Source: an uncultured Spirochaetales bacterium (GTDB lineage Bacteria > Myxococcota_A > UBA9160 > UBA6930). From it: a stretch of DNA of 64,000 nt. Below the pieces are notes generated by a model. That model searched no databases, was not told the DNA's origin, and saw nothing but the letters and a program-made list of their open reading frames with translations. The position numbers were made by a program, and so were the translations under genes. The stretch lies in the NCBI GenBank assembly GCA_964501435.1, contig CAZCTH010000001.1, positions 2,656 through 66,655 of the forward strand, read 5' to 3'. The stretch's first letter is position 1; each line of letters begins with the position of its first letter. This document shows, piece by piece, positions 1 to 64,000 of this stretch.

Positions 1-39
1 AGGCTGTCAATCGGTGGAGGCGGTCGAGTGATCGGGGAA

Positions 40-55
40 TGGCACAGGCTGTTCC
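40..55 (+). promoter_or_regulatory. weak candidate sigma-54 (-24/-12) promoter upstream of the MMPL operon
   Basis: TGGCAC at 40-45 matches the -24 element exactly. The -12 position reads GTTCC (51-55) rather than TTGC. Noted only because the downstream operon encodes a sigma-54-dependent activator. Confidence 0.2.
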
Positions 56-265
56 TCGGCTCCGCGCGCGCCCGGGCGTCAGCGAGTGCGGCAGCTCGAA
101 GCCTTGAGCGCGCGCGGGTTTGCCTCCTGCCGCTGCCGGTTCGCGCCCGCGATTGGTCGCATTTGGTTGCGGCAAAGTGGCGGGATTACAGCGCTTTTCG
201 GTTGGAGGGCGCACCCCCGCTGGTAGGATGGGCGAGGTCGCCTAACAACGACACTCGGTCCCCCG

Positions 266-2587
266 ATGGCGCGCCCCCGCCTTGACATCGCAACAGCCCT
301 GACCGCCGCGAGCACGCGCCGCCCGCGCCTGACGCTCGCGTTGTGGCTCGCCGCCGTGCTGCTCCTCGCGTCGCAGGCAGCGCGACTCCAGAGCGAGGTG
401 GGGTACGCCGCGTACTTCGGTCCGAACGATCCGGCCGTGAAGCGGCTCGAGTCGTTCCTCTCGGAGTTCGACAGCGGGCTCCACGTCCTGATCGCGTTCG
501 GTTGCCCGGGCAGCTCGGCGTGTAGGAGCTTTCGCGAAGAGCCAGCTCTTGCGCTGCTCGGGCGCATGCAGACGGAAGTGGACGCGCTCCCCGACGTGCT
601 TCGCACCCGCAGTGTGCTGAACACGCCGATCGTCGTCGGGCCGCTGGAGACACGGACGGTCGCGGAGCGGTCGACAGGCGACTACCGGCTAGCGCCCGAC
701 TGGCGCGACCTCATCGAGCGCTCCGCCGGAGAACCATTCCTCGCGGACCTCGTGATCTCGAAGGACGAGGAAACGGCTGGAGTTGTCGTCGAGCTGCAAT
801 CGCTCGACAGCGACAAAGTTCGCGACTTCGTGCACGCGCTCCTCGCGTTGGTGCCACGATTCGAGAAGGAACTCGGAGCGGAGATCTTCGTCGCCGGCGA
901 TCCCGTCTGGACCGTCCTCGCCGATGACGATCTCGATGCCGACGCGCGAAACCTAACAGTCCTGATGTTCGCCGTGATCGGCGGCTTGCTTTGGTTCTTC
1001 TTCCGTTCATTCCGATTGGTCGCGCTGCCTCTGATTGCCGCCGGTGCACTCGCGATCTCAGTGCATGGCGTGATCGCGTTACTCGGCTTCCCGATGACCG
1101 CAATTCTCGCTGCGCTGCCACCGCTCCTCGTCGTGATCGCGGTCATCTCGTCGATTCACCTGATGACGGCATTCCTTCGCAGCGAAGAACCTCGATCCGT
1201 CGCTGCACTCGCCGCGGCGACTCGTGAAGTCGGAGCGCCCTGTCAGTGGGCAGTTCTCACGACAGCGGCGGGGTTCGGTTCGTTCGTGACGAGTGATTTG
1301 TCGAGTTTCGAACAGTTCGGGCTGGTTTCAGCTCTCGGCCTCGTCCTCGGATTCATCACGACGTTCTCGCTCCTGCCTGCGTTGCTCTGCTTGGGGCGAG
1401 AGGCACCGCGGACAGAACTTCGAGTGCCATCGCTGCGACTGCTCCTCGACAGCATGCTGCGCGCGGCCACGGCTCGGCCCGGCTTTGTGCTCATCACGGG
1501 CGTGGTCCTCGCCGTGGGGCTCGCGGTGGGCATTCCGCGCCTCTACTACGAGGTCGATTTCGGCGACCAATCGCTCGTCCTGCGCTCGGTCCGCTTCATG
1601 GAGGCGAGCTTCCGGCGACCCATGACGACAGAGCTCGTCGTCACGATCCCGGAAGGCCGTCGAATCTACGACGGCGAGAGCCTCCGCCTCCTGGCTCGGC
1701 TCGAGGAGCACTTCAAGGCAGAACCCAGCACTGGTACGACGTGGAGCTTCCTCGATTTCCTCGAGCAGGCGCATCGCGTGAATCACGGATCGCGCCCAGG
1801 ATCGCTTGACGAGTTGGTCGACTCGGCCTCAGGCGACGTCGCGATCGTCGCGTCGTTCGACGGGCTGGCCTCCTTCTGGAGTGAAACCACGGAGGAGGCC
1901 GAGGGCGGAGTTCTCAGGTATCGCGATCGCGCACGCATCTCCGTGCACCGAAGCTGGCTCGGTGGCGATGAGCAGCTCCCGTACGTGGATCGGCTGCAGA
2001 GCTACCTCGCCGGCCTGAATCGCGAGCTCCGGCCAACGGGTTATCAGGTCGAGCTGAACGGCGGTCTCGAACTCGCGGCACTCGCAGAGCGCCGCATCCG
2101 AGAAACGCAGTGGGGAAGCTTCGGGCTGTCCTTCGTCGTCGTGGCAGGCACGCTCGCAGCCCTCCTCGCGCGTAGTCCTGTGATCGCAGCCCTCGCGATT
2201 GCGGCGAATCTCCTGCCTGTCCTCGGCTTGCTGGGCCTGATGGGATGGGTCGGAATCGCGGTCGATCCCGCGAACTCCATGGTGGCCGCCATCCTGCTGG
2301 CGATCGCAGACGACGACACGATCCACATGACGCTCCGTTACCAGCGCGAGCGGAGGACTGGAGCCCCCCCCGACGAGGCATTGCGCACAGCCTTCGCGAC
2401 GTCGGGCGAGGCCATCGCGATCACGACCATCTGCCTCGCCTGCGGCTTTGCGGTCCTGATGTTTTCGCGGTGGGGCGGCCTTGTCTCGTTCGGCCTGCTC
2501 GCGAGCCTCGGGATGCTGCTTGCATTGCTCGCGGACCTAATTCTCTTCCCGGCGGCCGTCATGCTTCTCGGGAAGAGGGGGACGTAG
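266..2587 (+). CDS. MMPL/RND-superfamily membrane exporter
   Basis: 773-aa ORF with two clusters of about 6 hydrophobic helices, each preceded by a large soluble loop, which is the MMPL/SSD-type layout. The stop lies 1 nt before the next start. Confidence 0.8.
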   Translation: MARPRLDIATALTAASTRRPRLTLALWLAAVLLLASQAARLQSEVGYAAYFGPNDPAVKRLESFLSEFDSGLHVLIAFGCPGSSACRSFREEPALALLGRMQTEVDALPDVLRTRSVLNTPIVVGPLETRTVAERSTGDYRLAPDWRDLIERSAGEPFLADLVISKDEETAGVVVELQSLDSDKVRDFVHALLALVPRFEKELGAEIFVAGDPVWTVLADDDLDADARNLTVLMFAVIGGLLWFFFRSFRLVALPLIAAGALAISVHGVIALLGFPMTAILAALPPLLVVIAVISSIHLMTAFLRSEEPRSVAALAAATREVGAPCQWAVLTTAAGFGSFVTSDLSSFEQFGLVSALGLVLGFITTFSLLPALLCLGREAPRTELRVPSLRLLLDSMLRAATARPGFVLITGVVLAVGLAVGIPRLYYEVDFGDQSLVLRSVRFMEASFRRPMTTELVVTIPEGRRIYDGESLRLLARLEEHFKAEPSTGTTWSFLDFLEQAHRVNHGSRPGSLDELVDSASGDVAIVASFDGLASFWSETTEEAEGGVLRYRDRARISVHRSWLGGDEQLPYVDRLQSYLAGLNRELRPTGYQVELNGGLELAALAERRIRETQWGSFGLSFVVVAGTLAALLARSPVIAALAIAANLLPVLGLLGLMGWVGIAVDPANSMVAAILLAIADDDTIHMTLRYQRERRTGAPPDEALRTAFATSGEAIAITTICLACGFAVLMFSRWGGLVSFGLLASLGMLLALLADLILFPAAVMLLGKRGT

Positions 2588-2588
2588 C

Positions 2589-5312
2589 GTGTTGCCCGAA
2601 GCCCTTCGGAGTCGAGGCGTCCTGGTCGCGCTGATCCTAGGCGTAACCGTCATCGCCTTGGCACCGCATCCGTCATCGCTTTTGGCCGAACGGCGCACTG
2701 TCGGCATCCCGTTCGATACCTCGCTTCGACTTCCGTTTGGCGCGTCGTTCTTAGGGACCGCGGCGACGCGCCTTCGTCCCGGCGATCGACTCAGAGCCGT
2801 GCAAATGCCGGGCGGCGGATTCCGGCTGCCGCGCTCGCGGGCCGAACTCGACTCGCTCGTCGACGCGGTGCCGCCGGGCTCGGCACTTCAGTTGCACGTC
2901 GTGAGGGGACGTGCCGAGATCGAAGTCGCAGCCACGGTCAAGACGGTCTCACCACTGCGTACGCTTGCAGCGCAGTGGCCGCTCATCCTCGCGGCGATTC
3001 TGTTCCTGCTCTTCGGATGCGTGGTCGCTGCCGGCAGTGCCCATCCGGTGGCGCTGCCGATCCTCTCTGTCTCTTGGTGCGTGGCCGTCGCGGTTCTCTC
3101 TGATCTCGACCTCGTCTTGCCTTGGGACCGAGGGCTCGTCGGCATCGCGGATCTCCGCCCCCGACTCGGTGCGCTCGGGCTTGCGATGTTGCCCGCATCG
3201 GTCCTTCACCTCGCGATGCGATTCCCGGTCGTCGCGCCAAGCTTCAGATCGAGTTCGGCGGCCGTGATGCCGTACGTCGTCTTCACGGTCCCCGCCGCAT
3301 TCGGACAGGCTCGCCTCGACGACGCTGGGCTCGCCAACGGGCTCGAGCGCATCCTCATCGGCCTGTCTCTCGTGTGCGCGGCGGTCCTGGTCGCCGCGAG
3401 CGTGACGCGCGCCGCGCAAATGACGCCCATCGAGCGAGCGCGCACCCGCGCCTTGGCTGTCGGCGTAGTGCTCGGCCTGGCGTTGCCCGTGGTCTTCTTC
3501 GCGACGGGCGGTCGGCCAGAAGCATGGAGCGGAGCGCCCGTCGCGCTCTCGCTTCTCGCGATTCCCGGCTGCGTTTCGTGGGCGATTGTTCGCTACCGGC
3601 TGCTTGACCCGACCGCGTGGCTGCGCCGTACCGTAGTGGGTTCGATCCAAGCCGTTGCATCGCTCCTCGCGGCCACCTTCGCAGTGAGCGGTCTGACGCG
3701 CGGGCCACTCGCGCCTGCAGAAGCGGAGGCGGTGGGCGCCGTGGGGCTGCTGACCGTTGCGATCTATGAGGGCACGCGACTCGTGCTTCGGCGAACCAGT
3801 TCCGTCCGGCGTGAGTCGATTCGAGCTCGCCAGGTACTCGAAGAAGCGACGAAGCGGCTCGCTAGTACACGCGATCGGCGTGCCGTCTTGGCGGGAGTCG
3901 TCGAGGTCCTACGCGAGACCATTCGCCCAGCCGCGATCGCCCTAGTGCAGGCAGACGCCGCGGGAGCCGCGAGCGACCTCGCGATCGACGGCATCTCGCT
4001 GTGGCGATCCCTTGACTCTCCCACTCATCGCGTAGTCGTGCGCCGATCGCGCGCGGAGGATCCGTCGCCAACGAGGGCGGAGCTCGTCGCTCCGATCGCT
4101 CCCGCGTCAGCTGGCATTCACCTGCTCGTTTTGAGCGCTCGGGAGGACGGATTGCCCTTCGGCGCGGAAGACGAAGCGGCTCTGCTCGGCGTCGTCCACA
4201 TTGCCGCAACAGCTCTTGACGCGAGCGCGACAACCGAGGAACTCGAGCGACGCGTCGCAGAAAAGACGGCGAGCCTCGGGCGCGCCGTCGCCGACCGCGA
4301 TCGAATGCTCGAAACCGCAGGCAAGGTCGCGTGCGCGAATCAGGCGGCTGACGTGCTCGACGCGCTGATTGCATTCGTCGGCGGGTCGGCGGTCCACGCG
4401 CATTGGGCCAGCACTGGCGCGACGAGGCATGCGCTCGGCACAGTCGAACTGCCGTCTGGAAGTGCTCTAAGACTGGCGGCTCCAGCGCTATTGCCGGAGC
4501 GCACGAAGGAGCTCGCGCCGCAGGTGCAGACGCTTTGTGCGTTCGCCCACCTCGCCATCGCGCGCCTCGAGCTTCTGATCGAGCTCAAGCGCGAGGTCGA
4601 ACGTCAGGCGGTCGAGATCGCCGAGATTCGCTCGAAGCGGAAGCACGCAGAGTTCGTGCGCGGCGTCGCGCACGAGCTTCGCAAGCCAACCGAGGAAGTG
4701 CGTCGACTCCTGGACGAACTGCCGCCGACTGATGAGGGCGAGCCCGTTAGGGAGAAGCTCAGTCGGCTCAAATCCCTGTCGCATGAGCTTGGGCGTCGTC
4801 TCGATCTCCTGCTCTTCCACTCGGGTGTTCGCTTGAAGCGGACCCGAGTCGATCTCGTCTCCCTAATCTCCGAGGCACTGACCTCCGTGCGAGGGCTGCG
4901 GCCTGATAGAACGTTCAACCTCGCATCGGCTCTCCCGCGACTTCCGGTCGTCGCCGACCCGAGCCGCCTCCTGTCCGTGATCGAGAACCTGCTCGACAAT
5001 GCGGCGAAGGCAACGAGGGCAGGCCAGTCGATCACTGTGCGGACGGGTCTCGAGCACCGCGGACCGGAAGGCGTGTGGGTGCGGTTTGAGGTCGAAGACG
5101 AGGGAATCGGAATCTCCCCTGAGCACTTGGATCGTGTCTACGAACCGGGCGTCACCTTTGCTCCGGACGGCGTCGGGCTCGGCCTCTCGCTGTGTCGCGA
5201 GATCGTGCGGCTCCACGGCGGCAGCATCGCTGCGGAATCGCAGCCAGGTCGCACAGTGTTTCGCGTCACGCTCCCGCAGCTACCGACAAATGAGGAAGAA
5301 GCCGGCCCATGA
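2589..5312 (+). CDS. membrane-bound sensor histidine kinase
   Basis: 907 aa. N-terminal TM segment and a PDZ-like stretch are followed by multiple hydrophobic helices. H-box FVRGVAHELRKPTEEV, N-box LLDNAAKAT, G-boxes EDEGIGI and GLGLSLCREIVRLHGG. Confidence 0.9.
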   Translation: MLPEALRSRGVLVALILGVTVIALAPHPSSLLAERRTVGIPFDTSLRLPFGASFLGTAATRLRPGDRLRAVQMPGGGFRLPRSRAELDSLVDAVPPGSALQLHVVRGRAEIEVAATVKTVSPLRTLAAQWPLILAAILFLLFGCVVAAGSAHPVALPILSVSWCVAVAVLSDLDLVLPWDRGLVGIADLRPRLGALGLAMLPASVLHLAMRFPVVAPSFRSSSAAVMPYVVFTVPAAFGQARLDDAGLANGLERILIGLSLVCAAVLVAASVTRAAQMTPIERARTRALAVGVVLGLALPVVFFATGGRPEAWSGAPVALSLLAIPGCVSWAIVRYRLLDPTAWLRRTVVGSIQAVASLLAATFAVSGLTRGPLAPAEAEAVGAVGLLTVAIYEGTRLVLRRTSSVRRESIRARQVLEEATKRLASTRDRRAVLAGVVEVLRETIRPAAIALVQADAAGAASDLAIDGISLWRSLDSPTHRVVVRRSRAEDPSPTRAELVAPIAPASAGIHLLVLSAREDGLPFGAEDEAALLGVVHIAATALDASATTEELERRVAEKTASLGRAVADRDRMLETAGKVACANQAADVLDALIAFVGGSAVHAHWASTGATRHALGTVELPSGSALRLAAPALLPERTKELAPQVQTLCAFAHLAIARLELLIELKREVERQAVEIAEIRSKRKHAEFVRGVAHELRKPTEEVRRLLDELPPTDEGEPVREKLSRLKSLSHELGRRLDLLLFHSGVRLKRTRVDLVSLISEALTSVRGLRPDRTFNLASALPRLPVVADPSRLLSVIENLLDNAAKATRAGQSITVRTGLEHRGPEGVWVRFEVEDEGIGISPEHLDRVYEPGVTFAPDGVGLGLSLCREIVRLHGGSIAAESQPGRTVFRVTLPQLPTNEEEAGP

Positions 5313-6628
5313 GCGCATCCATCTTGTTGGTCGAGGACCATCCCGCCACGCGAGAGCATCTGGCAGCGGAACTCGCCGTTGCTGGCTACGAGGTCGTCGC
5401 CGCCGAGAACGGTCGTGCGGCGCTGGACGCACTCGAGAAGCGGACGGTCGACCTGATTCTCAGCGACTACCGCATGTCGCCCGTGGATGGCCTTTCGCTC
5501 CTCAAATCGGTTCGCCGGACAATGCAGACTCCGTTCGTCCTGTACAGCAGCGGTGCCGATGCGGATGCCGTGTTCCGAGCCGGTCGCGACGGCGCAATCC
5601 ATTTTCTTACTTTCCCGTTTCGCGTCGCAGACCAACTCCTGCCAACGCTCCGAGCGTGCCTCGAACGCGCCTCGCAGCCCACTCGCAAGCGCCACGGAGC
5701 AGAGCGCTTGATCGGTTCGTCCCACGCGATGCGGAACGTTCGCAGTGGGATTCGGAGAGTCGCGCGCTCCGACGTCTCGGCGTTAATCCAAGGCGAGACG
5801 GGAACGGGCAAAGAGCTCGCAGCCTTGGCGATTCACGAGGAGAGCGGTCGCGGAGAGTTCGTCGCGGTCGCCGTGCCAGAGCTCTCCGAAGGCGTCCTCG
5901 AGAGCGAACTATTTGGCCACGCTCGTGGGGCATTCACGGGGGCTGTAGGCGCTCGCAAGGGGCTCTTCGAGCGCGCCAGTGGCGGAACTCTCTTCCTGGA
6001 TGAGATCGGCGACACGCCTCTCGCCGCGCAGATCAAGCTGCTGCGCGTGCTCGAAAGCCGGGAGGTGCGGCCTGTAGGCGGAGGTGCCGCTCGCGCCGTT
6101 GATGTTCGCGTGGTCGCTGCCACGCATCGCGATCTCGGCGCGATGGTGAAGGCTGGGAAGTTCCGCGAGGACCTCTACTACCGCGTTCGCGCTGCCACCA
6201 TCCACCTGCCCCCGCTGCGCTCGCGCGCGGGCGACATCCCCGAGCTGGCGAGGGCGCTTCTTGACGACGCCGCTCGTCGGGCCGGCGACGCTCCACCGGA
6301 AACGGAGCCTGCGCTCTGGGCCGCGCTCGAAAACGCCGCATGGCGCGGGAACGTGCGCGAGCTGCGCGCGATTCTCGAGAACGCGCTCCTCTGGCGCGAA
6401 GGTCTCGAACCTCTGGGGCGACCCCATGTCCTCGAAGCTCTTGTCGCTTTGAATCCTGCGTTCGGCCCGGAGGAGCAACTACTCTCGCAGCGGATGCTGG
6501 ACGCACTCCGCCGCAATGGATTGAACCAAGAGGCCGCGCGGCGCGAGCTCGACCTGACTCGAGGCGAGTGGCGAACGCGGCTCGCCAGGCTCGGCCTCGA
6601 CGTCGTCAAGCGGCGACGAAAGAAATGA
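5309..6628 (+). CDS. sigma-54-dependent (NtrC-family) response regulator
   Basis: Receiver domain ([17 protein letters not shown]). AAA+ domain with [14 protein letters not shown] and FLDEIG motifs. C-terminal Fis-type HTH. ATGA overlap with the kinase stop. Confidence 0.92.
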
Positions 6629-7467
6629 GACGCGGCGCCGCTATCGCGGCGGCATTGCTGTTTGCGCTCGCCACACAGCCTGCGAGCGGGGGCGACAACA
6701 AGTCGTCGTCCGAGACTCCCGTCGAGATTCTTCAGTCCGCCTTCGATCGGCTCTTCAACTACACATCTGCTCGCCGCGTCACGATGCGAATCCACCGAGA
6801 CGGCCGGCGCGTGATCATTCGCGGCTTCGACATGGTCTACAAGGATGTGGATGGGGAAGGGCGGACGTTCCTGCGTTTTCGGGAGCCTGAGTACCTGCGC
6901 GAGACGGCCCTCCTGATCCTCGAAGTTCAGGGTCGCAGCGACGACGTATGGATCTACCTGCCTGAGCTTCGGAAGCCGCGACGCATCAGCACAAGCGAGA
7001 AGGCCGATTCATTCTACGGTTCCGATCTCACGTACGAAGATCTCGAGCACCACGAATGGAGCCGCTATCAGGTCTCTGCCCGGCCGGACGCGCGAGTCTT
7101 TGAACGTGACTGCTTCGTCCTCGAGGCGATCGCCCCGCCGACCTCGCAGTATTCGCGTGTGGTCGCATACGTCGAAAAGGAGCGCGTCGCGTTGCTTCGC
7201 GTCGACTTCTTCAAGGGCAAGTCTCCGTCGCCGGTAAAGATGCTCGAACTCAATCCAAACGAACTGAGGGTCGAAGGCGAAGTGCTCGTTCCGGCGCGGA
7301 TGTCGATGCGTCTCGTCGGCCGCGAGGGATCGACCGAGGTGACGTTCGATCGAATTGAAGTCGGCGCGAAGATCTCAGACGACGCGTTCTCGGTGATGCT
7401 TCTCGAGACGCGTGTTGCCCCTTTCGACCTTATCGACTCCGGTGACGACGAGGGGGCCGGCCGATGA
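6625..7467 (+). CDS. LolA-like outer-membrane lipoprotein-sorting family protein (secreted)
   Basis: Start moved to the ATG at 6625 (ATGA overlap with the regulator stop). Signal peptide [22 protein letters not shown]. The beta-rich body resembles the LolA-like proteins that commonly accompany MMPL exporters. The ORF-track start at 6340 lies inside the regulator gene. Confidence 0.65.
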   Translation: MRRGAAIAAALLFALATQPASGGDNKSSSETPVEILQSAFDRLFNYTSARRVTMRIHRDGRRVIIRGFDMVYKDVDGEGRTFLRFREPEYLRETALLILEVQGRSDDVWIYLPELRKPRRISTSEKADSFYGSDLTYEDLEHHEWSRYQVSARPDARVFERDCFVLEAIAPPTSQYSRVVAYVEKERVALLRVDFFKGKSPSPVKMLELNPNELRVEGEVLVPARMSMRLVGREGSTEVTFDRIEVGAKISDDAFSVMLLETRVAPFDLIDSGDDEGAGR

Positions 7468-8552
7468 TCGACCGCTTCCGCCGCCGGCCGCTTTACAGCG
7501 CGGACAACGAGGACACGCGATCCGAGCTTGCCGCGCTCGAGATCGGAGCGGACGACACAGTCGTCGCGATCTGCGCCGGTGGAGGCCGGGCGCTCAGCTT
7601 GCTGTCCGCGGCACCCAAACGGCTCATAGCAATCGACAAGCGTCTCGATCAGGTCTTCCAGCTCGAACTCAAGGCTGCGGCGCTGGAGGCCTTCGACCAC
7701 GACACGCTGCTTGAGTTTCTCGGCGTCGCGGATTCGAGGGACCGCTTGGATCACTACGGGCAGATCCGGTCTGCTTTGTCTCCGAGCGCAAGGAGCTACT
7801 GGGACCGTCGCGCTCGTTTGATCCAGGCAGGTGCCTACTACGCCGGTCGCTCCGATCAGATGCTGATCCGCCTCCTTCGCATCATGAAGTCGCTCCGCCT
7901 CCTCGATTGGGCAGAACCGTTCTTCTGTTGCGACACGGTCGAGGCGCAGCGAGTCCTGCTCGAAATCCATCGCCCGCAGATTGACCGTGGGCTCAGCTGG
8001 GTTCGTGTCTTCGTGAACTCGGCGTCGATCTATGCCACCACGCAGGACCCTGGTTTCCTGCGAACGACGGGACGGTCGGTCGCCGAGACGATCGCGAGTC
8101 GCCTTGTTCAATTCGCCGAGGACAACCTCGTCAGAGACAGCTTCTTGCTCACGATGCTCGTTCGTGGGCGGCTCACCCCATGGGATCCACTCCCGTCGTG
8201 GTTGGGTCGGGAGGGCGCCGCGAGGGCCCGAAAGAATCTCGATCGGTTGGAAATCGCACATGGCGAGTTGGCGGACTTCGTTGGTCGGCGTCGAGCGCCC
8301 GAGCGGCTCAAGTGGTCTGTGTCTGACGTTGGCTGCTGGATGAGCGAGGTTGCATACCAGCAGCTCATCCGTGCGCTTTGCCTTGCGAGCAGCGCGGGTT
8401 CCCGGATATGCGCGCGAGAGTTCGCAGCCCAGAGGTCCCTACCCGCGGAGATTCGTGACCAACCCCTCGAGCTGCGCGACCTTGCAGCCGCATTGAGTCG
8501 TCAGGACTCGACCGCGTTGTTTCCCCTCGAGATAGTTGAGGTCGCGGAATAG
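7464..8552 (+). CDS. DUF3419 / BtaA-like (SAM:diacylglycerol aminocarboxypropyl-transferase family) protein
   Basis: N-terminus YSADNEDTRSELAALEIGADDTVVAICAGGGRALSLL..IAIDKRLDQVFQLELK and C-terminal SVSDVGCWMSE fit my recollection of the DUF3419 pattern. ATGA overlap with the upstream gene. No btaB-like methylase is nearby. Confidence 0.6.
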   Translation: MIDRFRRRPLYSADNEDTRSELAALEIGADDTVVAICAGGGRALSLLSAAPKRLIAIDKRLDQVFQLELKAAALEAFDHDTLLEFLGVADSRDRLDHYGQIRSALSPSARSYWDRRARLIQAGAYYAGRSDQMLIRLLRIMKSLRLLDWAEPFFCCDTVEAQRVLLEIHRPQIDRGLSWVRVFVNSASIYATTQDPGFLRTTGRSVAETIASRLVQFAEDNLVRDSFLLTMLVRGRLTPWDPLPSWLGREGAARARKNLDRLEIAHGELADFVGRRRAPERLKWSVSDVGCWMSEVAYQQLIRALCLASSAGSRICAREFAAQRSLPAEIRDQPLELRDLAAALSRQDSTALFPLEIVEVAE

Positions 8553-8652
8553 GCCGATACCTCGGGGAGCCGCTGCGGCCGTCCGCGTAGGCGGGCCCGG
8601 CCGCGGAGCGCCCCCGTAGCGTGATGGGCACTCAGAACCTCCCCATCGCAAG

Positions 8653-8678
8653 CGCTCGGCTTGACATAGTGCCGAGCG
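8653..8678 (+). promoter_or_regulatory. 8-bp inverted repeat enclosing a TTGACA hexamer (operator or terminator-like hairpin)
   Basis: CGCTCGGC (8653-8660) pairs with GCCGAGCG (8671-8678). The 10-nt loop TTGACATAGT contains TTGACA at 8661-8666. It lies between the BtaA-like stop and the helicase start. Confidence 0.3.
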
Positions 8679-8706
8679 GCCGCGTCAATCGACTATCGGA
8701 CTCGAG

Positions 8707-10704
8707 ATGAGGGGGCCGCTTATGACTGAATCCGGACGAGAGCCTTGGCTCGACGGGATCGACGGCGATGCATTGCCCCGGCTGATCTCAGGACAAGCGA
8801 GGATCATCCGGGTCGTCGCCGGGCCCGGGTCAGGCAAGACAACGGGGTTGAAGCGCAGAGTGCAACGGCTTATCCAGGGGGAAAACGTTCGACCTGAGCA
8901 GATCTTCGTCGGGACGTTCACACGGGCCATCGCAGGCGAGCTTGCTGAGGCGCTCGGCGTGACCGTCGCCCGCGACGACGATGGCGACGAGCCGAAGGCA
9001 GTTTCGGTCTCGACGCTTCACTCACACGCACTGCGCCTAATCAGGAAACACCCGACTGCCCGACCCGGCCGAGAGATGCGATTCCTTCTCAGCTACGAGA
9101 AGGACGCAATGCTGTACGACATCGGCGAGGCGCTCTCGGATTCGATGGATCAGAATGCTCGGAAGCGCGAGCTGAAGCGGGTGTGCGCGCAGTGGGCGAA
9201 GGGCACGGACCTGGACACGGCAGGGTTCGTCGGAGAGATGGAACGCTGGCTCCGCCACCATCGCGGCATGCTAATCGACGAGGTAGTAAACCTCGCCAGG
9301 ATCGGCCTCGAGTCCGGCGAGATTCCAAGCGGCGAGTTCGATCACGTTGTCATCGATGAATACCAGGACCTAACCGCGGCCGAGCAGCGCCTCGTCGAAT
9401 TGATCTGGTCGAAAGACGGATCGCTGGTCGTCCTCGGAGACGACGACCAATCCATCTACTCGTTCCGCCACAACCACCCGGGCGGTATCAGCGAGTTTCT
9501 CGAGCGCTGGGTCGCTGAGGAGCCGGCGGACCTGAGCATTCCAGAGAACAGGCGATGTGGTCGCGTGATCGTTGAGATTGGCAACGCGATGATGGCAGCA
9601 GCGGGTAGCGCGAAGCCACCAATGATCTCGCGTAGGGGTGAAGAAGGTGAGGTCGCGTTTGTATATTGGCCGCCGCTTGCCCACGAAGTTGGCGGTCTGG
9701 CGAAATACATGCAGGCGCGGAAGGACACTCGCTTCCTCGTACTCGTCCCTCGCCGATTCATCGGATATCTGCTGAAGCGTGCCCTCGGAGCTGACGCGGT
9801 GACCGCGTTTCACGAAGAGGCGCTTGAGGTGCCGGCCGTTCAGGAGCGCTTCGCATTGGCAGCGCTAGTAGCGAATCCTGAAGACCGGATCGCGCTACGA
9901 ACAGTGTTGGGGTTCTGCGCCGGAGGGTCTTTGTGGGCTTCGAAGAGAAACGCTTGCGCCTACAGGAGCCTCCAGGCGGTCCCGCTAGTGGGTAGAGCCC
10001 TACTTGAGGCGATTGCGGCTGGCGATGCGAAGCTCCGAGGCGGGGGATCCAAGCACGTGCAGGATCGGGCGCAGCATGCGAGGGATCTCCTCGCTGGTAT
10101 GCCGGAGGACACAGAAAAGCGAATAGAGATTCTCTTCGACCCTGCGGTCGCGGCGCCCATCGCAGACCCGGAAGTTCGCGACGAGGCTCGGAGGGACCTG
10201 GAGGAGCTGCGCCACTCGGCGCATGAGATCCGCCAGCGGCTGAACCAGCCAACCCTCGCCAAGGTCCTCGAACGTCTCCGGTACCGCATCGCGATGCGGC
10301 TCCCGCTCGCCGAGTCGGAGGAATCCCGGGTGCGGATCATGACACTCCACGGAGCCAAGGGTCTCGAAGCAGACGTGGTTGTCATCGCAGGGGCGGCAGA
10401 CCAAATCATTCCCGGGTTCCCGCCGAACGAACCGGCCGGAGAAGCACGGCACCGGGAAGAGCAGCGGAGACTGCTGTACGTCTCGGTGACGCGCGCGAAG
10501 CGCGAGCTCGTGGTTTCGTGGCCGCTTAGCATCGAGTACAAGGACGCGATCAAGAATCAGGTACGGAGGGATGGCGGTGTTCGGACGCAGGCCCGCAAGA
10601 AGGTTGTGGATCTCGGGGCGAGCCGCCTCGTGCCCGACGCTCAGACGCGGCCGCAAACAGGTGCGAGCTGGCTCAAGAGGAAGCTCGCGCCTACGAGCAG
10701 CTGA
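8707..10704 (+). CDS. UvrD/Rep-family superfamily-1 DNA helicase
   Basis: Motifs AGPGSGKTT (Walker A), VIDEYQDLT (II), GDDDQSIYSFR (III), ENRRCG (IV), TLHGAKGLEADVV (V), LLYVSVTRAKREL (VI). Confidence 0.9.
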   Translation: MRGPLMTESGREPWLDGIDGDALPRLISGQARIIRVVAGPGSGKTTGLKRRVQRLIQGENVRPEQIFVGTFTRAIAGELAEALGVTVARDDDGDEPKAVSVSTLHSHALRLIRKHPTARPGREMRFLLSYEKDAMLYDIGEALSDSMDQNARKRELKRVCAQWAKGTDLDTAGFVGEMERWLRHHRGMLIDEVVNLARIGLESGEIPSGEFDHVVIDEYQDLTAAEQRLVELIWSKDGSLVVLGDDDQSIYSFRHNHPGGISEFLERWVAEEPADLSIPENRRCGRVIVEIGNAMMAAAGSAKPPMISRRGEEGEVAFVYWPPLAHEVGGLAKYMQARKDTRFLVLVPRRFIGYLLKRALGADAVTAFHEEALEVPAVQERFALAALVANPEDRIALRTVLGFCAGGSLWASKRNACAYRSLQAVPLVGRALLEAIAAGDAKLRGGGSKHVQDRAQHARDLLAGMPEDTEKRIEILFDPAVAAPIADPEVRDEARRDLEELRHSAHEIRQRLNQPTLAKVLERLRYRIAMRLPLAESEESRVRIMTLHGAKGLEADVVVIAGAADQIIPGFPPNEPAGEARHREEQRRLLYVSVTRAKRELVVSWPLSIEYKDAIKNQVRRDGGVRTQARKKVVDLGASRLVPDAQTRPQTGASWLKRKLAPTSS

Positions 10705-10942
10705 CCAGCGCACGCCCTGATTCGCCATTGGGGCCATCTCCCGGCGCGCGGCATGTGCCTCTAGCTGTCGCCATCCGCATCTTGGTGGACGGCGCAGTGG
10801 TCATGGTTGGCGCCTCTTGGCCATTCCGAGACCGCCAAGTCGATGCGAGAAGGGCGCGCCCAAGTCGCGTCCAAATACTCCTGTCGACGCTCCGTTGCGC
10901 CGTCTCTGATCAAGCCCGGGTAGACCCGGCTGGGCATGGGGA

Positions 10943-11965
10943 TTGCTCCGCCGGAAACCCGTGCGAGCCCCCCGTCCCGCAAGCCTCCAGGCGCAACGCG
11001 AACTCCGTCTGCGCGAAAAGCTCGAACGCGAGCTGGGCGCGGACGTGCGTGCTGCGCTCGGAGATCCCACGGTCGTTGAGGTCGTCCTCAATGCGGACGG
11101 CGAGCTGTGGGTTGAGCGCCTCGGGAAGGAGATCGAGCCGCTTTGCGCGAGGATGGAACGCGTCCAGGCAGAGTCCCTAATTGGCACGGTCGCCGCACTG
11201 CTCGATCGCGAGATTCATGACGAGCGGCCGATTCTCGAGGTCGAGCTGCCGTTCGATGGGAGCCGCTTCGAGGGCGTGATGCCTCCGATCTCTCGCGCGC
11301 CGATCTTCGCGATTCGGCGCCGGGCGGTGCGGGTGTTCACGCTCGACGAGTATGCGGGCGCCGGGACGGTCTCGCCGGAGCGCGCCACGCAGCTCCGCGA
11401 GGCGATCGAGCACCGCCACACAATTCTGATCTGCGGTGGCACTGGCTCTGGCAAGACGACGCTCGCGAACGCGCTGATCGCGGAGGCGGTTCGAGCAGCC
11501 GGCCCCGCCGAGCGCTTCCTGATTCTCGAAGACACGCTTGAGCTGCGCTGCAACGCGCCCAATCACGTGCAGCTACGCACTTCCGAGTTCGTCGATCTCG
11601 AGCGATTGGTGCGCGCGACGATGCGCCTGCGCCCGGATCGGATTGTTGTTGGGGAGGTCAGGGGGAGGGAGGCTCTTGCGCTCTTGAAGGCGTGGAACAC
11701 CGGTCATCCCGGGGGAGTGACGACCGTGCATGCCAACAGCGCGAGGGCAGCCCTCTCCCGCCTCGACCAACTGGTCCAGGAGGCGGGCGTGCCATCCCAG
11801 CCTCAGCTCATCGCGGACGCGATCGACTGGATCGTGTCGATCGCGCGCACGCCGAGTGGGCGGCGCGTGACGGAGATGGTTCGAGTGCGCGGGTGGATTC
11901 CGGGCTCCGGCTTCGATCTGGAGACGTTTGCCCGTGACAACTCAGACGAAGGAGATGAGAAGTGA
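10943..11965 (+). CDS. trbB: P-type conjugative transfer ATPase TrbB (VirB11 family)
   Basis: Walker A GGTGSGKTT, the VirB11-type core (LILEDTLEL, RLRPDRIVVGEVRG) and its position at the head of the trb operon. Start (TTG at 10943) is uncertain. Confidence 0.9.
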   Translation: MLRRKPVRAPRPASLQAQRELRLREKLERELGADVRAALGDPTVVEVVLNADGELWVERLGKEIEPLCARMERVQAESLIGTVAALLDREIHDERPILEVELPFDGSRFEGVMPPISRAPIFAIRRRAVRVFTLDEYAGAGTVSPERATQLREAIEHRHTILICGGTGSGKTTLANALIAEAVRAAGPAERFLILEDTLELRCNAPNHVQLRTSEFVDLERLVRATMRLRPDRIVVGEVRGREALALLKAWNTGHPGGVTTVHANSARAALSRLDQLVQEAGVPSQPQLIADAIDWIVSIARTPSGRRVTEMVRVRGWIPGSGFDLETFARDNSDEGDEK

Positions 11966-12285
11966 AGCGACATGAAACGTACGGCGCCGCGATCGGCCTC
12001 GCCGCCGCCTTGGTCGTCATCGGGCTCGCGACCGCGGCAAACGCGACACCTGCCGGGCCGACGATGCCCTGGGATCAGCCGCTCACGGTTCTCCTCAACA
12101 ACTTACAGGGGACCGTCGCGCGCATCCTCGTGACCGTGGCCGTGGTGATCACGGGGTTGCTCTTCGCGTTCGGCGAAGCGGGTGGCGCCTTCCGGCGCGT
12201 GTTTGGAATCGCGTTCGGCGCCGCGATCGCGCTGGGGTCGCTCTCCGTCCTCAGCAGCCTTGGCTTCGTTGGGGCGACGTTCTGA
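11962..12285 (+). CDS. trbC: TrbC/VirB2-family pilin
   Basis: 107 aa with a signal-like N-terminus and two hydrophobic helices. GTGA overlap with trbB. Confidence 0.8.
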   Translation: MKRHETYGAAIGLAAALVVIGLATAANATPAGPTMPWDQPLTVLLNNLQGTVARILVTVAVVITGLLFAFGEAGGAFRRVFGIAFGAAIALGSLSVLSSLGFVGATF

Positions 12286-12644
12286 TGTCGGGCGACGACG
12301 CGAAGCCCGACGCGCACATCGCTGCGGAGCCACGGCTGCTTCGGCTGCATACGTCGCTCACGCGGCCAGTGCTCTTCGCAGGAGCAGACCGCGGGCTCGC
12401 GCTTGCGAACGGCGTGATCGCGCTCGCGTTGGTCTTCGGGATCGGCCCGTCCTGGGCGACGATCGGCGTCGCCGGAATGCTGCTCGGCGTCGGCCACGTG
12501 AGCCTCGTGCTTCTCGCGAAGCGCGAGCCTGAGCTTCGAGCCCTTTACGTCCGGCACGTGCAGCACGCCCCGGTCTACCCGGCGGCTCCCGCAGAACTCC
12601 ACCGCTCTCCGCTCGTCCATCCAAGCGTTCCGGTCTCGGAGTAG
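12285..12644 (+). CDS. trbD: TrbD/VirB3-family protein
   Basis: 119 aa, hydrophobic. It sits between the pilin and VirB4 genes, and its start overlaps the trbC stop (TGATG). Confidence 0.8.
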   Translation: MSGDDAKPDAHIAAEPRLLRLHTSLTRPVLFAGADRGLALANGVIALALVFGIGPSWATIGVAGMLLGVGHVSLVLLAKREPELRALYVRHVQHAPVYPAAPAELHRSPLVHPSVPVSE

Positions 12645-12649
12645 GTCGA

Positions 12650-15073
12650 ATGCTTCGAGAGCACCGCACTCGCGCGCATGGGTTGCCGGACTTACTGAAC
12701 TTCGCGGCCCTCGTCGACGAAGGCGTCGTCCTCAACAAGGACGGATCGTTCCTCACCGCGTGGTGGTATGCCGGGCCCGACATGGAGTCCGCGAGCACGG
12801 TCGAGCTCGCCGCGCTCTCATCGCGCGTGAACGCGGCGCTGCTGAGGCTCGGCAACGGCTGGATGCTCCAATCGGACGCGATCCGCCGGCCGAGCGCTGG
12901 CTACGCGCCGCCCGGCGCATTCCCCGATGCAACGACGGCCGTAGTCGATGCGGAACGCCGCGCACAATACGAGAACGCCGGCGCCGGTTTCGAGAGCCTC
13001 TACGCACTCACCGCTGTTTGGCTTCCGCCGCGTGACGTGCAGGATCGCGTCGCGGGATGGTTCGTCGATGAGCCCGAGCGTAGAGTGGACGGATACGAGG
13101 GCGTGCTCCGCGCCTTCGTCCGAAGCGTCGAGGAGATCGAGGATGCACTTGCGGGCGCGCTGACGCTCGCACGCATGAACTCGGGCGATCTGCTCAGCTT
13201 CCTGCACTACTGCGTTACGACGGACCTGCAGGACATCCGCGTCCCCGGGACGCCGATGTATCTCGACGCGCTGCTCGGCTCCCGAGACCTCGTCGGCGGA
13301 TTCAAGCCGCGAGTCGGCACTCAGCGCCTCTGCGCGATCGCGCTGATCGGCTTCCCGGGTGAGACGTTTCCGCAGATCCTGAGCGGGCTCGGCCAGCTTT
13401 CGCTCTCGTTCCGATGGTCCAACCGGTTCGTGTCGCTGGACCCTGCAACTGCCGAGGCGCGCCTCAGGGTGATGCGTCGCAACTGGTTCCAGAAGCGCCA
13501 AGGGCTCTCGGGCTTGCTCAAGCAGGCCCTCTCGCTTGGCGAACCCACGTTTTCCAATCGCGATGCGGTCGCGATGGCGGAGGATGCGGACGAGGCGGTG
13601 CAGGAAGCCGCCTCGGGCGCAGTCCGCTTTGGGTACTTCACGAGTGTCGTGCTGCTCGCCGGCAGTGACGAGGCTGCGCTCGACGCAGCCGCGCGCCAGG
13701 TGCGGCGCCTCCTGCAGCACTGCGGATTTGCCTCGCGCGTCGAGGAAATGAACGCGCTCGAGGCGTACCTGGGGACGATCCCCGGACACGGGCACCGGAA
13801 CCTTCGGCGCCCGCTCGTGCACACGCTCAACTTCGCGGACCTGATCCCAACGACCAGCGTCTGGCCTGGTCTCGAAACAAACCCGAGCCCGCTTTTCGCC
13901 GCGCGTAGCCCCGCCTTGTTATACGCCCGCACCTCGGGCGCGACACCGTTTCGCCTGAACCTCCACGTCTCGGACGTCGGTCATACGCTCGTGATCGGCC
14001 CAACCGGTTCGGGCAAGACGACGCTGATCGGCCTCCTGATCGCCCAGTTCTTCCGCTACGCGGGCGCGCAGGTGTTCGCATTCGACAAGGGGCACGGCCT
14101 GGAGACGCTGGTGCGTGCCGCCACGGGCGATCACTACGACCTCGGCGGCGAGTCCTCCGAAGGCGGGCTCGCGTTGTGTCCGCTCAGCAACATCGATCGC
14201 CCAGGCGAGCGGCCGTGGGCCGCGGAATGGTTGGAGACGGTCGTGCGCCTTCAGGGGCTCACCGTTACGCCCGAGCATCGTCGCGCCGTTCAGATCGCGC
14301 TCGAGCGCCTCGCCGAGAGCCCCGCGCGTTCGCTCACGGACTTCGCGACTACCGTGCAGGACCGCGAGGTCCGCGCGGCGCTTAGGCACTACACGCTCGA
14401 GGGCGCACTGGGCGCACTCCTCGACGCGGAGCGCGACGGCCTCGGCACGGCCGCGTTCCAGGTCTTCGAGATGGAGCGACTCCTCAATCTCGGCGACGCG
14501 AACGCGACGCCGGTGCTCACTTGCCTCTTTCACCGGATCGAGGAGCGCCTCGACGGGCAACCCACGCTGATCGTGATCGAGGAGGCGTGGCTCGCGCTCG
14601 GGAACGTGCTCTTCGCCGAGAAGCTCGAGGAGTGGCTGCGCGTTCTGCGCAAGCGCAACGCGGCGGTCGTCTTCGTGAGCCAGAGCCTCGCCGAGGTGGT
14701 TGCGTCGCCGATGTGCGCCCTCTTGCTCGAGAGCTGCCCGACGAAGCTGTTGCTCCCAAACCCTGAAGCGCGGACGCCCCAGACGAGCTCCCTGTACCAG
14801 CGGATCGGGCTCACCAATCGGCAGATCGAGCTGATCGCGAGTGCAGTGCCGAAGCGCGAGTACTACTACGCGTCGCCGCTTGGGCGGCGCCTCATCGATC
14901 TCGGCCTCGGGCCGGTGGCGCTCTCGTTCGTCGGCGCCGCGAGCCCGGAAGAACTGCGCGAGGCGCGCGCTCTCCAGGTCGCGCACGGCACGGATTGGCC
15001 CGCAGCGTGGCTCAGCGCGCGCGGAGTCAGCGACTGGGCAGCTCTCTGGCAAGAACTCAAAGGAGAAACGTGA
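12650..15073 (+). CDS. trbE: TrbE/VirB4 conjugal transfer ATPase
   Basis: 807 aa with Walker A GPTGSGKTT and Walker B-like LIVIEEAW, in the synteny position of VirB4. Confidence 0.92.
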   Translation: MLREHRTRAHGLPDLLNFAALVDEGVVLNKDGSFLTAWWYAGPDMESASTVELAALSSRVNAALLRLGNGWMLQSDAIRRPSAGYAPPGAFPDATTAVVDAERRAQYENAGAGFESLYALTAVWLPPRDVQDRVAGWFVDEPERRVDGYEGVLRAFVRSVEEIEDALAGALTLARMNSGDLLSFLHYCVTTDLQDIRVPGTPMYLDALLGSRDLVGGFKPRVGTQRLCAIALIGFPGETFPQILSGLGQLSLSFRWSNRFVSLDPATAEARLRVMRRNWFQKRQGLSGLLKQALSLGEPTFSNRDAVAMAEDADEAVQEAASGAVRFGYFTSVVLLAGSDEAALDAAARQVRRLLQHCGFASRVEEMNALEAYLGTIPGHGHRNLRRPLVHTLNFADLIPTTSVWPGLETNPSPLFAARSPALLYARTSGATPFRLNLHVSDVGHTLVIGPTGSGKTTLIGLLIAQFFRYAGAQVFAFDKGHGLETLVRAATGDHYDLGGESSEGGLALCPLSNIDRPGERPWAAEWLETVVRLQGLTVTPEHRRAVQIALERLAESPARSLTDFATTVQDREVRAALRHYTLEGALGALLDAERDGLGTAAFQVFEMERLLNLGDANATPVLTCLFHRIEERLDGQPTLIVIEEAWLALGNVLFAEKLEEWLRVLRKRNAAVVFVSQSLAEVVASPMCALLLESCPTKLLLPNPEARTPQTSSLYQRIGLTNRQIELIASAVPKREYYYASPLGRRLIDLGLGPVALSFVGAASPEELREARALQVAHGTDWPAAWLSARGVSDWAALWQELKGET

Positions 15074-15852
15074 TGACGGCAATGAGCGACCGATTGCGAA
15101 GGATGACCTGCACGGTGGTAGTGGCGCTGGTGGCATTCACGGGACAGCCCGCGCGCGCCACCGGATTCCCGGTGATCGACATCAGCAACTTGGTTCAGAG
15201 CGTGCTTACCGTTGCGAAGCAGGCGCAGCAGGTGACGCAGGGGACGCGCAACCTCGCGCAGCAAGCGCAGCAGCTCCAGCACGAGATCGACATGCTGCGC
15301 GACATGGCGCGCAACACTGCGCCTGGAAAGACCGCCGCTTGGGGCGACGTGCAGGCCGTACTTGGGAGTCTCTCGCGAGTCCTCCAGATTGGACAGTCGA
15401 TTCCGTACACGCTCTCGAACGCCGCCTCGGCGTACCAGCAGCGCTTCCCCGGCTATACAAAGCCCAACAACTGGCAGGCCGAGTACAACGCCTGGTCGCG
15501 GACGGCGCTCGACACGCTGGCTGCGACGCTCGCCTCCGCAGGCGCCAACGTCGGCGACGCCGCGAGCGTCGAGAGCTCGCTGCAGACGTTGCGCTCGGCG
15601 AACGAATCTGCGCAGGGGCGACTCGAAGCGATCCAAGTGGGAACTCAGGTCGCGAGCCTTCAGGTCGCAGAGCTCACGAAGCTTCGCCAGCTCCTGGCCG
15701 TGCAGATCAACGCGCAGAACGCGTACCTCGGCGCGCAGGAAGCGAAGGAAGCTGGCGCCTTCGCGGCGTTCGATGCGTGGGTCGCCAGCGGACCGCGCTC
15801 GGCGCCGACAAGCCGCCCGGCGCAGGGCCTCGCGCGCGTGCCGCGGCCGTAG
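15073..15852 (+). CDS. trbJ: TrbJ (VirB5-like) conjugal transfer protein
   Basis: Start moved to the ATG at 15073 (TGATG overlap with trbE). Signal peptide, then GFPVIDISNLVQSVL and a coiled-coil, Q-rich body typical of TrbJ. Confidence 0.85.
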   Translation: MTAMSDRLRRMTCTVVVALVAFTGQPARATGFPVIDISNLVQSVLTVAKQAQQVTQGTRNLAQQAQQLQHEIDMLRDMARNTAPGKTAAWGDVQAVLGSLSRVLQIGQSIPYTLSNAASAYQQRFPGYTKPNNWQAEYNAWSRTALDTLAATLASAGANVGDAASVESSLQTLRSANESAQGRLEAIQVGTQVASLQVAELTKLRQLLAVQINAQNAYLGAQEAKEAGAFAAFDAWVASGPRSAPTSRPAQGLARVPRP

Positions 15853-15866
15853 TCCGAGCGATCGCG

Positions 15867-17024
15867 ATGACCACGATCCTCACCGACCTCGTGACGCAGT
15901 TCCAAGCCGCCACCTCCGGTTGGTTCCAGGCGTTGTTCCCGATCGCGCGGAACCTGTTCTTCACCCTGGCCGCGATCGAGCTCGTCTGGGCGGCGTCGTG
16001 GTGGGTCGTTGAGCGCGACGATCCAGCACAGATCCTGGTGCAGCTCCTCAAGCGAGTGATGGCGATCGGGTTCTTCCTCGCGGTGCTGACGTTTGCCGAC
16101 ACGTGGATCCCGGCTGTGATCGATGGTTTCTCGACCGCCGGCCAACAGGCATCCGGACTGCCCGAACTGAACCCGAGCACGGTGATCGATCAGGGAATCG
16201 CGATCGCGACGAGCCTTATCTCGAGCATCTCCGTTGCCGGATGGTTCACGTCGCCGATGGGCGGCCTGGTCGCCGCGTTCAGCGCGCTCGCCAGCTTCCT
16301 CGCATTCGTCGTGATCGCCGCGCAGCTCGCACTCGCGCTGATCGAGATGTACGTCGTCATCGGCGGTGGCGTGCTGCTGCTCGGCTTCGCGGGCTCACGC
16401 TGGACGATGCCGTTTGCCGAGCGGTACCTGAGCTACGCGGTCGCGGTCGGGATCAAGCTCTTCGTGCTCTACCTAATCGTGGGTGTCGGCACTGCGCTCG
16501 CGGCGTCCTGGAGCACGCTGATCGCCAACGCGGGCGCATCGTTCGCGGATCTCTTCGCGGTCGTCGGCGCCTCGCTCGTCTACATGATCGTGGCCTGGCA
16601 GATCCCCAGCTTCGCCTCGGCGCTGATCGCCGGCTCGGTGAACCTCACGCTCGGCACCGCCGCGTACACCGCGGCGTCGATGGGTGCGATCGCGCTCGGC
16701 GCGAAGGGGCTCGCCGTGCGCGCTGCCGCGGCCACCGCGGGCGCCACGACTGCGATGCTGGAAGCAGGCCGCTATGCGCGGGACGCGCGCGCTGTCGGCG
16801 CCGGGGGCGGGACGGGAGGCGCGATCGCCGGCGCGGGCGCACTCGCTCGAGAAACGCTTGCAACGCATGCGCGCCGCGCGATCGGCATGCGCGCGTCATC
16901 CACGGCGACCGCGATCGAAGAGGCTCGCGTGGCGCGCTTCGGCCCCGCGCTCATTGCGCAGCGCGCGGCGCGGCAAGAGAAGGGCGCACCGCGGCCGGCT
17001 GGCAATGAGGAGAATCGCTCGTGA
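15867..17024 (+). CDS. trbL: TrbL/VirB6 inner-membrane channel protein
   Basis: Start moved to the ATG at 15867 (MTTILTDLVTQFQAA...). Polytopic with an Ala/Gly-rich tail. The upstream 342 codons of the track ORF overlap trbE/trbJ in another frame and are Arg-rich noise. Confidence 0.85.
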   Translation: MTTILTDLVTQFQAATSGWFQALFPIARNLFFTLAAIELVWAASWWVVERDDPAQILVQLLKRVMAIGFFLAVLTFADTWIPAVIDGFSTAGQQASGLPELNPSTVIDQGIAIATSLISSISVAGWFTSPMGGLVAAFSALASFLAFVVIAAQLALALIEMYVVIGGGVLLLGFAGSRWTMPFAERYLSYAVAVGIKLFVLYLIVGVGTALAASWSTLIANAGASFADLFAVVGASLVYMIVAWQIPSFASALIAGSVNLTLGTAAYTAASMGAIALGAKGLAVRAAAATAGATTAMLEAGRYARDARAVGAGGGTGGAIAGAGALARETLATHARRAIGMRASSTATAIEEARVARFGPALIAQRAARQEKGAPRPAGNEENRS

Positions 17025-17677
17025 CAGCGCGCGCCCCGGAGAACCCGTACCTCGCCGCGCGGCTCGAGTGGAACGAGCGCTACCACGGCTTCCTGCGAGC
17101 GAAGCGCAACTGGCAGATCGTTGCGCTTTCGCTCGTCGCCGTGAACGCAGGGCTCGTCGGCGCGATGACGTGGCTCGCGACGCAGAGCCGCGTCGTACCC
17201 TACGTGGTCGAGGTCGATCGCCTCGGGCAGACGCTCGCCATCGGTCCCGCTGAACGCTCGCGTGCGGCCGATGCGGCGCTCATTCGATACCAGCTCATCG
17301 AGTTCATTCGGCGCTCGCGCTCCGTGATCTCGGACGGCGCCGCTGAGAAGCAGCTTCTCGAGTCGGCGTACACGCAGGCCGGCGGTGCGGCCGTGCGCTT
17401 CCTGAACGAGCACTTCCAGGAGCAAAGCCCGTTCGTCGTGATGCGCGAGCGAACGGTTGCCGTGCAGGTGACCAGCGTGCTGAGGCTTCCGGCGAGCGAC
17501 TCGTGGCAGATCCAGTGGATCGAGACGCATCGCGGGCTCGATGGCGCCGTGCTTGCGGCGGAGCGCTGGCAGGCGCTTCTGCGCGCCGAGGTGCGCGCGC
17601 CGGAGTCGCCCGACGAGCTGCTTCGTAATCCGCTCGGCCTCTACGTCACAGACATCCAGTGGACCCAACAGTTGTGA
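17021..17677 (+). CDS. trbF: TrbF/VirB8-family protein
   Basis: 218 aa with a single N-terminal TM helix and an NTF2-like periplasmic domain. GTGA overlap with trbL. Confidence 0.85.
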   Translation: MTARAPENPYLAARLEWNERYHGFLRAKRNWQIVALSLVAVNAGLVGAMTWLATQSRVVPYVVEVDRLGQTLAIGPAERSRAADAALIRYQLIEFIRRSRSVISDGAAEKQLLESAYTQAGGAAVRFLNEHFQEQSPFVVMRERTVAVQVTSVLRLPASDSWQIQWIETHRGLDGAVLAAERWQALLRAEVRAPESPDELLRNPLGLYVTDIQWTQQL

Positions 17678-17685
17678 GGAGACCC

Positions 17686-18630
17686 ATGCACCGACCGAAC
17701 GGCCTCGCGGCCGCCCTAGTCATAGAGGTGACAACCGCGCTTGCGGGATGCGTCGCGGCGCCGCCACGGGGGCCCGAAACACTGTCGCCAGCGACTCTCG
17801 CGGCCGCAGATGAACTCGCGCCGGCGGCGGACGCCTCTCCACCAGCAAGCACATCTGCATTCCTCGATCCGGCCGACCCGGAGCTCACCGAGGCCGTTCG
17901 CCGGTTCCAAGAGACCGGCAAGGCGCCCGTCATCCGAAGCCCCGGCTTCGTGCGGTTCCCATTCGGGGAGACGCAGCCAGTCCTCTACTGCAAGCCGCTT
18001 CGCGTGTGCGACGTGCAGCTCGAGCTGGGCGAGATCGTGATCGACGTGGCGCTCGGAGACTCGGATCGCTGGATGGCCTCGAAGCTCGAAAGCGGTCCCC
18101 CGGGCGCGCGCGTCGCGCACGTCCTCTTGAAGCCGACCGAGTTCGATGCCGCGACAAATCTCGTGATCACTACGGATCGCCGCGTGTACCACCTCGGCCT
18201 CGTCAGCACAGCGGGTGCGCAATCCGGCTACTTCCGCAGCGTCCGCTTCTACTACCCCAGCGAGACCATCCAGCGTTGGGCGTCATCGACTGGCGCCGCC
18301 ACGCGCGAGCGCGAACTCGCCGTGGCGTCGCTTCCGTCCGTGAGCCCCGAGGCGCTCCACTTCGGCTACCGCATCGCGGGCGAGCGCGTGCCCTGGCGTC
18401 CGATACAAGCCTTCGACGACGGCACGCGCGTTTTTCTCTTGATGCCTGACGCGATGCGGGCGAACGAGGCGCCCGCGCTCTTCGTGCAGTCCGAGGAAGA
18501 GGAGAATGCGCTCGTGAACTACCGCGTGCGCGGTCGCTACTACGTCGTGGATCGCCTGTTCGCGAAGGCGGTGCTCGCGCTCGGCGTCGGCCGCAATCAG
18601 CAGCGCGTGACGATCACGCGGATTCCGTAA
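17686..18630 (+). CDS. trbG: TrbG/VirB9-family protein
   Basis: ATG at 17686 is preceded by GAGGAG. Lipobox-like LAGC. The C-terminal beta-rich VirB9-like region includes NYRVRGRYYVVDRLF. Confidence 0.85.
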   Translation: MHRPNGLAAALVIEVTTALAGCVAAPPRGPETLSPATLAAADELAPAADASPPASTSAFLDPADPELTEAVRRFQETGKAPVIRSPGFVRFPFGETQPVLYCKPLRVCDVQLELGEIVIDVALGDSDRWMASKLESGPPGARVAHVLLKPTEFDAATNLVITTDRRVYHLGLVSTAGAQSGYFRSVRFYYPSETIQRWASSTGAATRERELAVASLPSVSPEALHFGYRIAGERVPWRPIQAFDDGTRVFLLMPDAMRANEAPALFVQSEEEENALVNYRVRGRYYVVDRLFAKAVLALGVGRNQQRVTITRIP

Positions 18631-18644
18631 CAAGCGAGGCCATC

Positions 18645-19916
18645 GTGTCTGATCCCAACGACGATGTTCGAAGACCGCCAGCCGATCCGATCGACCTCAA
18701 TTCCGAGCCGCGCGTGACGCGCCTGAATCGCAGAGCAATCGGCGTACTTGCCGCGGCGCTCTGCGCGGCCCTCCTCGCCGCAGTATTCACGCTGTCGCAG
18801 CGAAGCCAGCAAGCGGAGCAACGCACGAAGGAGAGCAGCCGCCCGAGCGCGACGCCGGATCGATTCTGGGAGGATGCACCCGACGGCACACCGGGGCTGC
18901 TCGCGCCGCCCGAACCGGTGCCGGAGCTCGTCGAGCGCGAGACGCCTTTCTTCGAGGCCGGCGATTCAGGGTTCCAGAACGCCAGCGAGGCGATGAGTCC
19001 GGAGGAGCAGATCCTCGAGCGCGCGCGTCGCTCGCCGATCGTCGTGTACGAAGGGAAGGAAGCAGAGGCGACAGTCGCCGGGGGATGGGCCGCGTCACGG
19101 CTGGCGGGCGAGCCGGGCTCGCCGCCGAGAGACGGGATCGCCGAGACGTCGTTGGGCGCGATCGCCAACCTCGGCGCCCCCGAAGATCCTGTCGTCGCCC
19201 AGAACCTTCAGCACGAGAAGCGCGACTTTCTCGACGACGCTGGCCAATCGCAAGAAGAGACGATCGCTCATCGAGTCCGCACCCCGTCGTCGCCCTACGC
19301 CGTGCTCGCGGGAGCAGTCATCCCCGCGGTCCTCGTAACCGAAGCGCGCTCCGATCTGCCGGGGCAGGTGATCGCTCAGGTGCGCGAGTCCGTCTTCGAC
19401 ACGCCGACCGGCGCGCACCTCCTGATTCCACAGGGCACGCGGGCAATCGGAGAGTACGACAGCGTCGTTGCGTTCGGGCAGGAGCGCGTACTCGTCGCGT
19501 GGCAGCGCTTGCTCTTCCCCGACGGATCGAGCCTCACCTTGGGAGCGATGCCAGGCACCGACGCTGCTGGCGCCGCGGGGCTACACGATCGCGTCGACCG
19601 ACATTTGCTTCGGACGTTCGGCAGCGCGGCGCTCCTCAGTGCGATCAGCGCCGGCGCGCAGCTCTCTCAAGGAACGTTCGGTAGTGGCGCGGGCAGTAAT
19701 GCGCCGACCGACGCGCGCGAGATCCTGGCCGCCGCGCTCGGCCAGAACCTCGCCGAGCTCGGCACCGAGATGACGCGACGCAACCTAAGCGTTCAGCCTG
19801 CCCTCGAGATCCGAGCCGGGTACCGCTTCAACATTGCGGTTGTGAAGGACCTCGTGTTGCCTGGGCCGTACGCGGACGATCTCGCGCTCACCGCGCCATC
19901 AGGAGGACCACGATGA
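18645..19916 (+). CDS. trbI: TrbI/VirB10-family protein
   Basis: 423 aa with an N-terminal TM helix, a Pro-rich linker and the conserved C-terminal VirB10 domain (ATLVTEARSDLPGQVIAQV...LEIRAGYRFNIAV). Confidence 0.9.
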   Translation: MSDPNDDVRRPPADPIDLNSEPRVTRLNRRAIGVLAAALCAALLAAVFTLSQRSQQAEQRTKESSRPSATPDRFWEDAPDGTPGLLAPPEPVPELVERETPFFEAGDSGFQNASEAMSPEEQILERARRSPIVVYEGKEAEATVAGGWAASRLAGEPGSPPRDGIAETSLGAIANLGAPEDPVVAQNLQHEKRDFLDDAGQSQEETIAHRVRTPSSPYAVLAGAVIPAVLVTEARSDLPGQVIAQVRESVFDTPTGAHLLIPQGTRAIGEYDSVVAFGQERVLVAWQRLLFPDGSSLTLGAMPGTDAAGAAGLHDRVDRHLLRTFGSAALLSAISAGAQLSQGTFGSGAGSNAPTDAREILAAALGQNLAELGTEMTRRNLSVQPALEIRAGYRFNIAVVKDLVLPGPYADDLALTAPSGGPR

Positions 19917-20146
19917 AGCTCCACCGCCGCAAACCCGAGGAGCCGCCTGTCGAGATTCGCATCACCGTTCCTGCTGAGACGGTCGCCGAGTTGAAGGCGT
20001 ACGGGCAGTACTACGAAGCGACCTACTCGGACGCGATTGCGCTTCCGGTGCTGATCGTCGAGATCGTCCAGCAATACCTAACCCGCGAGCGGGGCTTTCG
20101 CAGCTGGGTCCGCACGGTCGGGGCAAGCCAGCGCGCGGTCGAGTGA
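19913..20146 (+). CDS. DUF2274-family small protein (typical last gene of Trb-type ICE transfer operons)
   Basis: 77 aa with an ATGA overlap with trbI. The sequence KLHRRKPEEPPVEIRITVPAETVAELKAYGQYY fits my recollection of DUF2274. Confidence 0.65.
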   Translation: MKLHRRKPEEPPVEIRITVPAETVAELKAYGQYYEATYSDAIALPVLIVEIVQQYLTRERGFRSWVRTVGASQRAVE

Positions 20147-20148
20147 GA

Positions 20149-20174
20149 GTCGGGGACGGCGACACGACCCCGAC
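20149..20174 (+). terminator. GC-rich hairpin immediately after the trb operon (no U-tract)
   Basis: GTCGGGG (20149-20155) pairs with CCCCGAC (20168-20174) across a 12-nt loop. It begins 3 nt after the DUF2274 stop codon. Confidence 0.35.
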
Positions 20175-20202
20175 CGCACGGTTCCTAAACCGCGTGTCGT
20201 CA

Positions 20203-20226
20203 GTTCGACTCCGGCCGGGGGCGCCA
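20203..20226 (+). other. tRNA 3'-end-like fragment; candidate att-site remnant
   Basis: Covers the T-loop, 3' T-stem, 3' acceptor strand, discriminator and CCA. Reads GTTCGACT-CCGGC-CGGGGGC-G-CCA. No matching 5' acceptor strand (GCCCCCG), D-arm or anticodon arm could be folded upstream. Confidence 0.4.
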
Positions 20227-20237
20227 ATAATCAACGC

Positions 20238-20280
20238 GACCCCGGGGACTTACGGTCCTCGGGGTCGTCGTGTGTTTGGG
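20238..20280 (+). terminator. strong hairpin followed by a T-containing tail (terminator-like)
   Basis: GACCCCG (20238-20244) pairs with CGGGGTC (20260-20266), with an inner GGAC/GTCC helix, followed by GTCGTGTGTTTGGG. It lies 11 nt after the tRNA-like CCA. Confidence 0.4.
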
Positions 20281-20601
20281 GCAGCTGGGAAAAGGAAGGG
20301 GCTAGGAAGGTTCTGCGTTGGCGACCCCGCCCGGCAGAGGGCCCAGTTGACGCTCCGCGTTCGCGACGATACGCTGGCCGCGGCGAGGCCGAGCGGAGCG
20401 AAGGCCGAAGCCAAGGCTCTTGACAGCCACGCGGCCTTTGCCAGCTTCCGCGACTTGGTCGACCGGACCCCTCGCCGGGCGAGCCAGAGAACGGCCGGCG
20501 CCCCCAGCGCCACCCGGCGGCGAGAACACCGACGAGTTCGAACTGGGACCTCCGGCACTTTGCGTGCTTCGGCGATGCCGAGCCGCGCTGGAAACCCCCT
20601 A

Positions 20602-21735
20602 ATGACCTACGAACCGTCGCTCGACCTCCGCCACCCAGGCGCCGAGCTCGACTGGTTGCTTCTGCTCATCACGCAGAAGCTCCAGCTCTCGCCCACGCAG
20701 CAGCAAACCGCGGCCGATCGGTATCAGGCTGTCGGGCGCTACCTGCAGTCGAGGGCACCGATCCTTCGGATGGACCTATACGCGCAGGGATCGATGGCGC
20801 TCGGCACCACGGTCAAGCCGAAGGGCGGCGGCGAGTACGACCTCGACATCGTGCTCGAGATCCAGCGATTTCCCTCCGAGAGCCCGTTGGACTTGCACCA
20901 GTGGCTGGTCGACGCGCTGCGCGCGAGCGGGACGTACCGCGACCTCGTCGAGCCCAAGAAGCGCTGCGTGCGGTTGAACTACGCCGGCGACTTCTACATG
21001 GACGTGCTGCCGGCTCGTCCCGACCCGAATCCTGCGAAGTCCCGGCTCTACCGCGAGACCTGCATCCTCGTGCCGGACACAAAGTTGGAGGCCTGGACCG
21101 GAAGCAACCCGCGCGGCTTCGTGCGCTGGTTCGAGGGTCAATGCAGCGAGGACGCGCTCCGCTTGCGCGCTGCGCAGCAGCCACTGCCTGAAGCCGAGCC
21201 CGCGCACAGGAAGGCGGTCCTGCAGCAGCTCGTGCAGCTGGTGAAGCGCCATCGGGTGATGTGGTTCGGGGACGACAACGACGACGCGCCGCGCTCGATC
21301 GTGCTCACCACTCTCGCCGCGCACTTCTACCACGGCGAGCCCGTCCTGTTCGAAGCGCTCCGCGGCGTCGCCGCACGGATTCTCGCCGCGCTCCCGCCGG
21401 AGCCTCCGCAGGTGCGGAACCCGACCAACTTCGACGAGATTTTCTCGGAGCAGTGGATCGCAAAGCCCGCGACCTACGACGCATTCGTCCGCTGGATGCG
21501 GCAGTTCCATGCGCGCATCGCGAATCTTCCGCGCCTGCTCGGGCCCGCGCTCGACGACGAGATGCGAAGCCTGTTCGGCGAGGTCGCACGCGACGCGCGC
21601 GCTGCGCTGACCGAGCGGGTGGCACAAGCGCGGGCGGCGCAGCAGCTGCGGGCCACGCGGAGCGGACTCACGACGGCCGCGGGCGCTGGCGCGCTGGTCC
21701 GACCCAACACCTTTTTCGGGGGCGACCACGAGTAG
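20602..21735 (+). CDS. CD-NTase / SMODS-family cyclic-oligonucleotide synthase (CBASS cyclase)
   Basis: Pol-beta NTase triad QGS(63-64)MALGTTVKPKGGGEYD(80)LD(82)IVLEI plus third acid FYMD(134)VLPA. Also the N-terminal helix LSPTQQQTAADRYQAVGRYL, SNPRGFVRWF and PRSIVLTTLAAHFY. Start could be ATG 20602 or ATG 20575. The 153 in-frame codons upstream are Arg-rich non-coding sequence. Confidence 0.8.
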   Translation: MTYEPSLDLRHPGAELDWLLLLITQKLQLSPTQQQTAADRYQAVGRYLQSRAPILRMDLYAQGSMALGTTVKPKGGGEYDLDIVLEIQRFPSESPLDLHQWLVDALRASGTYRDLVEPKKRCVRLNYAGDFYMDVLPARPDPNPAKSRLYRETCILVPDTKLEAWTGSNPRGFVRWFEGQCSEDALRLRAAQQPLPEAEPAHRKAVLQQLVQLVKRHRVMWFGDDNDDAPRSIVLTTLAAHFYHGEPVLFEALRGVAARILAALPPEPPQVRNPTNFDEIFSEQWIAKPATYDAFVRWMRQFHARIANLPRLLGPALDDEMRSLFGEVARDARAALTERVAQARAAQQLRATRSGLTTAAGAGALVRPNTFFGGDHE

Positions 21736-21796
21736 GCGACCTCTAACGGCTGCGGTCCAGTACGCGGGCCTCGAAGCCATCGGCTTCAAGGGCTCG

Positions 21797-22150
21797 GTGC
21801 GGCGCAACAGGCTCGTGGTGCGCGGGCCGGTGCAGCCGAAGGCGCTCAGCGAGACATACGGAGTCCGCATCGAGTACACGGAAGGGGATTCGCCCGACGT
21901 CTGGGTGGAGGACCCGCCGCTGCGGCCTCGCGAACCTGGCGGCGCGATCCCACACGTCTACCCCGGCCTACGCCTCTGCCTGCATCTGCCCGGCGCGGGC
22001 GAGTGGACGCCGGCCGATGCCATCTCGAAGACGACGGTCCCGTGGGCGGCGATTTGGCTGCTGTTCTATGAGGACTGGCTCACAACAGGCGAGTGGCGTG
22101 GCGGTGGAGTCCATCCGGACCCTGGCGACACGAAGCTGGAGGGCAAATAG
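21797..22150 (+). CDS. stand-alone E2 (UBC)-like protein, CBASS ancillary
   Basis: 117 aa with a beta-rich N-half followed by IPH(53)VYPGLRLC(61)LH and EWTPADAISKTTVPWAAIWLLFYEDW. This resembles the E2 HPN..C flap and W-x-P helix. GTG is the only available start. Confidence 0.55.
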   Translation: MRRNRLVVRGPVQPKALSETYGVRIEYTEGDSPDVWVEDPPLRPREPGGAIPHVYPGLRLCLHLPGAGEWTPADAISKTTVPWAAIWLLFYEDWLTTGEWRGGGVHPDPGDTKLEGK

Positions 22151-23151
22151 TGCGCCGCGTCCTCGCGATCGACGGCGGCGGCATCAAGGGCGTATTCGCG
22201 GCGGCCTTCCTCGCTCGGATCGAGGACCACATCGAGGGCAGCGTCGGCGACTACTTCGACTTGATCTGCGGCACCTCGACCGGCGGAATCCTCGCCCTCG
22301 GCCTGGCGTCGGGACTCTCGGCGCAAGACATCCTCGGCTTTTACCAGAAGCACGCCCAGGACATCTTCGGCCCCGCGCCATCGCATTGGCGTGCGATCCG
22401 GCGGCTGTGGCGACCCAAGTTTGACTCGGCGCCGCTCCATCGAGCGCTGCGCGAGCACTTCGGCGATCGCCGACTACGCGACTGCAACCGCCGCCTCGTC
22501 GTCCCAAGCCAGGTGTTGGAAACCGGCGACGTCCACATCTACAAGACTCCTCATCATCCGCGCCTCGTCGACGATGTCGACAGGACGTTGGTCGACGTCG
22601 CCATGGCTACGGCGGCAGCGCCGACCTACTTCGCCGCGCATCGTCCCGCCGGCTGTGCACTCCTGGTCGACGGCGGAACATGGTCAAACAACCCGGCAGG
22701 TGTCGCGGCGACAGAGGCCGTCGGGGTGCTTGGATGGGATCGGAAAGAGACGCGGCTCTTGAGCGTCGGGTGCACCGAAGAACCGTGGGACCCGACGCGA
22801 GTCCGGAACACGACGTTTGAAGGTGCTGCTTGGCTCCAGCACGCCCACACGCTGATGATGAAGGGACAGTCGTTCGGGGCGTTGGGTACGGCCAAGAGTT
22901 TGTTGGGCGCCGAGAACGTGCACAGAATCTCTGCTGTCGTTGCGCCCAATCGGTTCACGCTCGACGACGCGAGCACGGTGGACGATCTCGTCGACCTCGG
23001 CCGGGTTGAAGCCCGCACTGCGATTTCACAGGTGCGCGAGAGGTTCTTCGACACGCCGGCCGAACCCTTGCTATCTCTGCCTTCCCCACCCCGATCAACT
23101 CCGCCGGGCGCAACCGAGATGGAAGGCGCCAGGTGGTCGGGGACGTCATGA
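22150..23151 (+). CDS. capV: patatin-like phospholipase effector (CapV-like)
   Basis: RVLAIDGGGIKG oxyanion motif, GTSTG nucleophile elbow and LLVDGGTWSNNP catalytic Asp. GTG at 22150 overlaps the E2 stop (TAGTG). The alternative ATG at 22093 would add 19 atypical residues. Confidence 0.88.
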   Translation: MRRVLAIDGGGIKGVFAAAFLARIEDHIEGSVGDYFDLICGTSTGGILALGLASGLSAQDILGFYQKHAQDIFGPAPSHWRAIRRLWRPKFDSAPLHRALREHFGDRRLRDCNRRLVVPSQVLETGDVHIYKTPHHPRLVDDVDRTLVDVAMATAAAPTYFAAHRPAGCALLVDGGTWSNNPAGVAATEAVGVLGWDRKETRLLSVGCTEEPWDPTRVRNTTFEGAAWLQHAHTLMMKGQSFGALGTAKSLLGAENVHRISAVVAPNRFTLDDASTVDDLVDLGRVEARTAISQVRERFFDTPAEPLLSLPSPPRSTPPGATEMEGARWSGTS

Positions 23152-25640
23152 CGCACTCGCTCGTAGAGCCGGTTGATTTCTTTCGCATTGACGCCAGCAG
23201 CAAGCTCGTACCTGTCCGGCGCGCCGAACTCGGCCAATTCCTGACGACCGCACCCGTCGCGCGCCTCATGGCCGGGATGTTCGAGCGTCGCCCGCGCGAG
23301 GTCAGGTTGCTCGATGCTGGGGCCGGCGTGGGCAGCCTCACAGCCGCCTTCGTGGAAGCCGCGATCAGTTGGGACCCGAAGCCCGAGCGAATCGTCGCAA
23401 CCGCCTACGAGGTTGATCCGGCCCTCGTGCCCTACCTCAAGGACTCCCTGCGACTCTGCGGGGACGCCTGTGCGGCTTCGGGCATCGCCTTCGAGAGCAC
23501 CGTCGAGGGCGAGGACTTCGTGGAGGCGGCCGTCGCGATGCTGGACGGCGGGCTCTTCGCGCGCCCAACAACTCGCTTTAACGCCGCGATCCTGAACCCG
23601 CCGTACCGAAAGATTCACTCCGCATCCGAGGCGCGCAGGCTGGTTCGCGCCGTCGGGGTCGAGACCTCGAACCTCTATACGGCGTTTCTCTCGCTCGTCG
23701 TCAAGCTGCTGGAACCGGGCGGCGAGCTCGTCGCGATCACGCCGCGCAGCTTCTGCAACGGGCCGTACTTCAGGCCCTTCCGTGAACTCTTCCTCGCGAA
23801 CATGGCGATCCACCGCGTGCACGTCTTCGACGCGCGGGACCGAGCCTTCGCGGACGACGCGGTCCTGCAGGAGAATGTCATCCTGCAAGCCCTACGGGGT
23901 GAACCGTCGCCTAGCCGAGTGGTCATCACGGCGAGCTCCGCGCCCGACGAGGACATGACCATCCGGCGCGTGTTGCCGGGCGAGTTAGTGCGCCCGGGCG
24001 ATCCCGAGCAGTTCATCCGAGTTGTTACTGACGACCTCGGTGCGCGGATCGCCGAACGAATGGAGAGCCTGCCGGCGACCCTCTCCGACTTGGACGTCGA
24101 GGTCTCGACCGGCCGCGTCGTCGACTTCCGCGCGAGCGAGCATCTGCGGGCGGAGCCGAGCCGCGACACCGCGCCGCTTATCTATCCCGGCCACTTTTCG
24201 AGTGGCTTCGTCGAGTGGCCGAAGCTCGGCGGTAAGAAGCCGAACGCCCTCGCGGCCGTTCCCGAGACGCTCTCGCTCCTGATGCCGCCGGGCGTCTACG
24301 TCCTGGCGAAGCGCTTCTCGTCCAAGGAGGAGCGCCGACGCGTGGTCGCCGCGGTCTACGACTCGGCGCGGATCGACGCGGGGGACGTCGGGTTCGAGAA
24401 TCACCTGAACGTCTACCACCGACGAGGAGCGGGCCTTCCGGAGGCGCTCGCCAAGGGGCTCGCGCTCTTCCTGAACTCGTCGCTCGTCGATCTCTACTTC
24501 CGCCAGTTCAGCGGGCACACACAGGTGAACGCGACCGACCTAAGAAGTTTGCGCTACCCGAGCAGCGAGGCGCTTGAACTTCTGGGCGCTTCGGTCGGCG
24601 AGGCCATGCCGGGGCAGGACGAGGTCGACCGGCGATTGCGAGAGGGGGTGTTCGGAGTGGCGACTGATCCGGTGAGCGCGAAACGGAAGCAGGACGAGGC
24701 GCTCTCGATCTTGAAGGCGTTGGGGTTTCCAAAGGCTCAGCTGAACGAGCGCTCGGCGCTCACCCTCCTCGCGCTGCTTGACCTGAAGCCCGAGTCGGAG
24801 TGGCTCGCTGCACGCGATCCGCTGATGGGTATCCGCCCGCTCATGGACTACTTCAAAGAGCACTACGGCAAGGTGTACGCGGAGAATTCCCGCGAGAGCG
24901 TCAGGCGCTTCACGATTCACCAGTTCCTCGAAGCCGGCTTGATCGTGCGGAACCCGGACGACCCAGAGCGCCCGACCAACAGCGGGCTCTACGTTTATCA
25001 AGTCACGCAGCCGGCGCTGGACCTCGTGCGCACGTTTGGACTGCCTGCCTGGGGCGCGAACCTCGCCACCTACCTTGCTAAGCGCCCCGGGCTCGCGAAG
25101 AAGTACGCGAGCGAGCGCGAGCAGCGGCGGATTCCGGTGACGCTGCCGACGGGCCAGACACTCTCGCTCTCGCCCGGCGGGCAGAACGAGCTCGTCAAGA
25201 AGATCCTCGAGGAATTCTGCCCGCACTTCACGCCGGGCGGTCACGTGCTCTACGTCGGCGACACGGGCGACAAGTGGGCGATCTCGGATGCCGCGGGCCT
25301 CGCGGCGCTCGGGGTAGAGGTAGACCTGCACGGGAAGATGCCGGACGTTGTCGTCCGCCACGTCGAGAAGAACTGGCTTGTGCTCATCGAGGCGGTCACC
25401 AGCCATGGGCCCGTGGACGGCAAGCGCCACGGCGAGCTCCGGACGGTCTTCTCGGGCGCGAAGGTGGGGATCGTCTACGTCACGGCGTTCCTCGACCGAA
25501 AGGCGCTCGCCAAGTACGTCGCGCAAATCTCCTGGGAGACCGAGGTGTGGGCCGCCGACTCGCCGACCCATCTCATCCACTTCGATGGCGAGCGGTTCCT
25601 CGGTCCGTACCCACCGGACGGAGGCTCGCACGCCGGCTGA
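23148..25640 (+). CDS. single-chain restriction-modification enzyme: N6-adenine methyltransferase fused to a BsuBI/PstI-family endonuclease
   Basis: N-half: FLTTAPVARLM, LLDAGAGVGSL (SAM motif I) and ILNPPYRKI (motif IV). C-half: ALSILKALGFPKAQLNERSALTLLALLDL (the BsuBI/PstI N-domain) and GKMPDVVV..LVLIEAVTSHGP (PD..ExK-like core). ATG at 23148 overlaps the capV stop (ATGA). Confidence 0.75.
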   Translation: MTHSLVEPVDFFRIDASSKLVPVRRAELGQFLTTAPVARLMAGMFERRPREVRLLDAGAGVGSLTAAFVEAAISWDPKPERIVATAYEVDPALVPYLKDSLRLCGDACAASGIAFESTVEGEDFVEAAVAMLDGGLFARPTTRFNAAILNPPYRKIHSASEARRLVRAVGVETSNLYTAFLSLVVKLLEPGGELVAITPRSFCNGPYFRPFRELFLANMAIHRVHVFDARDRAFADDAVLQENVILQALRGEPSPSRVVITASSAPDEDMTIRRVLPGELVRPGDPEQFIRVVTDDLGARIAERMESLPATLSDLDVEVSTGRVVDFRASEHLRAEPSRDTAPLIYPGHFSSGFVEWPKLGGKKPNALAAVPETLSLLMPPGVYVLAKRFSSKEERRRVVAAVYDSARIDAGDVGFENHLNVYHRRGAGLPEALAKGLALFLNSSLVDLYFRQFSGHTQVNATDLRSLRYPSSEALELLGASVGEAMPGQDEVDRRLREGVFGVATDPVSAKRKQDEALSILKALGFPKAQLNERSALTLLALLDLKPESEWLAARDPLMGIRPLMDYFKEHYGKVYAENSRESVRRFTIHQFLEAGLIVRNPDDPERPTNSGLYVYQVTQPALDLVRTFGLPAWGANLATYLAKRPGLAKKYASEREQRRIPVTLPTGQTLSLSPGGQNELVKKILEEFCPHFTPGGHVLYVGDTGDKWAISDAAGLAALGVEVDLHGKMPDVVVRHVEKNWLVLIEAVTSHGPVDGKRHGELRTVFSGAKVGIVYVTAFLDRKALAKYVAQISWETEVWAADSPTHLIHFDGERFLGPYPPDGGSHAG

Positions 25641-25879
25641 TCGCCGTGCTCCCCGTGCTGGCCTACGCGCGCGATCGGCCGCCCAAGGCGACGCACGGGT
25701 CCGCTGTCCGCGGGTTCGGCGCCGATTCCGCTGGCGAGTCGCCGGGCTCGCAGTTGCGGGGCCGGGTTGGGAAGGGCCCGGGGGAGGGGTCAGGCGCTCG
25801 CGATCGGGGCTGAACCTGTCCCGATTCCGCGGGCACATTCTTTAGGCGGCTTTCTCAGGACTGACTCGACTACGTCTGC

Positions 25880-25983
25880 GATTGGGAGTCACGAGTCGAC
25901 TCCGAACTCGATTCGCTCGGCAGTGTCTGATTGGGAACCGCCGTCGTGGAGCTTCATTCGCGGCAGCGTATCCGCCGATTGGG
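25880..25983 (+). repeat. three GATTGGG motifs at 48-49 bp spacing, plus a 10-bp palindrome, in a non-coding region
   Basis: GATTGGG at 25880-25886, 25929-25935 and 25977-25983, in contexts TCTGCGATTGGGA, TCTGATTGGGA and CCGCCGATTGGGT. Palindrome GAGTCGACTC at 25893-25902. Confidence 0.5.
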
Positions 25984-26250
25984 TGTGACCTCCGGCGCGC
26001 ATGGGCGATTCAGCGCGAGGCCGTCGCCGGAGCGAAGTCCGCGTCCAGTTAGGCGCCCAGGACGCGGGTCCGGGTGCTGGCTCCCTCCGTTGCGAGTCGG
26101 TGCCGTTCGAGACATCGCCATAGCTCCCTCCGTGTCTTCGTCCTCGGGCCTCGCTCCGCTCGCAGGTCTTCGTCACAGCCCCGCGCCCTTCGCGGAGCCT
26201 CGGTCACGCGGCTTGCCTCGACCCGCGGCTCCGCTTCGCCCTCCGGCCGA

Positions 26251-26303
26251 GCCCGCAGGCGGCCGGCTCTCCGCAGCCGTGAGAGAGCCGGCCCGCAGCG
26301 GGC
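26251..26303 (+). promoter_or_regulatory. long GC-rich stem-loop 22 nt upstream of the radC start
   Basis: GGCCGGCTCTC (26261-26271) pairs with GAGAGCCGGCC (26283-26293) for 11 bp. An outer helix GCCCGC (26251-26256) / GCGGGC (26298-26303) lies across a 4x4 internal loop. Confidence 0.45.
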
Positions 26304-26324
26304 CAGAACAACACGGAGGGTTCA

Positions 26325-26804
26325 ATGGCAACAACAACTCGCGACGGCATCCACTTCATCCGCGTGGTCGCAGTCCGCTACACCGGGCCGCGGCGGCGAT
26401 CGCCCGAGACGGTCCGCGCTCCGCGCGAGGCGACGGCGGTCATGCGCCGCATCATCCTCGACGACGCGCGCGAGCACTTCATCGCGCTCTACCTCGACGG
26501 CCGGCACCACGCGATCGCGCTCCAGGTCGTCTCGATCGGCACCGCGACTGCGTCGCTCGTCCACCCGCGCGAGGTCTTCCAGTCCGCAATCCTAATCGGC
26601 GCGTGCGGCGTGATCGTCGGCCACAATCACCCGTCGGGCGATCCGAGCCCGAGCCCCGAGGATCGCCAGATCACGCGTCGAATCGCCGACGCGGGCAAGC
26701 TCCTCGGCATCCCGCTGCTCGACAGCGTCGTGTGGGGCCACGGCGTTTCGTACGTCTCGCTGCGAGAGATCGCGCCGGACCTCTTCGGCTCGAGCGCAGA
26801 CTGA
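26325..26804 (+). CDS. radC: RadC-like JAB/MPN-domain protein
   Basis: JAMM motif GHNHPSGDPSPSPED, a RadC-type C-terminal half, and SD-like GGAGGG 7 nt upstream of the ATG. Confidence 0.88.
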   Translation: MATTTRDGIHFIRVVAVRYTGPRRRSPETVRAPREATAVMRRIILDDAREHFIALYLDGRHHAIALQVVSIGTATASLVHPREVFQSAILIGACGVIVGHNHPSGDPSPSPEDRQITRRIADAGKLLGIPLLDSVVWGHGVSYVSLREIAPDLFGSSAD

Positions 26805-27116
26805 CGGTGCGCGGCACTCGCGTCGCGCACGTCGGACGCGAGCGGTCGCTGAGCCAGCCCCCCATCTCACCCCCTCGTCGACTCCTCGCTGACCGCCAAG
26901 TCGACGCACACGCAGCGCGTCCCGCCAGAGCCGCGATCGCGTGTTTCGCCATCCGTGTTCGTCCGGTTTTCCCCCTCTGGTGCTGCACCTCTTAGGGCCT
27001 GGCCCAGCCGTCGCCTATGCGCGCAAGGCACCGCTGCGCTCGCCTGCGGCGGCCTTGCGCGCGGCTCCGGCTGGTCCGCATCGGCCCGAGGTGCAACGCA
27101 CCAAGGAGGAAACCCG

Positions 27117-27527
27117 ATGATGACTCTCACTTACTTCAACGAAACACTCGACCGCCTGCTGGGCGGGGCGCGCTGCGTGCGCATTACCGTCGACGGCTAC
27201 ATGACGCTCGTCGTCGAGGAGGTCGGGCCGTCGGCGGATGGCCGCCGACTCATCGCGCTCGCGCACACGGCCGTGCAGAACGGCGACGTAATGCACGACC
27301 CCGAGATCGTGTTCGAGCTCCATGCGCTCGGCGCAGAGCCGATCTCCTTCCGCAACGACTACGTCGGCGCGTACAACGAGGTGTACGCATACGATCACGC
27401 CGGTCGCCGCACCGGCGTGTATCCGAAGCGACGCGCCGAGCTTCAGTCCTTCGCGCGCATGTGGTTTCGCAACCTCCGCGCGCAGGGCTTCCTGGGAGAC
27501 GCCGCGCGACGCGAGGTTCTCGCATAG
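27117..27527 (+). CDS. hypothetical protein (conserved-looking, soluble, 136 aa)
   Basis: Strong SD AAGGAGGA at 27104-27111 followed by tandem ATGs at 27117 and 27120. Composition is coding-like. I cannot name a family with confidence. Confidence 0.6.
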   Translation: MMTLTYFNETLDRLLGGARCVRITVDGYMTLVVEEVGPSADGRRLIALAHTAVQNGDVMHDPEIVFELHALGAEPISFRNDYVGAYNEVYAYDHAGRRTGVYPKRRAELQSFARMWFRNLRAQGFLGDAARREVLA

Positions 27528-27705
27528 CCCGCGCGGACCTCGGGCCCGTCGCGCCTCGCGCGCGGCGGGCTCGCGGCTCGGTCGCCTACGTCCCGCGCTC
27601 AGCAGATGTCGTCGCAGAGCGGTCTCCTCGGAGGAGCGTTCGGCGAGCGCCTCGACCGACCGTCAAGTGCGCGGCTATTCTGACTTCGCGCGTGAGGGGC
27701 ATCGC

Positions 27706-28098
27706 ATGATCGTCGCGGAATTCATCCTTGTCGCGTTCGTCGCGGGCATCCTCGCGAAGAGCGGCTGGATCGCGATCGCGACGTTCGCTCTGCTCTACAG
27801 CGTCTACCGCTACAGCCGACTCTCTGTCCTGCTCGCCGCGTTGCTGATCGCTTATTGGGCGGCAGTCGGCTTTCAGGTTGGCCGCGGCGTGAGCGGCCCG
27901 GTCGGCGCCTTGGCTGGCGCGGTAGTGGCGGGTCTGGTGTCCGCGCGCGTGCACCGCGATGCCTTCACTCGTCTACGTGGGCGGGGAGAGATCAGGCAGA
28001 CTCCTGCGCCGCAACCGGTAGCGTTCAGTGCATCGCCGGTGCCGAAGACTCACCGCGAAGGCGACGTGATCGACGTGGAGTACCGCGTCGTTTCGTAA
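27706..28098 (+). CDS. small membrane protein (3 predicted TM helices), unknown function
   Basis: ATG at 27706. MIVAEFILVAFVAGILAKSGWIAIATFALLY.. followed by two more hydrophobic helices and a charged tail. The upstream part of the track ORF is Arg-rich noise. Confidence 0.55.
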   Translation: MIVAEFILVAFVAGILAKSGWIAIATFALLYSVYRYSRLSVLLAALLIAYWAAVGFQVGRGVSGPVGALAGAVVAGLVSARVHRDAFTRLRGRGEIRQTPAPQPVAFSASPVPKTHREGDVIDVEYRVVS

Positions 28099-28170
28099 CG
28101 CGAGCGCGCCATTGTCTCGCTCAGCCCGTTGTCGATTCGATGCATGATCGGGCTCCGCTTGGGAGTCGGA

Positions 28171-28345
28171 TGGCAGCGCGAGTGGACTTGGCTTTGGCAG
28201 CGCGTATGCGTGATGAGCTGCGCGGGAGAGGGAGCGGGTCGGGGAGAGATCGGAGGAGAGAGGAGTTGTTATAGAATCTTGTGCAAGATAAAGAGTGCTG
28301 GACGGAATCTCGCAACCGCTCGATTCTCAAAGGAAATCTGTTGGA
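28171..28345. promoter_or_regulatory. repeat-rich, locally AT-rich intergenic block
   Basis: The role could be an oriT, a promoter remnant or a rearrangement junction. TGGCAGCGCG occurs at 28171-28180 and again at 28195-28204. A purine-rich tract runs 28224-28265 (37 of 42 nt). An AT-rich stretch follows with GAATCT at 28274 and 28305, GATTCT at 28322 and GAAATCT at 28333. Confidence 0.35.
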
Positions 28346-28406
28346 CGACGCGCGAAGAGCGCACATCCGGCACAGGTTCAGCCTCGAGGGCTACTAGAGG
28401 CCTTGG

Positions 28407-28925
28407 CTACTTACGCGGCTGGCGTTCGCCTGAGCCACCATTCACGGCCGGAGCTGCTGCCGGAGCGAAGGCGTCCGAAGTGCGTGCGGCGTGCTCATCC
28501 ACCGCCGTCAGCCACGCGCGATGCCGCGCCGAAGCACTCTGTGAACGCGTTGCTCGCAGCTCGGGCGGAACCTCTGGCATGTGCAGCATCAGCCCGAAGT
28601 AGAGCCGATCGAGCATCGCCTCGGCTCGCGCAATCCGTAGGTCGATCGAAGCAAGAGTGTCCGTGTGGTCGTCGATCCGGGCGGCGATCCGCGCCTCGAG
28701 TTCGAGCAATGGCAGGGGCACGCGCCGCGGCGCATCGGTGTCGGCCGGGAGGAACCGCACCGCCTCCGCGGTCACGTCTCGCGCGGCGAAGGCCTCCGCG
28801 AGAGCAGTGCGAACGATTTCCGAGAGCCGCTCCCCGGTCGCAGCCGCCTCGCGCAGCATCCGCTGGTAGAGCGCCTCGGCGATGTGCGTGCGCACTTCGT
28901 ACTGCTTCCGTCGTTCATTGCTCAT
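28407..28925 (-). CDS. ribbon-helix-helix (CopG-like) protein following traG
   Basis: Start moved to the ATG at 28925 (MSNERRKQYEVRTHIAEALYQRMLREAAATGERLSEIVRTAL is an RHH-type N-terminus). It overlaps the traG stop by 11 nt. Confidence 0.6.
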   Translation of the reverse strand: MSNERRKQYEVRTHIAEALYQRMLREAAATGERLSEIVRTALAEAFAARDVTAEAVRFLPADTDAPRRVPLPLLELEARIAARIDDHTDTLASIDLRIARAEAMLDRLYFGLMLHMPEVPPELRATRSQSASARHRAWLTAVDEHAARTSDAFAPAAAPAVNGGSGERQPRK

Positions 28926-30996
28926 GCTGCGCTCCCGAGCGCGCGCTCTCACCGAACATCTTCTCTTGCGCGAGGAGTTGCTCCGGCGCAACTACCGTCG
29001 AGGCGGCGCCCGCTGTCCAAGGGCACGCGCGGGAACGCAGCCGATCCGACTCCCGCGGCGCAGCGATCGCCGCTCGTCGCGCGAACTCTGCGTTCTCGAA
29101 GTACCGCAGCTTGCTTGCGAGAATCGGCCGAGCGCCGGCGACGAAGACCAGTGCAGCGTCGGCCGGCAGGCGCATGGCTTCGTCAGGCGTCAGCAGAGCC
29201 CGGTGCGACTCCTGCTCGGATGCGAGCACGTGCATGAGCACTGGGTTGAGGCGATTTCCCGTGTACGTGCGGCTCTCCTTGTGCACGGTCATCGCACCCG
29301 CCATGTCTGACAAGAGTCGCGCTGTCTCGACGCGATTCGGAGCGAAAGCGACGCGGACATGGCAGTTCGACACGATGCTCTCGTCGCGGCCGTACGCGGC
29401 GTAGAGCTGCGAAAGGTCCTGCACGATGAGGAACGCCTGAATCCCGTAGCCGGACAGGTACGAGAGCTGACTCTGGAAGAAATCGAGCCGCCCGAGCGTC
29501 GGGAACTCATCCATCAGCAGAAGAAGCTGGCGGCGGTCCCGCCGACCGTTGCTGTCCGGCGCGTGCAGTTCTTCCGTCAAACGCCGCCCGACCTGCTGGA
29601 TCAGAAGCCGGGTCAGCGACCGTGTGCGCGCTAGATCTGACGGCGGAACGGTCAGGTAGAGGCTCACGGTGCGATCGGGGCGAACCAGGTCGGCGATGCG
29701 AAAATCGCAGGCGGATGTGTTCGCGGCCACGATGTCGTCGTGGTAGAGGCTAAGGAACTTCGTGGCCGAGGAGAGCACGCTCGACCGCTCGTTCTCGGAC
29801 TTGTTCTTCAGCGATCGCGCAGCACGCGCGACCGCGGGGTGCGTCGGCGTGGCTTCCCCGGTTGTTGGGTCGTGCCATCCGCGCGTCAGGCCAGGATCGT
29901 GCGGCGCATTGAGCATCTCATCGAGCACGGTGCCGATCGTGCGGCTCGGGTCCGTGAGGAAGTCGAGGCAGCCGCGCAAGCTCTTGTCGGGTCGCACGTA
30001 GAGCACGTGCAGAATCGTGCCCGCGAGAACTTCCTGCGCAGTGAGATCCCAGTGGTCCTTCGTGCCCGCGCCATCCGGATCGACGAGCATGTCGGCGATC
30101 GTCTGAACGTCGCGCACTTCGAACGGCCCGCGCCGCACCTCGAGCAACGGGTTGTATCGCGCGGCGCTTCCGTCGGCGCAGGTGGGGTCGAAGCGCAGGC
30201 AAGTGCTGCCGAGCTCGCGCTGGCGAAACCCCGCGGTGAGCGACCAGTTCTCGCCCTTCACGTCGTTCACGAGCACGGAGTGCGGCCAGGTAAGAAGCGT
30301 CGGGATCACCCAGCCGACGCCTTTGCCCGAGCGCGAAGGCGCGAAGCCGAGGACGTGTTGAGGCCCGGCGTGGCGAAGTGGGAGCTCGCGCCGGCCGCGC
30401 TGCCAGACGCCGACGTAAATGCCTTGCCGACCCAACAGCCCCGCAGCTTCGACATCGAGATCGGACGCCCATCGTGCAGAGCCGTGCAGGTCGCTCTTGC
30501 CGCCGACCCGCCGCGCTCGCCGCACGGCGATCGCGATTCCAACGATGAAGACGAAGTGCGCCGGTACTCCAATCAGCCAGTGGCCGGTGCGAAAGATCGC
30601 GTCGGTAGCGGGTGTGCTCGCGAAGCGGAGCTCCCAGATGAAGAAGTCCCAGGGTGCGTAGATCGGGCCGAGCCACGCCGCTGCCGCGGCGATCGCCGCA
30701 ACCGTCGAGGGAGCGGCGAACCGACGTGCGGGCACATGAAACGTGGACAGGAATGCAACCGCTGCGAGTAGAACAGCGAAGGCAGCGAGCGCGACACGCG
30801 CATCGGGCGACGCCGTGAGCAGTGGCGCGCCGAGCGCGCGTTGGAAGCCGAATCGCCACGCGGTCCATTGCGTCGTCGCCCACAGAACGAGAACGATGGT
30901 TGCGGCTACCGAAATCAGCGAGGCGAAGAGAACGCCGGCCGCACTGTTGCCGTCGGTGCCGCCGGGCAGGCGATAGAGAGCGAGTCTTTTCTGCAC
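28915..30996 (-). CDS. traG: TraG/VirD4 type IV coupling protein
   Basis: 693 aa with N-terminal TM helices, a P-loop-like FAPSRSGKGVGWVIP and the conserved LLLLMDEFPTLG (Walker B region) typical of T4CPs. Confidence 0.9.
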   Translation of the reverse strand: MQKRLALYRLPGGTDGNSAAGVLFASLISVAATIVLVLWATTQWTAWRFGFQRALGAPLLTASPDARVALAAFAVLLAAVAFLSTFHVPARRFAAPSTVAAIAAAAAWLGPIYAPWDFFIWELRFASTPATDAIFRTGHWLIGVPAHFVFIVGIAIAVRRARRVGGKSDLHGSARWASDLDVEAAGLLGRQGIYVGVWQRGRRELPLRHAGPQHVLGFAPSRSGKGVGWVIPTLLTWPHSVLVNDVKGENWSLTAGFRQRELGSTCLRFDPTCADGSAARYNPLLEVRRGPFEVRDVQTIADMLVDPDGAGTKDHWDLTAQEVLAGTILHVLYVRPDKSLRGCLDFLTDPSRTIGTVLDEMLNAPHDPGLTRGWHDPTTGEATPTHPAVARAARSLKNKSENERSSVLSSATKFLSLYHDDIVAANTSACDFRIADLVRPDRTVSLYLTVPPSDLARTRSLTRLLIQQVGRRLTEELHAPDSNGRRDRRQLLLLMDEFPTLGRLDFFQSQLSYLSGYGIQAFLIVQDLSQLYAAYGRDESIVSNCHVRVAFAPNRVETARLLSDMAGAMTVHKESRTYTGNRLNPVLMHVLASEQESHRALLTPDEAMRLPADAALVFVAGARPILASKLRYFENAEFARRAAIAAPRESDRLRSRACPWTAGAASTVVAPEQLLAQEKMFGESARSGAQHEQ

Positions 30997-31078
30997 GAGT
31001 CGGACTCCGAGCGCGGAGTCCGGTCATCGCGGGGGAGATCGGTTGGTAGCACGCGACCCAGGGCAGGGCGCCTCCGAT

Positions 31079-32959
31079 TCACCGGCTGCGCGAATGCTCG
31101 TGCATGCGCTCGAGGTCATCGAGCGTCCAAGTGACGCGTCGGCGTTGATCGTCCTGCTGGATCTGAGCATGAGCGCGCGTGTCGTGACCGATCGGAACGG
31201 AGCGCTCCACGACAGGTACAACTGTGAGCTGTCGGCCCGTGTCGATCACGGCATGCAGCGCTTCGCGTTCATCGACCGCGTAGGCGACCAAGCGCCCTTC
31301 GTGGCTAAGCGCGGGCGTTTCAGAAGCCGGCCGAGCAGGCTTTCCGAAGCGCGGCTCGACCTCGGCGACCCTGAGCCGTGAGTGCTCTCGCTCGTTGGAT
31401 TGCTTTTCCACTTCTCGCTCCGCTCCTTGAATGACGATCAACCGCTGCGCCTCGCCGAGGCCGTGACGGCGGATGAGTCCAGCGCGCTCCAGCAGCGGGA
31501 GGCGGTCGCGGACCGCGTGCCACCAACGCGCCTGGAAGCCGCGCGGTCGCGCGCCCTCTGCGCGTTCCGGCTGTCCTGAACGAAGCCATTCGAGGGCGTC
31601 GAGATCGAGCGCCGTCGACGGCGTATCGACGCGCTGTAGGTCGCCGATGCGACCGTGCGCGAGCACCTGCGTCCCGCCGAGAGGCGCTCGGCGAATCGTT
31701 GCAACGCTGCCTGGCCTAAGAACCCCGGCGGCGCGGCTCGAAGAGATGGCTTGCTCCTCGCGCAGAATGTGGCGGCGACCATCAGTGGCTTCAACCACGA
31801 GAAGAGTCCCGTCCGAGGTCTCGGAGTAGCCCGCTCCCGCAACGCGTCCGCGAATCTCTTGGCCTGGAGCGAGCGTCGTAACAACAACCGGCGCGCGCGC
31901 GTCCGTGATGCCGACTCCGCCGCGCCACATGCTCTTCTGGACGTCGCCCGCGATCTGAAGCTCGCGCAGCTTGGCTTCGAGGTTCGCGTCGAGCTGCCAC
32001 TCGTGCTTCGAGAGGTGCTCCGCGAGACCCAGCGAGCGGAGGTAGAGGAGGCGCCGGAGCTCTTGGGGGAAGAGGCCGCTCGCCATGCCCTCGCGGCCGC
32101 TCGCAGGCGCCGCCACGCGACCATCGGCGGTCGCCCGACGAAGGAGACCTCGATCGATCTCTGTCACGCGCGGCGCTTCGATCGCTCGTTCCCTCGCTGT
32201 GAGCCGCTCTCGATCCTGGCGAAGGCCCAGCGTTCGCGTCAGGACCTCCTGGCTTCGCGCGCGGATTCCTTCGCGCACGTAAGCGCGTGGGAATCGGAGC
32301 TCGCGGCCGCTGCGATCAACGCCGCGAATAACAACGTGGACATGCGGATGGTCGGTGTCGTGGTGGTCGATGGCGGCCCAGTCGAGTTCCACATCGAGGT
32401 CGCCTTCCACTGCGCGTACGAGCGCGCGCGCGTGGGCGTGAAGATCGACTCGATCCCCCGCTTCAGGGGAGACCACGATTTTCCAGAGGCGCCGATCGCC
32501 GGCGCGCTGCCAGTCATCGAGACGATCGGGGAGATGCACGTCTTCCCGATCCGCGTCGAAGCCGATTCCCCTCTCGCTTTCGCGCTGGGCTCCCTTTCGG
32601 CCCAGGTACTGCCCATACGCGCGGAAGCCACCTGGCCGCGCGTGAGAGAGGAACGAGACCTTGACGAGGCTGCGCTGGAGCAAGGGCGACGACAGCGGAG
32701 ATGTTGCGAGAGAGCGCGCGCGAGGGCCCTGATGAGACCGCCGGAGAGCACTGCCCGAACGAAGGCGCCCCTGCTCGCGGCGAATTCGGGAAGGTCGGAC
32801 GCGCGCGGCCGGCGCATCGTCGGTGGAGATTTGGCGAGTTTCAACGAAGACTGACGAAAGCTCGTTCGCGGCACCGCCGGATTCGCGCGCCGGCAAGGCC
32901 TCTGCGCGCGCCGCGTCTCGGTGAACGCGGCCAGGTCGAATCCGTCGGCGGGTCGTCAC
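31079..32959 (-). CDS. relaxase/mobilisation nuclease (DUF3363-type, MOB-P-like histidine triad)
   Basis: Motifs WKIVVSPEAGDRVDL and DHHDTDHPHVHVVIRG, with a long C-terminal extension. ATGA overlap with the traF stop. Confidence 0.85.
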   Translation of the reverse strand: MTTRRRIRPGRVHRDAARAEALPARESGGAANELSSVFVETRQISTDDAPAARVRPSRIRREQGRLRSGSALRRSHQGPRARSLATSPLSSPLLQRSLVKVSFLSHARPGGFRAYGQYLGRKGAQRESERGIGFDADREDVHLPDRLDDWQRAGDRRLWKIVVSPEAGDRVDLHAHARALVRAVEGDLDVELDWAAIDHHDTDHPHVHVVIRGVDRSGRELRFPRAYVREGIRARSQEVLTRTLGLRQDRERLTARERAIEAPRVTEIDRGLLRRATADGRVAAPASGREGMASGLFPQELRRLLYLRSLGLAEHLSKHEWQLDANLEAKLRELQIAGDVQKSMWRGGVGITDARAPVVVTTLAPGQEIRGRVAGAGYSETSDGTLLVVEATDGRRHILREEQAISSSRAAGVLRPGSVATIRRAPLGGTQVLAHGRIGDLQRVDTPSTALDLDALEWLRSGQPERAEGARPRGFQARWWHAVRDRLPLLERAGLIRRHGLGEAQRLIVIQGAEREVEKQSNEREHSRLRVAEVEPRFGKPARPASETPALSHEGRLVAYAVDEREALHAVIDTGRQLTVVPVVERSVPIGHDTRAHAQIQQDDQRRRVTWTLDDLERMHEHSRSR

Positions 32960-33501
32960 GGGCGATCGAGGCTCAGCGTCGCAATCGGCCTGAGCGAAGC
33001 GATCACTGAAGAGACCGGGACGGGGCCGAAGTAACGGCTATCCCAGCTGCGATCGTCATCGACGCCGATCAGCCAAACCTCGCTGGGACCGACCGAGTGC
33101 CGACCCAGAGGCCAGTGCGAGAGCGGACGGGCCAGCGAGTCCCGCGTTCGCAGCGCACTGGTTGAGATGCGCTCGCCATTCACAGCCAAGTCGGTCGCGC
33201 TCAACTCCACCATGTCGCCCGGCGTCGCCGCGATCCGCTTGCCGACTGGGCTCGCATGTAAAGCGCACGAACCGCCCGGTAGATAACCACGCTCGCGACC
33301 GGCGTGCGCAGTCGGTGGCGGCAAGCAGACGAGGGAGATCTCACCGCGCCTGACTATCGGCGGACCAATGCTGTAGAGTCCGACCGGCATCGATGCCGTC
33401 CAGTTGAAGCGGACGCCTGCGATCTGCGGCGGTGCTATGACCGCCACACAGAGCGCGCCGGCGCAAGCGAGCGCAGTCCCGCGTATGAGGACCACTCTCA
33501 T
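32956..33501 (-). CDS. traF: TraF, S26-family signal-peptidase-like conjugative pilin-maturation protease
   Basis: 181 aa with a signal anchor, NWTASMPVGLY (Ser nucleophile region) and a C-terminal DDRSWDSRYFGPV motif. Confidence 0.85.
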   Translation of the reverse strand: MRVVLIRGTALACAGALCVAVIAPPQIAGVRFNWTASMPVGLYSIGPPIVRRGEISLVCLPPPTAHAGRERGYLPGGSCALHASPVGKRIAATPGDMVELSATDLAVNGERISTSALRTRDSLARPLSHWPLGRHSVGPSEVWLIGVDDDRSWDSRYFGPVPVSSVIASLRPIATLSLDRP

Positions 33502-33719
33502 GGGACCGAGCGGAGAGTTCGCTCCAGCGGTGGTGTCTGGGAAGTCGACTCCCGGACGCCGCTGCGCACGAACTCATCAAGTTCGGTCGGGTCGTATCGC
33601 ACCGCGTTTCCCAGCTTCACGAATCGCGGGCCGCGCCCCTCGATGCGCCACTTCTGGAGCGTGCGCACGCTGAGTCCGAGACGGCTCGAAACCTCGGCCT
33701 CTCGCAAGAGTGCAGACAT
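33498..33719 (-). CDS. AlpA/excisionase-like helix-turn-helix protein
   Basis: 73 aa. LGLSVRTLQKWRIEGRGPRFVKLGNAVRYDPTELDEFV is an AlpA/MerR-type wHTH. It is the first gene of the minus-strand transfer operon. Confidence 0.75.
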   Translation of the reverse strand: MSALLREAEVSSRLGLSVRTLQKWRIEGRGPRFVKLGNAVRYDPTELDEFVRSGVRESTSQTPPLERTLRSVP

Positions 33720-34223
33720 GGTTCGCCTCCCGAGGAAGCGAAGCAGAGCAAGGGGCGTGCCCGCGCGTTCAAGCGCTCGGCGATGTCGCCGCCGTGAATC
33801 AGCGTGTCGGTATCGGGTTCACGGGACCGCTCAAGCGCGGAATTGTCGTCTGGCTAGCAACGCGTGCTCGGCTCGTCTGGGCGGTGAGGTCATCGGGTCC
33901 CGCGAGGGGGAGCTGGGCCCGACGGCGACCGTCGTGCTCGGACGCAGCGCTGCGCCGTCCCTGCCGACGCAGCATGGGCGGCGGCTCGCGTCGCTCGTGC
34001 CCCCAACCGTCCGCCGCGCGGACTCGACGACGCTCGGACGTCGGGAGTCGATCGTGGACGTTGGCGCAAGCATCGGTTCGAACCCATCTGCTCTACCGCG
34101 CGGGTGCAAGCCGGCGCTCCCGAGCGGGTCGTGTTCATTTCCGATGCGAAACAAGATTGCAGATACGAAAGGTGGGTGGTTTACTCCGGCTTCGGGGCGT
34201 TGCCCCGTTTCGGAGGAGAGGCC

Positions 34224-35348
34224 GTGGCGCTGCGCACTCGCGTCTGTGACTTGTTCGAAATCGAGTTCCCGATCGTGCTCGCTGGCATGGGCGGAGCCGC
34301 GACTCCGGAGCTCGCAGCCGCGGTTTCGAATGCCGGCGGCCTGGGCGTGCTCGGCGCCGCCGCCTGTGGGCCGAACCGACTGCGCGAGTGGATCCGCCGC
34401 ACTCGCCAGCTCACGAACAAGCCGTTCGGCGTCGACACGCTTCTGCCGGCTTCCGTGCGCCGCGGCGCGTTGCAGAAAAAGGCGGGGCCCTCTCCACTCG
34501 AGCAGCTGCCTTCGCTGCAGAAGTTCGCGCGCGAGTTCATGGAGCGAGAGGGTCTTTCCAGCGTCGACCTCGCCGCCGAGGAGGACGCGCTCGATCGCGG
34601 AGGTCCGGCTCCGCTCACCAAGGAATTCTTCGAAGCGCAGATGAAGGTGGTGGTCGAGGAGAAGGTCCCCGTATACGCGGCGGGCCTCGGCAATCCCGGC
34701 CCATACATCGACGCTCTGCACCGCAACGGCACGCGCGTAATGGCGGTCATCGGTCAGACGTATCACGCACGCCAAGTGGCTGAGTCCGGCGTCGACGCGA
34801 TCGTCGCCCAGGGCCACGACGGCGGCGGGCACAACGCGCCGATCGGCACACTCGCGCTGATTCCCCAAGTTCGCGACGCCATCGGCGACATTCCGCTGCT
34901 CGGCGCCGGAGGTATCGGCGACGGCCGCGGTGTCGCTGCGGCCCTCATGCTCGGCGCCGAGGGCGTGTGGATTGGCACGGCCTTTCTCGCGACGCGCGAG
35001 GCGGGGCTGCGCGATTTTCAGAAGGAAGCGCTCGTCGAGGCGACTGACGCAGGGACGACGATCTCGCGCTGCATCACGGGCAAGCCCGCGCGTGCACTTC
35101 GCTCCAAATGGACTTCGGCGTTCGAGGAGAGCAGGATCACGCCGCTTCCGATGCCCTACCAGTCGATGGTGGCGATGCCCGTGCTCGCCGCCGCGACTCG
35201 GGCGGACCGCAAGGACATCGCTCCCGGCTTCGCAGGGCAAGGGGTCGGATTGATCCGCGAAGTGCGCTCCGCCGCGGACGTGCTCCAAGACCTCGTGAAG
35301 GGCGCGGAGCGCGTGCTCAACGCGGCGCCGGCCTTCACCGGGCGCTGA
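34224..35348 (+). CDS. nitronate monooxygenase (NMO/2-nitropropane dioxygenase-like, FMN) family protein
   Basis: GTG at 34224 follows GGAGGAGAG. FEIEFPIVLAGMGGAATPELAAAVSNAGGLGVLG and GGIGDGRGVAAALMLGAEGVWIGT. Confidence 0.85.
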   Translation: MALRTRVCDLFEIEFPIVLAGMGGAATPELAAAVSNAGGLGVLGAAACGPNRLREWIRRTRQLTNKPFGVDTLLPASVRRGALQKKAGPSPLEQLPSLQKFAREFMEREGLSSVDLAAEEDALDRGGPAPLTKEFFEAQMKVVVEEKVPVYAAGLGNPGPYIDALHRNGTRVMAVIGQTYHARQVAESGVDAIVAQGHDGGGHNAPIGTLALIPQVRDAIGDIPLLGAGGIGDGRGVAAALMLGAEGVWIGTAFLATREAGLRDFQKEALVEATDAGTTISRCITGKPARALRSKWTSAFEESRITPLPMPYQSMVAMPVLAAATRADRKDIAPGFAGQGVGLIREVRSAADVLQDLVKGAERVLNAAPAFTGR

Positions 35349-35396
35349 GGCGAATTGCGCGGAGCCCGCACAAGCGGTCGCTCGAGAGGTCAGGCG

Positions 35397-36485
35397 ATGG
35401 ACTTCGGCGTACAGATGATCTTCCAGAGCTACGGCTACGGGCCCGGGGTCGACGACGGCCAGGTCGTCGCCGAGGAGATCCAACTCGGCGTGCTCGCGGA
35501 GGAGCTCGGCTTCGACAAGCTCTGGCCCGTCGAGCATCACTTCGAGGACTACGCGTTCTGTCCTGATAACACGCAGTTCCTCAGCTACATGGCCGCGCGC
35601 ACGCGGCGCATTGGCCTCGCCACCGGCGCAGTGATCCTGCCCTGGAACGACCCGCTGCGCGTGGCCGAGAAGATCAGCCTGCTCGATCACCTCTGCGGTG
35701 GTCGCACTGTCTTCGGCATGGGACGCGGTCTCGCGCGGCGGGAGTACATCCCCTTCCGCATCGAGATGGACAGTTCGCGCGAGCGCTTCGACGAGGCAGC
35801 GCCGATGATCCTCGCCGCGCTCGAGAGCGGGTTCATCGAGGGCCGTGGTCCCCACTACCCGCAGCCGCGCACGCCCATTCGCCCGCGCCCGTTCAAGTCG
35901 TTCCGCGGGCGCACCTACTGCGTCGCGATGTCGCCCGACTCGGTGCTCACCGCCGCGCGTCTCGGGGCGCAACCCGTGATGTTCAGCCAACGCGCTTGGG
36001 ACCAGGCGAAGGCCGCCATCGATCGATATCGCGAGGAGTTCACGAAGCATCACGCGGGAAGTCCGTTGCCACCGGTGACCTGCGACTTCGTCTACTGCGA
36101 CGAAGATCGCGCGCGCGCCGAAGACAAGGCCGCACGCCACATCACGGGCTACCTCACCAGCGTGCTCGGCCACTACGAGCTCGCCGGCGAGCACTTCAAG
36201 AGCGCCAAGGGTTACGAATCCTACGGCGCGGCAGTCGATACGCTTCGCCAGCTCGGACTCGACGCGCAGCTGAAGGCCTACCTCGCGGTGCAGATTTGGG
36301 GAACGCCCGAGATGTGTCTCGAGAAAATCGAGCAGCGGCGTGCGCTGCTCGGCGACTTCGACCTGACCTGTTGCTTCCGGTTCGCAGGCCTCCCGTACGC
36401 GGATGCCGAGCGCAGCATGCGCACCTTCGCGACGCACGTGATCGCGCCGCTGCGTGCGAGATACGGCGCGCCGGTCGCCGCCTGA
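35397..36485 (+). CDS. luciferase-like (LLM-class) flavin-dependent monooxygenase
   Basis: MDFGVQMIFQSYG..LGFDKLWPVEHHF is a typical LLM N-terminus on a TIM-barrel-length protein. Confidence 0.8.
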   Translation: MDFGVQMIFQSYGYGPGVDDGQVVAEEIQLGVLAEELGFDKLWPVEHHFEDYAFCPDNTQFLSYMAARTRRIGLATGAVILPWNDPLRVAEKISLLDHLCGGRTVFGMGRGLARREYIPFRIEMDSSRERFDEAAPMILAALESGFIEGRGPHYPQPRTPIRPRPFKSFRGRTYCVAMSPDSVLTAARLGAQPVMFSQRAWDQAKAAIDRYREEFTKHHAGSPLPPVTCDFVYCDEDRARAEDKAARHITGYLTSVLGHYELAGEHFKSAKGYESYGAAVDTLRQLGLDAQLKAYLAVQIWGTPEMCLEKIEQRRALLGDFDLTCCFRFAGLPYADAERSMRTFATHVIAPLRARYGAPVAA

Positions 36486-36496
36486 AGGAGCCCGCG

Positions 36497-37585
36497 ATGA
36501 AGACGTGCGCCGCGATGGTGCAGACCGGTCCGCGCAAGCTCGAGATGCGCTCGCTGCCGCTTCCGGAGATCGGCGACGAGGACGCGCTGCTGCGCATCGA
36601 GGCGTGCGGCATTTGCGGAAGCGACGTCGAGCAGTACCACGGCGCGCTGCGCCTTCCGTTTCCGCTGATTCCCGGCCACGAGCCGCTCGGCATCATCGAG
36701 CGCATCGGCGACCGCGCCGCGAAGCGTTGGGGCGTGGACGTAGGCGACCGCGTTGCCGTCGAGACGATGCTCGCCTGCAAGTTCTGCGAGGCGTGCCTAA
36801 CAGGCCGCTATCACCTGTGTCACACGCGTCGCATCTACTCGTACATCCCCCTCGAGCAGGAGCCGGGCCTTTGGGGCGCGTACGCCGAGTACATGTACCT
36901 CGCGGCGAACTCGGTCATTCACAAGATGGATCCCACGCTCCCGCCCGAGCTCGCGGTGTTGTTCAACCCGCTCGGCGCGGGCTTCCGCTGGGCGGTCGAG
37001 ATCCCGCAGACGCGCGCAGGCCAGAGCGTCGTGATCCTCGGGCCGGGCCAGCGCGGCCTCGCGAGCGTCGTCGCGGCACGGCACGTCGGCGCCGGCACTG
37101 TCGTCGTCACGGGCCTCGAGAGCGACGCACCCAAGCTCGCCCTCGCGCGCGAGTTCGGCGCCGACGTGACGGTCGACGTGCAGAACGAGGACGCTCGCAC
37201 GCGCATTCTCGAGGCCACGGGCGGCGGTGCCGACGTCGTCGTCGACGTCTCGGCCTACGCGACGGAGCCCGTCGCCTCGGCGCTCGACTACGTGAAGCCC
37301 GGCGGCACGATCGTGCTCGCCGGCGTGAAGGGCTACAAGCCCGTGCCCGACTTCATCTCCGACAAGATCGTGATGAAGGAGATCTCGGTACGCGGCGCGA
37401 TCGGCGTCACGACCACGGGCTACACGCAGGCGATCCGATTGATCGAGTCCCGGCGCGTTGCGCTCGAGAAGATGCACACGCACGACTTCAAGCTGAGCGA
37501 CGCCGAGGAGGCGATCCTCACGCTCGCAGGTGAAGCCGCGGGCCCACGCTCGATCCACTCGTGCCTCTTGCCGAGCTTGGGATAG
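36497..37585 (+). CDS. zinc-dependent medium-chain alcohol dehydrogenase/reductase
   Basis: ACGICGSDVEQYHG (catalytic Zn), CKFCEACLTGRYHLC (structural Zn) and ILGPGQRG (Rossmann fold). SD GAAGGAG upstream. Confidence 0.88.
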   Translation: MKTCAAMVQTGPRKLEMRSLPLPEIGDEDALLRIEACGICGSDVEQYHGALRLPFPLIPGHEPLGIIERIGDRAAKRWGVDVGDRVAVETMLACKFCEACLTGRYHLCHTRRIYSYIPLEQEPGLWGAYAEYMYLAANSVIHKMDPTLPPELAVLFNPLGAGFRWAVEIPQTRAGQSVVILGPGQRGLASVVAARHVGAGTVVVTGLESDAPKLALAREFGADVTVDVQNEDARTRILEATGGGADVVVDVSAYATEPVASALDYVKPGGTIVLAGVKGYKPVPDFISDKIVMKEISVRGAIGVTTTGYTQAIRLIESRRVALEKMHTHDFKLSDAEEAILTLAGEAAGPRSIHSCLLPSLG

Positions 37586-37594
37586 GAGGATGCG

Positions 37595-38752
37595 ATGACC
37601 GCTCCCATCGAGAGCATGCCGCTGGTCGACATCGACACCCACTTCACCGAGCCGCCCACGCTCTGGACGTCGCGTGCACCGGCGGCCCTGCGCGAGCTCG
37701 CGCCTCGCGTCGTGAGCAACGCCGAGGGCAAGCCGCAGTGGATCGTCGGGCGCGATCTCCCGCTCAGCCCACCCGGCTTCTGCGTCGTGCGGAGTGACGG
37801 CTCGAAGATCGCGGGCCGCTTCTCGCTCGAGACCTTCGAGGAGATGACGCCGGCCGCGAGTGACGCGGGCGCGCGGCTTCGCGTCATGGACGAGCTCGGA
37901 ATTCAGCTCCAGATCGTCTACCCGAACATTCTGGGCTTCGCGGGCGGATCGATCATGCGCGTCGAGGATCCGAAGCTTCGCGCCTTCTGCGTGACGGCGT
38001 ACAACGATGGCGTCGGGGAGCTGCAAGGGCGCGCGAGCGGGCGGCTGCTGCCTCAGGCCCTCATCCCCTTCTGGGACGTCCATCTCGCGGTGAAGGAGCT
38101 CGCGCGCTGTCGCGACGAGCTGAAGCTCTCGGGCTTCACGATGACGGATTCGCCCGAGGCGTGGGGCCAGCCGTCGCTGAACGACCGCTACTGGGATCCG
38201 CTCTGGGCCGCGGCGCAGGAGCGCGGCCTCCCGGTGAACTTCCACATCGGCTCCGGCGGCACCGGCGGCATCGTGTGGGGCGGAATGGACGTGCCCAGAA
38301 TGCTCGCCTCGATCTCGACGATCCTGTTCATGAACAACATGCGCTGCCTCGTGAACTTGATCTTCAGTGGGCTCCTCGATCGCTTCCCGACGCTGAACTT
38401 CGTCTCCGTCGAGAGCGGCATCGGCTGGATTCCGTTCCTGCTCGAAGCGTGCGAGTACCAGATGGACGAGAACGCGGTGCCGCTGAAGCTCCGGCCGCGC
38501 GAGTATTTCACGCGCCAGATTTACGCCTCGTTCTGGTTCGAACGCGAGGACGTTCCGCACAGCATCGGGCGGATTGGCGCGAACAACGTGATGGTGGAGA
38601 CGGACTTTCCGCATCCCACCTGTCTCTATCCCGGCCCGCGCAAGAAGCTCGAGCAGGCGCTCGCGCCGCTGCCGATCGCGGCGCAGCGCAAGATCCTCTA
38701 CGAGAACGCGGCGCGGGTCTACGGGCTCGACCTCCTGAGCTTGCAGCACTGA
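37595..38752 (+). CDS. amidohydrolase-2 (ACMSD-like metal-dependent hydrolase/decarboxylase) family protein
   Basis: VDIDTHFTEPP metal-binding N-terminus and METDFPHPTC near the C-terminus. Paralogue of 41366-42526. Confidence 0.8.
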   Translation: MTAPIESMPLVDIDTHFTEPPTLWTSRAPAALRELAPRVVSNAEGKPQWIVGRDLPLSPPGFCVVRSDGSKIAGRFSLETFEEMTPAASDAGARLRVMDELGIQLQIVYPNILGFAGGSIMRVEDPKLRAFCVTAYNDGVGELQGRASGRLLPQALIPFWDVHLAVKELARCRDELKLSGFTMTDSPEAWGQPSLNDRYWDPLWAAAQERGLPVNFHIGSGGTGGIVWGGMDVPRMLASISTILFMNNMRCLVNLIFSGLLDRFPTLNFVSVESGIGWIPFLLEACEYQMDENAVPLKLRPREYFTRQIYASFWFEREDVPHSIGRIGANNVMVETDFPHPTCLYPGPRKKLEQALAPLPIAAQRKILYENAARVYGLDLLSLQH

Positions 38753-39897
38753 TGGCGCGGCGCGCGGCCATCGTCGGCATCGGGCGCACGGCGTATAGCC
38801 GCGATTCCGGCCGCAGCACGCTGGCGCTCGGCGCCGAGGCCGCGCGGGCGGCGCTCGCGGACGCGGGGCTGGCGGGCGCGGACGTCGACGGCGCGGCCAC
38901 TTATCAGGTCGGCGACTCCGCCGCGCCGATGCGCGTCGCCCACGCGATCGGCGCGCCGGGTCTCGTCTGGAACCTGGATCTGATGGGCGGCGGAAACTAT
39001 GCGACGAGCGTCGTCGCGAACGCGGCGCTCGCCGTCGAGGCGGGCGCGTGCGAAGTCGCGCTCGTCTACCGCGCGCTGAACGGGCGCTCGGGGCACCGCT
39101 TCGGCCGCGCCGACGGCGCCCTGCGCGTCGGCGGGGAAGCGCAGTTCGCTGCGCCGCACGGCTACCTCACGCCGCCGCAGTGGATGGCGATGTGGACGCG
39201 CGAGCACCAGCGCGTCTATCGCAGCACCTGCGAGGACCTCGGACGCATCGCGGTGACTCAGCGTGCCCATGCCGCCGAGAACCCCCACGCTCTTCAGCGC
39301 CGGCGCATCACCCTGGACGACTACTTCGCCGGCCGCGTCATCAACGAGCCGCTGCGCATCTACGACTGCGCCCTCGAGGTGGATGGGGCGGTCGCGCTCG
39401 TGCTCACGACGCGCGAGCGCGCGCGCGACTTGCGGCAGAAGCCGATTGCGCTGCTCGGCCACGCCGAGTTCACGGGGCAGGGCGGCTCGTGGGATCAGTG
39501 GCCCGATCTCGCCTCGATGTACTCGGCGCATGCCGGTCCCGCGCTATGGAAGCGGAGCGGCCGCACGCCGAGTGAGGTCGACGTGGCCTGCATGTACGAC
39601 TGCTTCACCACGACCGTGATGATCACGCTCGAGGAGTTCGGCCTGTGCGAGCGCGGCGCCGTGGGACGCTTCTTCGCAGAAGGGCGGGCGACCTTTGGAG
39701 GCGATGTCGTCGTGAATCCGCACGGCGGGCTGCTCTCCGAGGGCTACATCCATGGGCTGAATCACAGTTACGAGGCCGTCCTTCAGCTGCGCGGTCTGGC
39801 TGGCGCGCGGCAGGTGAAGGACGCGCGGACGGCGCTCGTCACCGCGGGCGCCGGTCCGTACGGCGGCGGGATGCTGCTCGCGGAGGCGCCGGAGTGA
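38752..39897 (+). CDS. thiolase-fold lipid-transfer-protein (Ltp/SCP-x-type) enzyme
   Basis: MARRAAIVGIGRTAYSRDSGRS.. and C-terminal NPHGGLLSEGYIHGLN. Start overlaps the previous stop. Confidence 0.8.
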   Translation: MARRAAIVGIGRTAYSRDSGRSTLALGAEAARAALADAGLAGADVDGAATYQVGDSAAPMRVAHAIGAPGLVWNLDLMGGGNYATSVVANAALAVEAGACEVALVYRALNGRSGHRFGRADGALRVGGEAQFAAPHGYLTPPQWMAMWTREHQRVYRSTCEDLGRIAVTQRAHAAENPHALQRRRITLDDYFAGRVINEPLRIYDCALEVDGAVALVLTTRERARDLRQKPIALLGHAEFTGQGGSWDQWPDLASMYSAHAGPALWKRSGRTPSEVDVACMYDCFTTTVMITLEEFGLCERGAVGRFFAEGRATFGGDVVVNPHGGLLSEGYIHGLNHSYEAVLQLRGLAGARQVKDARTALVTAGAGPYGGGMLLAEAPE

Positions 39898-40313
39898 GCC
39901 GCGATCTCCCGCCGCAGCCGCGTCCGGACGCGGACACTGCTCCCTTCTGGGAGGCAACTCGCGCCGGCAAGCTCGCGCTTTGCCGCTGCAGCGCATGCAA
40001 GCGCTGGCACCAGCCCCCGCTCGAGCGCTGTCGCGCCTGCGGAGCCCCGACGCGCTTCGAGGAGGTCGCCGGGACGGGCAGACTCGCGAGCTTCATCGTC
40101 GTGCGGCATCCGGCCGTGCCCGGCTACTTGCACGACCTCCCCTATGTGGTGGGCCTGGTCGAGCTCGACGAGCAGCGCGGCCTGCGTCTGCCCGGCCGCA
40201 TCGTCGGCGCAGAGCCCGAGGCGCTCGCGATCGGACAGCCGGTGAGGGCTGAGCTCGTGCCGCTCGCCGGGGGCGAGGAGAAGGTCGCCGTGTTTCGGTG
40301 CACCGGCGCGTGA
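39894..40313 (+). CDS. DUF35 OB-fold / zinc-ribbon protein (thiolase partner)
   Basis: CRCSACKRWHQPPLERCRACG rubredoxin-like ribbon followed by an OB-fold. GTGA overlap with the thiolase-like gene. Confidence 0.8.
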   Translation: MSRDLPPQPRPDADTAPFWEATRAGKLALCRCSACKRWHQPPLERCRACGAPTRFEEVAGTGRLASFIVVRHPAVPGYLHDLPYVVGLVELDEQRGLRLPGRIVGAEPEALAIGQPVRAELVPLAGGEEKVAVFRCTGA

Positions 40314-40341
40314 CCCATAACAAGCACTGGAGAACCAGGCG

Positions 40342-40707
40342 ATGACCCACGAGGAGAAGCTTCGGCTCGCGAGGAGACTCACCGACGCGCTGCCAGCGCC
40401 CGAGGAGATCCGCGACGACTGGGGGATGTTCATCGTCGACACCGTGCTCCCGAACGGCGTGTGGTCGCGCAAAGGCCTCTCGCAGCGGGACCGCAGTCTG
40501 ATCACCGTCGCTGCGCTCACCGCGCTTCATCGACCGAACGAGCTGAGGCTCCACCTGAGCCGTGCGCTCGAGAACGGCGTCACGCGCGCCGAGCTGAGCG
40601 AGCTGATCATGCACATGGCGATCTACGGCGGCTTCCCGGTCGCCGTCGAGGGCATGCGCATCGCGCGCGAGGTGTTCGACGCAGCCGACGCGAGCAAGCG
40701 GAAGTAG
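40342..40707 (+). CDS. carboxymuconolactone decarboxylase (AhpD-like) family protein
   Basis: 121 aa. SQRDRSLITVAALTALHRPNELRLHLSRALENGVTRAELSELIMHMAIYGGFP. Confidence 0.8.
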   Translation: MTHEEKLRLARRLTDALPAPEEIRDDWGMFIVDTVLPNGVWSRKGLSQRDRSLITVAALTALHRPNELRLHLSRALENGVTRAELSELIMHMAIYGGFPVAVEGMRIAREVFDAADASKRK

Positions 40708-40714
40708 GCACGCC

Positions 40715-41191
40715 GTGTCGCGTCCGCGCAAAGCGAGTCGCGCGCGAAAGCGAGCCGCTCGGAAGACGGGTTCGCTCGCGGCGCGCCTGCGCGCCGTCGA
40801 GGATCGCGACGAGATTCGCGAGCTGACTGCGCGCTATTGCCACGCGGTGGCCGCTGGCGACGCGGAGGCGATCGTCGGGCTCTTCTGCGAGGACGGCGTC
40901 TTCGAGATGAACGGGCGCCCCGTCGTCGGGCGCGCGGAGCTCGCCAAGTTCTACGGCGCCGTTGCGGGCACGCCGCCGATTCCGTTCATCCAGAATCACG
41001 TCGTCGCGCTGAACGGCGACACGGCCACCGGTCGCTGCTCGGTCGAGATCCGCGTCGTGCAGAACGGCGAGGCGTACACGGCCGCGGGCTGGTACGACGA
41101 TGCGTATCGGCAGGAAGCGCGAGGCTGGCGCTTCGCCCAGCGCAAGTTCCACGTCTTCCACTGGGTGCCGCTCGCGAAGGGCTGGGCGTGA
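40715..41191 (+). CDS. SnoaL-like / NTF2-fold protein
   Basis: RLRAVEDRDEIRELTARYCHAVAAGDAEAIVGLFCEDGVFEM.. is the typical NTF2-like pattern. Start uncertain. Confidence 0.7.
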   Translation: MSRPRKASRARKRAARKTGSLAARLRAVEDRDEIRELTARYCHAVAAGDAEAIVGLFCEDGVFEMNGRPVVGRAELAKFYGAVAGTPPIPFIQNHVVALNGDTATGRCSVEIRVVQNGEAYTAAGWYDDAYRQEARGWRFAQRKFHVFHWVPLAKGWA

Positions 41192-41365
41192 GACGCGCGC
41201 GGGTTTCCCGGTTCCGTGGTGGCGAAGTCAGCGGAGCGTCACGCCGGCGTCGTTGCGGATCGGAAACGTGGTAGCATGTTGAGAAACGACCCTGTGTTTC
41301 GGCGTGCAGTGAAACGCGTGCCGGGGCCGGATCAACCCGAACGACTCTCGTCGATGGAGTGCCTC

Positions 41366-42526
41366 ATGAGCGCAGCGCTCGCGGAAATGCCCGTGATCGA
41401 CGTCGATGCCCACTTCACGGAGCCGCCGGACTTCTGGACGTCGCGCGCGCCGAAGAAGTACAAGGACGTGGCGCCACGCGTCGTGAAGGGCGCGAACGGC
41501 AATCCGATCTGGATCGTCGGCGCGGATCTCACGCTCTCGCCGCCCGGCCTGTGCGTCGTGCAGCCCGACGGGAAGAAGGTCTACGGCAAGTTCTCGATCG
41601 AGACCTTCGAGGGCATGACGCCCGCCGCCTTCGATTGCGCCGCGCGCCTTCGCGCGATGGACGAGCTCGGGCTCACGATGCAGATCCTCTACCCGAACGT
41701 CCTGGGATTCGCGGGCGCCACGATCATGCGCATCGAGGACGTGGGGCTGCGCAACTTCTGCACGACGGCGTACAACGACGCGATCGCCGAGGTCGCCAAG
41801 CAGAGCCGCGGTCGCATCTTCCCGCAGGCCCTGCTGCCGTTCTGGGACGTCGAGCTCTGCGCCAAGGAGCTCGCGCGCTGCCAGGAACAACTCGGCTTCA
41901 CCGGCTTCAACATGACCGAGACGCCCGAGCAGTGGGGCTTCCCCTCGCTCCACCATGAGCACTGGGATCCGCTCTGGCGCGAGGCCGAGGCGCGCGGGAT
42001 GCCCTGCAACTTCCACGTCGCGTCCGCGGGCATCATGAACCACGTCACGTGGCAGGGCTACTCGCCCGATCGCCTGCTCGCCGCGCTCTCGTGCTTCATG
42101 TTCATGAATAACAGCCGCTCGATGGTGAACCTGATCTTCAGCGGCCTGCTCGACCGCTTCCCGCGCATGAAGTTCGTGTCGGTGGAGAGCGGAATCGGCT
42201 GGATCCCGTTCGTGCTCGAGGCGTGCGAGTACCAGATGGCGGAGAACATGGTGCACCGCGGCGGGCTGAAGCTCTCGGCGAAGGAGTACTTCCACCGCAA
42301 CATCTTCGCGTCCTACTGGTTCGAGAAGGACCGCACGCGCCAGGACATAGAGGCCGTCGGCGCCGACAACGTGATGTTCGAGACCGACTTCCCGCACCCG
42401 ACCTGCCTCTACCCCGGCGTGCGGGAGCATGTTCAGGCCTCGCTTGGCGCCTTGGCCCCGGCCGTCCAGCGCAAGGTGCTGTACGAGAACGCCGTGCGCG
42501 TCTACCAGCTCCCCTCACCGGTCTGA
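41366..42526 (+). CDS. amidohydrolase-2 family protein (second copy)
   Basis: Start placed at ATG 41366 by alignment with the paralogue at 37595 (MSAALAEMPVIDVDAHFTEPP against MTAPIESMPLVDIDTHFTEPP). Confidence 0.8.
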   Translation: MSAALAEMPVIDVDAHFTEPPDFWTSRAPKKYKDVAPRVVKGANGNPIWIVGADLTLSPPGLCVVQPDGKKVYGKFSIETFEGMTPAAFDCAARLRAMDELGLTMQILYPNVLGFAGATIMRIEDVGLRNFCTTAYNDAIAEVAKQSRGRIFPQALLPFWDVELCAKELARCQEQLGFTGFNMTETPEQWGFPSLHHEHWDPLWREAEARGMPCNFHVASAGIMNHVTWQGYSPDRLLAALSCFMFMNNSRSMVNLIFSGLLDRFPRMKFVSVESGIGWIPFVLEACEYQMAENMVHRGGLKLSAKEYFHRNIFASYWFEKDRTRQDIEAVGADNVMFETDFPHPTCLYPGVREHVQASLGALAPAVQRKVLYENAVRVYQLPSPV

Positions 42527-42541
42527 CGAACGGAGCCGCCC

Positions 42542-43378
42542 ATGCACAAGGTGATTGGCTTCGTCGGGCTCGGGAACATGGGCAAGGGCATGGCGGTCAA
42601 CCTCGCTCGCGCCGGCGTGGACCTCCGCGTCTACGACCTCGACCCACGCCCGATCTCGGAGCTGGAGGCGCTCGGCGCCAAGCGGGTGCACTCCAACCGC
42701 GAGCTGGGCGCCGTCGCCGACATCGTCGAGATCGTCGTCGTGAACGACCGGCAGGTGGAGCAGGTCGTGTTCGGCGACGACAAAGGGGACGAGGGGGTCC
42801 TCGCGGCAGCACGGCCGGGCACGATCCTCGTCATCCACAGCACGGTCCACCCCGACACCTGCCGCCGCATCGCGCAGGCCGCCGCCGCCAAGCACGTGGG
42901 CGTCGTCGATGCGGCCGTGAGCGGCGCCGAGGCTCGCTCGAACGACGGGTCGCTCACGCTGATGGTGGGCGGGCCGGCGGACCTCGTCGCAGCGTGCCGG
43001 CCGATCTTCGAGATCGTCGGCGCGCGCGTCTTTCATCTCGGCGAGGTCGGGCGGGGACAGGTCGCCAAGCTCTGTAACAACCTGATGTCGATCGTGAACC
43101 TCGTGATCGTCGAGGAGGCGCTGCGCCTCGCGCAGCAGGCGGGCATCGACGAGAAGCAGATGATCGAGATCGCGAGCGTGAGCACGGGCGAGAGCTGGGC
43201 GCTGCACGGCTACGGCCCGATGCGCGACTTGCTTCGCGCGCGGGGGTCCGACGCATCGATGGCGTTGATTGCGCGCAAGGACGTCGCGCTCGCCGTGGAT
43301 TTGGCCCGCAGCCTCGGCGCAAAGGTGCCCGTCGGCGAGTTCGTCGTGGGGCTCGCGAAGTCCAGCGCGAGCCGTTGA
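42542..43378 (+). CDS. NAD(P)-dependent beta-hydroxyacid dehydrogenase (3-hydroxyisobutyrate dehydrogenase-like)
   Basis: IGFVGLGNMGKGMAVNL Rossmann motif and the family-typical length (278 aa). Confidence 0.85.
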   Translation: MHKVIGFVGLGNMGKGMAVNLARAGVDLRVYDLDPRPISELEALGAKRVHSNRELGAVADIVEIVVVNDRQVEQVVFGDDKGDEGVLAAARPGTILVIHSTVHPDTCRRIAQAAAAKHVGVVDAAVSGAEARSNDGSLTLMVGGPADLVAACRPIFEIVGARVFHLGEVGRGQVAKLCNNLMSIVNLVIVEEALRLAQQAGIDEKQMIEIASVSTGESWALHGYGPMRDLLRARGSDASMALIARKDVALAVDLARSLGAKVPVGEFVVGLAKSSASR

Positions 43379-43393
43379 GCGGTGCTGACCAAA

Positions 43394-43599
43394 TGGAGGC
43401 GAACGTGAAGGTGATCGTCGACTACGACTTGTGCGAGGCGAACGCAGTTTGCATGGGCTGCTGCCCTGACGTCTTCCGCGTCGAGGACGACGACTCGCTC
43501 ACGGTGCTGATGGACGAGATTCCCGAGCCGCTGCGCGCGCGCGTCGCGGAAGCGGTCCGGCTCTGTCCTCGCCAAGCGCTTCGCTTCAGCGAGCGCTGA
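43394..43599 (+). CDS. small [3Fe-4S]/[4Fe-4S]-type ferredoxin
   Basis: KVIVDYDLCEANAVCMGCCPDVFRVEDD..CPRQAL. Start ambiguous: ATG 43394, or GTG 43405 preceded by GGAGG. Confidence 0.75.
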
Positions 43600-43699
43600 C
43601 GAGCTGCGCGAAGTCGCGTCGCTCGCGCCGAAGCGAAGCCAGGGTGGCCGCAATGGGGTCGAGCAAGAGCGCCCAACAACTTCGAACGGAGGAGGCGCC

Positions 43700-44719
43700 T
43701 TGGACGAGAAGCCGCTGATCGCGATCACGCAGGGCGATCCCTGCGGCATCGGTCCCGAGGTCGTGGCCAAGGCCCTGGCCGAGGGCACGGCGTACGTGGT
43801 CGCGCGCCCGGTCGTGATCGGGTGCATCGAGTCGCTGCAGGCGGGCGCGAGGGTGGCGGGCGTCGATCTGCGCGTGCGACGCGTCTCGTCGCTCGACGGC
43901 GCCGGCACGGATCCACGCGCGATCGACGTGCTCGACGAGGGCCAGCTCGATCCGAAGCACATCGCGCTGGGTCGCGTCGTATCCGAGTGCGGACGCGCGA
44001 ACGGCGCGTGGCTCGCCACCGCCGCCGCGCTCTGCAGCGATGGCCGCGCTGCGGGCACGGTGATGGCGCCCGTCAACGCCGAGGCCCTCGCGCGCGGCGG
44101 CGCTGCGGGTCAGATCCTCGGCACGGACGAGACCGCCCGCTACCTGACCCTGCTCTCGGGCCCGCTACGCGTCGTGCACCTCTTCGACCACGTCCCGCTC
44201 GAGGACGTCTGTCGCCGGGTTTCACCTGAGCTCGTGGAGCGTGCCGTGGCGAAGACGCACGCGTGCCTCTCGCAGTGGGGGATCGCCTCGCCGCGCATCG
44301 GGGTGTCCGGCCTCAATCCGCACGCGCACGGACGGCAAGAGCGCGAGGCGATCGCGCCCGGCGTCGAGCGTGCGCGCGCGCAGGGGATTGACGCGGCGGG
44401 GCCGATCGCTCCCGACACCGTATTCCGGCACTGCATCGAGGAGCGCTATGACGTCGTGGTGGCAATGTTCCACGACCAGGGCCAAATCGCGGTCAAGACT
44501 TGGGGATTCGCAGGCAACTGCGCGCTCTTTCTGGGCGCGCCCTATCTCTTGCTCAGCGTCGGCCACGGGACGGCGTTCGACATCGTGGGCCGCGGCGTGG
44601 CGGACGCCAGCATGATCCGCGCTGCGATTCTGCAGGCCGCGAGCTTGGCCCGCGGCTGCGGCTTTCTGCGCGAGACCGAGCGCGGGAGCGCTGCACATTC
44701 CATGGGAACGGCTGCCTGA
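43700..44719 (+). CDS. PdxA-family NAD-dependent dehydrogenase/decarboxylase
   Basis: IAITQGDPCGIGPEV, GLNPHAGE-like GLNPHAHG, MFHDQG and SVGHGTAFD motifs. TTG start follows GGAGGAGG. Confidence 0.85.
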   Translation: MDEKPLIAITQGDPCGIGPEVVAKALAEGTAYVVARPVVIGCIESLQAGARVAGVDLRVRRVSSLDGAGTDPRAIDVLDEGQLDPKHIALGRVVSECGRANGAWLATAAALCSDGRAAGTVMAPVNAEALARGGAAGQILGTDETARYLTLLSGPLRVVHLFDHVPLEDVCRRVSPELVERAVAKTHACLSQWGIASPRIGVSGLNPHAHGRQEREAIAPGVERARAQGIDAAGPIAPDTVFRHCIEERYDVVVAMFHDQGQIAVKTWGFAGNCALFLGAPYLLLSVGHGTAFDIVGRGVADASMIRAAILQAASLARGCGFLRETERGSAAHSMGTAA

Positions 44720-44789
44720 GAGGCCGGGCACGCCGCATGCGCGCAGCGTCTCGCACCGGGGCGCCGTGCGATGGAGAGATCACGCGATC

Positions 44790-46634
44790 ATGACGCAGAC
44801 GAATGAGCTCGAGCCGTACACGGTCGACACCTCGGATCTGGACTTCGATCCGGACGCGCTGCGGCGCAAATACATCGCCGAGCGCGACAAGCGGCTGCGC
44901 CTGCGCAGAGAAGGATTTGCGCAGTATCAGCACGTCTCCGGCGAGCTCGCAGGCTTCGCAGCGGATCCCTATGCGGGGCCGCGCCGGGGGCGCGAACCGC
45001 TGGCCGACCAGGTCGACGTGCTGATCGTCGGCGGAGGATTCGGCGGCTTGTTGACGGCCGCCGAGCTGCGACGCGATGGGGTCGAGAGCATCCGCTTTAT
45101 CGAGCTGGGCGGCGACTTCGGCGGCACCTGGTACTGGAACCGTTATCCCGGAGCGCAGTGCGACGTCGAATCCTTCGTCTATTTCCCGTTGCTCGAGGAG
45201 CTCGGCTACATCCCGAAGGAGCGGTACTCGCACGCGCCCGAGATCTTGGACCACTGCCGCGCGATCGCGAGACACTTCGACCTCTACCGCGACGCACTCT
45301 TTCAGACCGAGGTCACCGAGCTCCGCTGGGACGAAGACGCGGCGCTCTGGACCGTGCACACGGACCGCGCAGACCGGATTCGGGCTCACTACGTGATCCT
45401 CGCCAGCGGAGTCCTCGTCCGCCCCAAGCTTCCGGGCATTCCGGGCATCACGTCCTTCCGCGGCCACATGTTCCACACCAGCCGCTGGGACTACGCCTAC
45501 ACGGGTGGGAGCTGCGAGGGGAAGCTCAGCGGGCTCGCCGACAAGCGCGTCGGCATCATCGGCACCGGCGCGACCGCGGTGCAGTGCATTCCTCATCTGG
45601 GGGAGTCGTCGCGACACCTCTACGTCTTCCAGCGCACGCCGTCCTCGGTCGACGTGCGCAACAACGCGCCGACGGATCCTGCCTGGGTCGCAAAGCTCGA
45701 GCCCGGCTGGCACTCGGAGCGGGTTCGCAACTTCACTGCGGTCGTGAGCGGCGCTCGCCCGGCGCGGACGGCGACCGTCTCGACCCTGGTGGACGACGGC
45801 TGGACCGACGTGGCGAACAGCGCCGGCAAGATGGAGCGCGCAAAGCCGCGGCTGAGCGCGAAGCAGAAGAAGGAGCTCGCGGAGATCGCCGATCTCAAGA
45901 AGATGGAGGAGATCCGGCGGCGCGTATCGCGCATCGTCGAGCGAGAGTCGACCGCCGAGGCGCTGAAGGCTTATTACTGGCAGTACTGCAAGCGGCCCTG
46001 CTTCCACGACGAGTATCTGCAGACCTACAACCGCCCGAACGTCACGCTGGTCGATACGCGCGGCGAGGGTGTCGAGCGAATCACGCCCGAGGGCGTGGTC
46101 GTGGAAGGCACCGAGTACGCGCTCGACTGCTTGATCTTCAGCACCGGCTTCGAGCTGGGCAGCAGCTACACCGTGCGCTCGGGCTACGATCTGGTCGGTC
46201 GGGGAGGCCGCCGGCTGAGCGAGAAGTGGTCGAAGATGCCCTCGACGCTCCACGGGATGACCACGCGAGATTTTCCGAACTGCTTCTTCATCGGCTACCT
46301 GCAGACCGGCGTATCGCCCAACTTCACGCACATGCTCGGCGAGCAGGCGCGCCACCTCGCCTACATCCTCGGCGAGGGGCGCCGGCGCCGCGCGAGGACG
46401 ATCGAGCCCACCCAAACGGCTGAGGACGAGTGGTGCGCGGTGATCGAGCGCAGCGCCGAAGCGGTGGAGCGCCACTTCGCCAAGTGCACGCCCGGCTACT
46501 ACAGCAACGAAGGCGAGCAGGGGAACCGCAACGGTTTCATGAACGGGCAATACGGCGAAGGTCCGATGCGTTTCTTCGAGGTCCTCGCCGAGTGGCGTGC
46601 GGAAGGCAGCCTGCGGGGGCTCGAGCTGCGCTAG
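44790..46634 (+). CDS. Baeyer-Villiger-type flavin monooxygenase
   Basis: VLIVGGGFGG (FAD), FGGTWYWNRYPG, BVMO fingerprint FRGHMFHTSRWD and GIIGTGATAVQ (NADPH). Confidence 0.88.
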   Translation: MTQTNELEPYTVDTSDLDFDPDALRRKYIAERDKRLRLRREGFAQYQHVSGELAGFAADPYAGPRRGREPLADQVDVLIVGGGFGGLLTAAELRRDGVESIRFIELGGDFGGTWYWNRYPGAQCDVESFVYFPLLEELGYIPKERYSHAPEILDHCRAIARHFDLYRDALFQTEVTELRWDEDAALWTVHTDRADRIRAHYVILASGVLVRPKLPGIPGITSFRGHMFHTSRWDYAYTGGSCEGKLSGLADKRVGIIGTGATAVQCIPHLGESSRHLYVFQRTPSSVDVRNNAPTDPAWVAKLEPGWHSERVRNFTAVVSGARPARTATVSTLVDDGWTDVANSAGKMERAKPRLSAKQKKELAEIADLKKMEEIRRRVSRIVERESTAEALKAYYWQYCKRPCFHDEYLQTYNRPNVTLVDTRGEGVERITPEGVVVEGTEYALDCLIFSTGFELGSSYTVRSGYDLVGRGGRRLSEKWSKMPSTLHGMTTRDFPNCFFIGYLQTGVSPNFTHMLGEQARHLAYILGEGRRRRARTIEPTQTAEDEWCAVIERSAEAVERHFAKCTPGYYSNEGEQGNRNGFMNGQYGEGPMRFFEVLAEWRAEGSLRGLELR

Positions 46635-46713
46635 AGGCGAGCCCTCGAGGCGCGGTCGCTCGGGCGCGGTGATTGCGCGCTGATCCCTCGGAAAGGCGCA
46701 GCGCAGTGATCGC

Positions 46714-47871
46714 TCAGGCCGACTCGAGCGCGGCGCGCAGCTCGCGATGAAAGTGCTGGAGCGCGGGCTCGTTGCGCCCGAACACGACGTGCTCCTGCAC
46801 GCCCGCGGCGAAGCCAGTCTGAATGTGGCGACCCACCCGGAAATCCTCATGCTCGACCGTGTCCATGAGGACCTGCCAGTTCTTGTCCCAATGGCCGCGC
46901 CGGCTCTCGGCGAGCTCCGCCGACGGCGCGAGCAGGCTCACGCGTGCGGACGAGCGCGCCGGATCCGCGACGTCGGGGAAGACGGTCCACAGCTCGAAGT
47001 GGTCGCCCTGCCAGATCAGGATCGAGTTCGGGAACAGCTGGTAGACGACCGCCACGTGCGGGAGCAGATCGACCTGTTCGGGCGCCGTACTCAAGTGTCG
47101 ATCGAAGCTCTTTCGCGCGGCGACCATTCGGCCGTGGCGCCCTTGGGCGGCGAAGGGCGCGGGGCGGCCATGAATCAGCGCGCCCGCGGTGCGCGGATGA
47201 AGCACCGGCAGGTGATACGCCTCGAGGAACCCGTCCACGACGAGCTTCCAGTTGAGGCGATCGCGCAGCCAGACGCTGCGCTCCTCGACGTAAGCGTCGA
47301 GACCGAAGCCCGTGAGCTCGCGGTCGAGTGCACCGAGATGTGTACCGACGTCGAGCCGAGCGGCGGAGTCGGCGCTTGCCCAGAGCAGGCCGTGGCGCTG
47401 CTCGACGGGCACCGGAATCAAGCCGCGCTGCGCGCGGTCGAGGCCGGCGAACGCGGAGCTCTCCGTGATCGCACGCAGCGCGCCGTCCGTCCCGTAGATC
47501 CAGCCGTGATATGGGCAGCGGAAGGAGCGCGCCGCGCCGTACGGCTCCTCCACGACGCGCGCGCCGCGGTGCCGGCACAGGTTCGCGAACGCGCGCACGG
47601 AGCCGTCGTCCTGGCGCACGACGACGATCGGCAGCCCGACGAGATCTGCGGTGAGGAAGGCGCCCGCGCCCGAGAGCTGGCTGGCGTGCCCGACCACGAT
47701 CGGAAACCGCCGGAAGAGCGCCTTCAGCTCGCGCTGGAGGTGCTCGGGGTCGTAATAAGGGCGAGTCGGGTTGAGGAGCTCGGAGGGTGCGAGCGGGCTC
47801 GTTCCGTCGCTCTGATGGCGCTGCAGCTCCTGCACCAGCGCGCAGCGCGTCGCGAAATCCATGCCGCTCAC
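46714..47871 (-). CDS. alpha-only Rieske non-haem-iron oxygenase (phthalate/KshA-type family)
   Basis: Rieske CRHRGARVV..(17)..CPYHGWIY. Iron site NWKLVVDGFLEAYHLPVLH. No beta-subunit gene is adjacent. Confidence 0.85.
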   Translation of the reverse strand: MSGMDFATRCALVQELQRHQSDGTSPLAPSELLNPTRPYYDPEHLQRELKALFRRFPIVVGHASQLSGAGAFLTADLVGLPIVVVRQDDGSVRAFANLCRHRGARVVEEPYGAARSFRCPYHGWIYGTDGALRAITESSAFAGLDRAQRGLIPVPVEQRHGLLWASADSAARLDVGTHLGALDRELTGFGLDAYVEERSVWLRDRLNWKLVVDGFLEAYHLPVLHPRTAGALIHGRPAPFAAQGRHGRMVAARKSFDRHLSTAPEQVDLLPHVAVVYQLFPNSILIWQGDHFELWTVFPDVADPARSSARVSLLAPSAELAESRRGHWDKNWQVLMDTVEHEDFRVGRHIQTGFAAGVQEHVVFGRNEPALQHFHRELRAALESA

Positions 47872-47919
47872 TCCAGTGTGGCCGTTGAACGTCGCGTGCG
47901 GGCGCGCCCGCCGCGAGCC

Positions 47920-48798
47920 TCACCGCCCGATGAACACCGGCTTCCGCTTCTCCATGAACGCGCGCGGCCCCTCGACCGCGTCCTTCGAGCGCATCACGTC
48001 GGCTGCGCACTCGCTCTCGATGCGAAAGGCATCTGCCAGCGGCAAACCGTTCGTGCGCAGCAGCGCCTCCTTGATCTTCCGCACCGCGAGCGGCCCGTTC
48101 TCCGCGATGCGATTCGCGATCTCGGCCGCGCGCGCGAGCAGCTTCTCTCGCGGCACGATCTCGTTGATGAGGCCGATCCGGTGCGCCTCCGCGGCGGGCA
48201 TCGGATCGCCGGTCAGCAGAATCTCCATCGCCTTGCAGAACGGCACCTGCCGCTGAAGTCGCGCCAAGGAGCCGCCCGCCGGGATGATCCCGCGCTTCGG
48301 TTCCGAGAGGCCGAAGCTGGCCTCGGGACAGGCGATCCGAATGTCGGTGGCCTGAAGAATCTCGGTACCGCCCGCGAGCGCCGCGCCGTTCACCGCGGCG
48401 ATCACGGGCTTGTAGAGCTCGAAGCGCCGTAACAGGCCGGTGTCGAGCGCCTGGCGATCCTCGATCAGCTCTCGATCCCAGTCGGTCTCCGGCTTGCGAG
48501 CGCCGGTGAAGAGCGGGATCAGGAGCTGGAGATCCGCGCCGGCGCAGAACGCCTGATCACCGGCGCCCGTCAGCACGGCGACCCGCACGTCGTCGTCGTC
48601 GCGGAAATCGCCCCACGCGTCCCGCAGCCGCACGAGCATCTCGGGGCTGATCGCGTTGCGGCGCTCGGGCCGATTCATCGTCAGCCACGCGATTCCGTCG
48701 CGCTTCTCGTACAGTAGGTGCACGGGGTACCTCGCAAGAGCCGTCGGGGTCCGCTCGCTGGTGAGCGGCACACCCTCAGGCTGTCGCCAGGGGACCAC
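47920..48798 (-). CDS. enoyl-CoA hydratase/isomerase (crotonase) family protein
   Basis: IAWLTMNRPERRNAI, FCAGADL and AAVNGAALAGGTEI motifs. True start is probably downstream of 48798. Confidence 0.85.
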   Translation of the reverse strand: MVPWRQPEGVPLTSERTPTALARYPVHLLYEKRDGIAWLTMNRPERRNAISPEMLVRLRDAWGDFRDDDDVRVAVLTGAGDQAFCAGADLQLLIPLFTGARKPETDWDRELIEDRQALDTGLLRRFELYKPVIAAVNGAALAGGTEILQATDIRIACPEASFGLSEPKRGIIPAGGSLARLQRQVPFCKAMEILLTGDPMPAAEAHRIGLINEIVPREKLLARAAEIANRIAENGPLAVRKIKEALLRTNGLPLADAFRIESECAADVMRSKDAVEGPRAFMEKRKPVFIGR

Positions 48799-48875
48799 AG
48801 GCTAGGTAAACTCGCAACGTCGTTCGATCATCGGAAACAGCCCGCGCAGGTTGTGCGGGCACGGGAGAAGCGGCC

Positions 48876-49511
48876 GTGGAAAACGCATTAGCGCAGCTGA
48901 ACAAGCGGGTACGTGCCTGGCGCGAGGAGCTCGGGCTTTCGCTTCACGAGCTAGCGGCACGCAGCGACGTGGCGGCGAGCACCATCCAGAAGGTCGAAAC
49001 GGGCCAGATGGTTCCTTCGATCGCCGTGTTGATCAAAATCGCGCGCGGCCTCGAGCGACGGCCGGCGGAGCTCGTGAGCGATGCGAGCGAAGAGGCCGAG
49101 GTCGTGGTGACACGGGCGAAGCACCACCCGACGATCAGCTCGCCGTCGCGCATGCGCGTCGAACGGCTGTCGGGCGACCTCTTCGACCCAGCCATCGAGG
49201 TGTGGCGCGGCCAGCTCGAGCCCAGTCACGGAAGCGGGAAGGGAACCTACGCCTACGAAGGAGAAGAGGTTGTCATCTGCGAGGAAGGCGAGATCTCCTT
49301 CGAGGTGGGCGGCGAGGAGTACGTGCTGACGCCCGGCGACACGCTCCACTTCAAGGCGGGCATTCCGCATCGCTGGTGGAACTCGGGCTCCCGGACGGCG
49401 CGGTTCCTGATCGTCGGGAACTTCCCGCGCGGCCTGCGTTCGAAGCTGCATCGCCAGCTGCAGCGCCAGCCGGCGACGAAGCGCGCGGCGTCCTCGACTA
49501 GCCGCAGCTAG
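48876..49511 (+). CDS. XRE-family HTH regulator with C-terminal cupin domain
   Basis: LGLSLHELAARSDVAASTIQKVETGQMVPSIAVLIKIARGL (HTH_3) plus GDTLHFKAGIPHRWWN (cupin). Divergent from the crotonase gene. Confidence 0.85.
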   Translation: MENALAQLNKRVRAWREELGLSLHELAARSDVAASTIQKVETGQMVPSIAVLIKIARGLERRPAELVSDASEEAEVVVTRAKHHPTISSPSRMRVERLSGDLFDPAIEVWRGQLEPSHGSGKGTYAYEGEEVVICEEGEISFEVGGEEYVLTPGDTLHFKAGIPHRWWNSGSRTARFLIVGNFPRGLRSKLHRQLQRQPATKRAASSTSRS

Positions 49512-49539
49512 TCGCCGGGCTCCAAGAGCGGAGTCGCCA

Positions 49540-50670
49540 GTGAAGTTCAATCTCTTCATGTACTGCACGGTCGGGCGCCGCGCGGAGCTCGAGGCCGGGA
49601 TGGCCGGCCAGCGCAACGATCTCTACCAGCGCATGTTGGTCGAGATCGCCGAGTACGCGCGCTTCGCCGATGAAGCCGGCTACGCGGGCTTCGGCCATCC
49701 CGAGCACCACCTCCAGATCGAAGGCTTCGAGGCGAGCAACGAGCCCACGCTGATGGCGATGTGGCTCGGCCAGCACACGAAGCGCCTGCGCGTGATCACC
49801 TGCGGCTTCGTTTCGACGACGCACAACCCGCTGCGCACGGCGGAGTCGATCGCGACGCTCGACCACATGCTCGGCGGTCGCTTCGGCGTCGGGCTCGTAC
49901 GCGGTTATCAGGCGCGCTGGGTCGACAACTTTCGCATCCGCCCCGAGCTCAGCGCCGTGGGCCCGTGGAACCGCGACAGCGCCGACGACGACTCGAACCG
50001 CGAGTACTTCGACGAGTACGTCGAAGTCGTGCTGAAGGCGCTGCGCGAACCGACGTTCTCTCATGCAGGGAGATTCTGGACGTTCCCGCCCGCGGGGTTC
50101 GTGAATCCGCACGAGCACCGCGTCTACGTCGACTTCGGCCGCGGTGTCGACGCCGACATGCGTGTGCGCGAGATCGGCATCGCGCCGCGTCCGCTGCAGA
50201 GGCCGCATCCGCCCCTCTACGGCGGCTTCACGCACAGCCTGCGCACGGCGCTGTTCTGGGCGAAGTACGGCGGCAAGCCGATCGTGCTGTCGTCGAATCT
50301 CGAGTTCTGTCAGAAGCTGTGGGCCGCCTATCGCACCGAAGCGGCTCGCCACGGGCGCACGGTCGCGCCGGGCGAGGAGGCAGGCTGGGGCGGCATCCTC
50401 GTGGCGGCGCCGACGGACGCCGAGGCGCAAGCGTGGGCGGAGGACATGCGCTGGTTCTGGGAGCGCTGGTCGGTGCCGTTTGGGCAGGGCCTCCCCGAAC
50501 TGCTCGTGGGCTCTCCCGACACGCTTTCGCGCCGCATCGAGCAGGCGTCGATCGCGGTGCCGATCGAGGAGTGCTTTCTCTTGATTCCGCAGGGGCTCCA
50601 CGCCCGGGACCGGATCCTGCGCTCGCTCGAGCTGTTCGCGGAGAAGGTGATGCCGCGCTTCGCGGCGTGA
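49540..50670 (+). CDS. luciferase-like (LLM-class) flavin-dependent oxidoreductase
   Basis: MKFNLFMY.. N-terminus, GFGHPEHHLQIEGFE, and a length and composition typical of the LLM family. Confidence 0.75.
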   Translation: MKFNLFMYCTVGRRAELEAGMAGQRNDLYQRMLVEIAEYARFADEAGYAGFGHPEHHLQIEGFEASNEPTLMAMWLGQHTKRLRVITCGFVSTTHNPLRTAESIATLDHMLGGRFGVGLVRGYQARWVDNFRIRPELSAVGPWNRDSADDDSNREYFDEYVEVVLKALREPTFSHAGRFWTFPPAGFVNPHEHRVYVDFGRGVDADMRVREIGIAPRPLQRPHPPLYGGFTHSLRTALFWAKYGGKPIVLSSNLEFCQKLWAAYRTEAARHGRTVAPGEEAGWGGILVAAPTDAEAQAWAEDMRWFWERWSVPFGQGLPELLVGSPDTLSRRIEQASIAVPIEECFLLIPQGLHARDRILRSLELFAEKVMPRFAA

Positions 50671-50819
50671 GCTGGTCGACCGAACGGCCCTTGCGTTTCG
50701 GATGGGAAATGATCTAGCGTTTTCGCAACAGCCGACGCGCCGGGCGACCGGCGTCTCCGGGGACGTGCGACGCCGCATCGTCGCCAGCGCGCCGGCTCCC
50801 GAGATCGAGGAGAGCAGGC

Positions 50820-51266
50820 ATGGCGCGCATCCATCCTCCGGGGTTCCCGATCGAGCGCGGCAAGGTTCACGAGTTCGCGAATGCGATCGGCGCGGAGGAT
50901 CCGCTTCACCACGACGCCGAGGCTGCGCGCGCGGCGGGTCTACCCGGAGTGGTCGCGCCCCCGACGTTCTCGGCTGCGGCCGCGTTCTTCCCCGAGCCCG
51001 GCGGGGCGGGCGGGCTCGGGATCCAGGGCCTCGACATGCGCTTCGTGCTGCACGGAGGACAAGAGCTCGAGTACGAACGGCCGCTCTTCGCCGGAGACTT
51101 GTTACGGGCCGAGCCCGGCGACACGAAGTCTTACGAGAAGCAGGGAAAACGCGGCGGCACGATGAAGTTCATCGAGACCGAGACGCTCTACCGCGACGTG
51201 CTGAGCGCCGTCGTGCTGCGCGTCCGGAACACGCTGGTGCAAACGGCGGGAGTCGTGAAGGAATGA
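50820..51266 (+). CDS. MaoC/hot-dog hydratase subunit (N-terminal-type, non-catalytic half)
   Basis: FPIERGKVHEFANAIGAEDPLHHD is the FAS1-DH/MaoC_N-like pattern. 148 aa. Confidence 0.75.
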   Translation: MARIHPPGFPIERGKVHEFANAIGAEDPLHHDAEAARAAGLPGVVAPPTFSAAAAFFPEPGGAGGLGIQGLDMRFVLHGGQELEYERPLFAGDLLRAEPGDTKSYEKQGKRGGTMKFIETETLYRDVLSAVVLRVRNTLVQTAGVVKE

Positions 51267-51688
51267 GCCACGACGTTTCGCAGGCGAAGGTCGGCGAAGG
51301 GCGCTCATTTCGCGTCGACGACGTGAACCGAAGCCACTTCGTTCGTTACGCGGGCGCGAGCGGCGACTTCAACCCGATCCATCACGATCAGACCTTCGCC
51401 GAGAAGGCGGGGCTTCCGACGGTGTTCGGGATGGGCATGTTCACGGCCGGCGTGCTGAGCCGGGTCGCGACGGAGTGGTTCGGCGCGACCTCGGTGGCCC
51501 GCTACGCGATCCGCTTCACCTCGCGCGTCTGGCCAGGCGACTCCGTGACCTGTCACGGCAAGGTGGCGCGCGTCTATGCGAAGGACGGAGTTCCCCACGC
51601 CGACCTCGAGCTGCGCGCGATCTCGCAGAAGGGCGAGGATCTAATTCGCGCCGAAGCGACCGTCCGGAGCTGGCAGCCGCCGCCCTGA
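51263..51688 (+). CDS. MaoC-like (R)-specific enoyl-CoA hydratase subunit
   Basis: YAGASGDFNPIHHDQTFAEKAGLPTVFGMGM hydratase motif. ATGA overlap with the preceding hot-dog gene. Confidence 0.85.
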   Translation: MSHDVSQAKVGEGRSFRVDDVNRSHFVRYAGASGDFNPIHHDQTFAEKAGLPTVFGMGMFTAGVLSRVATEWFGATSVARYAIRFTSRVWPGDSVTCHGKVARVYAKDGVPHADLELRAISQKGEDLIRAEATVRSWQPPP

Positions 51689-51740
51689 GCGGAAGCCGCG
51701 CGCGCTGAGGCGCGTCTGCCACGATTCGAGAGGAGCGGGG

Positions 51741-52763
51741 ATGAAGCTCGACGCCCAACTTCGCGTGATGGACCCCGTCCGCGCGGGCGAGTTCGCGAAG
51801 CAATGCGAGGAGCGCCGCTACGACGGCGTGTGGAGCGTCGAGGCGGGTCGCGACCCCTTCCTGCCGTTGGCCTCCGTCGCCGCCGCGACACGCACGCTCG
51901 AGTTCGGCACCAACATCGCGGTGGCGTTCGCGCGCAGTCCCCTCTCCATGGCGCAGGTCGCCTGGGACCTGCAGCGCCTCAGCGGCGGTCGCCTCATCCT
52001 TGGGCTCGGCACCCAGGTGCGTGCGCACGTCGAGCGCCGCTACTCGATGCCATTCGAGCATCCGGCGGCGCGCGTCACCGATTACATCCGCTGCCTGCGC
52101 GCGATCTGGCGCACCTTCCAGACCGGCGAGACGCCGGACTACCGCGGTCCTTTCTACCAGTTCACGCTGATGAATCCGATGTTCAATCCCGGCCCCATCG
52201 ACCATCCGGAGATCAGGGTGGCGCTCGCCGGCGTAAATCCCCGCATGTGCGAGGCCGCGGGTGAAGTGGCCGACGGCTTCCACGTCCATCCCATGCACTC
52301 GCCGGGCTACCTGCGCGACATCGTGATGCCGGCGCTGGACAAGGGCGCGCGCACACGTGGCCGGCGCGCGCAGGATCTCGAGCTGTTCGCGCCCGTCTTC
52401 GTCGTGACGGGCGACGACGCCGGCGAGCGCAGCCGTTCGGAAGCGCGCGTTCGCCAGCAGATCGCGTTCTATGGCTCGACTCCGAGCTACCGCACGCTGC
52501 TCGAGTACCACGGCTTCGGCGCGCTCGGGAAGGACCTCAGCGCGCTCGCGCGCGGCGGCGAGTGGGAGGCGATGGCGAGGCGCGTTCCCGACGCGCTCGT
52601 CGAGGCCGTCGCGGTCGTCGCCAAGCCAAGCGAGCTCGCCGTCGCGCTTCGCAAGCGCTGCGAGGGACTCCTCGATCGGGTCTCGCTCTACTTCCCGATC
52701 GCTGCCGAGGGGTCCGAGAGCGAGTGGCGCAAGTTCGTCGATGCATTCCACGGCACCGCCTGA
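51741..52763 (+). CDS. LLM-class (possibly F420-dependent) oxidoreductase
   Basis: YDGVWSVEAGRDPFLPLA..GGRLILGLGTQV fits the LLM/F420-type pattern. 340 aa. Confidence 0.75.
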   Translation: MKLDAQLRVMDPVRAGEFAKQCEERRYDGVWSVEAGRDPFLPLASVAAATRTLEFGTNIAVAFARSPLSMAQVAWDLQRLSGGRLILGLGTQVRAHVERRYSMPFEHPAARVTDYIRCLRAIWRTFQTGETPDYRGPFYQFTLMNPMFNPGPIDHPEIRVALAGVNPRMCEAAGEVADGFHVHPMHSPGYLRDIVMPALDKGARTRGRRAQDLELFAPVFVVTGDDAGERSRSEARVRQQIAFYGSTPSYRTLLEYHGFGALGKDLSALARGGEWEAMARRVPDALVEAVAVVAKPSELAVALRKRCEGLLDRVSLYFPIAAEGSESEWRKFVDAFHGTA

Positions 52764-53855
52764 TCGACTGGCGACGCCGCTTGCGAAGCGGCTCGGCATC
52801 TCGCTTCCCATCGTGCTTCCGGGGATGACGCGAGTCTCGACGCCGTCCCTCGTCGCGGCGGTGTCGGAGGCGGGCGGGCTCGGGCTCCTTGCGACGGCTT
52901 CGCTCGGACCCGACGACGTGCGCCGCGCAATTCGCGAGACCCGCGAGCGCACCGCGCGACCGTTCGGCGTGAACGTTCCTCTCCTGGTGCCCGGCGCGCG
53001 CGAGAACCTCGAGGTCGCAGTCGCGGAGCGTGTACCGGTCGTGAATTACGGACTCGGCAACGGCGGCTGGTGCGTTCCGTTCGTCCACAATTACGGCGGC
53101 ACGGTGATCGCCACCGTCGCGACGCTCCGGCACGCGCTCGCAGCCGAGCGACAGGGCTGCGACGCGGTGCTTGCGGTCGGCCACGAGGCCGCGGGGCACG
53201 GCGGCGAGCTCGGCTCGCTCGTATTCGTCCCGACGCTGGTCGACGCGCTGTCGATCCCGGTCGTCGCGGCTGGCGGCTTCGCCGATGGGCGCGGGCTCGC
53301 GGCCGCGCTCGTGCTCGGCGCGCAGGCGGCAGCGCTCGGGACGCGCTTCGCCACCGCGGCCGAGAGCCCGCTGCATCCGAACACGAAAGCCGCAGTGATC
53401 GCGGCAGGCGGCGAGGACACGCTGATTACGGACCGTCTCGACGGAATGCCGTGCCGCGTGCTGTCCGCGGCCGGGGCGCGCCACACGGCACGCGAGGGAA
53501 ACGGCACCTTGGCTGCGCTCGCCGCCTCGCGCGCGAGCGCGACGCGTCGTGGCTCGCGCTCGTCGCTCGAGTGCTGCTCCGCGGCCCGGCCGGGACGCTT
53601 CGGCTCGCGCGGGCCGCGGGGGCTGCGGGAGCGATGCGGCTCGCGCTCGAAGCGGGCGACCTCGAGCGCGGCGTGGCGCCGGCGGGGCAGGCAGTGGCGC
53701 TCGTGCGCTCGGCGCGGCCCGCGGGTGAGCTCGCGCGCGAGGCCGCCGCCATCGCTCGCGCGCTGCTGGGCGCGAGCAGCGGCGAGCAGTCAGGGGGAAA
53801 CCCCGAAGCTTTCCCTCAGCCTGCGCCGGGGATCGGCGCCTCGGAAGTGCGGTAG
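52741..53855 (+). pseudogene. nitronate monooxygenase-family gene interrupted by a frameshift (or assembly indel)
   Basis: The N-terminal ~255 residues (LGISLPIVLPGM..GGFADGRGLAAALVLGAQAAALGTRF..DGMPCRVL) are in the frame of ORF 52471-53874. The family-typical C-terminus (AMRLALEAGDLERGVAPAGQAVALVRSARPAGELAREAAAIARALL) is in the frame of ORF 53070-53855. The switch lies near the CG-repeat run at about 53490-53545. Confidence 0.6.
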
Positions 53856-54622
53856 CCGGCGTCCGTTGGGATGACGAGCTTGCGGCCGCTCGCGTCGGCG
53901 ACGATGCGAGGCATTACGGGGACGACGCGCCGCGCGCGCGAAGCTGCGAGCACCTCGTTCGCCGACGCGAGCTCGCACACGCTCTCGAGATTGCAAAGCG
54001 TCGGGAAGATGATCTGGCGCTCTCCGCGCGACGCCTCGGCGAGCGCGTCGGCAGGCCGGATCCACACGTGGTGCGTCGACTCCTCGCCGTCGGGAGCCGC
54101 GCGCTGGCCCGCTGGCGCAATCGCGGTGAAGAAGAGGGTGTCGAAGCGCTGCGGCACGCGCTCTGGCGTGATCCAACGCGCGTGGATCGCGAGCGCTCCG
54201 CCGCACAGCTCGAGGTCGTGCGCCTCGACGAGATCCGCAAAGGAGGTGTCACCGCTCTGACAAGCGAGTCGCTCCGCGACTAGATCTCGGAGCAGGTCGC
54301 CAGCGACGAAATCTCGGCTTCCACGCTTTCTCGCGAGCAGGATGCCCGCTTCCTCGAACGTCTCCCGAATCGCGGCGACGCAATACCCGACGGCCTGCGT
54401 CGGGGAGAGCTCCGGCACTCGCGCCGAGATGGCTCCCGGTTCGAGGTCGGCGATGCGGCCAGCGAGCTCGTAGTCGCCGTCTTCCACGCGCCCGCCTGGA
54501 AACACGTAGAGATCCGGCAGCCAATCCGAGCGAGCCGAGCGGCGCAGCAGCAACACCTCCAGCGACGGTGCCGCGTCGCGCAGCAAGAGAACGGTCGCTG
54601 CAGGGACGGGCAGGGCGGACAT
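53816..54622 (-). CDS. NUDIX hydrolase
   Basis: Nudix box GGRVEDGD..(x)..AIRETFEEAGILLA. Confidence 0.85.
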   Translation of the reverse strand: MSALPVPAATVLLLRDAAPSLEVLLLRRSARSDWLPDLYVFPGGRVEDGDYELAGRIADLEPGAISARVPELSPTQAVGYCVAAIRETFEEAGILLARKRGSRDFVAGDLLRDLVAERLACQSGDTSFADLVEAHDLELCGGALAIHARWITPERVPQRFDTLFFTAIAPAGQRAAPDGEESTHHVWIRPADALAEASRGERQIIFPTLCNLESVCELASANEVLAASRARRVVPVMPRIVADASGRKLVIPTDAGYRTSEAPIPGAG

Positions 54623-54742
54623 GAACGCTCCTCACGGGCGACTTCGCCGAGACGGGCGGTAACGCTCGCATTCCGGCTCGAGATGGACAATCCTACACAA
54701 AGTTTCCGATCGGATGCGACGCGCGGCGCGGAGGAGCGAGCG

Positions 54743-55873
54743 ATGCAGTTCAGCTTCACGGATGAGCAGGAGGAGTTCCGGCGCTCGGTCCGGCGCTTTC
54801 TTCAGGATCGCTCGCCCATCTCCGAAGTGCGCCGGCTCATGGAGACCGAGACCGGCTACGACGCCGGCGTCTGGAAGGAGCTGTGTCAGGGGCTCGGCCT
54901 GACCGGCGTTCACGTGCCCGAGACCTACGGCGGCCAAGGCTTCGGCTTCGTCGAACTCGGCATTGCGCTCGAGGAGATGGGCCGCGCCCTCCTGTGCGCG
55001 CCGTACTTTGCGTCGGCCGTGCTCGCGACCGGCGCGATCCTGAACGCCGCCGAAGAAGCGCAGAAACGACGGCTGCTCGCGCCGATCCTCGCAGGCGACG
55101 CGATTGCGACGCTCGCCGTCGCAGAGCCGGCCGGGCGCTGGGACGCCGAGGCCAGCGAGCTGGTCGCCACACGCGATGGCAGCGCGTTTCTCCTGAACGG
55201 CGTGAAGAGCTTCGTGCTCGACGGCTTGCGGGCCGACGCGATCGTCGTCGCAGGGCGCGCGCCGGGCTCGAGCGGGGCGCAAGGCCTCTCCCTGTTCGTC
55301 GTCGCGGGAGACGCCGCGGGCCTCGAGCGGCGGCCGCTCTCGAGCCTCGACGCCACGCGCAAGCTCGCGCGCCTCGAGCTTTCCGGCGTGCGCGCCGAGG
55401 TGTTAGGGGAGCCCGGCGCCGCCGCTGCGGCGCTGTCGCGGACGCTCGACGAAGCGGCCGTCGCGCTCGCGAACGAGATGGTGGGCGGCGCGCAGCGCGT
55501 GCTCGAGACGACGGTCGAGTACGCGAAGACGCGCATGCAGTTCGGGCGCCCCATCGGCTCCTTCCAGGCGATCAAGCACAAGTGCGCGGATCTCCTGCTG
55601 GACGTCGAGCACGCGAAGTCCGCGGCCTACGCGGCGGCCTCGGCGGTGGCCGAAGGGCATGGCGACGCTCCGGCGTTCGCCTCGCTCGCCAAGGCGTGCG
55701 CCTCCGACGCTTATCTGCGCGCGGCGTCCGACAGCATCCAGATCCACGGCGGTGTGGGCTTCACATGGGAGAGCGACTGTCACCTCTACTTCAAGCGCGC
55801 CAAGTGCAGCGAAGCGTTCCTCGGGCTCCCCCACGAGCACCGCGAGCGGTTCCTGCGGCGCTCGGGAATCTGA
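54743..55873 (+). CDS. acyl-CoA dehydrogenase family protein (pair 1, subunit A)
   Basis: ATG at 54743 follows GGAGGAG. MQFSFTDEQEEFRRSVRRFL.. with C-terminal IQIHGGVGFTWE. Confidence 0.85.
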   Translation: MQFSFTDEQEEFRRSVRRFLQDRSPISEVRRLMETETGYDAGVWKELCQGLGLTGVHVPETYGGQGFGFVELGIALEEMGRALLCAPYFASAVLATGAILNAAEEAQKRRLLAPILAGDAIATLAVAEPAGRWDAEASELVATRDGSAFLLNGVKSFVLDGLRADAIVVAGRAPGSSGAQGLSLFVVAGDAAGLERRPLSSLDATRKLARLELSGVRAEVLGEPGAAAAALSRTLDEAAVALANEMVGGAQRVLETTVEYAKTRMQFGRPIGSFQAIKHKCADLLLDVEHAKSAAYAAASAVAEGHGDAPAFASLAKACASDAYLRAASDSIQIHGGVGFTWESDCHLYFKRAKCSEAFLGLPHEHRERFLRRSGI

Positions 55874-55883
55874 AGGAGCAGCG

Positions 55884-57140
55884 ATGAGCGAGACCAGCGA
55901 AGCGTTCGTGCGCGCCGAGGTGCGCGACTGGCTGGGCACCCAGTGGAGCCCGAGCCTCAGCCTACGCGAATGGCGAAGTCGGCTCGCCGACTCGGGCTGG
56001 GGCTGTCCAACGTGGCCGAGGGAATGGCACGGGCAGGGCCTGCCCGTTGCGCTCGCGGACGTGGTGAACGAGGAGTTCCGCAAGGCGGGCGCGATCGGGA
56101 TTCCGCAGGGTCCGGGGCCGACGCTCGCAGGGGCGACGCTGCTCGAGCACGCGAACGACGGGCAGAAGCGCCGCTTCCTGCGTCGAATTGTCACGGGCGA
56201 GGACACCTGGTGTCAGCTGTTCAGCGAGCCGGGTAGCGGATCGGATCTCGCCGGACTCACCACGCGCGCCGATCGCGACGGCGACGAGTGGATCGTCAAC
56301 GGGCAGAAGGTTTGGACGACGAGCGCGCACCACGCGCGCTACGGGATGCTGCTCGCGCGCACGAACTGGGACGTTCCCAAGCACCGGGGCATCACCTTCT
56401 TCGTGATCGACATGCAGCAGAGCGGCGTGGTCGTTCGCCCGCTGCGCCAGATGAACGGCCACGCCTCGTTCAACGAGGTGTTCTTCACCGACGCGCGCAT
56501 CTCGGCGGACAACGTGGTTGGCGAGGTCGGCCAAGGCTGGACCGTCGCGCTCGCCACCCTCGCACACGAGCGCCGGCTCGCCGACGGCATGCGCTCGCTC
56601 GGCCAAGCGCCGCGCACGTCGGGCCGCGTTTTCGACGAGTATCGCGCCGAGACCGCATCCGTGATGGAGCCGTACAAGTGGTATCCGCAGCGCGCCGGCC
56701 GGCCGGATCTCGTGGTCGCACGCGCGAAGGCGACGGGCCGAGATCGCGATCCGGTCGTGCGCCAGGCGATCGCGAAGGTCTTGATCCTCGCGCGCTCGGC
56801 CGAATGGACCGCGCAGCGCGCGCGCGCTGCGCGCGTGCTGGGCCGCCCACCTGGGCCGGAGGGCAGCTTGGGCAAGCTCGCTGCCAGCCACGTCGCGCGC
56901 GCTGCGGCCGACGCGCACACGCTGATCGCGGGTGCCGACGCGATGCTCGCGCGCGGCGACAGCCCCGAGGGCGGCGTGATCGGCGAGGTGCTCATCTCGG
57001 TACCGGCCGTGTCGATCGCGGGCGGCACAGACGAGATCCAGCGGAACATTTTGGGGGAGCGTGTGCTCGGCCTCCCCAAAGAACCGGCGGATGACGCCGG
57101 GCGGCCCTTCCGCGACGTGCCGAAGAACCTCGCGAGGTAG
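55884..57140 (+). CDS. acyl-CoA dehydrogenase family protein (pair 1, subunit B)
   Basis: ATG at 55884 follows GAAGGAG. QLFSEPGSGSDLAGLTTRA, WIVNGQKVWTS and IAGGTDEIQRNILGERVLGLP. Confidence 0.88.
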   Translation: MSETSEAFVRAEVRDWLGTQWSPSLSLREWRSRLADSGWGCPTWPREWHGQGLPVALADVVNEEFRKAGAIGIPQGPGPTLAGATLLEHANDGQKRRFLRRIVTGEDTWCQLFSEPGSGSDLAGLTTRADRDGDEWIVNGQKVWTTSAHHARYGMLLARTNWDVPKHRGITFFVIDMQQSGVVVRPLRQMNGHASFNEVFFTDARISADNVVGEVGQGWTVALATLAHERRLADGMRSLGQAPRTSGRVFDEYRAETASVMEPYKWYPQRAGRPDLVVARAKATGRDRDPVVRQAIAKVLILARSAEWTAQRARAARVLGRPPGPEGSLGKLAASHVARAAADAHTLIAGADAMLARGDSPEGGVIGEVLISVPAVSIAGGTDEIQRNILGERVLGLPKEPADDAGRPFRDVPKNLAR

Positions 57141-57217
57141 GCCGGCCAGCCGGCGGAAAATTCACGCCGCGCACGCGCGGGCAGCGCTGCGGCTGTTTGT
57201 TACGGGCGCGACGCAGC

Positions 57218-58423
57218 TCAGCTCGGTGGGCGGCGGTCCTTCGGCAGCCCCAGGCCGCGTTCGGCGATGATATTGCGCTGGATGTGCGCCGTGCCGCCGC
57301 CGATGTGGAGGCCGAGCGCCCACATGCCCTGACTGATCCAGCCGCCGCTGCCCGACGGCGCTGCAGACATGAGGTGCTCCTTCTGGCCCGGCGCCGCGAG
57401 GCCGTCCGCTTCGAGCAGCTCGAGGGCGAGGCGTGAGACGCGCAGCGAGATCTGCGTCGAGTTGAGCTTGTTCATCAGCATGACGGAGCCTGGATGCTGT
57501 CGCCGCGCCGCGGCGGTCATCTGGCGCCACATCGACGTGCGCTGCGCGAGCACCTCGGCCTCGATCTCGACGAGCTGCTGCCGCACGCCGGGATCCTCGA
57601 TCGCGGGCCGCCCGGCGCGCTTGCGGTCGCGCGCCAGCGCGACCAGGCTCTCGAATAGCACGCGCTGAAAGTCGGCGTCGCCGATCATGTTGCGCTCGTG
57701 CTTGAGCGTCGTGTTGGCGATCTTCCACCCCTCGCCGCGGGCGCCGACGAGATTCTCCTTGGGCGCTCGCACGTCGGTGAAGAACACCTCGTTGAAGTCC
57801 GCGGTGCCGGTCATCTGGCGCAGCGGACGCACTTCGAGCCCTGGCGTCTTCATGTCGATCAGCAGATACGAGATACCGGCGTGCTTCGGGGCGTCGGGCT
57901 CGGTGCGACAGAGGCAGAACATCCAGTGCGCCTCGTGCGCGAGGCTCGTCCAGATCTTTTGCCCGTTGATCACCCAATGATCGCCGCGCAGCTCCGCGCG
58001 CGTGCGGAGCGACGCGAGGTCGCTGCCGGCGCCGGGCTCGCTGTAGCCCTGACACCAGACGAGTTCGCCGAGGAGCGTCGGGGGCACGAAGCGCTCGCAC
58101 TGTGCGGGAGTCCCATGCTCGAGCAGCGTGGGAATCAGCATCGCCGTGCCCGATCCGCGCACCTCGGACGGCGCGCCCGCTCGCGCCACCTCCTCGGCGA
58201 TGATCGCTGCTTTGAGCACGTCGGGCGCCTGCTCGGAACCGCCGTAGCGGCGCGGCACACCGCGCGCGTAATAACCCGCTTCCGTGGCGCGCTGCCGGAA
58301 GAGCCGGGCCTGCGCGGGCGCGGAGAGCGAACCTTCGGCTCCCGAGAGCGGCCAGTGGGTCTTCAGGAACGCCCGCAACTCGCCGCGAAATGTCTCGTAG
58401 GCCTCGCTGTACCGGAGATCCAT
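57218..58423 (-). CDS. acyl-CoA dehydrogenase family protein (pair 2, subunit B)
   Basis: Start moved to the ATG at 58423 (MDLRYSEAYETFRGEL..). QGYSEPGAGSDLASLRTRA, WVINGQKIWTS and IGGGTAHIQRNIIAERGLGLP. Confidence 0.88.
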   Translation of the reverse strand: MDLRYSEAYETFRGELRAFLKTHWPLSGAEGSLSAPAQARLFRQRATEAGYYARGVPRRYGGSEQAPDVLKAAIIAEEVARAGAPSEVRGSGTAMLIPTLLEHGTPAQCERFVPPTLLGELVWCQGYSEPGAGSDLASLRTRAELRGDHWVINGQKIWTSLAHEAHWMFCLCRTEPDAPKHAGISYLLIDMKTPGLEVRPLRQMTGTADFNEVFFTDVRAPKENLVGARGEGWKIANTTLKHERNMIGDADFQRVLFESLVALARDRKRAGRPAIEDPGVRQQLVEIEAEVLAQRTSMWRQMTAAARRQHPGSVMLMNKLNSTQISLRVSRLALELLEADGLAAPGQKEHLMSAAPSGSGGWISQGMWALGLHIGGGTAHIQRNIIAERGLGLPKDRRPPS

Positions 58424-58433
58424 GGTTCCTCGC

Positions 58434-59507
58434 TCACCAGCCCGCGAGCTGCGCACAGCTCTCGCGCAGCGCAGTCGGCGTTCCGAACAACACGCGATCC
58501 ACGAGCGCGCGCCGATACCAGAGGTGCACGTCGCACTCCCAGGTGAAGCCGATGCCGCCGTGGAGCTCGATTGCCTTGCGCGCCGTTTCGAGGTAGCGGT
58601 CCGTGAGGTGCGCCTTCGCGAGCGCCGCGAGCCGCTCCGCCTCGTTCGGGAATGCGTCCCACGCGTGCGCCGCGTACCAGAAGAGGCCACGCGAGGGCTC
58701 GGTGCGCAGCGCGAGGTCGGCGAGGTCGTGCTTCACGGCTTGAAACTGCGCGATCGACTGCCCGAACTGTTCGCGTGTGCGGGCGTAGGCGACGGACATC
58801 TCGACGAGTCGCTGCGAGCCGCCAAACGCGTCCGCGGCGAGCAGCACACGTGCCGCGTCGCGCACGCGCGCGGCGGCTCCCTTCGCTCGCGCAAGCGGCT
58901 CACAGGGCGCGCGGTCGAGGCGGAGGGTGGCGAGCGACCGCGTGCGATCCGCGCTCTCTTCGGCCGACACCGATGCGGCACCGCGCTCGACGATGGCCAG
59001 CCGGTCTCCCTTCGCCGCGACGACGATCACGTCGGCGAGCTCGCCCGCTGGGACCCGGCAGAGCACGCCGCTCGCACGCCCGCGCTCGATTCGCGTGCGA
59101 GTGGAAGCGGGCGCGATCCCGCCGCTCGCGTCTTCGAGGGCGACGGTCCCGATGAGTTCGCCTGCCGCGAGCGGTCCGAGCCAGCGTTTGCACTGCGCGT
59201 CACTGCCCGCGAGCGAGATAGCGAGGCCCGCGAGGCTGTGGCCGAGGAACGGCCCCGGCGCCGCGCTCTCGCCCAACACCTCGGCGATCAACGCGGCATC
59301 GAGCAGCTCGAGGCCGGCGCCGCCCCAGCGCTCGGGGATCAGCAGGCCGCCGAGCCCGAGCTGACAACTGCTCTTCCACAGCTCCGGCGCGTGCCCTGCG
59401 CCGCTCTCGAAGGTGCGGCGCACCACGGCGGGCGAGCATTCGCGAGCGTGAAGCTCGCGGGCGGATTGCTGGAGTAGGAGCTGCTCGTCCGAGAGTCCGA
59501 AGTCCAA
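58434..59507 (-). CDS. acyl-CoA dehydrogenase family protein (pair 2, subunit A)
   Basis: MDFGLSDEQLLLQQSARELH.. with C-terminal IELHGGIGFTWE. It ends 10 nt before the next ACAD start. Confidence 0.85.
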   Translation of the reverse strand: MDFGLSDEQLLLQQSARELHARECSPAVVRRTFESGAGHAPELWKSSCQLGLGGLLIPERWGGAGLELLDAALIAEVLGESAAPGPFLGHSLAGLAISLAGSDAQCKRWLGPLAAGELIGTVALEDASGGIAPASTRTRIERGRASGVLCRVPAGELADVIVVAAKGDRLAIVERGAASVSAEESADRTRSLATLRLDRAPCEPLARAKGAAARVRDAARVLLAADAFGGSQRLVEMSVAYARTREQFGQSIAQFQAVKHDLADLALRTEPSRGLFWYAAHAWDAFPNEAERLAALAKAHLTDRYLETARKAIELHGGIGFTWECDVHLWYRRALVDRVLFGTPTALRESCAQLAGW

Positions 59508-59528
59508 CTCGATCCTCCTCCTGGCAGC

Positions 59529-60599
59529 TCAGCTGCGCGGGGCAGCATCGGCTTGCGCCACCGCGGCGGCGGCGCGCGCGCTTCCGCCCGCGGAGAGGCG
59601 CGCCAACGCGTGGGTCGTCTCGGTGACGAGCCGCTCGACGATCTCTCCCGCCGGCCGCACGTCCCGAATCACGGCGGCAGACTGGCCGGCCGCGAGCGCG
59701 CCGATCTCGACGTCGCCCTCGCGCCGACCCGCGATGTAGGGATCCTTGCCCAGCCACTTCCCGATCACCCCGAACTGGCGTGGGAAGGGGAGGATCTGCG
59801 CCTGCAGCTCAGGCGCCTCCCACGCGGAGGTAGTGCGATTGCGAATGACCCGGCAGGGCTTGCCGCTGAAGCAGCGCGTGCGGATCGTGCCCTCGTCGTC
59901 GATCTCGACCACGCGCTGCTTGTAGTTGTCGTGCGAATAGGCCTCAGCGCTCGCGATGAAGCGAGTGCCGAGCCATACGCCCACGGCCCCCAGCGCGAAC
60001 GCCGCTGCGATCTGGCGCCCATCCGCGATGCCGCCCGCGGCGACGACCGGGACGTCGACGGCGTCGACGATTGCCGGCACGAGCGCGAGCGTCCCGACCC
60101 GTCCCGTGTGCCCGCCGCCGTCGTAGCCCTGGGCGACGACGACGTCGACGCCGCTGCGCGCGACGCGGCGCGCGTTGCGCGTGTTGCCGACGAGCGCGAG
60201 CACCTTCATCCCGAGCGAGTGCGCGGTCGGCACCGCCGGCCCTGGGTCGCCGAGGCCGCTCGCGAGCACCGCCACACGCTCCTCGAAGACGACGTCGAGC
60301 TGACGCTCCACCTCGCTCGTGAAACGGACCGTGGCGGCATCGCTCTGTGGCCTGCCGACGGTCGCGAACAGGATGTCGACGCCGAACGGGCGGTCCGTCG
60401 CGTCCTTGACCTTGCGGATCTCCTCGCGCAGCTCGGCGGCGCTCAGCGATGCGGCACCGATTACACCGAGGCCGCCCGCCCGCGAGACCGCGGCGCACAG
60501 ATCGGCGCGCGCGACGTAGCCCATGCCCGCCTGCAGGATCGGGTGACGAATCCCCAACACGTCACAGAGGGGCGTCGCGATCGGCGAGGGCGTGGACAC
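59529..60599 (-). CDS. nitronate monooxygenase (NMO) family protein
   Basis: LGIRHPILQAGMGYVARADLCAAVSRAGGLGVIG and AAGGIADGRQIAAAFALGAVGVWLGTRF. Start is uncertain (GTG 60599 or ATG 60689). Confidence 0.82.
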   Translation of the reverse strand: MSTPSPIATPLCDVLGIRHPILQAGMGYVARADLCAAVSRAGGLGVIGAASLSAAELREEIRKVKDATDRPFGVDILFATVGRPQSDAATVRFTSEVERQLDVVFEERVAVLASGLGDPGPAVPTAHSLGMKVLALVGNTRNARRVARSGVDVVVAQGYDGGGHTGRVGTLALVPAIVDAVDVPVVAAGGIADGRQIAAAFALGAVGVWLGTRFIASAEAYSHDNYKQRVVEIDDEGTIRTRCFSGKPCRVIRNRTTSAWEAPELQAQILPFPRQFGVIGKWLGKDPYIAGRREGDVEIGALAAGQSAAVIRDVRPAGEIVERLVTETTHALARLSAGGSARAAAAVAQADAAPRS

Positions 60600-60809
60600 G
60601 GCGTGCGCTCCGAGTGTCGTACGAGCCCGGTGAGAGGCTCCGGCGCACGTTACCACCGCGGTTTCCGATATGACAACGACGGCTTCCAATCAGAAACGCA
60701 GGCGACCGACGGTCCGATGCGGGTGCTTGTGTATCCGATCGGAAACAGCGTACTCTCATCGGGCCGGAGCGGGCGCTCGCATCCGGGGCCGACCTGAAAC
60801 GGAGGCGAG

Positions 60810-61715
60810 ATGGCGAGACTGTGCGAAGGGCGAATCGTGATCGTGACGGGCGCGGGGCGAGGCATCGGCCGCGAGCACGCGCTCGAGTTCGCCCGCCAGG
60901 GCGCGCGCGTCGTGGTGAACGACCTCGGCGGTGCGGTGGACGGAACGGGTACTTCCACGTCGCCGGCGATGGAGGTGGCGGAAGAGATCCGCAAGGCCGG
61001 CGGGGAAGCAGTCGCAAGCAGCGACGACATCTCCGACTACACGGGTGCGCAGCGGCTGATCGAAGCGGCGGTCCGCACGTTCGGTGGCCTCGACGTGCTG
61101 GTCTGCAACGCGGGCATCTTGCGCGACCGCATGCTCGTCAACATGGAGGAAGCCGAGTGGGACGCCGTGATGCGCGTGCACCTGAAGGGCACGTTCGCCC
61201 CTGCGCGTCACGCCGCGGCCTATTGGCGCGAGCGCCACAAGGCGGGCAAGCCGGCCGACGCGCGCATCATCACCACGAGCTCAGCCTCGGGTCTGTTCGC
61301 GAATCCGGGGCAGACGAACTACGCCGCAGCGAAGGCGGGCATCGCCGCCTTCACGCTCGTCGCGGCCAAGGAGCTCGAGCGTTACGGCATCACGGCAAAC
61401 TGCATCGCCCCGGGCGCGCGCACGCGCATGACGACGCCGCTCGGCTTCGGCGGAGCTGAGCCCAAGGGCGGCTTCGACCCATTCTCACCCGAGAACATCT
61501 CCCCCCTCGTGGTCTGGCTCGGCAGCAGCGAATCGCGCGGCATCACCGGGCGCGTCTTCGAGGTGATGGGCGGGCGCATCGGAGTGGCAAACGGCTGGAC
61601 CCGCGGACCCGAGGCGCACGTCGACCGGCGCTGGGACCCCAGTGAGGTCGGCGGTGTGGTGCACGACCTGCTGGTCAAGGCGCCTGCGCCCGAGCCGGTA
61701 TTCCGGCCGAGGTAG
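60810..61715 (+). CDS. short-chain dehydrogenase/reductase (SDR)
   Basis: VTGAGRGIGRE cofactor motif and the catalytic Ser...YAAAK (YxxxK) motif. Confidence 0.88.
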   Translation: MARLCEGRIVIVTGAGRGIGREHALEFARQGARVVVNDLGGAVDGTGTSTSPAMEVAEEIRKAGGEAVASSDDISDYTGAQRLIEAAVRTFGGLDVLVCNAGILRDRMLVNMEEAEWDAVMRVHLKGTFAPARHAAAYWRERHKAGKPADARIITTSSASGLFANPGQTNYAAAKAGIAAFTLVAAKELERYGITANCIAPGARTRMTTPLGFGGAEPKGGFDPFSPENISPLVVWLGSSESRGITGRVFEVMGGRIGVANGWTRGPEAHVDRRWDPSEVGGVVHDLLVKAPAPEPVFRPR

Positions 61716-61717
61716 CC

Positions 61718-62737
61718 GTGCCGAACGCCCCGCTTGCGTGCCAGCGCTACGGCCGCGTGCTGCGGATTCCTACGCCGACGGTATTCGCCGTCGGCGACAT
61801 CAACGTCTACGTGATCCTTCCCGAGGGAGGCCGCGGTGGCCCCATCCTGATCGACACGGGGGTTCGCACGGACGCCGCGTGGGCTGCGCTCGAGTCCGGC
61901 CTCGGCGCGCACGGCTTCAAGGTGCGCGATCTCGAGCTCGTGCTGCTGACCCACGCGCATCCCGATCACTTCGGCCAGGCCGCGCGCATCCGCCGCGCGG
62001 CGGGCTGTGAGGTGTGGCTCCACGAGGACGCAGGGCATTCACTCGCCCGCTTCAGCGGCGATTCACTCACGGGCGAGCGGCTCGAGGTCGCGCGCCATCA
62101 CATGCGCGCATGGGGCGTGCCCGAGGAGCGCACGGGAGACGTGCGCGGCTCGTCGGACGCGAGCGCGGTCGTCGATCCGCTCGAGCCGGATCGCTGGCTC
62201 ACCGATGGCGACCTGATCGACATTCCGGGCTTTCGGCTGCGCACGGTGCACACGCCCGGCCACTGTCCGGAGCAGGTGGTCTTCGTGCAGGAGGAGCAGC
62301 GTCTCGCGTTCTCCGGCGATCATCTGCTCCCCGACATCACGCCCGTGTGCCTGATCCAGTTTCCCGATCGCATCGAGGATCCGCGCAAGCCGAGCCTGCT
62401 CGAGTACGAGCGTTCGCTCACGAAAGCTGACGCGCTTGCGCTCTCGCTCGTGTTTCCGAGCCATGGAGACGTCATCACCGACGCGCCCGGACTGATCGCG
62501 TCCTACCGGCGCCACATCGAGAGCCGAAGGCACAAGGTCGAGAGCGCGCTCCGCGAGGCCGAGCTCACGGCCTACGCGCTCGCGGAAGCTCTCTTCGGAC
62601 GCGCGGTCGAGAGTCAGCTCTTGCTCGTCATGTCCGAGGTCGTGGGCCACCTCGATTCGCTCATCGCCGACGGCCGAGTCGTCGAGCGCGCGCGGAGTGG
62701 CGTGCGCTTCTACTCGTGCCGCGATTCCTCTGACTGA
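61718..62737 (+). CDS. metallo-beta-lactamase-fold hydrolase
   Basis: LLTHAHPDHFG (HxHxDH) with later HTPGH and PSHGD ligand motifs. Confidence 0.85.
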   Translation: MPNAPLACQRYGRVLRIPTPTVFAVGDINVYVILPEGGRGGPILIDTGVRTDAAWAALESGLGAHGFKVRDLELVLLTHAHPDHFGQAARIRRAAGCEVWLHEDAGHSLARFSGDSLTGERLEVARHHMRAWGVPEERTGDVRGSSDASAVVDPLEPDRWLTDGDLIDIPGFRLRTVHTPGHCPEQVVFVQEEQRLAFSGDHLLPDITPVCLIQFPDRIEDPRKPSLLEYERSLTKADALALSLVFPSHGDVITDAPGLIASYRRHIESRRHKVESALREAELTAYALAEALFGRAVESQLLLVMSEVVGHLDSLIADGRVVERARSGVRFYSCRDSSD

Positions 62738-62759
62738 TCTGCGCGAAGGAGACGACGCC

Positions 62760-64000
62760 ATGGCCGCTTGGCGCGAGGAGTATCAGCGACGCCTCACGAC
62801 CCCCGAAGCCGCGGTGAGCCGCGTTCGAGCTGGCGACGTCGTGAACATCCCGATCTTCCCGCCCACGCGGCTCTTGGATGCGCTCTGGAAAAGGCGCGAC
62901 GAGCTCGCGCAAGTCGCGATTCAGCTCAACGCCACCTCGCACGACCCGGGCTGGCTCAAGGCCGATCCCGCGAGCTCTCCGTTCACCCTCGAGTTCGAGA
63001 TTTTCATCGGCGATTTTGCGCGTCCGGCCCACGACGACGCGCGTGGCGTTTATCTCCCCAACCTCTTCTCGACATCCTTCAAGCCCGGCGACGAGCAGCG
63101 ACCCACTCACCGGCCGCCGACCGTGGCGATGGTGGTCTGCTCGGAGCCCAACGAGGCGGGCTTCGTTCACTTCGGCGCGCATCACTGGACCAAGCGCAGC
63201 CTGGTTCGCCGCGCGGAAGTCGTGCTCGCGGAAGTGCGCTCCGACCTGCTTGCGGTGTGCGGCGACGTGTGGGCGCACGTGACGGAGTTCGACGCGTTCG
63301 TCGAAGTGGGACCCGTCCAGATCACTCCCGAGCGGATCGAGACGCTGCTCGCGTCGGTTCCCGACGAGCGCCGCGAGAAGCTGCGCGCCCTGATTCCGCG
63401 CATTCCGCGCGATCGTTTGCCCGGCGCCTTCCCGCTGCTTCCCGTCATGGAGCCGTCGGCGCTCGAGCGCGCGCTCGGGTTGGGTGCGCCGCCGGAGACC
63501 TACCGCGCGATCGCGGGTTACCTCTCGGAGGTGGTGCAGGACGGCGACTGCATCCAGATCGGCGTCGGTGAACCGTCGAGCACGATGATTCGCCTCGGCG
63601 CATTCGATCGGAAGCACGATCTCGGCGTCCACACCGAGCTGATCGCGCCCGGGACCGCGCAGCTCGTCGAGGCCGGCATCATCACGGGCCGACGCAAGAA
63701 CCAGTTCCCGGGCAAGGTCGTCGCCGCAGCGTGGACCGGCGGCAGCAACGAAGACTTCGCGATCATCGCGTCGAATCCGAACTTCCAGCTCTTCGACCCC
63801 GAGTTCGTGCTGCACATTCCGCGCATCGCGGCGAACGACAACCAGGTCTCGATCAACAACGCTCTTTCGATCGACCTGATCGGGCAGATCAACTCCGAGA
63901 CCGTGCTCGGCCGGCGCATGATCAACGGCACCGGCGGTCAGCCCGAGACTCACCTCGGTGCATTCCTCTCGAAGGGCGGGCGGGCCGTCACCCTGCTGCC
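62760..64000 (+). CDS. acetyl-CoA hydrolase/transferase (4-hydroxybutyrate CoA-transferase-like) family protein, 3'-truncated by the window edge
   Basis: Not in the ORF track because no stop is reached. My own translation from ATG 62760 (SD AAGGAG upstream) begins MAAWREEYQRRLTTPEAAVSRVRAGDVVNIP and continues to ...DLGVHTELIAPGTAQLVEAGIITG...VSINNALSIDLIGQINSETV..GGQPE. Confidence 0.8.
   Translation, partial: MAAWREEYQRRLTTPEAAVSRVRAGDVVNIPIFPPTRLLDALWKRRDELAQVAIQLNATSHDPGWLKADPASSPFTLEFEIFIGDFARPAHDDARGVYLPNLFSTSFKPGDEQRPTHRPPTVAMVVCSEPNEAGFVHFGAHHWTKRSLVRRAEVVLAEVRSDLLAVCGDVWAHVTEFDAFVEVGPVQITPERIETLLASVPDERREKLRALIPRIPRDRLPGAFPLLPVMEPSALERALGLGAPPETYRAIAGYLSEVVQDGDCIQIGVGEPSSTMIRLGAFDRKHDLGVHTELIAPGTAQLVEAGIITGRRKNQFPGKVVAAAWTGGSNEDFAIIASNPNFQLFDPEFVLHIPRIAANDNQVSINNALSIDLIGQINSETVLGRRMINGTGGQPETHLGAFLSKGGRAVTLL

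Follow-up and report, generated by a model that had tools for sequence, protein, structure and literature searches.

Two facing operons, each headed by a sigma54-type motif, make up the backbone of a putative conjugative element in a Myxococcota-like genome

Results

Two transfer blocks converge on a cargo-bearing interval

The stretch of DNA analysed here (64,000 nucleotides, hereafter the window) appears to belong to a Myxococcota-like genome of 68 % G+C. Placement of Pfam and NCBIfam families confirmed the preliminary description of two convergent transfer blocks. The first, on the plus strand, holds trbB, trbC, trbD, trbE, trbJ, trbL, trbF, trbG, trbI and a DUF2274 gene (10961-20146), and the second, on the minus strand, runs HTH_17-traF-relaxase-traG-small ORF (33719-28407; the small ORF is without a family match). 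The convergence of the two blocks spans 8.26 kb. The features are listed below, and related loci are cited by number.

8707..10704, plus strand: UvrD/GajB-like helicase (Pfam UvrD-helicase; PADLOC GajB models match, no GajA)
10933..10947, plus strand: sigma54-type -24/-12 promoter motif GGCATGGGGATTGCT, head of the trb operon (motif scan, conservation)
10961..11965, plus strand: trbB, VirB11-type ATPase (NCBIfam TrbB_P, 403 bits, above cut-off; Pfam T2SSE)
11962-12285, plus strand: trbC, pilin (Pfam TrbC)
12285-12644, plus strand: trbD, VirB3-like (Pfam VirB3)
12650..15073, plus strand: trbE, VirB4 ATPase (Pfam; NCBIfam TrbE subfamily NF010404, 844.8 bits, cut-off 810)
15073-15852, plus strand: trbJ (NCBIfam TrbJ_Ti, above cut-off)
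15867-17024, plus strand: trbL, 385 aa, intact (NCBIfam TrbL_P, above cut-off)
17021..19916, plus strand: trbF (VirB8), trbG (VirB9/CagX) and trbI (VirB10) (Pfam VirB8, CagX, TrbI)
19913-20146, plus strand: DUF2274 gene, msi021-like, closing the trb block (Pfam DUF2274)
20143..23151, plus strand: CBASS defence system, cargo (Pfam SMODS, Patatin; PADLOC Cyclase, E2, Effector)
20143-21735, plus strand: CBASS Cyclase/CD-NTase, domain beginning near residue 165
21797-22150, plus strand: CBASS E2-like protein (PADLOC E2)
22093-23151, plus strand: CBASS patatin phospholipase effector (Pfam Patatin; PADLOC Effector)
23133..25640, plus strand: fused type II methyltransferase and BsuBI/PstI-like restriction endonuclease, cargo (Pfam Eco57I, BsuBI_PstI_RE_N, BsuBI_PstI_RE; PADLOC MTase_II/REase_II)
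26325..26804, plus strand: radC-like gene, backbone (Pfam RadC)
27117..27709 (ORF 27017-27709), plus strand: DUF6908-like gene, backbone (homology to L002, L003)
27706..28098, plus strand: gene for a 130-aa membrane protein, facing the small ORF, backbone (convergent homologues in relatives)
28099..28406, no strand: convergence gap between the two blocks, the right 'breakpoint' of the preliminary description
28407..28925, minus strand: small ORF, 172 aa, downstream of traG (homology to neighbours in relatives)
28915..30996, minus strand: traG, type IV coupling protein (Pfam T4SS-DNA_transf; NCBIfam IncP-type TraG, 673.3 bits, cut-off 674)
31079..32959, minus strand: RlxS-like relaxase, MobA/VirD2 nuclease and DUF3363 (Pfam; NCBIfam relax_RlxS, 186 bits, below cut-off of 850)
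32956..33501, minus strand: traF, S26 pilin-processing peptidase (Pfam Peptidase_S26; NCBIfam TraF_Ti, 97.2 bits, cut-off 100.25)
33498..33719, minus strand: HTH_17 gene, RdfS/excisionase-like, heading the tra block (Pfam HTH_17; NCBIfam excisionase domain, below cut-off)
33747..33761, minus strand: sigma54-type -24/-12 promoter motif GGCACGCCCCTTGCT, head of the tra operon (motif scan, conservation)

All the components of a P-type (Trb, MPF-T) T4SS that were sought (TrbB, C, D, E, J, L, F, G and I) are present as intact ORFs, Pfam covering all but TrbL, and beside them stands a self-transmissible gene set, the coupling protein TraG and a relaxase with DUF3363. The rdfS (HTH_17)-traF-rlxS module is also present, its genes adjacent on one strand (33719-31079), and msi107 is absent. 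As first described, the transfer genes are unduplicated, since tblastn with all transfer proteins found no second copy in the 64-kb window. The gene and strand given earlier for trbB likewise stand, but not the start: because TTG 10943 falls inside the promoter-like motif, GTG 10961 is the likelier one. Identity to L006 is 88 % for trbB and 92 % for TrbL, and blastn homology to that locus ends at 20225, 78 nt past the DUF2274 gene. The helicase is missing at the equivalent position in L006, L007, L008 and L092 and is a variable gene between a chromosomal DUF3419 gene and trbB, outside the conserved backbone. A 670-aa ORF upstream in L006 was rejected as its counterpart, as the two are not homologous.

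The roughly 8 kb between the blocks had been taken as accessory, which is right for the defence cargo (CBASS and the fused methylase-nuclease, ~6 kb of the interval at 20143-25640) but not for the radC, DUF6908-like and 130-aa genes, which are backbone kept in relatives. The radC-like protein is 61-66 % identical to those of L004, L010 and L090 and matches L017 in pieces of 57-67 %. The DUF6908-like protein, which has no Pfam match of its own, shares 81-85 % identity with L002 and L003, and its L002 homologue carries PF21849 (DUF6908). The 130-aa protein is 55, 58 and 38 % identical to convergently placed ORFs of L002, L003 and L004, respectively. The defence island, earlier placed just past an ICE terminus, instead occupies a cargo slot inside the element, with a backbone module on either side.

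The small ORF has no match in Pfam, NCBIfam or PDB sequences, but is 37-59 % identical to neighbours in L002-L004, and its tblastn matches (27-38 %) lie between traG and trbB in L042, L047, L048, L057 and L058. It is the homologue of the gene that separates traG from trbB in canonical relatives. The ribbon-helix-helix (RHH, CopG/Arc) regulator named in the preliminary description stays a candidate assignment: the ORF's AlphaFold monomer is all-helical (pLDDT 66) and was without any Foldseek match; by inspection only, the N-terminal pattern is compatible with strand-helix-helix.

Repeats, tRNA and integrase

No inverted repeats flank the trb-containing segment. The best arms (35-39 nt, 72-80 %) lie within coding sequence at the level expected by chance for 68 % G+C, and the check that the preliminary description had suggested, for inverted repeats at the two junctions, gave only chance-level matches. 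Direct repeats longer than 12 nt are absent from the junctions and outer boundaries; the best, of 12 nt (8649-8660 and 33770-33781, E about 0.05), is again at chance level. A tRNA-like fragment had also been reported. ARAGORN found no tRNA or tRNA fragment in the window, and Rfam scans by gathering threshold and E-value of 8.4-11.0, 19.9-28.45 and 33.6-34.4 kb returned noise only, so this fragment is not borne out. A weak tRNA-like string at 34062-34106 (minus strand) falls outside the interval first described, is single-copy and folds no better than its shuffles.

None of the window ORFs scanned matched Phage_integrase, and the integrase of L011, the only one in the flanks of L010, L011, L012, L017 and L063, has no homologue in the window; an integrase could lie outside the 64 kb. 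Neither the 8.5-33.8 kb interval nor the flanks include a repA/parA/parB module, and the window yielded no invertase or recombinase gene. The element is therefore a mobile ICE only putatively, as the searches within it and beside it turned up neither an integrase nor att repeats nor a tRNA.

The split layout in relatives

The same convergent layout occurs on a second contig that carries both halves, logan:ERR5023171_414 (TraG 70 % and TrbB 69 % identical to the window). Here trb lies on the plus strand (L008, record 9915-30895) and traF-relaxase-traG-small ORF on the minus strand (L004, record 30908-53082, reversed), with ~11 kb of cargo between them that differs from the window's, and the left flank is the same chromosomal MMPL-HK-sigma54 regulator-LolA-like-DUF3419 operon. 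Only these two contigs show both halves; the other relatives show one half each, with flanks limited to 10 kb.

The relatives repeat the arrangement at either junction. In L002, L003, L004/5, L010, L017 and L090 the small ORF is faced convergently by a homologue of the 130-aa gene. Because this holds for the nearest relatives whose sequence continues past the small ORF, the right breakpoint that had been proposed is conserved and ancestral. Upstream of trbB, L006, L007, L008 and L092 have neither traG nor the small ORF. In a neighbour-joining tree of TraG, which carries no support values, the split-layout clade (at least 59 % identity; the window, L002-L004, L010-L015, L017, L063 and L090/91) is monophyletic, its members sharing the layout at 59-77 % TraG identity, and none has trbB downstream of traG in the 2-10 kb available. 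By contrast, nearly all outgroup loci with enough downstream sequence read traG, the small ORF where present, and trbB co-directionally within 0.2-3.3 kb.

The canonical order on which the preliminary description relied (traF/relaxase...traG-small gene-trbBCDEJLFGI, all co-directional) is real: it is published (PMC2789088) and recurs in P0044 (TraG 57 % identity) as well as in ~45 loci that are more distantly related. In P0044, however, radC is upstream and co-directional, and therefore a single inversion may not explain every difference. Furthermore, the radC/130-aa module does not accompany the tra block of L011 or of the subclade L012-L015/L063; what directly follows the small ORF of L011 is an IS110 transposase together with a tyrosine integrase adjoining tRNA-Arg. 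Since these loci lack the module, the tra and trb blocks may also move or decay independently.

The transfer genes are intact and under purifying selection. None has an internal stop, and their lengths agree with those of relatives. Compared with L006, the trb genes and DUF2274 have dN/dS ratios of 0.06-0.19 (trbE, 0.08); compared with L002/L003, the ratios are 0.18-0.28 for traG, the relaxase, HTH_17, the small ORF and the 130-aa gene. Flank proteins (46-64 % identity) and transfer proteins (37-79 %) show similar divergence. Scanning metagenomes with the DUF3419 protein returned 10 loci, most of them short; L095 has the chromosomal operon with no trb downstream, and none of the 10 is an empty site joining DUF3419 to the window's right flank.

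Sigma54-type motifs at the operon heads

The pattern GGCAY-N5-TTGCT occurs twice in 64 kb, against 0.2 matches expected, and exactly at the two operon heads; a GG-N10-GC core within TGGCAC-N5-TTGCW precedes the first gene of both operons. The tra-operon motif lies 28 nt upstream of the HTH_17 start and is followed by a GGGAGG ribosome-binding site, and the trbB motif leaves merely a ~2-3 nt leader ahead of the GTG start. All split-layout loci having trbB (the window, L006, L007, L008/L009 and L092) carry the trbB motif at an equal distance from the start, compared with 0 of ~45 co-directional loci. It is invariant in five relatives whose surrounding upstream region cannot be aligned; a motif score of at least 9 arises in 2.3 % of random 220-nt windows. 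The tra-operon motif is kept upstream of HTH_17/traF in L001, L002, L003, L010 and L090, and is weaker in L004, L011 and L017. A match in Thermoanaerobaculia loci was rejected as a promoter, as it lies inside an SSB-like coding sequence.

Sigma54 (RpoN) promoters, which are abundant in Myxococcus, likewise have -24 GG and -12 GC within TGGCAC-N5-TTGCW at the correct spacing; those proposed here are predicted. No sigma54 activator gene lies inside the element, and upstream alignments of both motifs contain no conserved activator site. An NtrC-type activator gene is found at 5309-6628, outside the element, in the neighbouring chromosomal operon. A sigma70 promoter scan was uninformative at both junctions, as was a simple terminator scan, which found no terminator-like site in 28099..28406. 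A full-text literature search turned up no account of conjugative transfer operons under sigma54 control.

Discussion

We consider it probable that the region is a conjugative element residing in the chromosome, of the RdfS-TraF-RlxS/TraG/P-type Trb kind, which includes Tn4371 and ICEMlSymR7A, and that its split backbone is clade-wide, the product of an old and compensated rearrangement. The ancestral backbone of the clade would have been two convergent operons, trbBCDEJLFGI-DUF2274 and HTH_17-traF-relaxase-traG-small ORF, each starting at an outer edge of the element and reading inward to a variable cargo slot and the radC/DUF6908-like/130-aa module. A single break at the base of the clade, most likely through inversion of a trb-containing segment, would have parted the small ORF from trbB. 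The trb operon would now run from its own sigma54-type promoter, matching that of the tra operon; with such motifs at both operon heads, a sigma54 activator could switch on both halves together, and the element may well be proficient in transfer.

A more speculative version of this reading, to which we give a small but real chance, is that of a non-excising, long-resident conjugation system that lacks an integrase and, in several Myxococcota lineages, sits beside the MMPL-HK-sigma54 activator-LolA-like-DUF3419 operon. Both inward-facing operons would be switched on by the host sigma54 network, with the interval between them serving as a slot for defence turnover. Such a system could mobilize chromosomal DNA in an Hfr-like manner instead of transferring itself.

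It is also conceivable, although unlikely, that two separate modules, a T4SS-only trb cassette and a mobilizable traF-relaxase-traG unit, came to lie tail to tail through independent events of insertion or recombination and have since persisted as a partnership. The trb homology of L006 does begin exactly at the promoter and stop shortly past DUF2274, as a discrete block; L012-L015/L063 have the tra block with neither the radC/130-aa module nor trb within 10 kb; and the transposase and integrase of L011 come right after the small ORF. However, TrbB and TraG diverge in step (69/70 % in ERR5023171_414 and 72/74 % in two contigs of metagenome 3300019360), the small ORF beside traG is homologous to the gene intervening between traG and trbB in co-directional elements, and nearly all outgroups have a contiguous backbone. 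For these three reasons, one break in a contiguous ancestor is the simplest history.

Besides the geometry, what survives of the preliminary description is that a break, by inversion or an equivalent rearrangement, probably occurred once; that it was recent, and happened in this genome, does not. A recent inversion from ~10.8 to 28.3 kb would have flipped trb and the accessory genes, cut trb from its promoter and immobilized the element. Flipping the segment back does yield HTH-traF-relaxase-traG-small ORF-trbB...DUF2274, as in the outgroups, and the absence of an integrase would suit a defunct element. Nevertheless, we judge this very improbable, as the layout is common to relatives at 59-77 % TraG identity, one of them with both halves on a single contig, which is the observation that the preliminary description had itself named as refuting, the genes flanking both 'breakpoints' are conserved, and the junctions are without inverted repeats. 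Nor are uncoupling and immobilization upheld, given that trbB keeps its own conserved, clade-specific motif and that the transfer genes are all intact (dN/dS 0.06-0.28).

An assembly chimera, with two contigs joined head to head at a junction, might be suspected in a metagenome-assembled contig whose relatives are MAGs, but is extremely improbable: an independent Logan contig found in three samples (L001) is identical over 27341-38 kb and crosses the right junction, unrelated assemblies repeat the synteny across both junction regions, and composition shows no break. Finally, the invertible segment suggested earlier, that is, a programmed switch between co-directional and convergent states, has geometry alone in its favour and is scarcely credible when the segment ends lack inverted repeats beyond chance, the window has no invertase or recombinase gene and every assembly shows the convergent state only.

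The order of the Tn4371/ICEMlSym-type backbone is regarded as highly conserved, and both ICE-finding tools and annotators lean on synteny. In the Myxococcota, which are poorly studied, an entire clade keeps this backbone in two facing operons, each with a sigma54-type motif and with defence cargo between them, so that the 'inversion' of the window is ordinary for its lineage. Loci with the split layout should not be scored as broken or immobilized. The arrangement suggests a way in which a break in the backbone can be made good, through gain of a matching promoter, and offers a testable case of sigma54-controlled conjugation.

Among the systems compared, the co-directional relatives (Binataceae/'delta proteobacterium', Thermoanaerobaculia, Caulobacter and Acidiphilium MAGs; P0044) have homologous TraG (41-57 %), TrbB (44-69 %), TraF and relaxase, and several have a small-ORF homologue between traG and trbB, like the neighbour of the window's traG. 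They read traG, small ORF and trbB on one strand and lack a sigma54-type motif upstream of trbB; the window is the opposite in both respects. The Tn4371 family (Ralstonia, Cupriavidus and other Betaproteobacteria) shares TraF, an RlxS/VirD2-like relaxase, IncP-type TraG and trbBCDEJLFGI without trbK/trbH, in the same internal order (PMC2789088). However, Tn4371-like ICEs carry int, repA, parA and parB, none of which is found in the window, and their trb genes follow traF/relaxase...traG co-directionally (PMC2789088), whereas the window's trb faces tra from the opposite strand, 8.3 kb away. The window's relaxase also directly abuts traG, with neither a Tn4371-type variable region nor traR between them.

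The ICEMlSymR7A-type ICEs and plasmids of Mesorhizobium have a backbone of an msi031-like gene, trbBCDEJLFGI, msi021 (DUF2274), traG, rlxS, traF and rdfS (HTH_17) (PMC8627217), a gene set common to the window's element. ICEMlSymR7A also has msi107 (a transglycosylase) and an IntS-like integrase, neither found in the window, and its quorum-sensing/FseA regulation is not seen here, where sigma54-type motifs head both operons. In ICEMlSymR7A-type elements the small gene goes with trbB, but in the window it remains with traG. The split-layout clade thus departs from an organization that has been reported as 'remarkably conserved' (PMC8627217).

Gene content and layout of the conjugation genes

Profile searches bore out the gene map of the preliminary description, in which two blocks of transfer genes (trb and tra) face each other between chromosome-like flanks. 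The features of the window are as follows.

266-8552: operon of MMPL, histidine kinase, NtrC-type sigma54 activator (response regulator), LolA-like and DUF3419 genes; chromosome-like left flank, upstream of trbB
10933-10947, plus strand: predicted sigma54-type motif, directly before trbB
10943/10961-20146, plus strand: trbB, trbC, trbD, trbE, trbJ, trbL, trbF, trbG, trbI and a DUF2274 gene
20143-23151: CBASS (oligonucleotide cyclase, small E2-like protein, patatin phospholipase effector); defence cargo
23133-25640: Eco57I-type type II methyltransferase fused to a BsuBI/PstI-type endonuclease in a single 835-aa ORF; defence cargo
26325-26804: radC; backbone, conserved in relatives
27117-27709: DUF6908-like gene; backbone, conserved in relatives
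27706-28098: 130-aa membrane-protein gene; backbone, conserved in relatives
28407-33719, minus strand: 172-aa small ORF, traG, DUF3363/RlxS-like relaxase, S26 TraF peptidase and HTH_17 genes
33747-33761, minus strand: predicted sigma54-type motif, 28 nt ahead of the HTH_17 start; a GGGAGG ribosome-binding site comes next
right of 33.8 kb, plus strand: long run of oxidoreductase, amidohydrolase and acyl-CoA genes; chromosome-like right flank

TrbB, TrbJ and TrbL score above the NCBIfam cut-offs for P-type conjugative transfer equivalogs, and TraG reaches 673.3 bits against an IncP-type cut-off of 674. Each transfer gene occurs only once in the window, and the G+C content is 64-72 % throughout, with no compositional break. 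The small ORF downstream of traG had been called an RHH gene; profile, PDB sequence and structure prediction searches gave no match to that fold.

The split layout in close relatives

The preliminary description proposed that an inversion had separated the two blocks, with its right end in 28.10-28.41 kb. An independently assembled Logan contig with an identical TraG covers this right junction, from window position 27341 to about 38 kb. Among the related loci (numbered with L), the closest TraG relatives with context are L003, L002 and L004 (77 %, 74 % and 70 % identity), and all three carry traF-relaxase-traG-small ORF, preceded by HTH_17 (not called in L004); the next gene is not trbB but a convergent one of about 130 aa. 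This gene is homologous to that at window 27706-28098 (58 %, 55 % and 38 % identity in L003, L002 and L004, respectively), and the proposed breakpoint is therefore a conserved junction. On the trb side, neither traG nor the small ORF lies upstream of trbB...DUF2274 in L006, L007, L008 or L092, whose TrbB proteins are 88 %, 72 %, 69 % and 67 % identical to that of the window.

The decisive case is logan:ERR5023171_414, a single 59,694-bp contig of which L008 and L004 are adjoining stretches. Here trb lies on the plus strand of the record and the tra block on the minus strand, with about 11 kb of different cargo (MmeI-like restriction-modification, ThiF, RadC, ArdC) between them and the same MMPL...DUF3419 operon on the left flank. 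The convergent arrangement is thus shared by a relative that carries both blocks on one contig.

The interval between the blocks

The 8.26 kb between the blocks had been taken as accessory throughout. This holds for 20143-25640, which is defence cargo; radC, the DUF6908-like gene and the 130-aa gene are conserved in relatives and therefore belong to the backbone. The content of the slot that separates DUF2274 from radC changes quickly. Different defence-type genes occupy the cargo slots of related elements (L004 16033-22175; L090 826-5475 and 13666-17769; L092 20214-21002; L007 19506-21011), including an MmeI-like restriction-modification enzyme, a ThiF/E2/JAB ubiquitin-like system, McrBC with a REase-ARP protein, an SNF2 helicase, a ResIII endonuclease and a protein kinase. 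The CBASS cyclase ORF of the window starts with an extra stretch of about 165 aa, which overlaps the DUF2274 stop and may be spurious. The endonuclease half of the 835-aa fusion comprises HTH and catalytic domains, and PADLOC matches the fusion best to a full-length model named type II methyltransferase (MTase_II).

Integrity and predicted promoters of the transfer operons

It was also suggested that the inversion may have immobilized the element, a consequence that the state of the genes does not support. All transfer ORFs are intact and equal in length to those of relatives, with dN/dS values of 0.06-0.19 for the trb genes and DUF2274 (window versus L006) and 0.18-0.28 for traG, relaxase, HTH_17, the 130-aa gene and the small ORF (window versus L002/L003). 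As both members of each pair already have the split layout, selection has kept these genes working since the rearrangement.

Nor does trb appear to have been uncoupled from a promoter. The region upstream of trbB cannot be aligned among five split-layout loci except for one invariant block, GGCAY-N5-TTGCT, which is the sigma54 -24/-12 consensus with the correct GG-N10-GC spacing. It has exactly two matches in the window (0.2 expected), one at the head of each operon. The trbB-side motif occurs at a constant distance from the start in every split-layout locus with trbB, whereas about 45 co-directional loci lack it; a motif score of at least 9 is reached by 2.3 % of random 220-nt windows. The tra-side motif is kept in L001, L002, L003, L010 and L090 and is weaker in L004, L011 and L017. 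The predicted trbB promoter motif of the split clade is of the same type as that of tra, with a function that we infer from sequence, which means that the trb operon has not been orphaned. The predicted leader before the GTG at 10961 is only 2-3 nt, the element contains no activator gene, and we saw no conserved upstream activator site. A similar match in Thermoanaerobaculia loci lay inside an SSB-like coding sequence and was discarded. The MMPL...DUF3419 operon near the trbB motif includes an NtrC-type sigma54 activator gene, which may or may not be a coincidence.

Flanks and mobility

The MMPL...DUF3419 operon lies beside trb in three instances (window 266-8552, L008 85-8410, L092 1-6892). 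In the more distant L095 it is present without trb genes downstream, and it is therefore chromosomal and outside the element. The slot between DUF3419 and trbB is variable, holding a DDE transposase in L008, a deaminase and DUF5677 in L092, and in the window (8707-10704) a UvrD-like helicase whose best matches are Gabija GajB models and which lacks a GajA partner. Flank proteins of the window and ERR5023171_414 are 46-64 % identical and transfer proteins 37-79 %, a similar divergence, compatible both with long residence at a single locus and with one site having been used repeatedly. In L007, whose TrbB is closer (72 %), the left flank differs, which points to a degree of mobility or rearrangement.

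Searches in and beside the window's element found no integrase, att repeat or target tRNA. Inverting the segment had been expected to leave a tRNA-like fragment just beyond the terminus; ARAGORN and Rfam detect no tRNA or fragment. The weak tRNA-like string at 34062-34106 (minus strand), a D-arm-like GGTAGAGCAG joined to GGGTTCGAACC...GCCA, is single-copy and gives no fold signal. It lies about 300 nt outside the predicted tra promoter motif, matching in position and orientation the intact tRNA-Thr(CGT) of L090 (51-126), about 330 nt upstream of the HTH_17 gene. In L011 (TraG 71 % identity; 14168-18162) the genes directly after the small ORF are an IS110-family transposase and a 441-aa tyrosine integrase adjoining tRNA-Arg(CCG), with a tRNA-Val too and no trb genes nearby, which suggests a mobilizable derivative with its own integrase. 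Together, L090 and L011 hint that tRNA-associated integration occurs in other parts of the clade. Just beyond the head of the tra operon, relatives carry ordinary chromosomal genes (AcrB, PEMT, CNNM, UbiA, P-type ATPase). The right flank of the window (34224-64000) is crowded with paralogues for oxidoreductases and catabolic enzymes (three nitronate monooxygenase-like, three luciferase-like monooxygenases, a Rieske oxygenase, several acyl-CoA dehydrogenases and two amidohydrolases of 60 % identity), and may be either ordinary chromosome or the cargo of a larger island.

Origin of the layout and comparison with known elements

A genome scan by TraG alignment gave 80 loci, onto which the window proteins were mapped, and a TraG neighbour-joining tree was built. 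Loci with a TraG of at least 59 % identity form a monophyletic clade, mostly from MAGs that carry the label Myxococcota, Deltaproteobacteria or 'delta proteobacterium' and including the closed chromosome OZ245817.1, and in none of them does trbB follow traG within the 2-10 kb available. Five of them (L012-L015 and L063; TraG 59-61 %) form a subclade in which traF-relaxase-traG-small ORF runs directly into metabolic genes. Neither the radC/130-aa module nor trb lies within the 2.6-10 kb of sequence available, and these loci may represent decayed or mobilizable-only derivatives.

The outgroups were Thermoanaerobaculia/Acidobacteriota, Caulobacter/Acidiphilium and about 45 Binataceae-type loci. 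Where the downstream sequence is long enough, nearly all have a co-directional trbB within 0.2-3.3 kb of traG, several with a small-ORF homologue (27-38 %) in between, and traG-trbB is co-directional too in P0044 (TraG 57 %). Many Binataceae-type loci (L027-L081) and P0044 have the order trbF-trbG-trbI-traF-relaxase-traG-small ORF-trbB-trbC-trbD-trbE-trbJ on one strand, with the VirB8/9/10 genes ahead of the relaxase rather than after trbL. As the split clade is monophyletic and nearly all outgroup loci with sufficient sequence are co-directional, the rearrangement is placed at the base of the clade and not in this genome; it would have been one break at the joint between the small ORF and trbB, plausibly an inversion.

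The geometry and the canonical order on which the preliminary description relied therefore stand, and its timing and consequence do not. Interest now rests mainly on the compensated split of the backbone, the sigma54-type motifs and the missing integrase, not on an immobilizing inversion. Two inward-facing operons, each with a predicted sigma54-type motif at its head, flank a defence-cargo slot. The canonical order seen in the outgroups matches that described for Tn4371-like ICEs and ICEMlSymR7A-type elements (PMC2789088, PMC8627217), and for one Myxococcota-associated clade of conjugative elements of the Tn4371/ICEMlSym type the split layout is the standard arrangement.

What the first reader, a model, noticed from the sequence alone, without database searches (positions are those of the whole stretch)
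20575..25640. E2-only CBASS translationally coupled to a single-chain methylase/PstI-type nuclease: a four-gene composite defence operon
Seen in the sequence: four same-strand genes encode a CD-NTase, a 117-aa E2-like protein, a patatin effector and an MTase-REase fusion. The E2 stop overlaps the capV GTG (TAGTG at 22148-22152). The capV stop overlaps the RM ATG (ATGA at 23148-23151). An abortive-infection signalling system and an innate restriction system are therefore apparently transcribed, and probably translated, as one unit. Established knowledge: CBASS and RM genes cluster in defence islands, and E2-only ('type II short') CBASS has been catalogued but, as far as I recall, not mechanistically resolved. 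Inference: start-stop coupling of a CBASS effector to an RM enzyme suggests stoichiometric or regulatory linkage. I am not aware of this having been described. The locus sits inside a conjugative element, so it would also be mobile.
Basis: partly seen in the sequence, partly recalled or inferred. Interest (0 to 1): 0.82.

Follow-up and report, generated by a model that had tools for sequence, protein, structure and literature searches.

The report
E2-CBASS operon abutting a restriction gene
Two well-known bacterial anti-virus systems, a CBASS suicide-signalling operon and a one-protein restriction-modification enzyme, sit back to back as cargo on a conjugative element. Their touching genes look like a one-off recent join, not a conserved new combined system.

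Summary
Four same-strand genes encode a CdnG-like CD-NTase (20602-21735), an E2 (21797-22150), a CapV patatin phospholipase (22150-23151) and an 830-aa methylase/BsuBI-PstI nuclease fusion (23148-25640). The TAGTG and ATGA overlaps are at the stated coordinates. HMMs and PDB matches support all four assignments.

The idea of an evolved, coupled composite system is not supported.
- None of 80 CapV loci from diverse genomes has this RM gene within 8 kb.
- None of about 40 loci with RM relatives has a CBASS gene nearby. This includes the four nearest lineages (78-63% identity), which are all solitary genes.
- The last ~64 nt of capV are homologous to the non-coding leader, Shine-Dalgarno included, of solitary RM homologues.
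- Those homologues also start ATGAC, so the ATGA overlap comes from Met-Thr plus capV reading through a captured leader.

Related trb elements carry different defence cargo at the same site, which marks a hotspot. E2-CBASS is already mechanistically characterised.

One extra finding: the ancestral E2 start codon is ACG here, so the 117-aa ORF lacks the conserved N-terminal helix.

Co-transcription remains likely. The locus is ordinary defence-island stacking.

The parts
20236..20268 (+). Strong hairpin followed by a T-rich run (terminator-like). It lies at the left edge of the cargo, just after the trb/DUF2274 backbone.
   Evidence: 15-bp stem with 10 GC pairs. MFE about -32 kcal/mol. Backbone DNA homology with the related element L121 ends at about window 20225.
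20602..21735 (+). CD-NTase (CdnG-like cyclase), 377 aa. It has a QGSM...DLD active site and ends in FFGGDHE.
   Evidence: Pfam SMODS and DncV-like_NTFase. PADLOC cyclase 5.6e-86. PDB SmCdnG 8hsb_A 6.3e-30, aligned up to the C-terminal Gly. The gene call of 377 aa is.
21728..21796 (+). Conserved E2 N-terminal coding region (TSRRPLTAAVQYAGLEAIGFKGS) that has no canonical start codon. ACG at 21728 sits where homologue L016 has ATG.
   Evidence: profile match extends to positions 5-7 and the score rises from 134 to 139.5 bits; L016 'gacgATGAGTAGg' against window 'gaccACGAGTAGg'.
21797..22150 (+). E2 ORF as callable from GTG (117 aa). It carries the equivalents of SmE2 H87, C101, H152 and K159.
   Evidence: PADLOC E2 9.5e-40. 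PDB 8hsb_B 5.2e-24 with residue-level alignment. Precomputed Pfam PF26395 E2-CBASS.
22150..23151 (+). CapV patatin-like phospholipase effector, 333 aa. GGGIKG, GTSTG and DGG motifs are present. The GTG start overlaps the E2 stop by 1 nt.
   Evidence: Pfam Patatin 6.6e-31. PADLOC phospholipase effector 2.5e-95. NCBIfam CBASS_lipase 245.6 bits, above the cut-off of 200. Alignment A1 invariant columns.
23084..23147 (+). Segment homologous to the non-coding 5' leader (with Shine-Dalgarno GGGGAC) of solitary RM homologues. Here it is read as the C-terminal tail of CapV.
   Evidence: Alignment. Local alignment score 18 against shuffles of 9.4 +/- 1.4, with 0 of 1000 shuffles reaching it. The equivalent frame is closed by stops in L003 and L004. 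Tail GC3 is 0.62 against 0.80 for the capV body. Leader comparison.
23148..25640 (+). Single-chain (type IIC-like) restriction-modification enzyme, 830 aa: an N-terminal N6-adenine methylase (DAGAGVG, NPPY), then a BsuBI/PstI HTH domain and nuclease domain.
   Evidence: Pfam Eco57I, BsuBI_PstI_RE_N and BsuBI_PstI_RE. PADLOC PDLC03359 2.3e-262, full length. More than 8000 homologues with the same architecture.
10943..20146 (+). Upstream conjugation backbone: TrbB, TrbE/VirB4, TrbL, VirB8, CagX/TrbG, TrbI and DUF2274.
26325..30996 (.). Downstream element genes: RadC-like JAB (26325-26804, +), DUF6908 (26955-27527, +) and the TraG/VirD4 coupling protein (28915-30996, -).
   Evidence: PADLOC gave no hits for RadC or DUF6908.

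Best explanation
The locus holds two independent, already known defence systems stacked as cargo in the variable slot after trbI-DUF2274 of a conjugative element that is probably from Myxococcota.

System 1 is an E2-CBASS (type II short).
- By homology, a CdnG-like cyclase is held and regulated by covalent linkage of its C-terminal glycine to the E2 cysteine or lysine.
- On infection it makes a cyclic nucleotide that activates the CapV phospholipase and kills the cell.

System 2 is a single-polypeptide methylase plus BsuBI/PstI-type nuclease (type IIC-like RM). It methylates host sites and cuts unmodified incoming DNA.

The RM cassette, with at least 64 nt of its native leader and its own ribosome-binding site, became joined to the 3' end of capV.
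- capV lost its original stop and now reads through the leader.
- It terminates at the TGA that any ATG-ACN start contains.
- As a result the RM gene probably lost its own promoter and is transcribed by read-through from the CBASS operon. It can still initiate translation on its own Shine-Dalgarno.

Basis of each step:
- Shown: gene identities, the overlaps, leader homology, absence of the junction elsewhere, and the hotspot.
- Inferred: co-transcription, loss of the RM promoter, and functional independence of the two systems.
For: - Family assignments.
- Overlaps.
- No internal terminator-like site.
- 0 of 80 CapV loci have the RM gene within 8 kb.
- 0 of 34 metagenomic RM relatives, and none of the four closest lineages (78, 72, 66 and 63% identity, all solitary with their own upstream intergenic regions), have CD-NTase, E2 or CapV nearby.
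- Leader homology is significant and collinear (0 of 1000 shuffles reach the score). It includes the conserved GGGGGAC-N3-ATGAC.
- The equivalent frame carries stop codons in L003 and L004.
- The capV tail has non-coding-like GC3 (0.62, lower than 99.7% of the 26-codon windows in the four genes).
- CapV is about 10-20 aa longer at the C-terminus than most homologues.
- Related elements (TrbI 85, 67 and 58% identical) carry different defence cargo directly after DUF2274.
- The E2-CBASS mechanism comes from bioRxiv 10.1101/2022.05.25.493364 and PMC12948482.
Against: - No expression data exist. An internal promoter within capV, or read-through from the trb operon, cannot be excluded.
- The databases sample the source lineage poorly. 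The nearest CapV is only 52% identical, so closer relatives that share the junction could exist unsampled.
- The leader homology rests mainly on one comparison (window against L003). Window against L004 alone is not significant beyond the Shine-Dalgarno region.
- The exact locus recurs in three assemblies, which appear to be the same organism or study. It is therefore at least stably maintained.
- Tight packing could still give a selective benefit, such as co-regulation or co-transfer, even if it arose by accident.
Confidence: 0.8

Rival explanations
1. A truly integrated composite system. Translation of the RM enzyme is coupled to CapV to fix their stoichiometry. Alternatively, the RM enzyme takes part in CBASS sensing or execution, for example by producing DNA fragments that trigger the cyclase, or by acting as a second effector.
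For: There is a 4-nt ATGA overlap, no terminator-like site between the genes, and all four genes share a strand with no gaps from E2 onward. Precedent for an abortive-infection nuclease embedded in an RM cassette is PrrC in EcoprrI (own knowledge).
Against: - The junction was not found in any of 80 CapV loci or about 40 RM-relative loci.
- The RM protein is a full-length ordinary member of a family of more than 8000, with no SAVED, STING or other nucleotide-sensing domain.
- The Shine-Dalgarno and the ATGAC start are inherited from solitary homologues.
- The overlap is explained by capV reading through a captured leader.
Confidence: 0.07
2. The CBASS half is decaying. E2 has lost its start codon, so the operon may mainly serve as a promoter and leader for the RM gene, and the functional defence here is the RM enzyme alone.
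For: - ACG at 21728 sits where L016 has ATG, in the same 8-nt overlap with the cyclase stop.
- No ATG, GTG or TTG occurs in frame between 21611 and 21797.
- The missing segment corresponds to the N-terminal helix of SmE2, residues ~11-31.
- E2 deletion abolished immunity in the Serratia system.
Against: - The cyclase, the E2 core and CapV are intact ORFs with all catalytic motifs and coding-like GC3.
- GTG 21797 has an AAGGG 4 nt upstream.
- PADLOC holds short E2 models of 110 and 82 positions that match the 117-aa ORF well, at 7.8e-33. Short E2 forms may therefore be real.
- The upstream 23 codons are still conserved in sequence.
Confidence: 0.13

Closest known systems
E2-CBASS (type II short CBASS), e.g. 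the Serratia marcescens SmCdnG-SmE2 system (PDB 8hsb; Yan et al., bioRxiv 10.1101/2022.05.25.493364; Xiao et al. 2026, PMC12948482)
   Same: - The cyclase is closest to CdnG structures (6.3e-30) and has a glycine near its C-terminus.
- The E2 aligns to SmE2 (5.2e-24) with H87, C101, H152 and K159 conserved.
- There is no E1 or JAB gene in the operon.
- Gene order cyclase-E2-effector with tight spacing is seen in many homologous loci.
   Different: - The effector is a CapV patatin phospholipase, not 2TM-SAVED.
- The E2 lacks a canonical start for its N-terminal helix (ACG in place of ATG).
- The cyclase has three residues (DHE) after the GG, against one in SmCdnG.
- An RM gene is appended to the operon.
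CapV/DncV-type CBASS phospholipase effectors (NCBIfam NF041079, CBASS cGAMP-activated phospholipase)
   Same: It scores above the curated equivalog cut-off (245.6 against 200 bits). All invariant patatin motifs are present.
   Different: The best homologue is only 52% identical. The C-terminal tail of about 20 aa is encoded by the neighbouring gene's leader.
BsuBI/PstI-family type II RM systems and their single-chain (type IIC-like) M-R fusions
   Same: It has the full methylase domain (Eco57I-type, NPPY), the BsuBI_PstI HTH domain and the nuclease domain. The architecture matches more than 8000 database proteins of ~830 aa. Plasmid-borne relatives at ~50% identity are the classical two-gene M then R form. 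Head-to-tail M-R systems such as BsuBI were predicted to give rise to IIC fusions (PMC3039593).
   Different: Here the gene has no upstream intergenic region of its own and overlaps a CBASS effector gene. Recognition sequence and activity are unknown. CTGCAG is not avoided in the window: 23 observed against 26 expected.
PrrC-EcoprrI and similar abortive-infection genes embedded in RM cassettes (own knowledge)
   Same: An abortive-infection function and a restriction function are encoded in one transcription unit.
   Different: In PrrC-EcoprrI the linkage is conserved and the proteins interact physically. Here the linkage is a singleton and there is no evidence of interaction.

Membership tests
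E2-CBASS (type II short) | CD-NTase with the nucleotidyltransferase active site (GS motif, DxD plus a third Asp) | tested here: met
   SMODS 1.1e-11, PADLOC cyclase 5.6e-86. QGSM...DLD...D read in the translation. SmCdnG 6.3e-30.
E2-CBASS (type II short) | Conserved glycine at or near the cyclase C-terminus for linkage to E2 | tested here: met
   The protein ends ...NTFFGGDHE. The alignment to 8hsb_A runs to query residue 373 (Gly), matching chain residue 406 (Gly). The role of G406 is described.
E2-CBASS (type II short) | E2 with the catalytic Cys and the E2-CBASS-specific His residues (SmE2 H87, C101, H152) and K159 | tested here: met
   Residue-level alignment to 8hsb_B: PHVY, RLCLH, GGGVHP and DTK align with H87, C101, H152 and K159.
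E2-CBASS (type II short) | Complete E2 fold including the N-terminal alpha-helix, translated from a normal start codon | tested here: not met
   The helix-coding codons 21728-21796 are conserved, but the homologous start is ACG and no ATG, GTG or TTG lies in frame upstream of 21797. Whether a truncated or non-AUG-initiated E2 works is unknown.
E2-CBASS (type II short) | No E1 domain and no Cap3-type JAB peptidase in the operon | tested here: met
   Only four genes lie between 20602 and 25640. The RadC-like JAB gene 685 nt downstream has no PADLOC hit and is a common element backbone gene.
E2-CBASS (type II short) | Nucleotide-activated effector | tested here: met
   CapV scores above the NCBIfam equivalog cut-off. 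Activation by the cyclase product is not testable here.
E2-CBASS (type II short) | Protects against phage by abortive infection | not testable with these tools
   Needs plaque assays.
Single-chain BsuBI/PstI-family RM (type IIC-like) | Methylase and nuclease domains in one polypeptide, both full length | tested here: met
   Pfam Eco57I 142-229, BsuBI_PstI_RE_N 514-650 (positions 3-139 of 140) and BsuBI_PstI_RE 662-815 (1-154 of 154). PADLOC PDLC03359 positions 10-839 of 840.
Single-chain BsuBI/PstI-family RM (type IIC-like) | SAM-binding motif I and catalytic motif IV (NPPY) of N6-adenine methylases | tested here: met
   LLDAGAGVGSL and ILNPPYRK read in the translation.
Single-chain BsuBI/PstI-family RM (type IIC-like) | Sequence-specific cleavage blocked by its own methylation | not testable with these tools
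   Needs biochemistry or methylome data.
Integrated abortive-infection/RM composite (PrrC-EcoprrI-like) | Linkage of the two modules conserved across independent lineages | tested here: not met
   0 of 80 CapV loci. 0 of 34 metagenomic RM loci. 0 of 4 nearest RM lineages.
Integrated abortive-infection/RM composite (PrrC-EcoprrI-like) | Physical or regulatory interaction between the modules | not testable with these tools
   Needs pull-downs and genetics.

The most novel reading that the evidence does not exclude
The accidental join has produced a working dependency. The RM enzyme has lost its own promoter and is now expressed only with the CBASS operon. The element therefore delivers a first-line (restriction) and a last-line (suicide) defence as one co-regulated, co-transferred transcription unit. 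This would capture a composite defence operon at the moment of its origin. The RM gene might also act as an addiction module that stabilises the CBASS genes and the element.
Probability: 0.12. Interest if true: 0.45.

Novelty: new member of a known kind. Interest (0 to 1): 0.22.

Why it matters
As it stands, the locus is an ordinary example of defence genes stacked in the cargo slot of a conjugative element.

Its modest value is as a clear worked case of how two defence cassettes become one operon. The captured leader, the lost stop codon and the 'free' ATGA overlap are all visible in the sequence. It also warns that start/stop overlaps alone do not show evolved coupling.

It further identifies a defence-cargo hotspot after trbI-DUF2274 in a family of Myxococcota-like conjugative elements.

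Tried and rejected
- The first genome scan, using the cyclase as a single query, found no relatives. It was replaced by a CapV alignment query.
- A megablast of the 6-kb region against plasmids gave no match.
- I looked for direct repeats flanking the cargo (20147-20601 against 25641-26324). Only chance-level matches of 12 nt or less turned up.
- I tested whether PstI-type sites (CTGCAG) are avoided in the window. They are not: 23 observed against 26 expected. This gives no information on specificity.
- I considered a programmed +1 frameshift on the T5G5 tract (21712-21722) that would make a cyclase-E2 fusion. Natural fusions exist (PADLOC PDLC00816; PMC12948482). I rejected this as the main reading because L016 has separate genes with an ATG exactly where the window has ACG.
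- I considered RadC (a JAB domain protein) as a cryptic Cap3. It has no PADLOC hit, lies 685 nt away and is typical backbone.
- I checked ORFs downstream of capV in 17 loci with the same gene order. Most were spurious high-GC ORFs and none was RM-like.
- The consensus promoter scan found nothing on the + strand. A weak TTGACG-17-TACGCT at 20347-20375, seen by eye, is below the tool's threshold and is not evidence.


Full report
**1. Observation**

The window has four consecutive + strand ORFs:
- a cyclase, 20602-21735 (an alternative ATG lies at 20575);
- an E2-like ORF, 21797-22150;
- a patatin gene, 22150-23151;
- an 830-aa gene, 23148-25640.

The sequence shows TAG 22148-22150 sharing its G with GTG 22150-22152.

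The capV start is backed by an alignment of 29 homologues that begin M-[RK]-R-[IV]-L-A-I-D-G-G-G and by a GGAGG 8 nt upstream. The RM start coincides with that of homologue L004.

The consensus scan found no terminator-like site inside the cluster. The only one, 20236-20268, lies upstream of the cyclase.

**2. Identities**

- Pfam gives SMODS and DncV-like NTase for gene 1. It gives Patatin for gene 3. For gene 4 it gives Eco57I methylase, BsuBI_PstI_RE_N and BsuBI_PstI_RE.
- PADLOC gives cyclase 5.6e-86, E2 9.5e-40, phospholipase effector 2.5e-95, and a full-length match (positions 10-839 of 840, 2.3e-262) to a type II RM model.
- NCBIfam places CapV above the curated cut-off of 'CBASS cGAMP-activated phospholipase' (245.6 against 200 bits).
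- The cyclase is closest to solved CdnG structures (8hsb_A, 6.3e-30) and ends ...FFGGDHE. Its alignment stops on a Gly opposite SmCdnG G406.
- The E2 aligns to SmE2 (8hsb_B, 5.2e-24) with the equivalents of H87, C101, H152 and K159 conserved. Those residues form the thioester and isopeptide links and the protease-like site in the published mechanism.

So this is an E2-CBASS with a CapV effector, next to a single-chain methylase/PstI-type nuclease.

**3. What is already known**

E2-only CBASS is no longer unresolved.
- Yan et al. (bioRxiv 10.1101/2022.05.25.493364) showed that the E2 processes the cyclase C-terminus. It links it to Cys101 and Lys159 and drives poly-cGASylation. E2 deletion abolishes defence.
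- Xiao et al. 2026 (PMC12948482) give the SmCdnG-SmE2-GTP structure.

The RM fusion is a very large family.
- More than 8000 database proteins reach E<=1e-20. The best 120 are all ~820-920 aa with the same three domains.
- Plasmid relatives at ~50% identity are the classical two-gene M then R form.
- Head-to-tail systems such as BsuBI were predicted to yield type IIC fusions (PMC3039593).

**4. Is the CBASS-RM junction conserved?**

It is not.
- A genome scan with a CapV alignment returned 80 loci from many phyla, with up to 8 kb of flank on each side where the contig allows. tblastn found cyclase and E2 next to CapV in many of them, but no hit to either half of the RM protein in any.
- The reverse check gave the same answer. 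The four nearest RM lineages are all solitary genes with their own upstream intergenic regions and no CBASS genes. Their identities are 78% (L003), 72% (L004-6), 66% (L126/7) and 63% (L128/9, Myxococcota).
- 34 further relatives from metagenomes also lack cyclase, E2 and CapV.
- The four-gene arrangement was found only in contigs 100% identical to the window (L001, L002).

**5. How the junction arose**

- The 64 nt before the RM ATG align collinearly with the non-coding leader of L003. The local score is 18, against 9.4 +/- 1.4 for 1000 dinucleotide shuffles, none of which reached it.
- L003 and L004 are homologous over the full 150 nt upstream (score 36 against 10.3 +/- 1.7).
- The window, L003 and L004 share a G-rich Shine-Dalgarno (CGGGGAC in the window, GGGGGAC in L003/L004), a 3-nt spacer and ATGAC. 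All three proteins start Met-Thr.
- In L003 and L004 the frame that corresponds to capV is closed by stop codons within this leader.
- The last 26 codons of the window's capV have GC3 of 0.62, against 0.80 for the body. That is lower than 99.7% of the 26-codon windows in the four genes.
- CapV runs about 10-20 residues past the usual C-terminus.

The simplest reading is that an RM cassette with its leader was joined to the end of capV. capV then reads through the leader and stops at the TGA inside ATG-ACN. The 'ATGA coupling signal' therefore predates the junction, and the RM gene keeps its own ribosome-binding site. Sequence upstream of about -64, conserved between L003 and L004, is replaced in the window by capV coding sequence. 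The RM gene has therefore probably lost its native promoter and depends on read-through. This last step is inference.

**6. Context**

- Upstream are TrbB, TrbE/VirB4, TrbL, VirB8, CagX, TrbI and DUF2274.
- Downstream are RadC, DUF6908 and a TraG/VirD4 coupling protein on the minus strand.
- TrbI relatives are annotated Myxococcota or Deltaproteobacteria.
- Related elements carry other cargo immediately after DUF2274.
  - L121 (TrbI 85%) has an unrelated gene. Its DNA homology with the window ends at about 20225, just before the hairpin.
  - L122 (67%) has kinases, a NERD-kinase and an MmeI/Eco57I-type methylase.
  - L123-125 (58%) have a helicase, a Gp49/HTH pair and KAP-NTPase/QatB genes.

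This site is a variable defence-cargo slot.

**7. The E2 start**

- Homology to E2 profiles and to SmE2 continues 23 codons upstream of GTG 21797. The PADLOC match extends to profile positions 5-7 and rises from 134 to 139.5 bits. SmE2 residues 11-33 align to this stretch.
- The frame is open back to 21611 but has no ATG, GTG or TTG.
- In L016 the E2 starts at an ATG that overlaps the cyclase stop as ATGAGTAG. The window has ACGAGTAG at the same place.
- The ancestral start is therefore ACG here, and the callable 117-aa ORF lacks the N-terminal helix described for SmE2.
- This may impair E2, or a short or non-AUG-initiated form may still work. PADLOC includes short E2 models that fit the ORF well.

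**8. Verdict**

The gene identities, probable co-transcription and mobility are supported. The idea of an evolved stoichiometric or regulatory linkage between CBASS and RM is not.

The locus is a new member of two known kinds, joined by what looks like a recent, singular rearrangement in a cargo hotspot. Interest is low to modest.

The residual novel reading is that the join has created a real expression dependency, a composite operon 'caught at birth'. It cannot be excluded without transcript and genetic data.

Noticed in passing
window 21728-21799: The ancestral E2 start codon is ACG here, while L016 has ATG in the same ATGAGTAG overlap with the cyclase stop. The only canonical start, GTG 21797, removes about 23 conserved residues (the N-terminal helix).
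   Followed up: yes
window 21712-21722: A T5-C-G5 homopolymer tract (TTTTTCGGGGG) lies at the cyclase C-terminus, where the E2 frame (+1) is already open. Slippage or an indel here would make a cyclase-E2 fusion, as exists naturally in other CBASS operons.
   Followed up: partly
L121:11503-12078; L122:3462-12978; L123-L125:11868-21236: Related trb elements carry quite different defence-type cargo directly after DUF2274. One has an unrelated N-terminal gene fragment. One has kinases, a NERD-kinase and an MmeI-type methylase. One has a helicase, Gp49/HTH and KAP-NTPase/QatB. This marks a cargo hotspot.
   Followed up: partly
protein P0165: A 465-aa protein carries both PF26395 (E2-CBASS) and Patatin domains. 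It is a natural E2-CapV fusion, 47% identical to this CapV.
   Followed up: no
L099:1297-3683; L106:6001-8426; plasmid hits H13-H37: The same RM family occurs as two separate, sometimes overlapping, M and R genes in some metagenomic loci and in many plasmids, among them Pseudomonas, Aeromonas and Enterobacteriaceae. It is fused in most environmental relatives.
   Followed up: partly
window 26258-26290: A very stable GC-rich hairpin (about -34 kcal/mol in a 50-nt window) lies just upstream of radC. The 685-nt stretch between the RM stop and radC has no called gene.
   Followed up: no
window 26325-27527: A RadC-like JAB domain gene and a DUF6908 gene follow the defence cluster. Neither has a PADLOC hit. 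They are probably element backbone genes, not a Cap3-like CBASS accessory.
   Followed up: partly
window 23062-23071 vs L003/L004 leaders: GAACCCTTGC, which encodes the conserved CapV 'AEPL', resembles the CGAACCCTCGC found in the RM leaders of L003 and L004 about 17 nt out of register. This could be microhomology at the recombination junction or chance.
   Followed up: no
window 33000-64000: Beyond about 33 kb the genes look metabolic (nitronate monooxygenase, zinc alcohol dehydrogenase, amidohydrolases) and GC rises to about 0.70-0.75. This may be other cargo or the host chromosome. No integrase or relaxase was looked for.
   Followed up: no

What the first reader, a model, noticed from the sequence alone, without database searches (positions are those of the whole stretch)
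21797..22150. Stand-alone 117-aa E2/UBC-like protein with no E1 or JAB partner; cyclase ends in ...FFGGDHE
Seen: the protein carries IPH53-VYPGLRL-C61-LH (Cys codon at 21977-21979). This is followed by EWTPADAISKTTVPWAAIWLLFYEDW, which mirrors the E2 HPN-flap/catalytic-Cys and W-x-P/helix-2 arrangement. The operon has no adenylating (E1) or JAB gene. The cyclase C-terminus is ...RPNTFFGGDHE, a Gly-Gly three residues before the end. Established: in full type II CBASS, the Cap2 E1-E2 fusion conjugates the cyclase C-terminus and Cap3 (JAB) reverses this. Inference: an E2 without an E1 needs either a host or ICE activating enzyme or a different chemistry. A GG-plus-short-tail terminus would also need trimming, as in ubiquitin-like precursors.
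Basis: partly seen in the sequence, partly recalled or inferred. Interest (0 to 1): 0.72.

Follow-up and report, generated by a model that had tools for sequence, protein, structure and literature searches.

The report
Known E1-free CBASS E2 regulator
The one oddity is that the gene has no normal start codon for its first helix.

Summary
The ORF at 21797-22150 is real and is an E2-CBASS protein (Pfam PF26395). PADLOC E2 models match at E 1e-40. A family profile matches the Serratia marcescens E2 structure (8hsb_B) at E 7.6e-39, and the AlphaFold model matches 8yjy_B at TM 0.78.

It lies between a CdnG-like cyclase (20602-21735) and a CapV patatin phospholipase (22150-23151). This is a three-gene "type II short" CBASS carried as cargo on a conjugative element. 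No E1 or Cap3-type JAB gene is present.

In this family the E2 is a Cys/His protease-transpeptidase. It cuts off the residues after a conserved C-terminal glycine of the cyclase and links that glycine to itself, with no ATP or E1.

The window keeps His53 and Cys61 (invariant in 157/157 homologues), His106 and Lys113. The cyclase motif NTF[F/Y/H]G is followed by 1-13 residues in 94 of 94 motif-bearing homologues and is never terminal. The conserved glycine is therefore the first G of "GG", and the tail is GDHE.

One new detail: helix alpha-1 is encoded in frame upstream of the annotated GTG and evolves as coding sequence. It has no ATG, GTG or TTG start. An ACG at 21728 sits exactly where relatives have ATG.

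The parts
20602..21735 (+). CD-NTase (CdnG-like cyclase), 377 aa, ATG start. The longer ORF from 20143 is not supported.
   Evidence: Pfam SMODS and DncV-like NTFase; PADLOC Cyclase E 1.5e-85, with the profile starting at residue 169 of the 530-aa ORF. Gene calls on identical contigs give 377 aa. phmmer to SmCdnG 8hsb_A gives E 6.3e-30, aligning residues 19-373 to 21-406. The AF2 model has pLDDT 91.7, and its best PDB hits are 8yjy_A/8hsb_A (TM 0.76) and BdCdnG 7ljn.
21718..21720 (+). Codon of the conserved C-terminal glycine (G373, in NTFFG). This is the predicted site of cleavage and attachment, equivalent to SmCdnG G406.
   Evidence: The phmmer alignment ends at 373 against 406. G373 is at least 90% conserved in 68 cyclases. 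The motif NTF[FYH]G is present in 47 of 48 cyclase C-termini recovered upstream of the E2 gene at the 55 genome loci and in 94 of 120 cyclase homologues.
21721..21732 (+). Four-residue tail GDHE after the conserved Gly. It is predicted to be released by the E2.
   Evidence: Tail length is 1-13 aa in 94 of 94 motif-bearing homologues and never 0. SmE2 removes E407, MBP or GFP placed after the Gly.
21728..22150 (+). Proposed full E2-CBASS gene (140 codons) starting at a near-cognate ACG. It overlaps the last codons of the cyclase and includes helix alpha-1 (RRPLTAAVQY, 21734-21763).
   Evidence: The in-frame upstream peptide aligns with homologue N-termini. In the AF2 model alpha-1 is residues 8-17, with block-mean pLDDT of 85-98. 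The ACG is the positional homologue of the ATG in L065/L066, at the same distance from the stop and from the G-rich SD-like run. The 21 codons before the GTG evolve as coding sequence (P 0.008, 0.0014, 0.0004). Use of this start is an inference.
21797..22150 (+). E2 ORF as flagged and as annotated (117 aa from the first canonical start, GTG). It lacks helix alpha-1.
   Evidence: P0001, 117 aa, PF26395. The DNA is identical on two other contigs.
21953..21955 (+). His53 codon (CAC), equivalent to the catalytic His87 of SmE2.
   Evidence: Invariant in 157/157. Aligned to the IPH motif of 8hsb_B. Function taken.
21977..21979 (+). Cys61 codon (TGC), equivalent to the catalytic Cys101 of SmE2.
   Evidence: Invariant in 157/157. 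Aligned to RLC of 8hsb_B. Function taken.
22112..22114 (+). His106 codon (GGGVH), equivalent to SmE2 His152, the pH-sensing His of the C-terminal loop.
   Evidence: His in 131/157. Alignment. Function taken.
22133..22135 (+). Lys113 codon, 7 residues after His106, the same spacing as SmE2 H152-K159. Candidate isopeptide acceptor.
   Evidence: The Lys position varies across the family, so this assignment is tentative.
22150..23151 (+). CapV-type patatin phospholipase effector, 333 aa. Its GTG start overlaps the E2 stop (TAGTG), and a GGAGG lies upstream.
   Evidence: Pfam Patatin E 6.6e-31. NCBIfam CBASS_lipase 245.6 bits against a cut-off of 200. PADLOC phospholipase effector E 2.5e-95. Sequence context.
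20236..20268 (+). Terminator-like hairpin after the DUF2274 gene. It separates the T4SS operon from the CBASS operon.
   Evidence: This is a consensus scan only: one site found, 1.6 expected by chance.

Best explanation
The gene is the E2 regulator of a three-gene "E2-CBASS" (type II short CBASS) anti-phage operon: CdnG-like cyclase, then E2, then CapV phospholipase. The operon is cargo on a conjugative element.

The following mechanism is inferred by homology to the S. marcescens system. The E2 docks on the cyclase's C-terminal helix and small beta-sheet. The flexible tail ...VRPNTFFG|GDHE threads into the E2 active site. Cys61, assisted by His53, attacks the peptide bond after Gly373. The tetrapeptide GDHE is released and a cyclase~E2 thioester forms. 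The energy comes from the peptide bond, so no E1 or ATP is needed. The acyl group can then move to a lysine, either in the E2's C-terminal loop (candidate Lys113) or on another cyclase molecule, which regulates nucleotide-signal synthesis. On infection, the signal (probably a cGAMP isomer) activates CapV, which destroys the membrane.

The functional E2 probably includes helix alpha-1 and starts at the near-cognate ACG at 21728, coupled to termination of the cyclase. It probably does not start at the annotated GTG.
For: Shown here:
- Family membership by profile: PF26395, PADLOC E2 at E 1e-40, and PDB 8hsb_B at E 7.6e-39.
- Fold: AF2 pLDDT 84.7, with topology alpha1-beta1-4-loop(Cys)-alpha2. 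The top Foldseek hits are 8yjy_B/8hsb_B (TM 0.78/0.74), followed by weak UFC1, UBE2H and UEV matches.
- Catalytic residues: His53 and Cys61 are invariant in 157/157, and His106 is present in 131/157.
- Cyclase: it aligns end to end with SmCdnG, G373 to G406. Its model's best hits are SmCdnG and BdCdnG, and it has helix 328-345 followed by three short strands and a floppy tail.
- C-terminal motif: NTF[FYH]G plus 1-13 residues is seen in 47/48 genomic neighbours and in 94/94 motif-bearing homologues, and the Gly is never terminal.
- Context: no E1 or Cap3 gene is in the window. The effector passes the NCBIfam CBASS_lipase cut-off.

From the literature:
- E1- and ATP-free cleavage and ligation, and the roles of C101, H87, K159, H152 and G406.

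For the ACG start:
-.
- ACG can initiate with Met in E. coli, at about 0.1-1% of AUG (bioRxiv 10.1101/063800).
Against: - Nothing biochemical was tested on this protein.
- It shares only about 37-39% identity with SmE2.
- The Lys acceptor position is not conserved across the family.
- Published work has framed the net effect of conjugation differently. The 2023 preprint says poly-cGASylation activates; the title of the 2024 paper says only that the E2 "regulates".
- SmCdnG works with a 2TM-SAVED effector, not CapV, so the signal molecule here is unknown.
- There is no canonical start before alpha-1, and ACG is a very weak start in E. coli. An alpha-1-less product from GTG 21797 (AAGGG lies 4 nt upstream) could be the main or only product, and it might be unstable.
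Confidence: 0.84

Rival explanations
1. The E2 gene is decaying. It lost its ATG start (ATG to ACG), so it is either not made or made as an alpha-1-less, unstable 117-aa fragment. The operon would then behave like a two-gene type I CBASS.
For: There is no ATG, GTG or TTG between the upstream stop (about 21608) and 21797. Intact homologues with the helix nearly all have a canonical start. One relative (L064) carries a frameshift in a C8 run inside its E2, and L037, L055 and L056 look truncated.
Against: - The ORF is intact, with every catalytic residue.
- The DNA is identical on three contigs.
- The start-less state is shared with L062, whose cyclase is only 64% identical. Even so, the 21 codons upstream of the GTG keep their amino acids through 7 purely synonymous codon changes (P 0.008).
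- L058 has ATT at the homologous position.
- The SD-like run plus 5-nt spacing is retained.
- The E2 stop overlaps the capV start.
Confidence: 0.1
2. A classical cascade operates. A host or ICE-encoded E1-like adenylating enzyme (for example a ThiF/MoeB family protein) activates the trimmed cyclase C-terminus and hands it to this E2. A separate protease does the trimming.
For: Full type II CBASS works this way, with Cap2 (an E1-E2 fusion) and Cap3 (PMC10097602, listed). The genome outside the window was not examined.
Against: - The homologous SmE2 reacts with its cyclase in plain buffer without ATP or any other protein, and it removes C-terminal extensions itself.
- The family-specific catalytic His is conserved here.
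- The Gly is never terminal in 94/94 homologues. This fits transpeptidation and would be a pointless burden for an E1 route.
- No ThiF or JAB gene is in the window.
Confidence: 0.03
3. The cyclase and E2 are made as one polypeptide. Ribosomal frameshifting at CC-TTT-TTC-GGG-GGC (21709-21723) would give ...NTFFG-ATTSRRPLTAAVQY..., mimicking the natural cyclase-E2 fusions.
For: - Natural fusions exist: P0041 (564 aa...NTFYGGKSKN...E2) and PADLOC model PDLC00816.
- The E2 frame is open from 21611.
- The T5 and G5 runs would allow +1 re-pairing.
- The window, L062 and L058 all have the E2 in the +1 frame.
Against: - L061 also lacks a start but has the E2 in the -1 frame, so no single slip explains the group.
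- GGG-G arises trivially from Gly followed by Gly, Asp or Glu codons.
- There is no stimulatory hungry or stop codon at the site.
- An open off-frame is expected at 68% GC.
- The ATG-bearing relatives (L065/L066) show that the ancestral arrangement was separate genes with overlapping start and stop.
Confidence: 0.03

Closest known systems
Serratia marcescens E2-CBASS: SmCdnG (cGAS) plus SmE2 (PDB 8HSB, 8YJY, 9KKB; Yan et al. Nat Microbiol 2024; Xiao et al. mLife 2026)
   Same: - Same Pfam family (PF26395).
- Same minimal UBC core, with a C-terminal loop in place of helices alpha-3/alpha-4.
- Same catalytic His and Cys, and the same GGG-x-H...K C-terminal loop.
- The cyclase is of the same CdnG type, with a C-terminal helix plus small sheet and the ...NTF(F/Y)G-x tail.
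- No E1 or JAB partner.
   Different: - E2 identity is only about 37-39% and cyclase identity about 26%.
- The His-to-Cys loop is 6 residues shorter (8 against 14 positions). A loop of this length is common in the family.
- The tail after the Gly is 4 residues (GDHE) instead of 1 (E).
- The effector is a CapV patatin lipase rather than 2TM-SAVED plus an exonuclease.
- The gene lacks a canonical start codon for helix alpha-1.
Full type II CBASS (Cap2 E1-E2 fusion plus Cap3 JAB; Ledvina et al. and Jenson et al., Nature 2023)
   Same: An E2-fold Cys accepts the cyclase C-terminus as a thioester, and conjugation tunes cyclase output.
   Different: There is no adenylation (E1) domain and no JAB isopeptidase. 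In type II, the cyclase C-terminal Gly or Ala is activated with ATP. Here the bond energy comes from cleaving a peptide bond, and the E2 has the extra catalytic His.
Eukaryotic UBC-family E2 enzymes (for example UBE2D2/UbcH5B, UFC1)
   Same: The alpha1-beta4-Cys loop-alpha2 core fold, and a Cys in the equivalent position. Foldseek gives weak hits to UFC1, UBE2H and TSG101-UEV.
   Different: - No HPN motif and no Pfam UQ_con hit.
- No alpha-3/alpha-4 helices.
- No E1 or E3 interaction is needed.
- It acts as protease, E2 and ligase in one protein.
Natural cyclase-E2 fusion proteins of CBASS (PADLOC PDLC00816; P0041, 564 aa)
   Same: The same two domains in the same order. The junction keeps NTFYG-G followed by a short linker and helix alpha-1.
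   Different: Here the two are separate reading frames (E2 is +1 relative to the cyclase), with a stop codon between them.

Membership tests
E2-CBASS E2 (Pfam PF26395; PADLOC 'E2') | Significant match to the family profiles and to the solved member. | tested here: met
   PF26395 is precomputed on the identical protein P0001. PADLOC E2 models score E 9.5e-40 to 3e-19. A profile against PDB 8hsb_B scores E 7.6e-39. The local Pfam and NCBIfam copies gave no hit.
E2-CBASS E2 (Pfam PF26395; PADLOC 'E2') | Minimal UBC fold (alpha1, four beta strands, Cys loop, alpha2), with a C-terminal loop in place of alpha-3/alpha-4. | tested here: met
   AF2 model of the 140-aa form: pLDDT 84.7, with H8-17, E21-25, E28-35, E44-51, E57-62 and H103-120, and a disordered tail at 128-140. 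Foldseek matches 8yjy_B at TM 0.78, probability 1.0. Alpha-1 is present only if translation starts upstream of the annotated GTG.
E2-CBASS E2 (Pfam PF26395; PADLOC 'E2') | Catalytic Cys (SmE2 C101) together with the family-specific catalytic His (SmE2 H87). | tested here: met
   Cys61 and His53 align to RLC and IPH of 8hsb_B. Both are invariant in 157/157 representatives.
E2-CBASS E2 (Pfam PF26395; PADLOC 'E2') | C-terminal loop with the second His (H152) and an acceptor Lys (K159). | tested here: met
   GGGVH106 and K113 sit at the same +7 spacing. The His is present in 131/157. The Lys position varies in the family, so its role here is inferred.
E2-CBASS E2 (Pfam PF26395; PADLOC 'E2') | Encoded directly after a CD-NTase in an operon without an E1 domain or a JAB gene. 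| tested here: met
   The cyclase stop is at 21735, the E2 follows, and the capV start overlaps the E2 stop. No ThiF or Prok-JAB hit was found among about 36 window ORFs. The RadC-like JAB at 26325-26804 has no PADLOC hit.
E2-CBASS E2 (Pfam PF26395; PADLOC 'E2') | ATP-independent covalent linkage to the cyclase, with removal of the residues after the Gly. | not testable with these tools
   Known only for SmE2. Testing it here needs purified proteins.
E2-associated CdnG-type CD-NTase | CD-NTase fold with the GS...[DE]xD active site, closest to clade G structures. | tested here: met
   SMODS and DncV-like NTFase. The motif G63-S...E78-Y-D80-L-D82 is present. The model has pLDDT 91.7, and its best hits are SmCdnG (TM 0.76) and BdCdnG 7ljn. 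No formal clade phylogeny was done.
E2-associated CdnG-type CD-NTase | Extra C-terminal helix plus a three-stranded sheet that recruits the E2. | tested here: met
   The model shows H328-345, then short strands at about 350, 356 and 364, then a low-confidence tail. This matches the description in PMC12948482. It is a prediction only.
E2-associated CdnG-type CD-NTase | Conserved Gly near the C-terminus, followed by at least one residue. | tested here: met
   G373 in NTFFG|GDHE. The Gly is at least 90% conserved. It is seen in 47/48 genomic neighbours. The tail is 1-13 aa in 94/94 and never 0.
Full type II CBASS (Cap2 + Cap3) | E1 adenylation domain fused to the E2. | tested here: not met
   The protein has at most 140 aa. 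The PADLOC E1-E2 model matches only a 29-residue stretch around the Cys, at E 4.7e-4. No ThiF domain is present in the window.
Full type II CBASS (Cap2 + Cap3) | Cap3 JAB/JAMM isopeptidase in the operon. | tested here: not met
   No such gene lies between 20143 and 25640. The RadC-like protein matches Pfam RadC at 125 bits, Prok-JAB only at 16.6 bits (below its cut-off of 25), and no PADLOC model.
Canonical UBC/UQ_con E2 | HPN motif upstream of the Cys, and a match to Pfam UQ_con. | tested here: not met
   The sequence is I-P-H-V-Y-P-G, with no Asn after the His. There was no Pfam hit at E 0.01. Foldseek matches to UBC-fold proteins are weak (E of 0.28 or higher).

The most novel reading that the evidence does not exclude
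In this small clade, the E2 gene is translated from a near-cognate start codon: ACG in the window and in L062, AUU in L058. This codon replaced the ancestral AUG, lies 5 nt before the cyclase stop, and sits 5 nt after a G-rich Shine-Dalgarno-like run formed by the Phe-Gly-Gly codons. A deliberately weak, termination-coupled start would hold the E2 far below the level of the cyclase it modifies. That would be a built-in stoichiometry control, and a rare natural ACG start in bacteria.
Probability: 0.4. Interest if true: 0.45.

Novelty: new member of a known kind. Interest (0 to 1): 0.25.

Why it matters
For the question as posed, it matters little. E1-free E2 regulation of CBASS cyclases, including self-trimming of the tail after the conserved glycine, was published in 2022-2026, and this operon fits that description feature by feature.

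Three useful by-products came out of the check.

- An annotation warning. E2-CBASS genes are often called too short (113-124 aa) because their starts overlap the cyclase end or are non-canonical.
- Comparative support for transpeptidation chemistry. The conserved glycine is never the last residue in 94 of 94 homologues.
- A testable candidate for natural near-cognate (ACG/AUU) initiation that could set the E2:cyclase ratio.

Tried and rejected
- The local Pfam-A and NCBIfam libraries gave no hit for the 117-aa protein. The family model PF26395 appears only in the precomputed annotations.
- Two metagenome scans for closer relatives found nothing: the search for related loci with A4 and a degenerate YEDWL[AT]TGEWRGGG DNA pattern.
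- Megablast of 19900-23200 against plasmids found nothing. tblastn found 84 plasmids with E2 relatives, all below 60% identity and mostly annotated "hypothetical protein".
- One search used an out-of-frame reference and is void. One search, the cyclase C-terminal 144 aa alone, gave no sequence-level match to SmCdnG. This agrees with the published remark that the C-terminal motif is conserved in structure rather than in sequence.
- The listing of cluster members gave no names or accessions, so the organism remains unidentified.
- The frameshift-fusion idea was considered and set aside, because the E2 frame is +1 in three start-less relatives but -1 in a fourth.
- CTG at 21686 was considered as a start and judged unlikely. 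It would add about 14 unconserved residues, and the start of relatives maps to 21728.
- RadC as a surrogate Cap3 was rejected, for lack of any PADLOC hit and because of its position beyond the restriction-modification gene.
- A multimer model of the E2 with the cyclase tail could not be run with these tools.

Full report
**1. What is in the sequence**

The window has 68% GC. His53 is CAC at 21953-55 and Cys61 is TGC at 21977-79.

Upstream lies a cyclase ORF ending ...VRPNTFFGGDHE*, with its stop at 21733-35. Its real start is the ATG at 20602, giving 377 aa. The PADLOC cyclase profile begins only at residue 169 of the longest ORF, and gene calls on identical contigs give 377 aa.

Downstream, a 333-aa patatin phospholipase starts at the GTG at 22150, overlapping the E2 stop (TAGTG), with GGAGG upstream. 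It passes NCBIfam's cut-off for "CBASS cGAMP-activated phospholipase" (245.6 bits against 200).

Two other contigs carry identical DNA across the cyclase-E2 junction, so the sequence there is not a read error.

**2. Genomic context**

The operon is cargo in a conjugative element.
- Upstream: a UvrD-like helicase, a VirB11-like ATPase, the 807-aa ORF at 12650-15073 read by eye as VirB4-like, further T4SS ORFs up to a TrbI-family protein, and DUF2274.
- Downstream: a fused methyltransferase and BsuBI/PstI-type endonuclease (23133-25640), a RadC-like JAB protein (26325-26804), DUF6908, the 693-aa minus-strand ORF at 28915-30996 read by eye as a T4SS coupling protein, and a relaxase.
- The rest of the window encodes regulatory and catabolic enzymes.

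No ThiF/E1 domain and no Cap3-type JAB were found in about 36 ORFs scanned. The RadC-like protein does not match any PADLOC model.

**3. Identity of the protein**

- PADLOC E2 models match at E 9.5e-40.
- The identical database protein carries Pfam PF26395, "E2-CBASS".
- A profile of seven homologues finds a single PDB sequence, the E2 of the S. marcescens CdnG-E2 complex (8hsb_B, 8yjy, 9kkb), at E 7.6e-39.
- An exhaustive profile search finds 1755 cluster representatives, typically 140-170 aa.
- The AlphaFold2 model (pLDDT 84.7) has the minimal UBC topology. Its best structural matches are 8yjy_B and 8hsb_B (TM 0.78 and 0.74, probability 1.0). UFC1, UBE2H and UEV domains follow at weak scores.
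- His53 and Cys61 are invariant in 157 of 157 aligned family members. His106 (GGGVH) is present in 131 of 157. Lys113 lies 7 residues after His106, the same spacing as H152-K159 in SmE2.

The fold is UBC-like, Cys and His are conserved, and a C-terminal Gly is conserved.

**4. The cyclase**

It aligns to SmCdnG from residue 19 to 373 against 21 to 406, which places G373 opposite the experimentally defined G406. A model built on 68 homologues has pLDDT 91.7. Its best matches are SmCdnG (TM 0.76) and Bradyrhizobium CdnG. After the catalytic core it shows a long helix (328-345), three short strands and a low-confidence tail. This is the E2-recruiting motif described in PMC12948482.

Of the 55 genome loci encoding an E2 relative, 48 yielded an upstream cyclase C-terminus, and 47 of those carry the motif NTF[F/Y/H]G followed by a few residues. 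In 120 cyclase homologues, 94 carry the motif. The tail after the Gly is 1 aa (33 cases), 2 (35), 3 (5), 4 (5), 5 (10), 6 (2), 9 (3) or 13 (1), and never zero. A second Gly follows in only 12. The window should therefore be read as NTFFG|GDHE.

**5. The mechanism is already published**

- The preprint 10.1101/2022.05.25.493364 (published as Yan et al., Nat Microbiol 2024;9:1566, doi 10.1038/s41564-024-01684-z; citation seen) counts 616 E2-only CBASS systems.
- It shows that S. marcescens cGAS and E2 become covalently linked in plain buffer.
- G406 of cGAS and C101 of the E2 are required. A thioester converts to an isopeptide on E2 K159.
- The E2 itself removes E407, or a fused MBP, using C101 and H87. 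H152 governs pH-dependent interconversion. These histidines are specific to E2-CBASS E2s.
- Xiao et al. (PMC12948482) confirm removal of a GFP fusion. They describe three non-covalent interfaces and note that cyclase-E2 fusion proteins occur naturally.

**6.

PADLOC profiles align only from position 31-33 onward, so about 30 N-terminal residues seemed to be missing. The frame is open upstream to 21611. It reads ...ATTSRRPLTAAVQYAGLEAIGFKGS before the GTG, and this aligns with the N-termini of homologues (MRF-DRPRPLTAAQQYLNLR...). In the model, this stretch forms helix alpha-1 at high confidence.

Almost every intact homologue has a canonical start 5-9 codons before this helix, next to or overlapping the cyclase stop. 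The window has none.

The window's closest relatives fall into two groups.
- Start-less, like the window: L062 (cyclase 64% identical, ...NTFFGGDHG*), L058 (E2 58% identical) and L061.
- With a canonical start: L063, L064, L065 and L066 have ATG, and L060 has GTG.

Codon by codon, L065 and L066 read GCG ACG ATG AGT AGC, where the window reads GCG ACC ACG AGT AGG. Both have the same distance to the cyclase stop and the same G-rich run 5 nt upstream. L062 also has ACG at this position, and L058 has ATT. The T-to-C change is silent in the cyclase frame, because CAT and CAC both encode His.

The 21 codons between the helix and the annotated GTG keep their amino acids far better than randomly placed substitutions would allow. 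Against L062, L058 and L063 they show 11/21, 11/21 and 14/21 identical residues despite 25, 28 and 22 nucleotide differences, with 7, 5 and 9 codons differing only synonymously (P 0.008, 0.0014, 0.0004). These comparisons share the window sequence and are short, so they are indicative rather than proof.

ACG can initiate with Met in E. coli at roughly 0.1-1% of AUG (bioRxiv 10.1101/063800). My preferred reading is a weak, termination-coupled near-cognate start at 21728, giving a 140-aa E2. An alpha-1-less product from GTG 21797 cannot be excluded.

Gene callers also truncated relatives that do have an upstream ATG. L059, for example, was called at 113 aa.

**7. Rivals**

- Decay of the E2 gene is possible but fits poorly with the intact ORF, the conserved catalytic residues and the coding constraint.
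- A host E1 is unnecessary given the published two-protein reaction and the never-terminal glycine.
- A frameshift fusion is unlikely because the frame relationship is not consistent among the start-less relatives.

**8. Verdict**

This is an ordinary, uncharacterised member of a known system (E2-CBASS, also called type II short CBASS) with a CapV effector, carried on a conjugative element. Interest is low, apart from the candidate near-cognate start codon.

Noticed in passing
window 21611-21796 (especially 21728-21763): Helix alpha-1 of the E2 is encoded in frame upstream of the annotated GTG, with no ATG, GTG or TTG before it. The ACG at 21728 is the positional homologue of the ATG of relatives L065/L066. 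L062 shares the ACG and L058 has ATT at that position.
   Followed up: yes
window 21181-21192 (cyclase residues 194-197, inside the low-pLDDT loop at about 186-200): The only disordered internal loop of the cyclase model carries a PLPE motif, and its two prolines are at least 90% conserved in 68 homologues. A 2026 preprint (PMC12991175) reports that phage prohead proteases activate clade G CD-NTases by cutting a disordered loop containing an LPE motif. This could be the infection sensor here.
   Followed up: partly
window 23133-25640 (+): An 835-aa single-chain fusion of an Eco57I-type methyltransferase with BsuBI/PstI endonuclease domains (PADLOC MTase_II, E 1e-262). Its start overlaps the end of capV by 19 nt, so CBASS and a restriction-modification enzyme form one small defence islet.
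   Followed up: partly
window 26325-26804 (+): A RadC-like JAB-domain protein (Pfam RadC, 125 bits) lies 3.2 kb downstream of the CBASS operon. It is the only JAB fold in the window. It has no PADLOC hit, is typical of conjugative-element leading regions, and is not a Cap3.
   Followed up: partly
window about 8700-33000: Conjugative-element backbone around the defence genes: a UvrD-like helicase, a VirB11-like ATPase, the 807-aa ORF at 12650-15073 (VirB4-like by eye), T4SS ORFs up to a TrbI-family protein, DUF2274, DUF6908, the 693-aa minus-strand ORF at 28915-30996 (coupling-protein-like by eye) and a relaxase (31079-32959, -). A terminator-like hairpin at 20236-20268 separates the transfer operon from CBASS.
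   Followed up: partly
L059 1147-1488; L061 1750-2091; L058 375-812: Public gene calls for E2-CBASS genes are often N-terminally truncated (113-145 aa). In L059 an upstream ATG overlapping the cyclase end was missed. This suggests a systematic annotation artefact for the family, and it may explain the short (110-position) PADLOC E2 model PDLC00873.
   Followed up: partly
L064 about 1830-1850: A relative's E2 gene is split by a frameshift in a run of eight C. This is either an assembly error or a pseudogene. Its loop VPHVYPGLRLCLY is the same short form as in the window.
   Followed up: no
P0041 (564 aa): A natural cyclase-E2 fusion keeps ...PKNTFYG-GKSKNAYFNSSG... at the junction. The cleavable Gly motif therefore sits inside a single polypeptide, which implies self-processing of the fusion.
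   Followed up: no
window 34100-62700: A long block of catabolic genes: nitronate monooxygenases, luciferase-like monooxygenases, amidohydrolases, a Rieske ring-hydroxylating oxygenase, acyl-CoA dehydrogenases and enoyl-CoA hydratase. It is unrelated to the finding.
   Followed up: no
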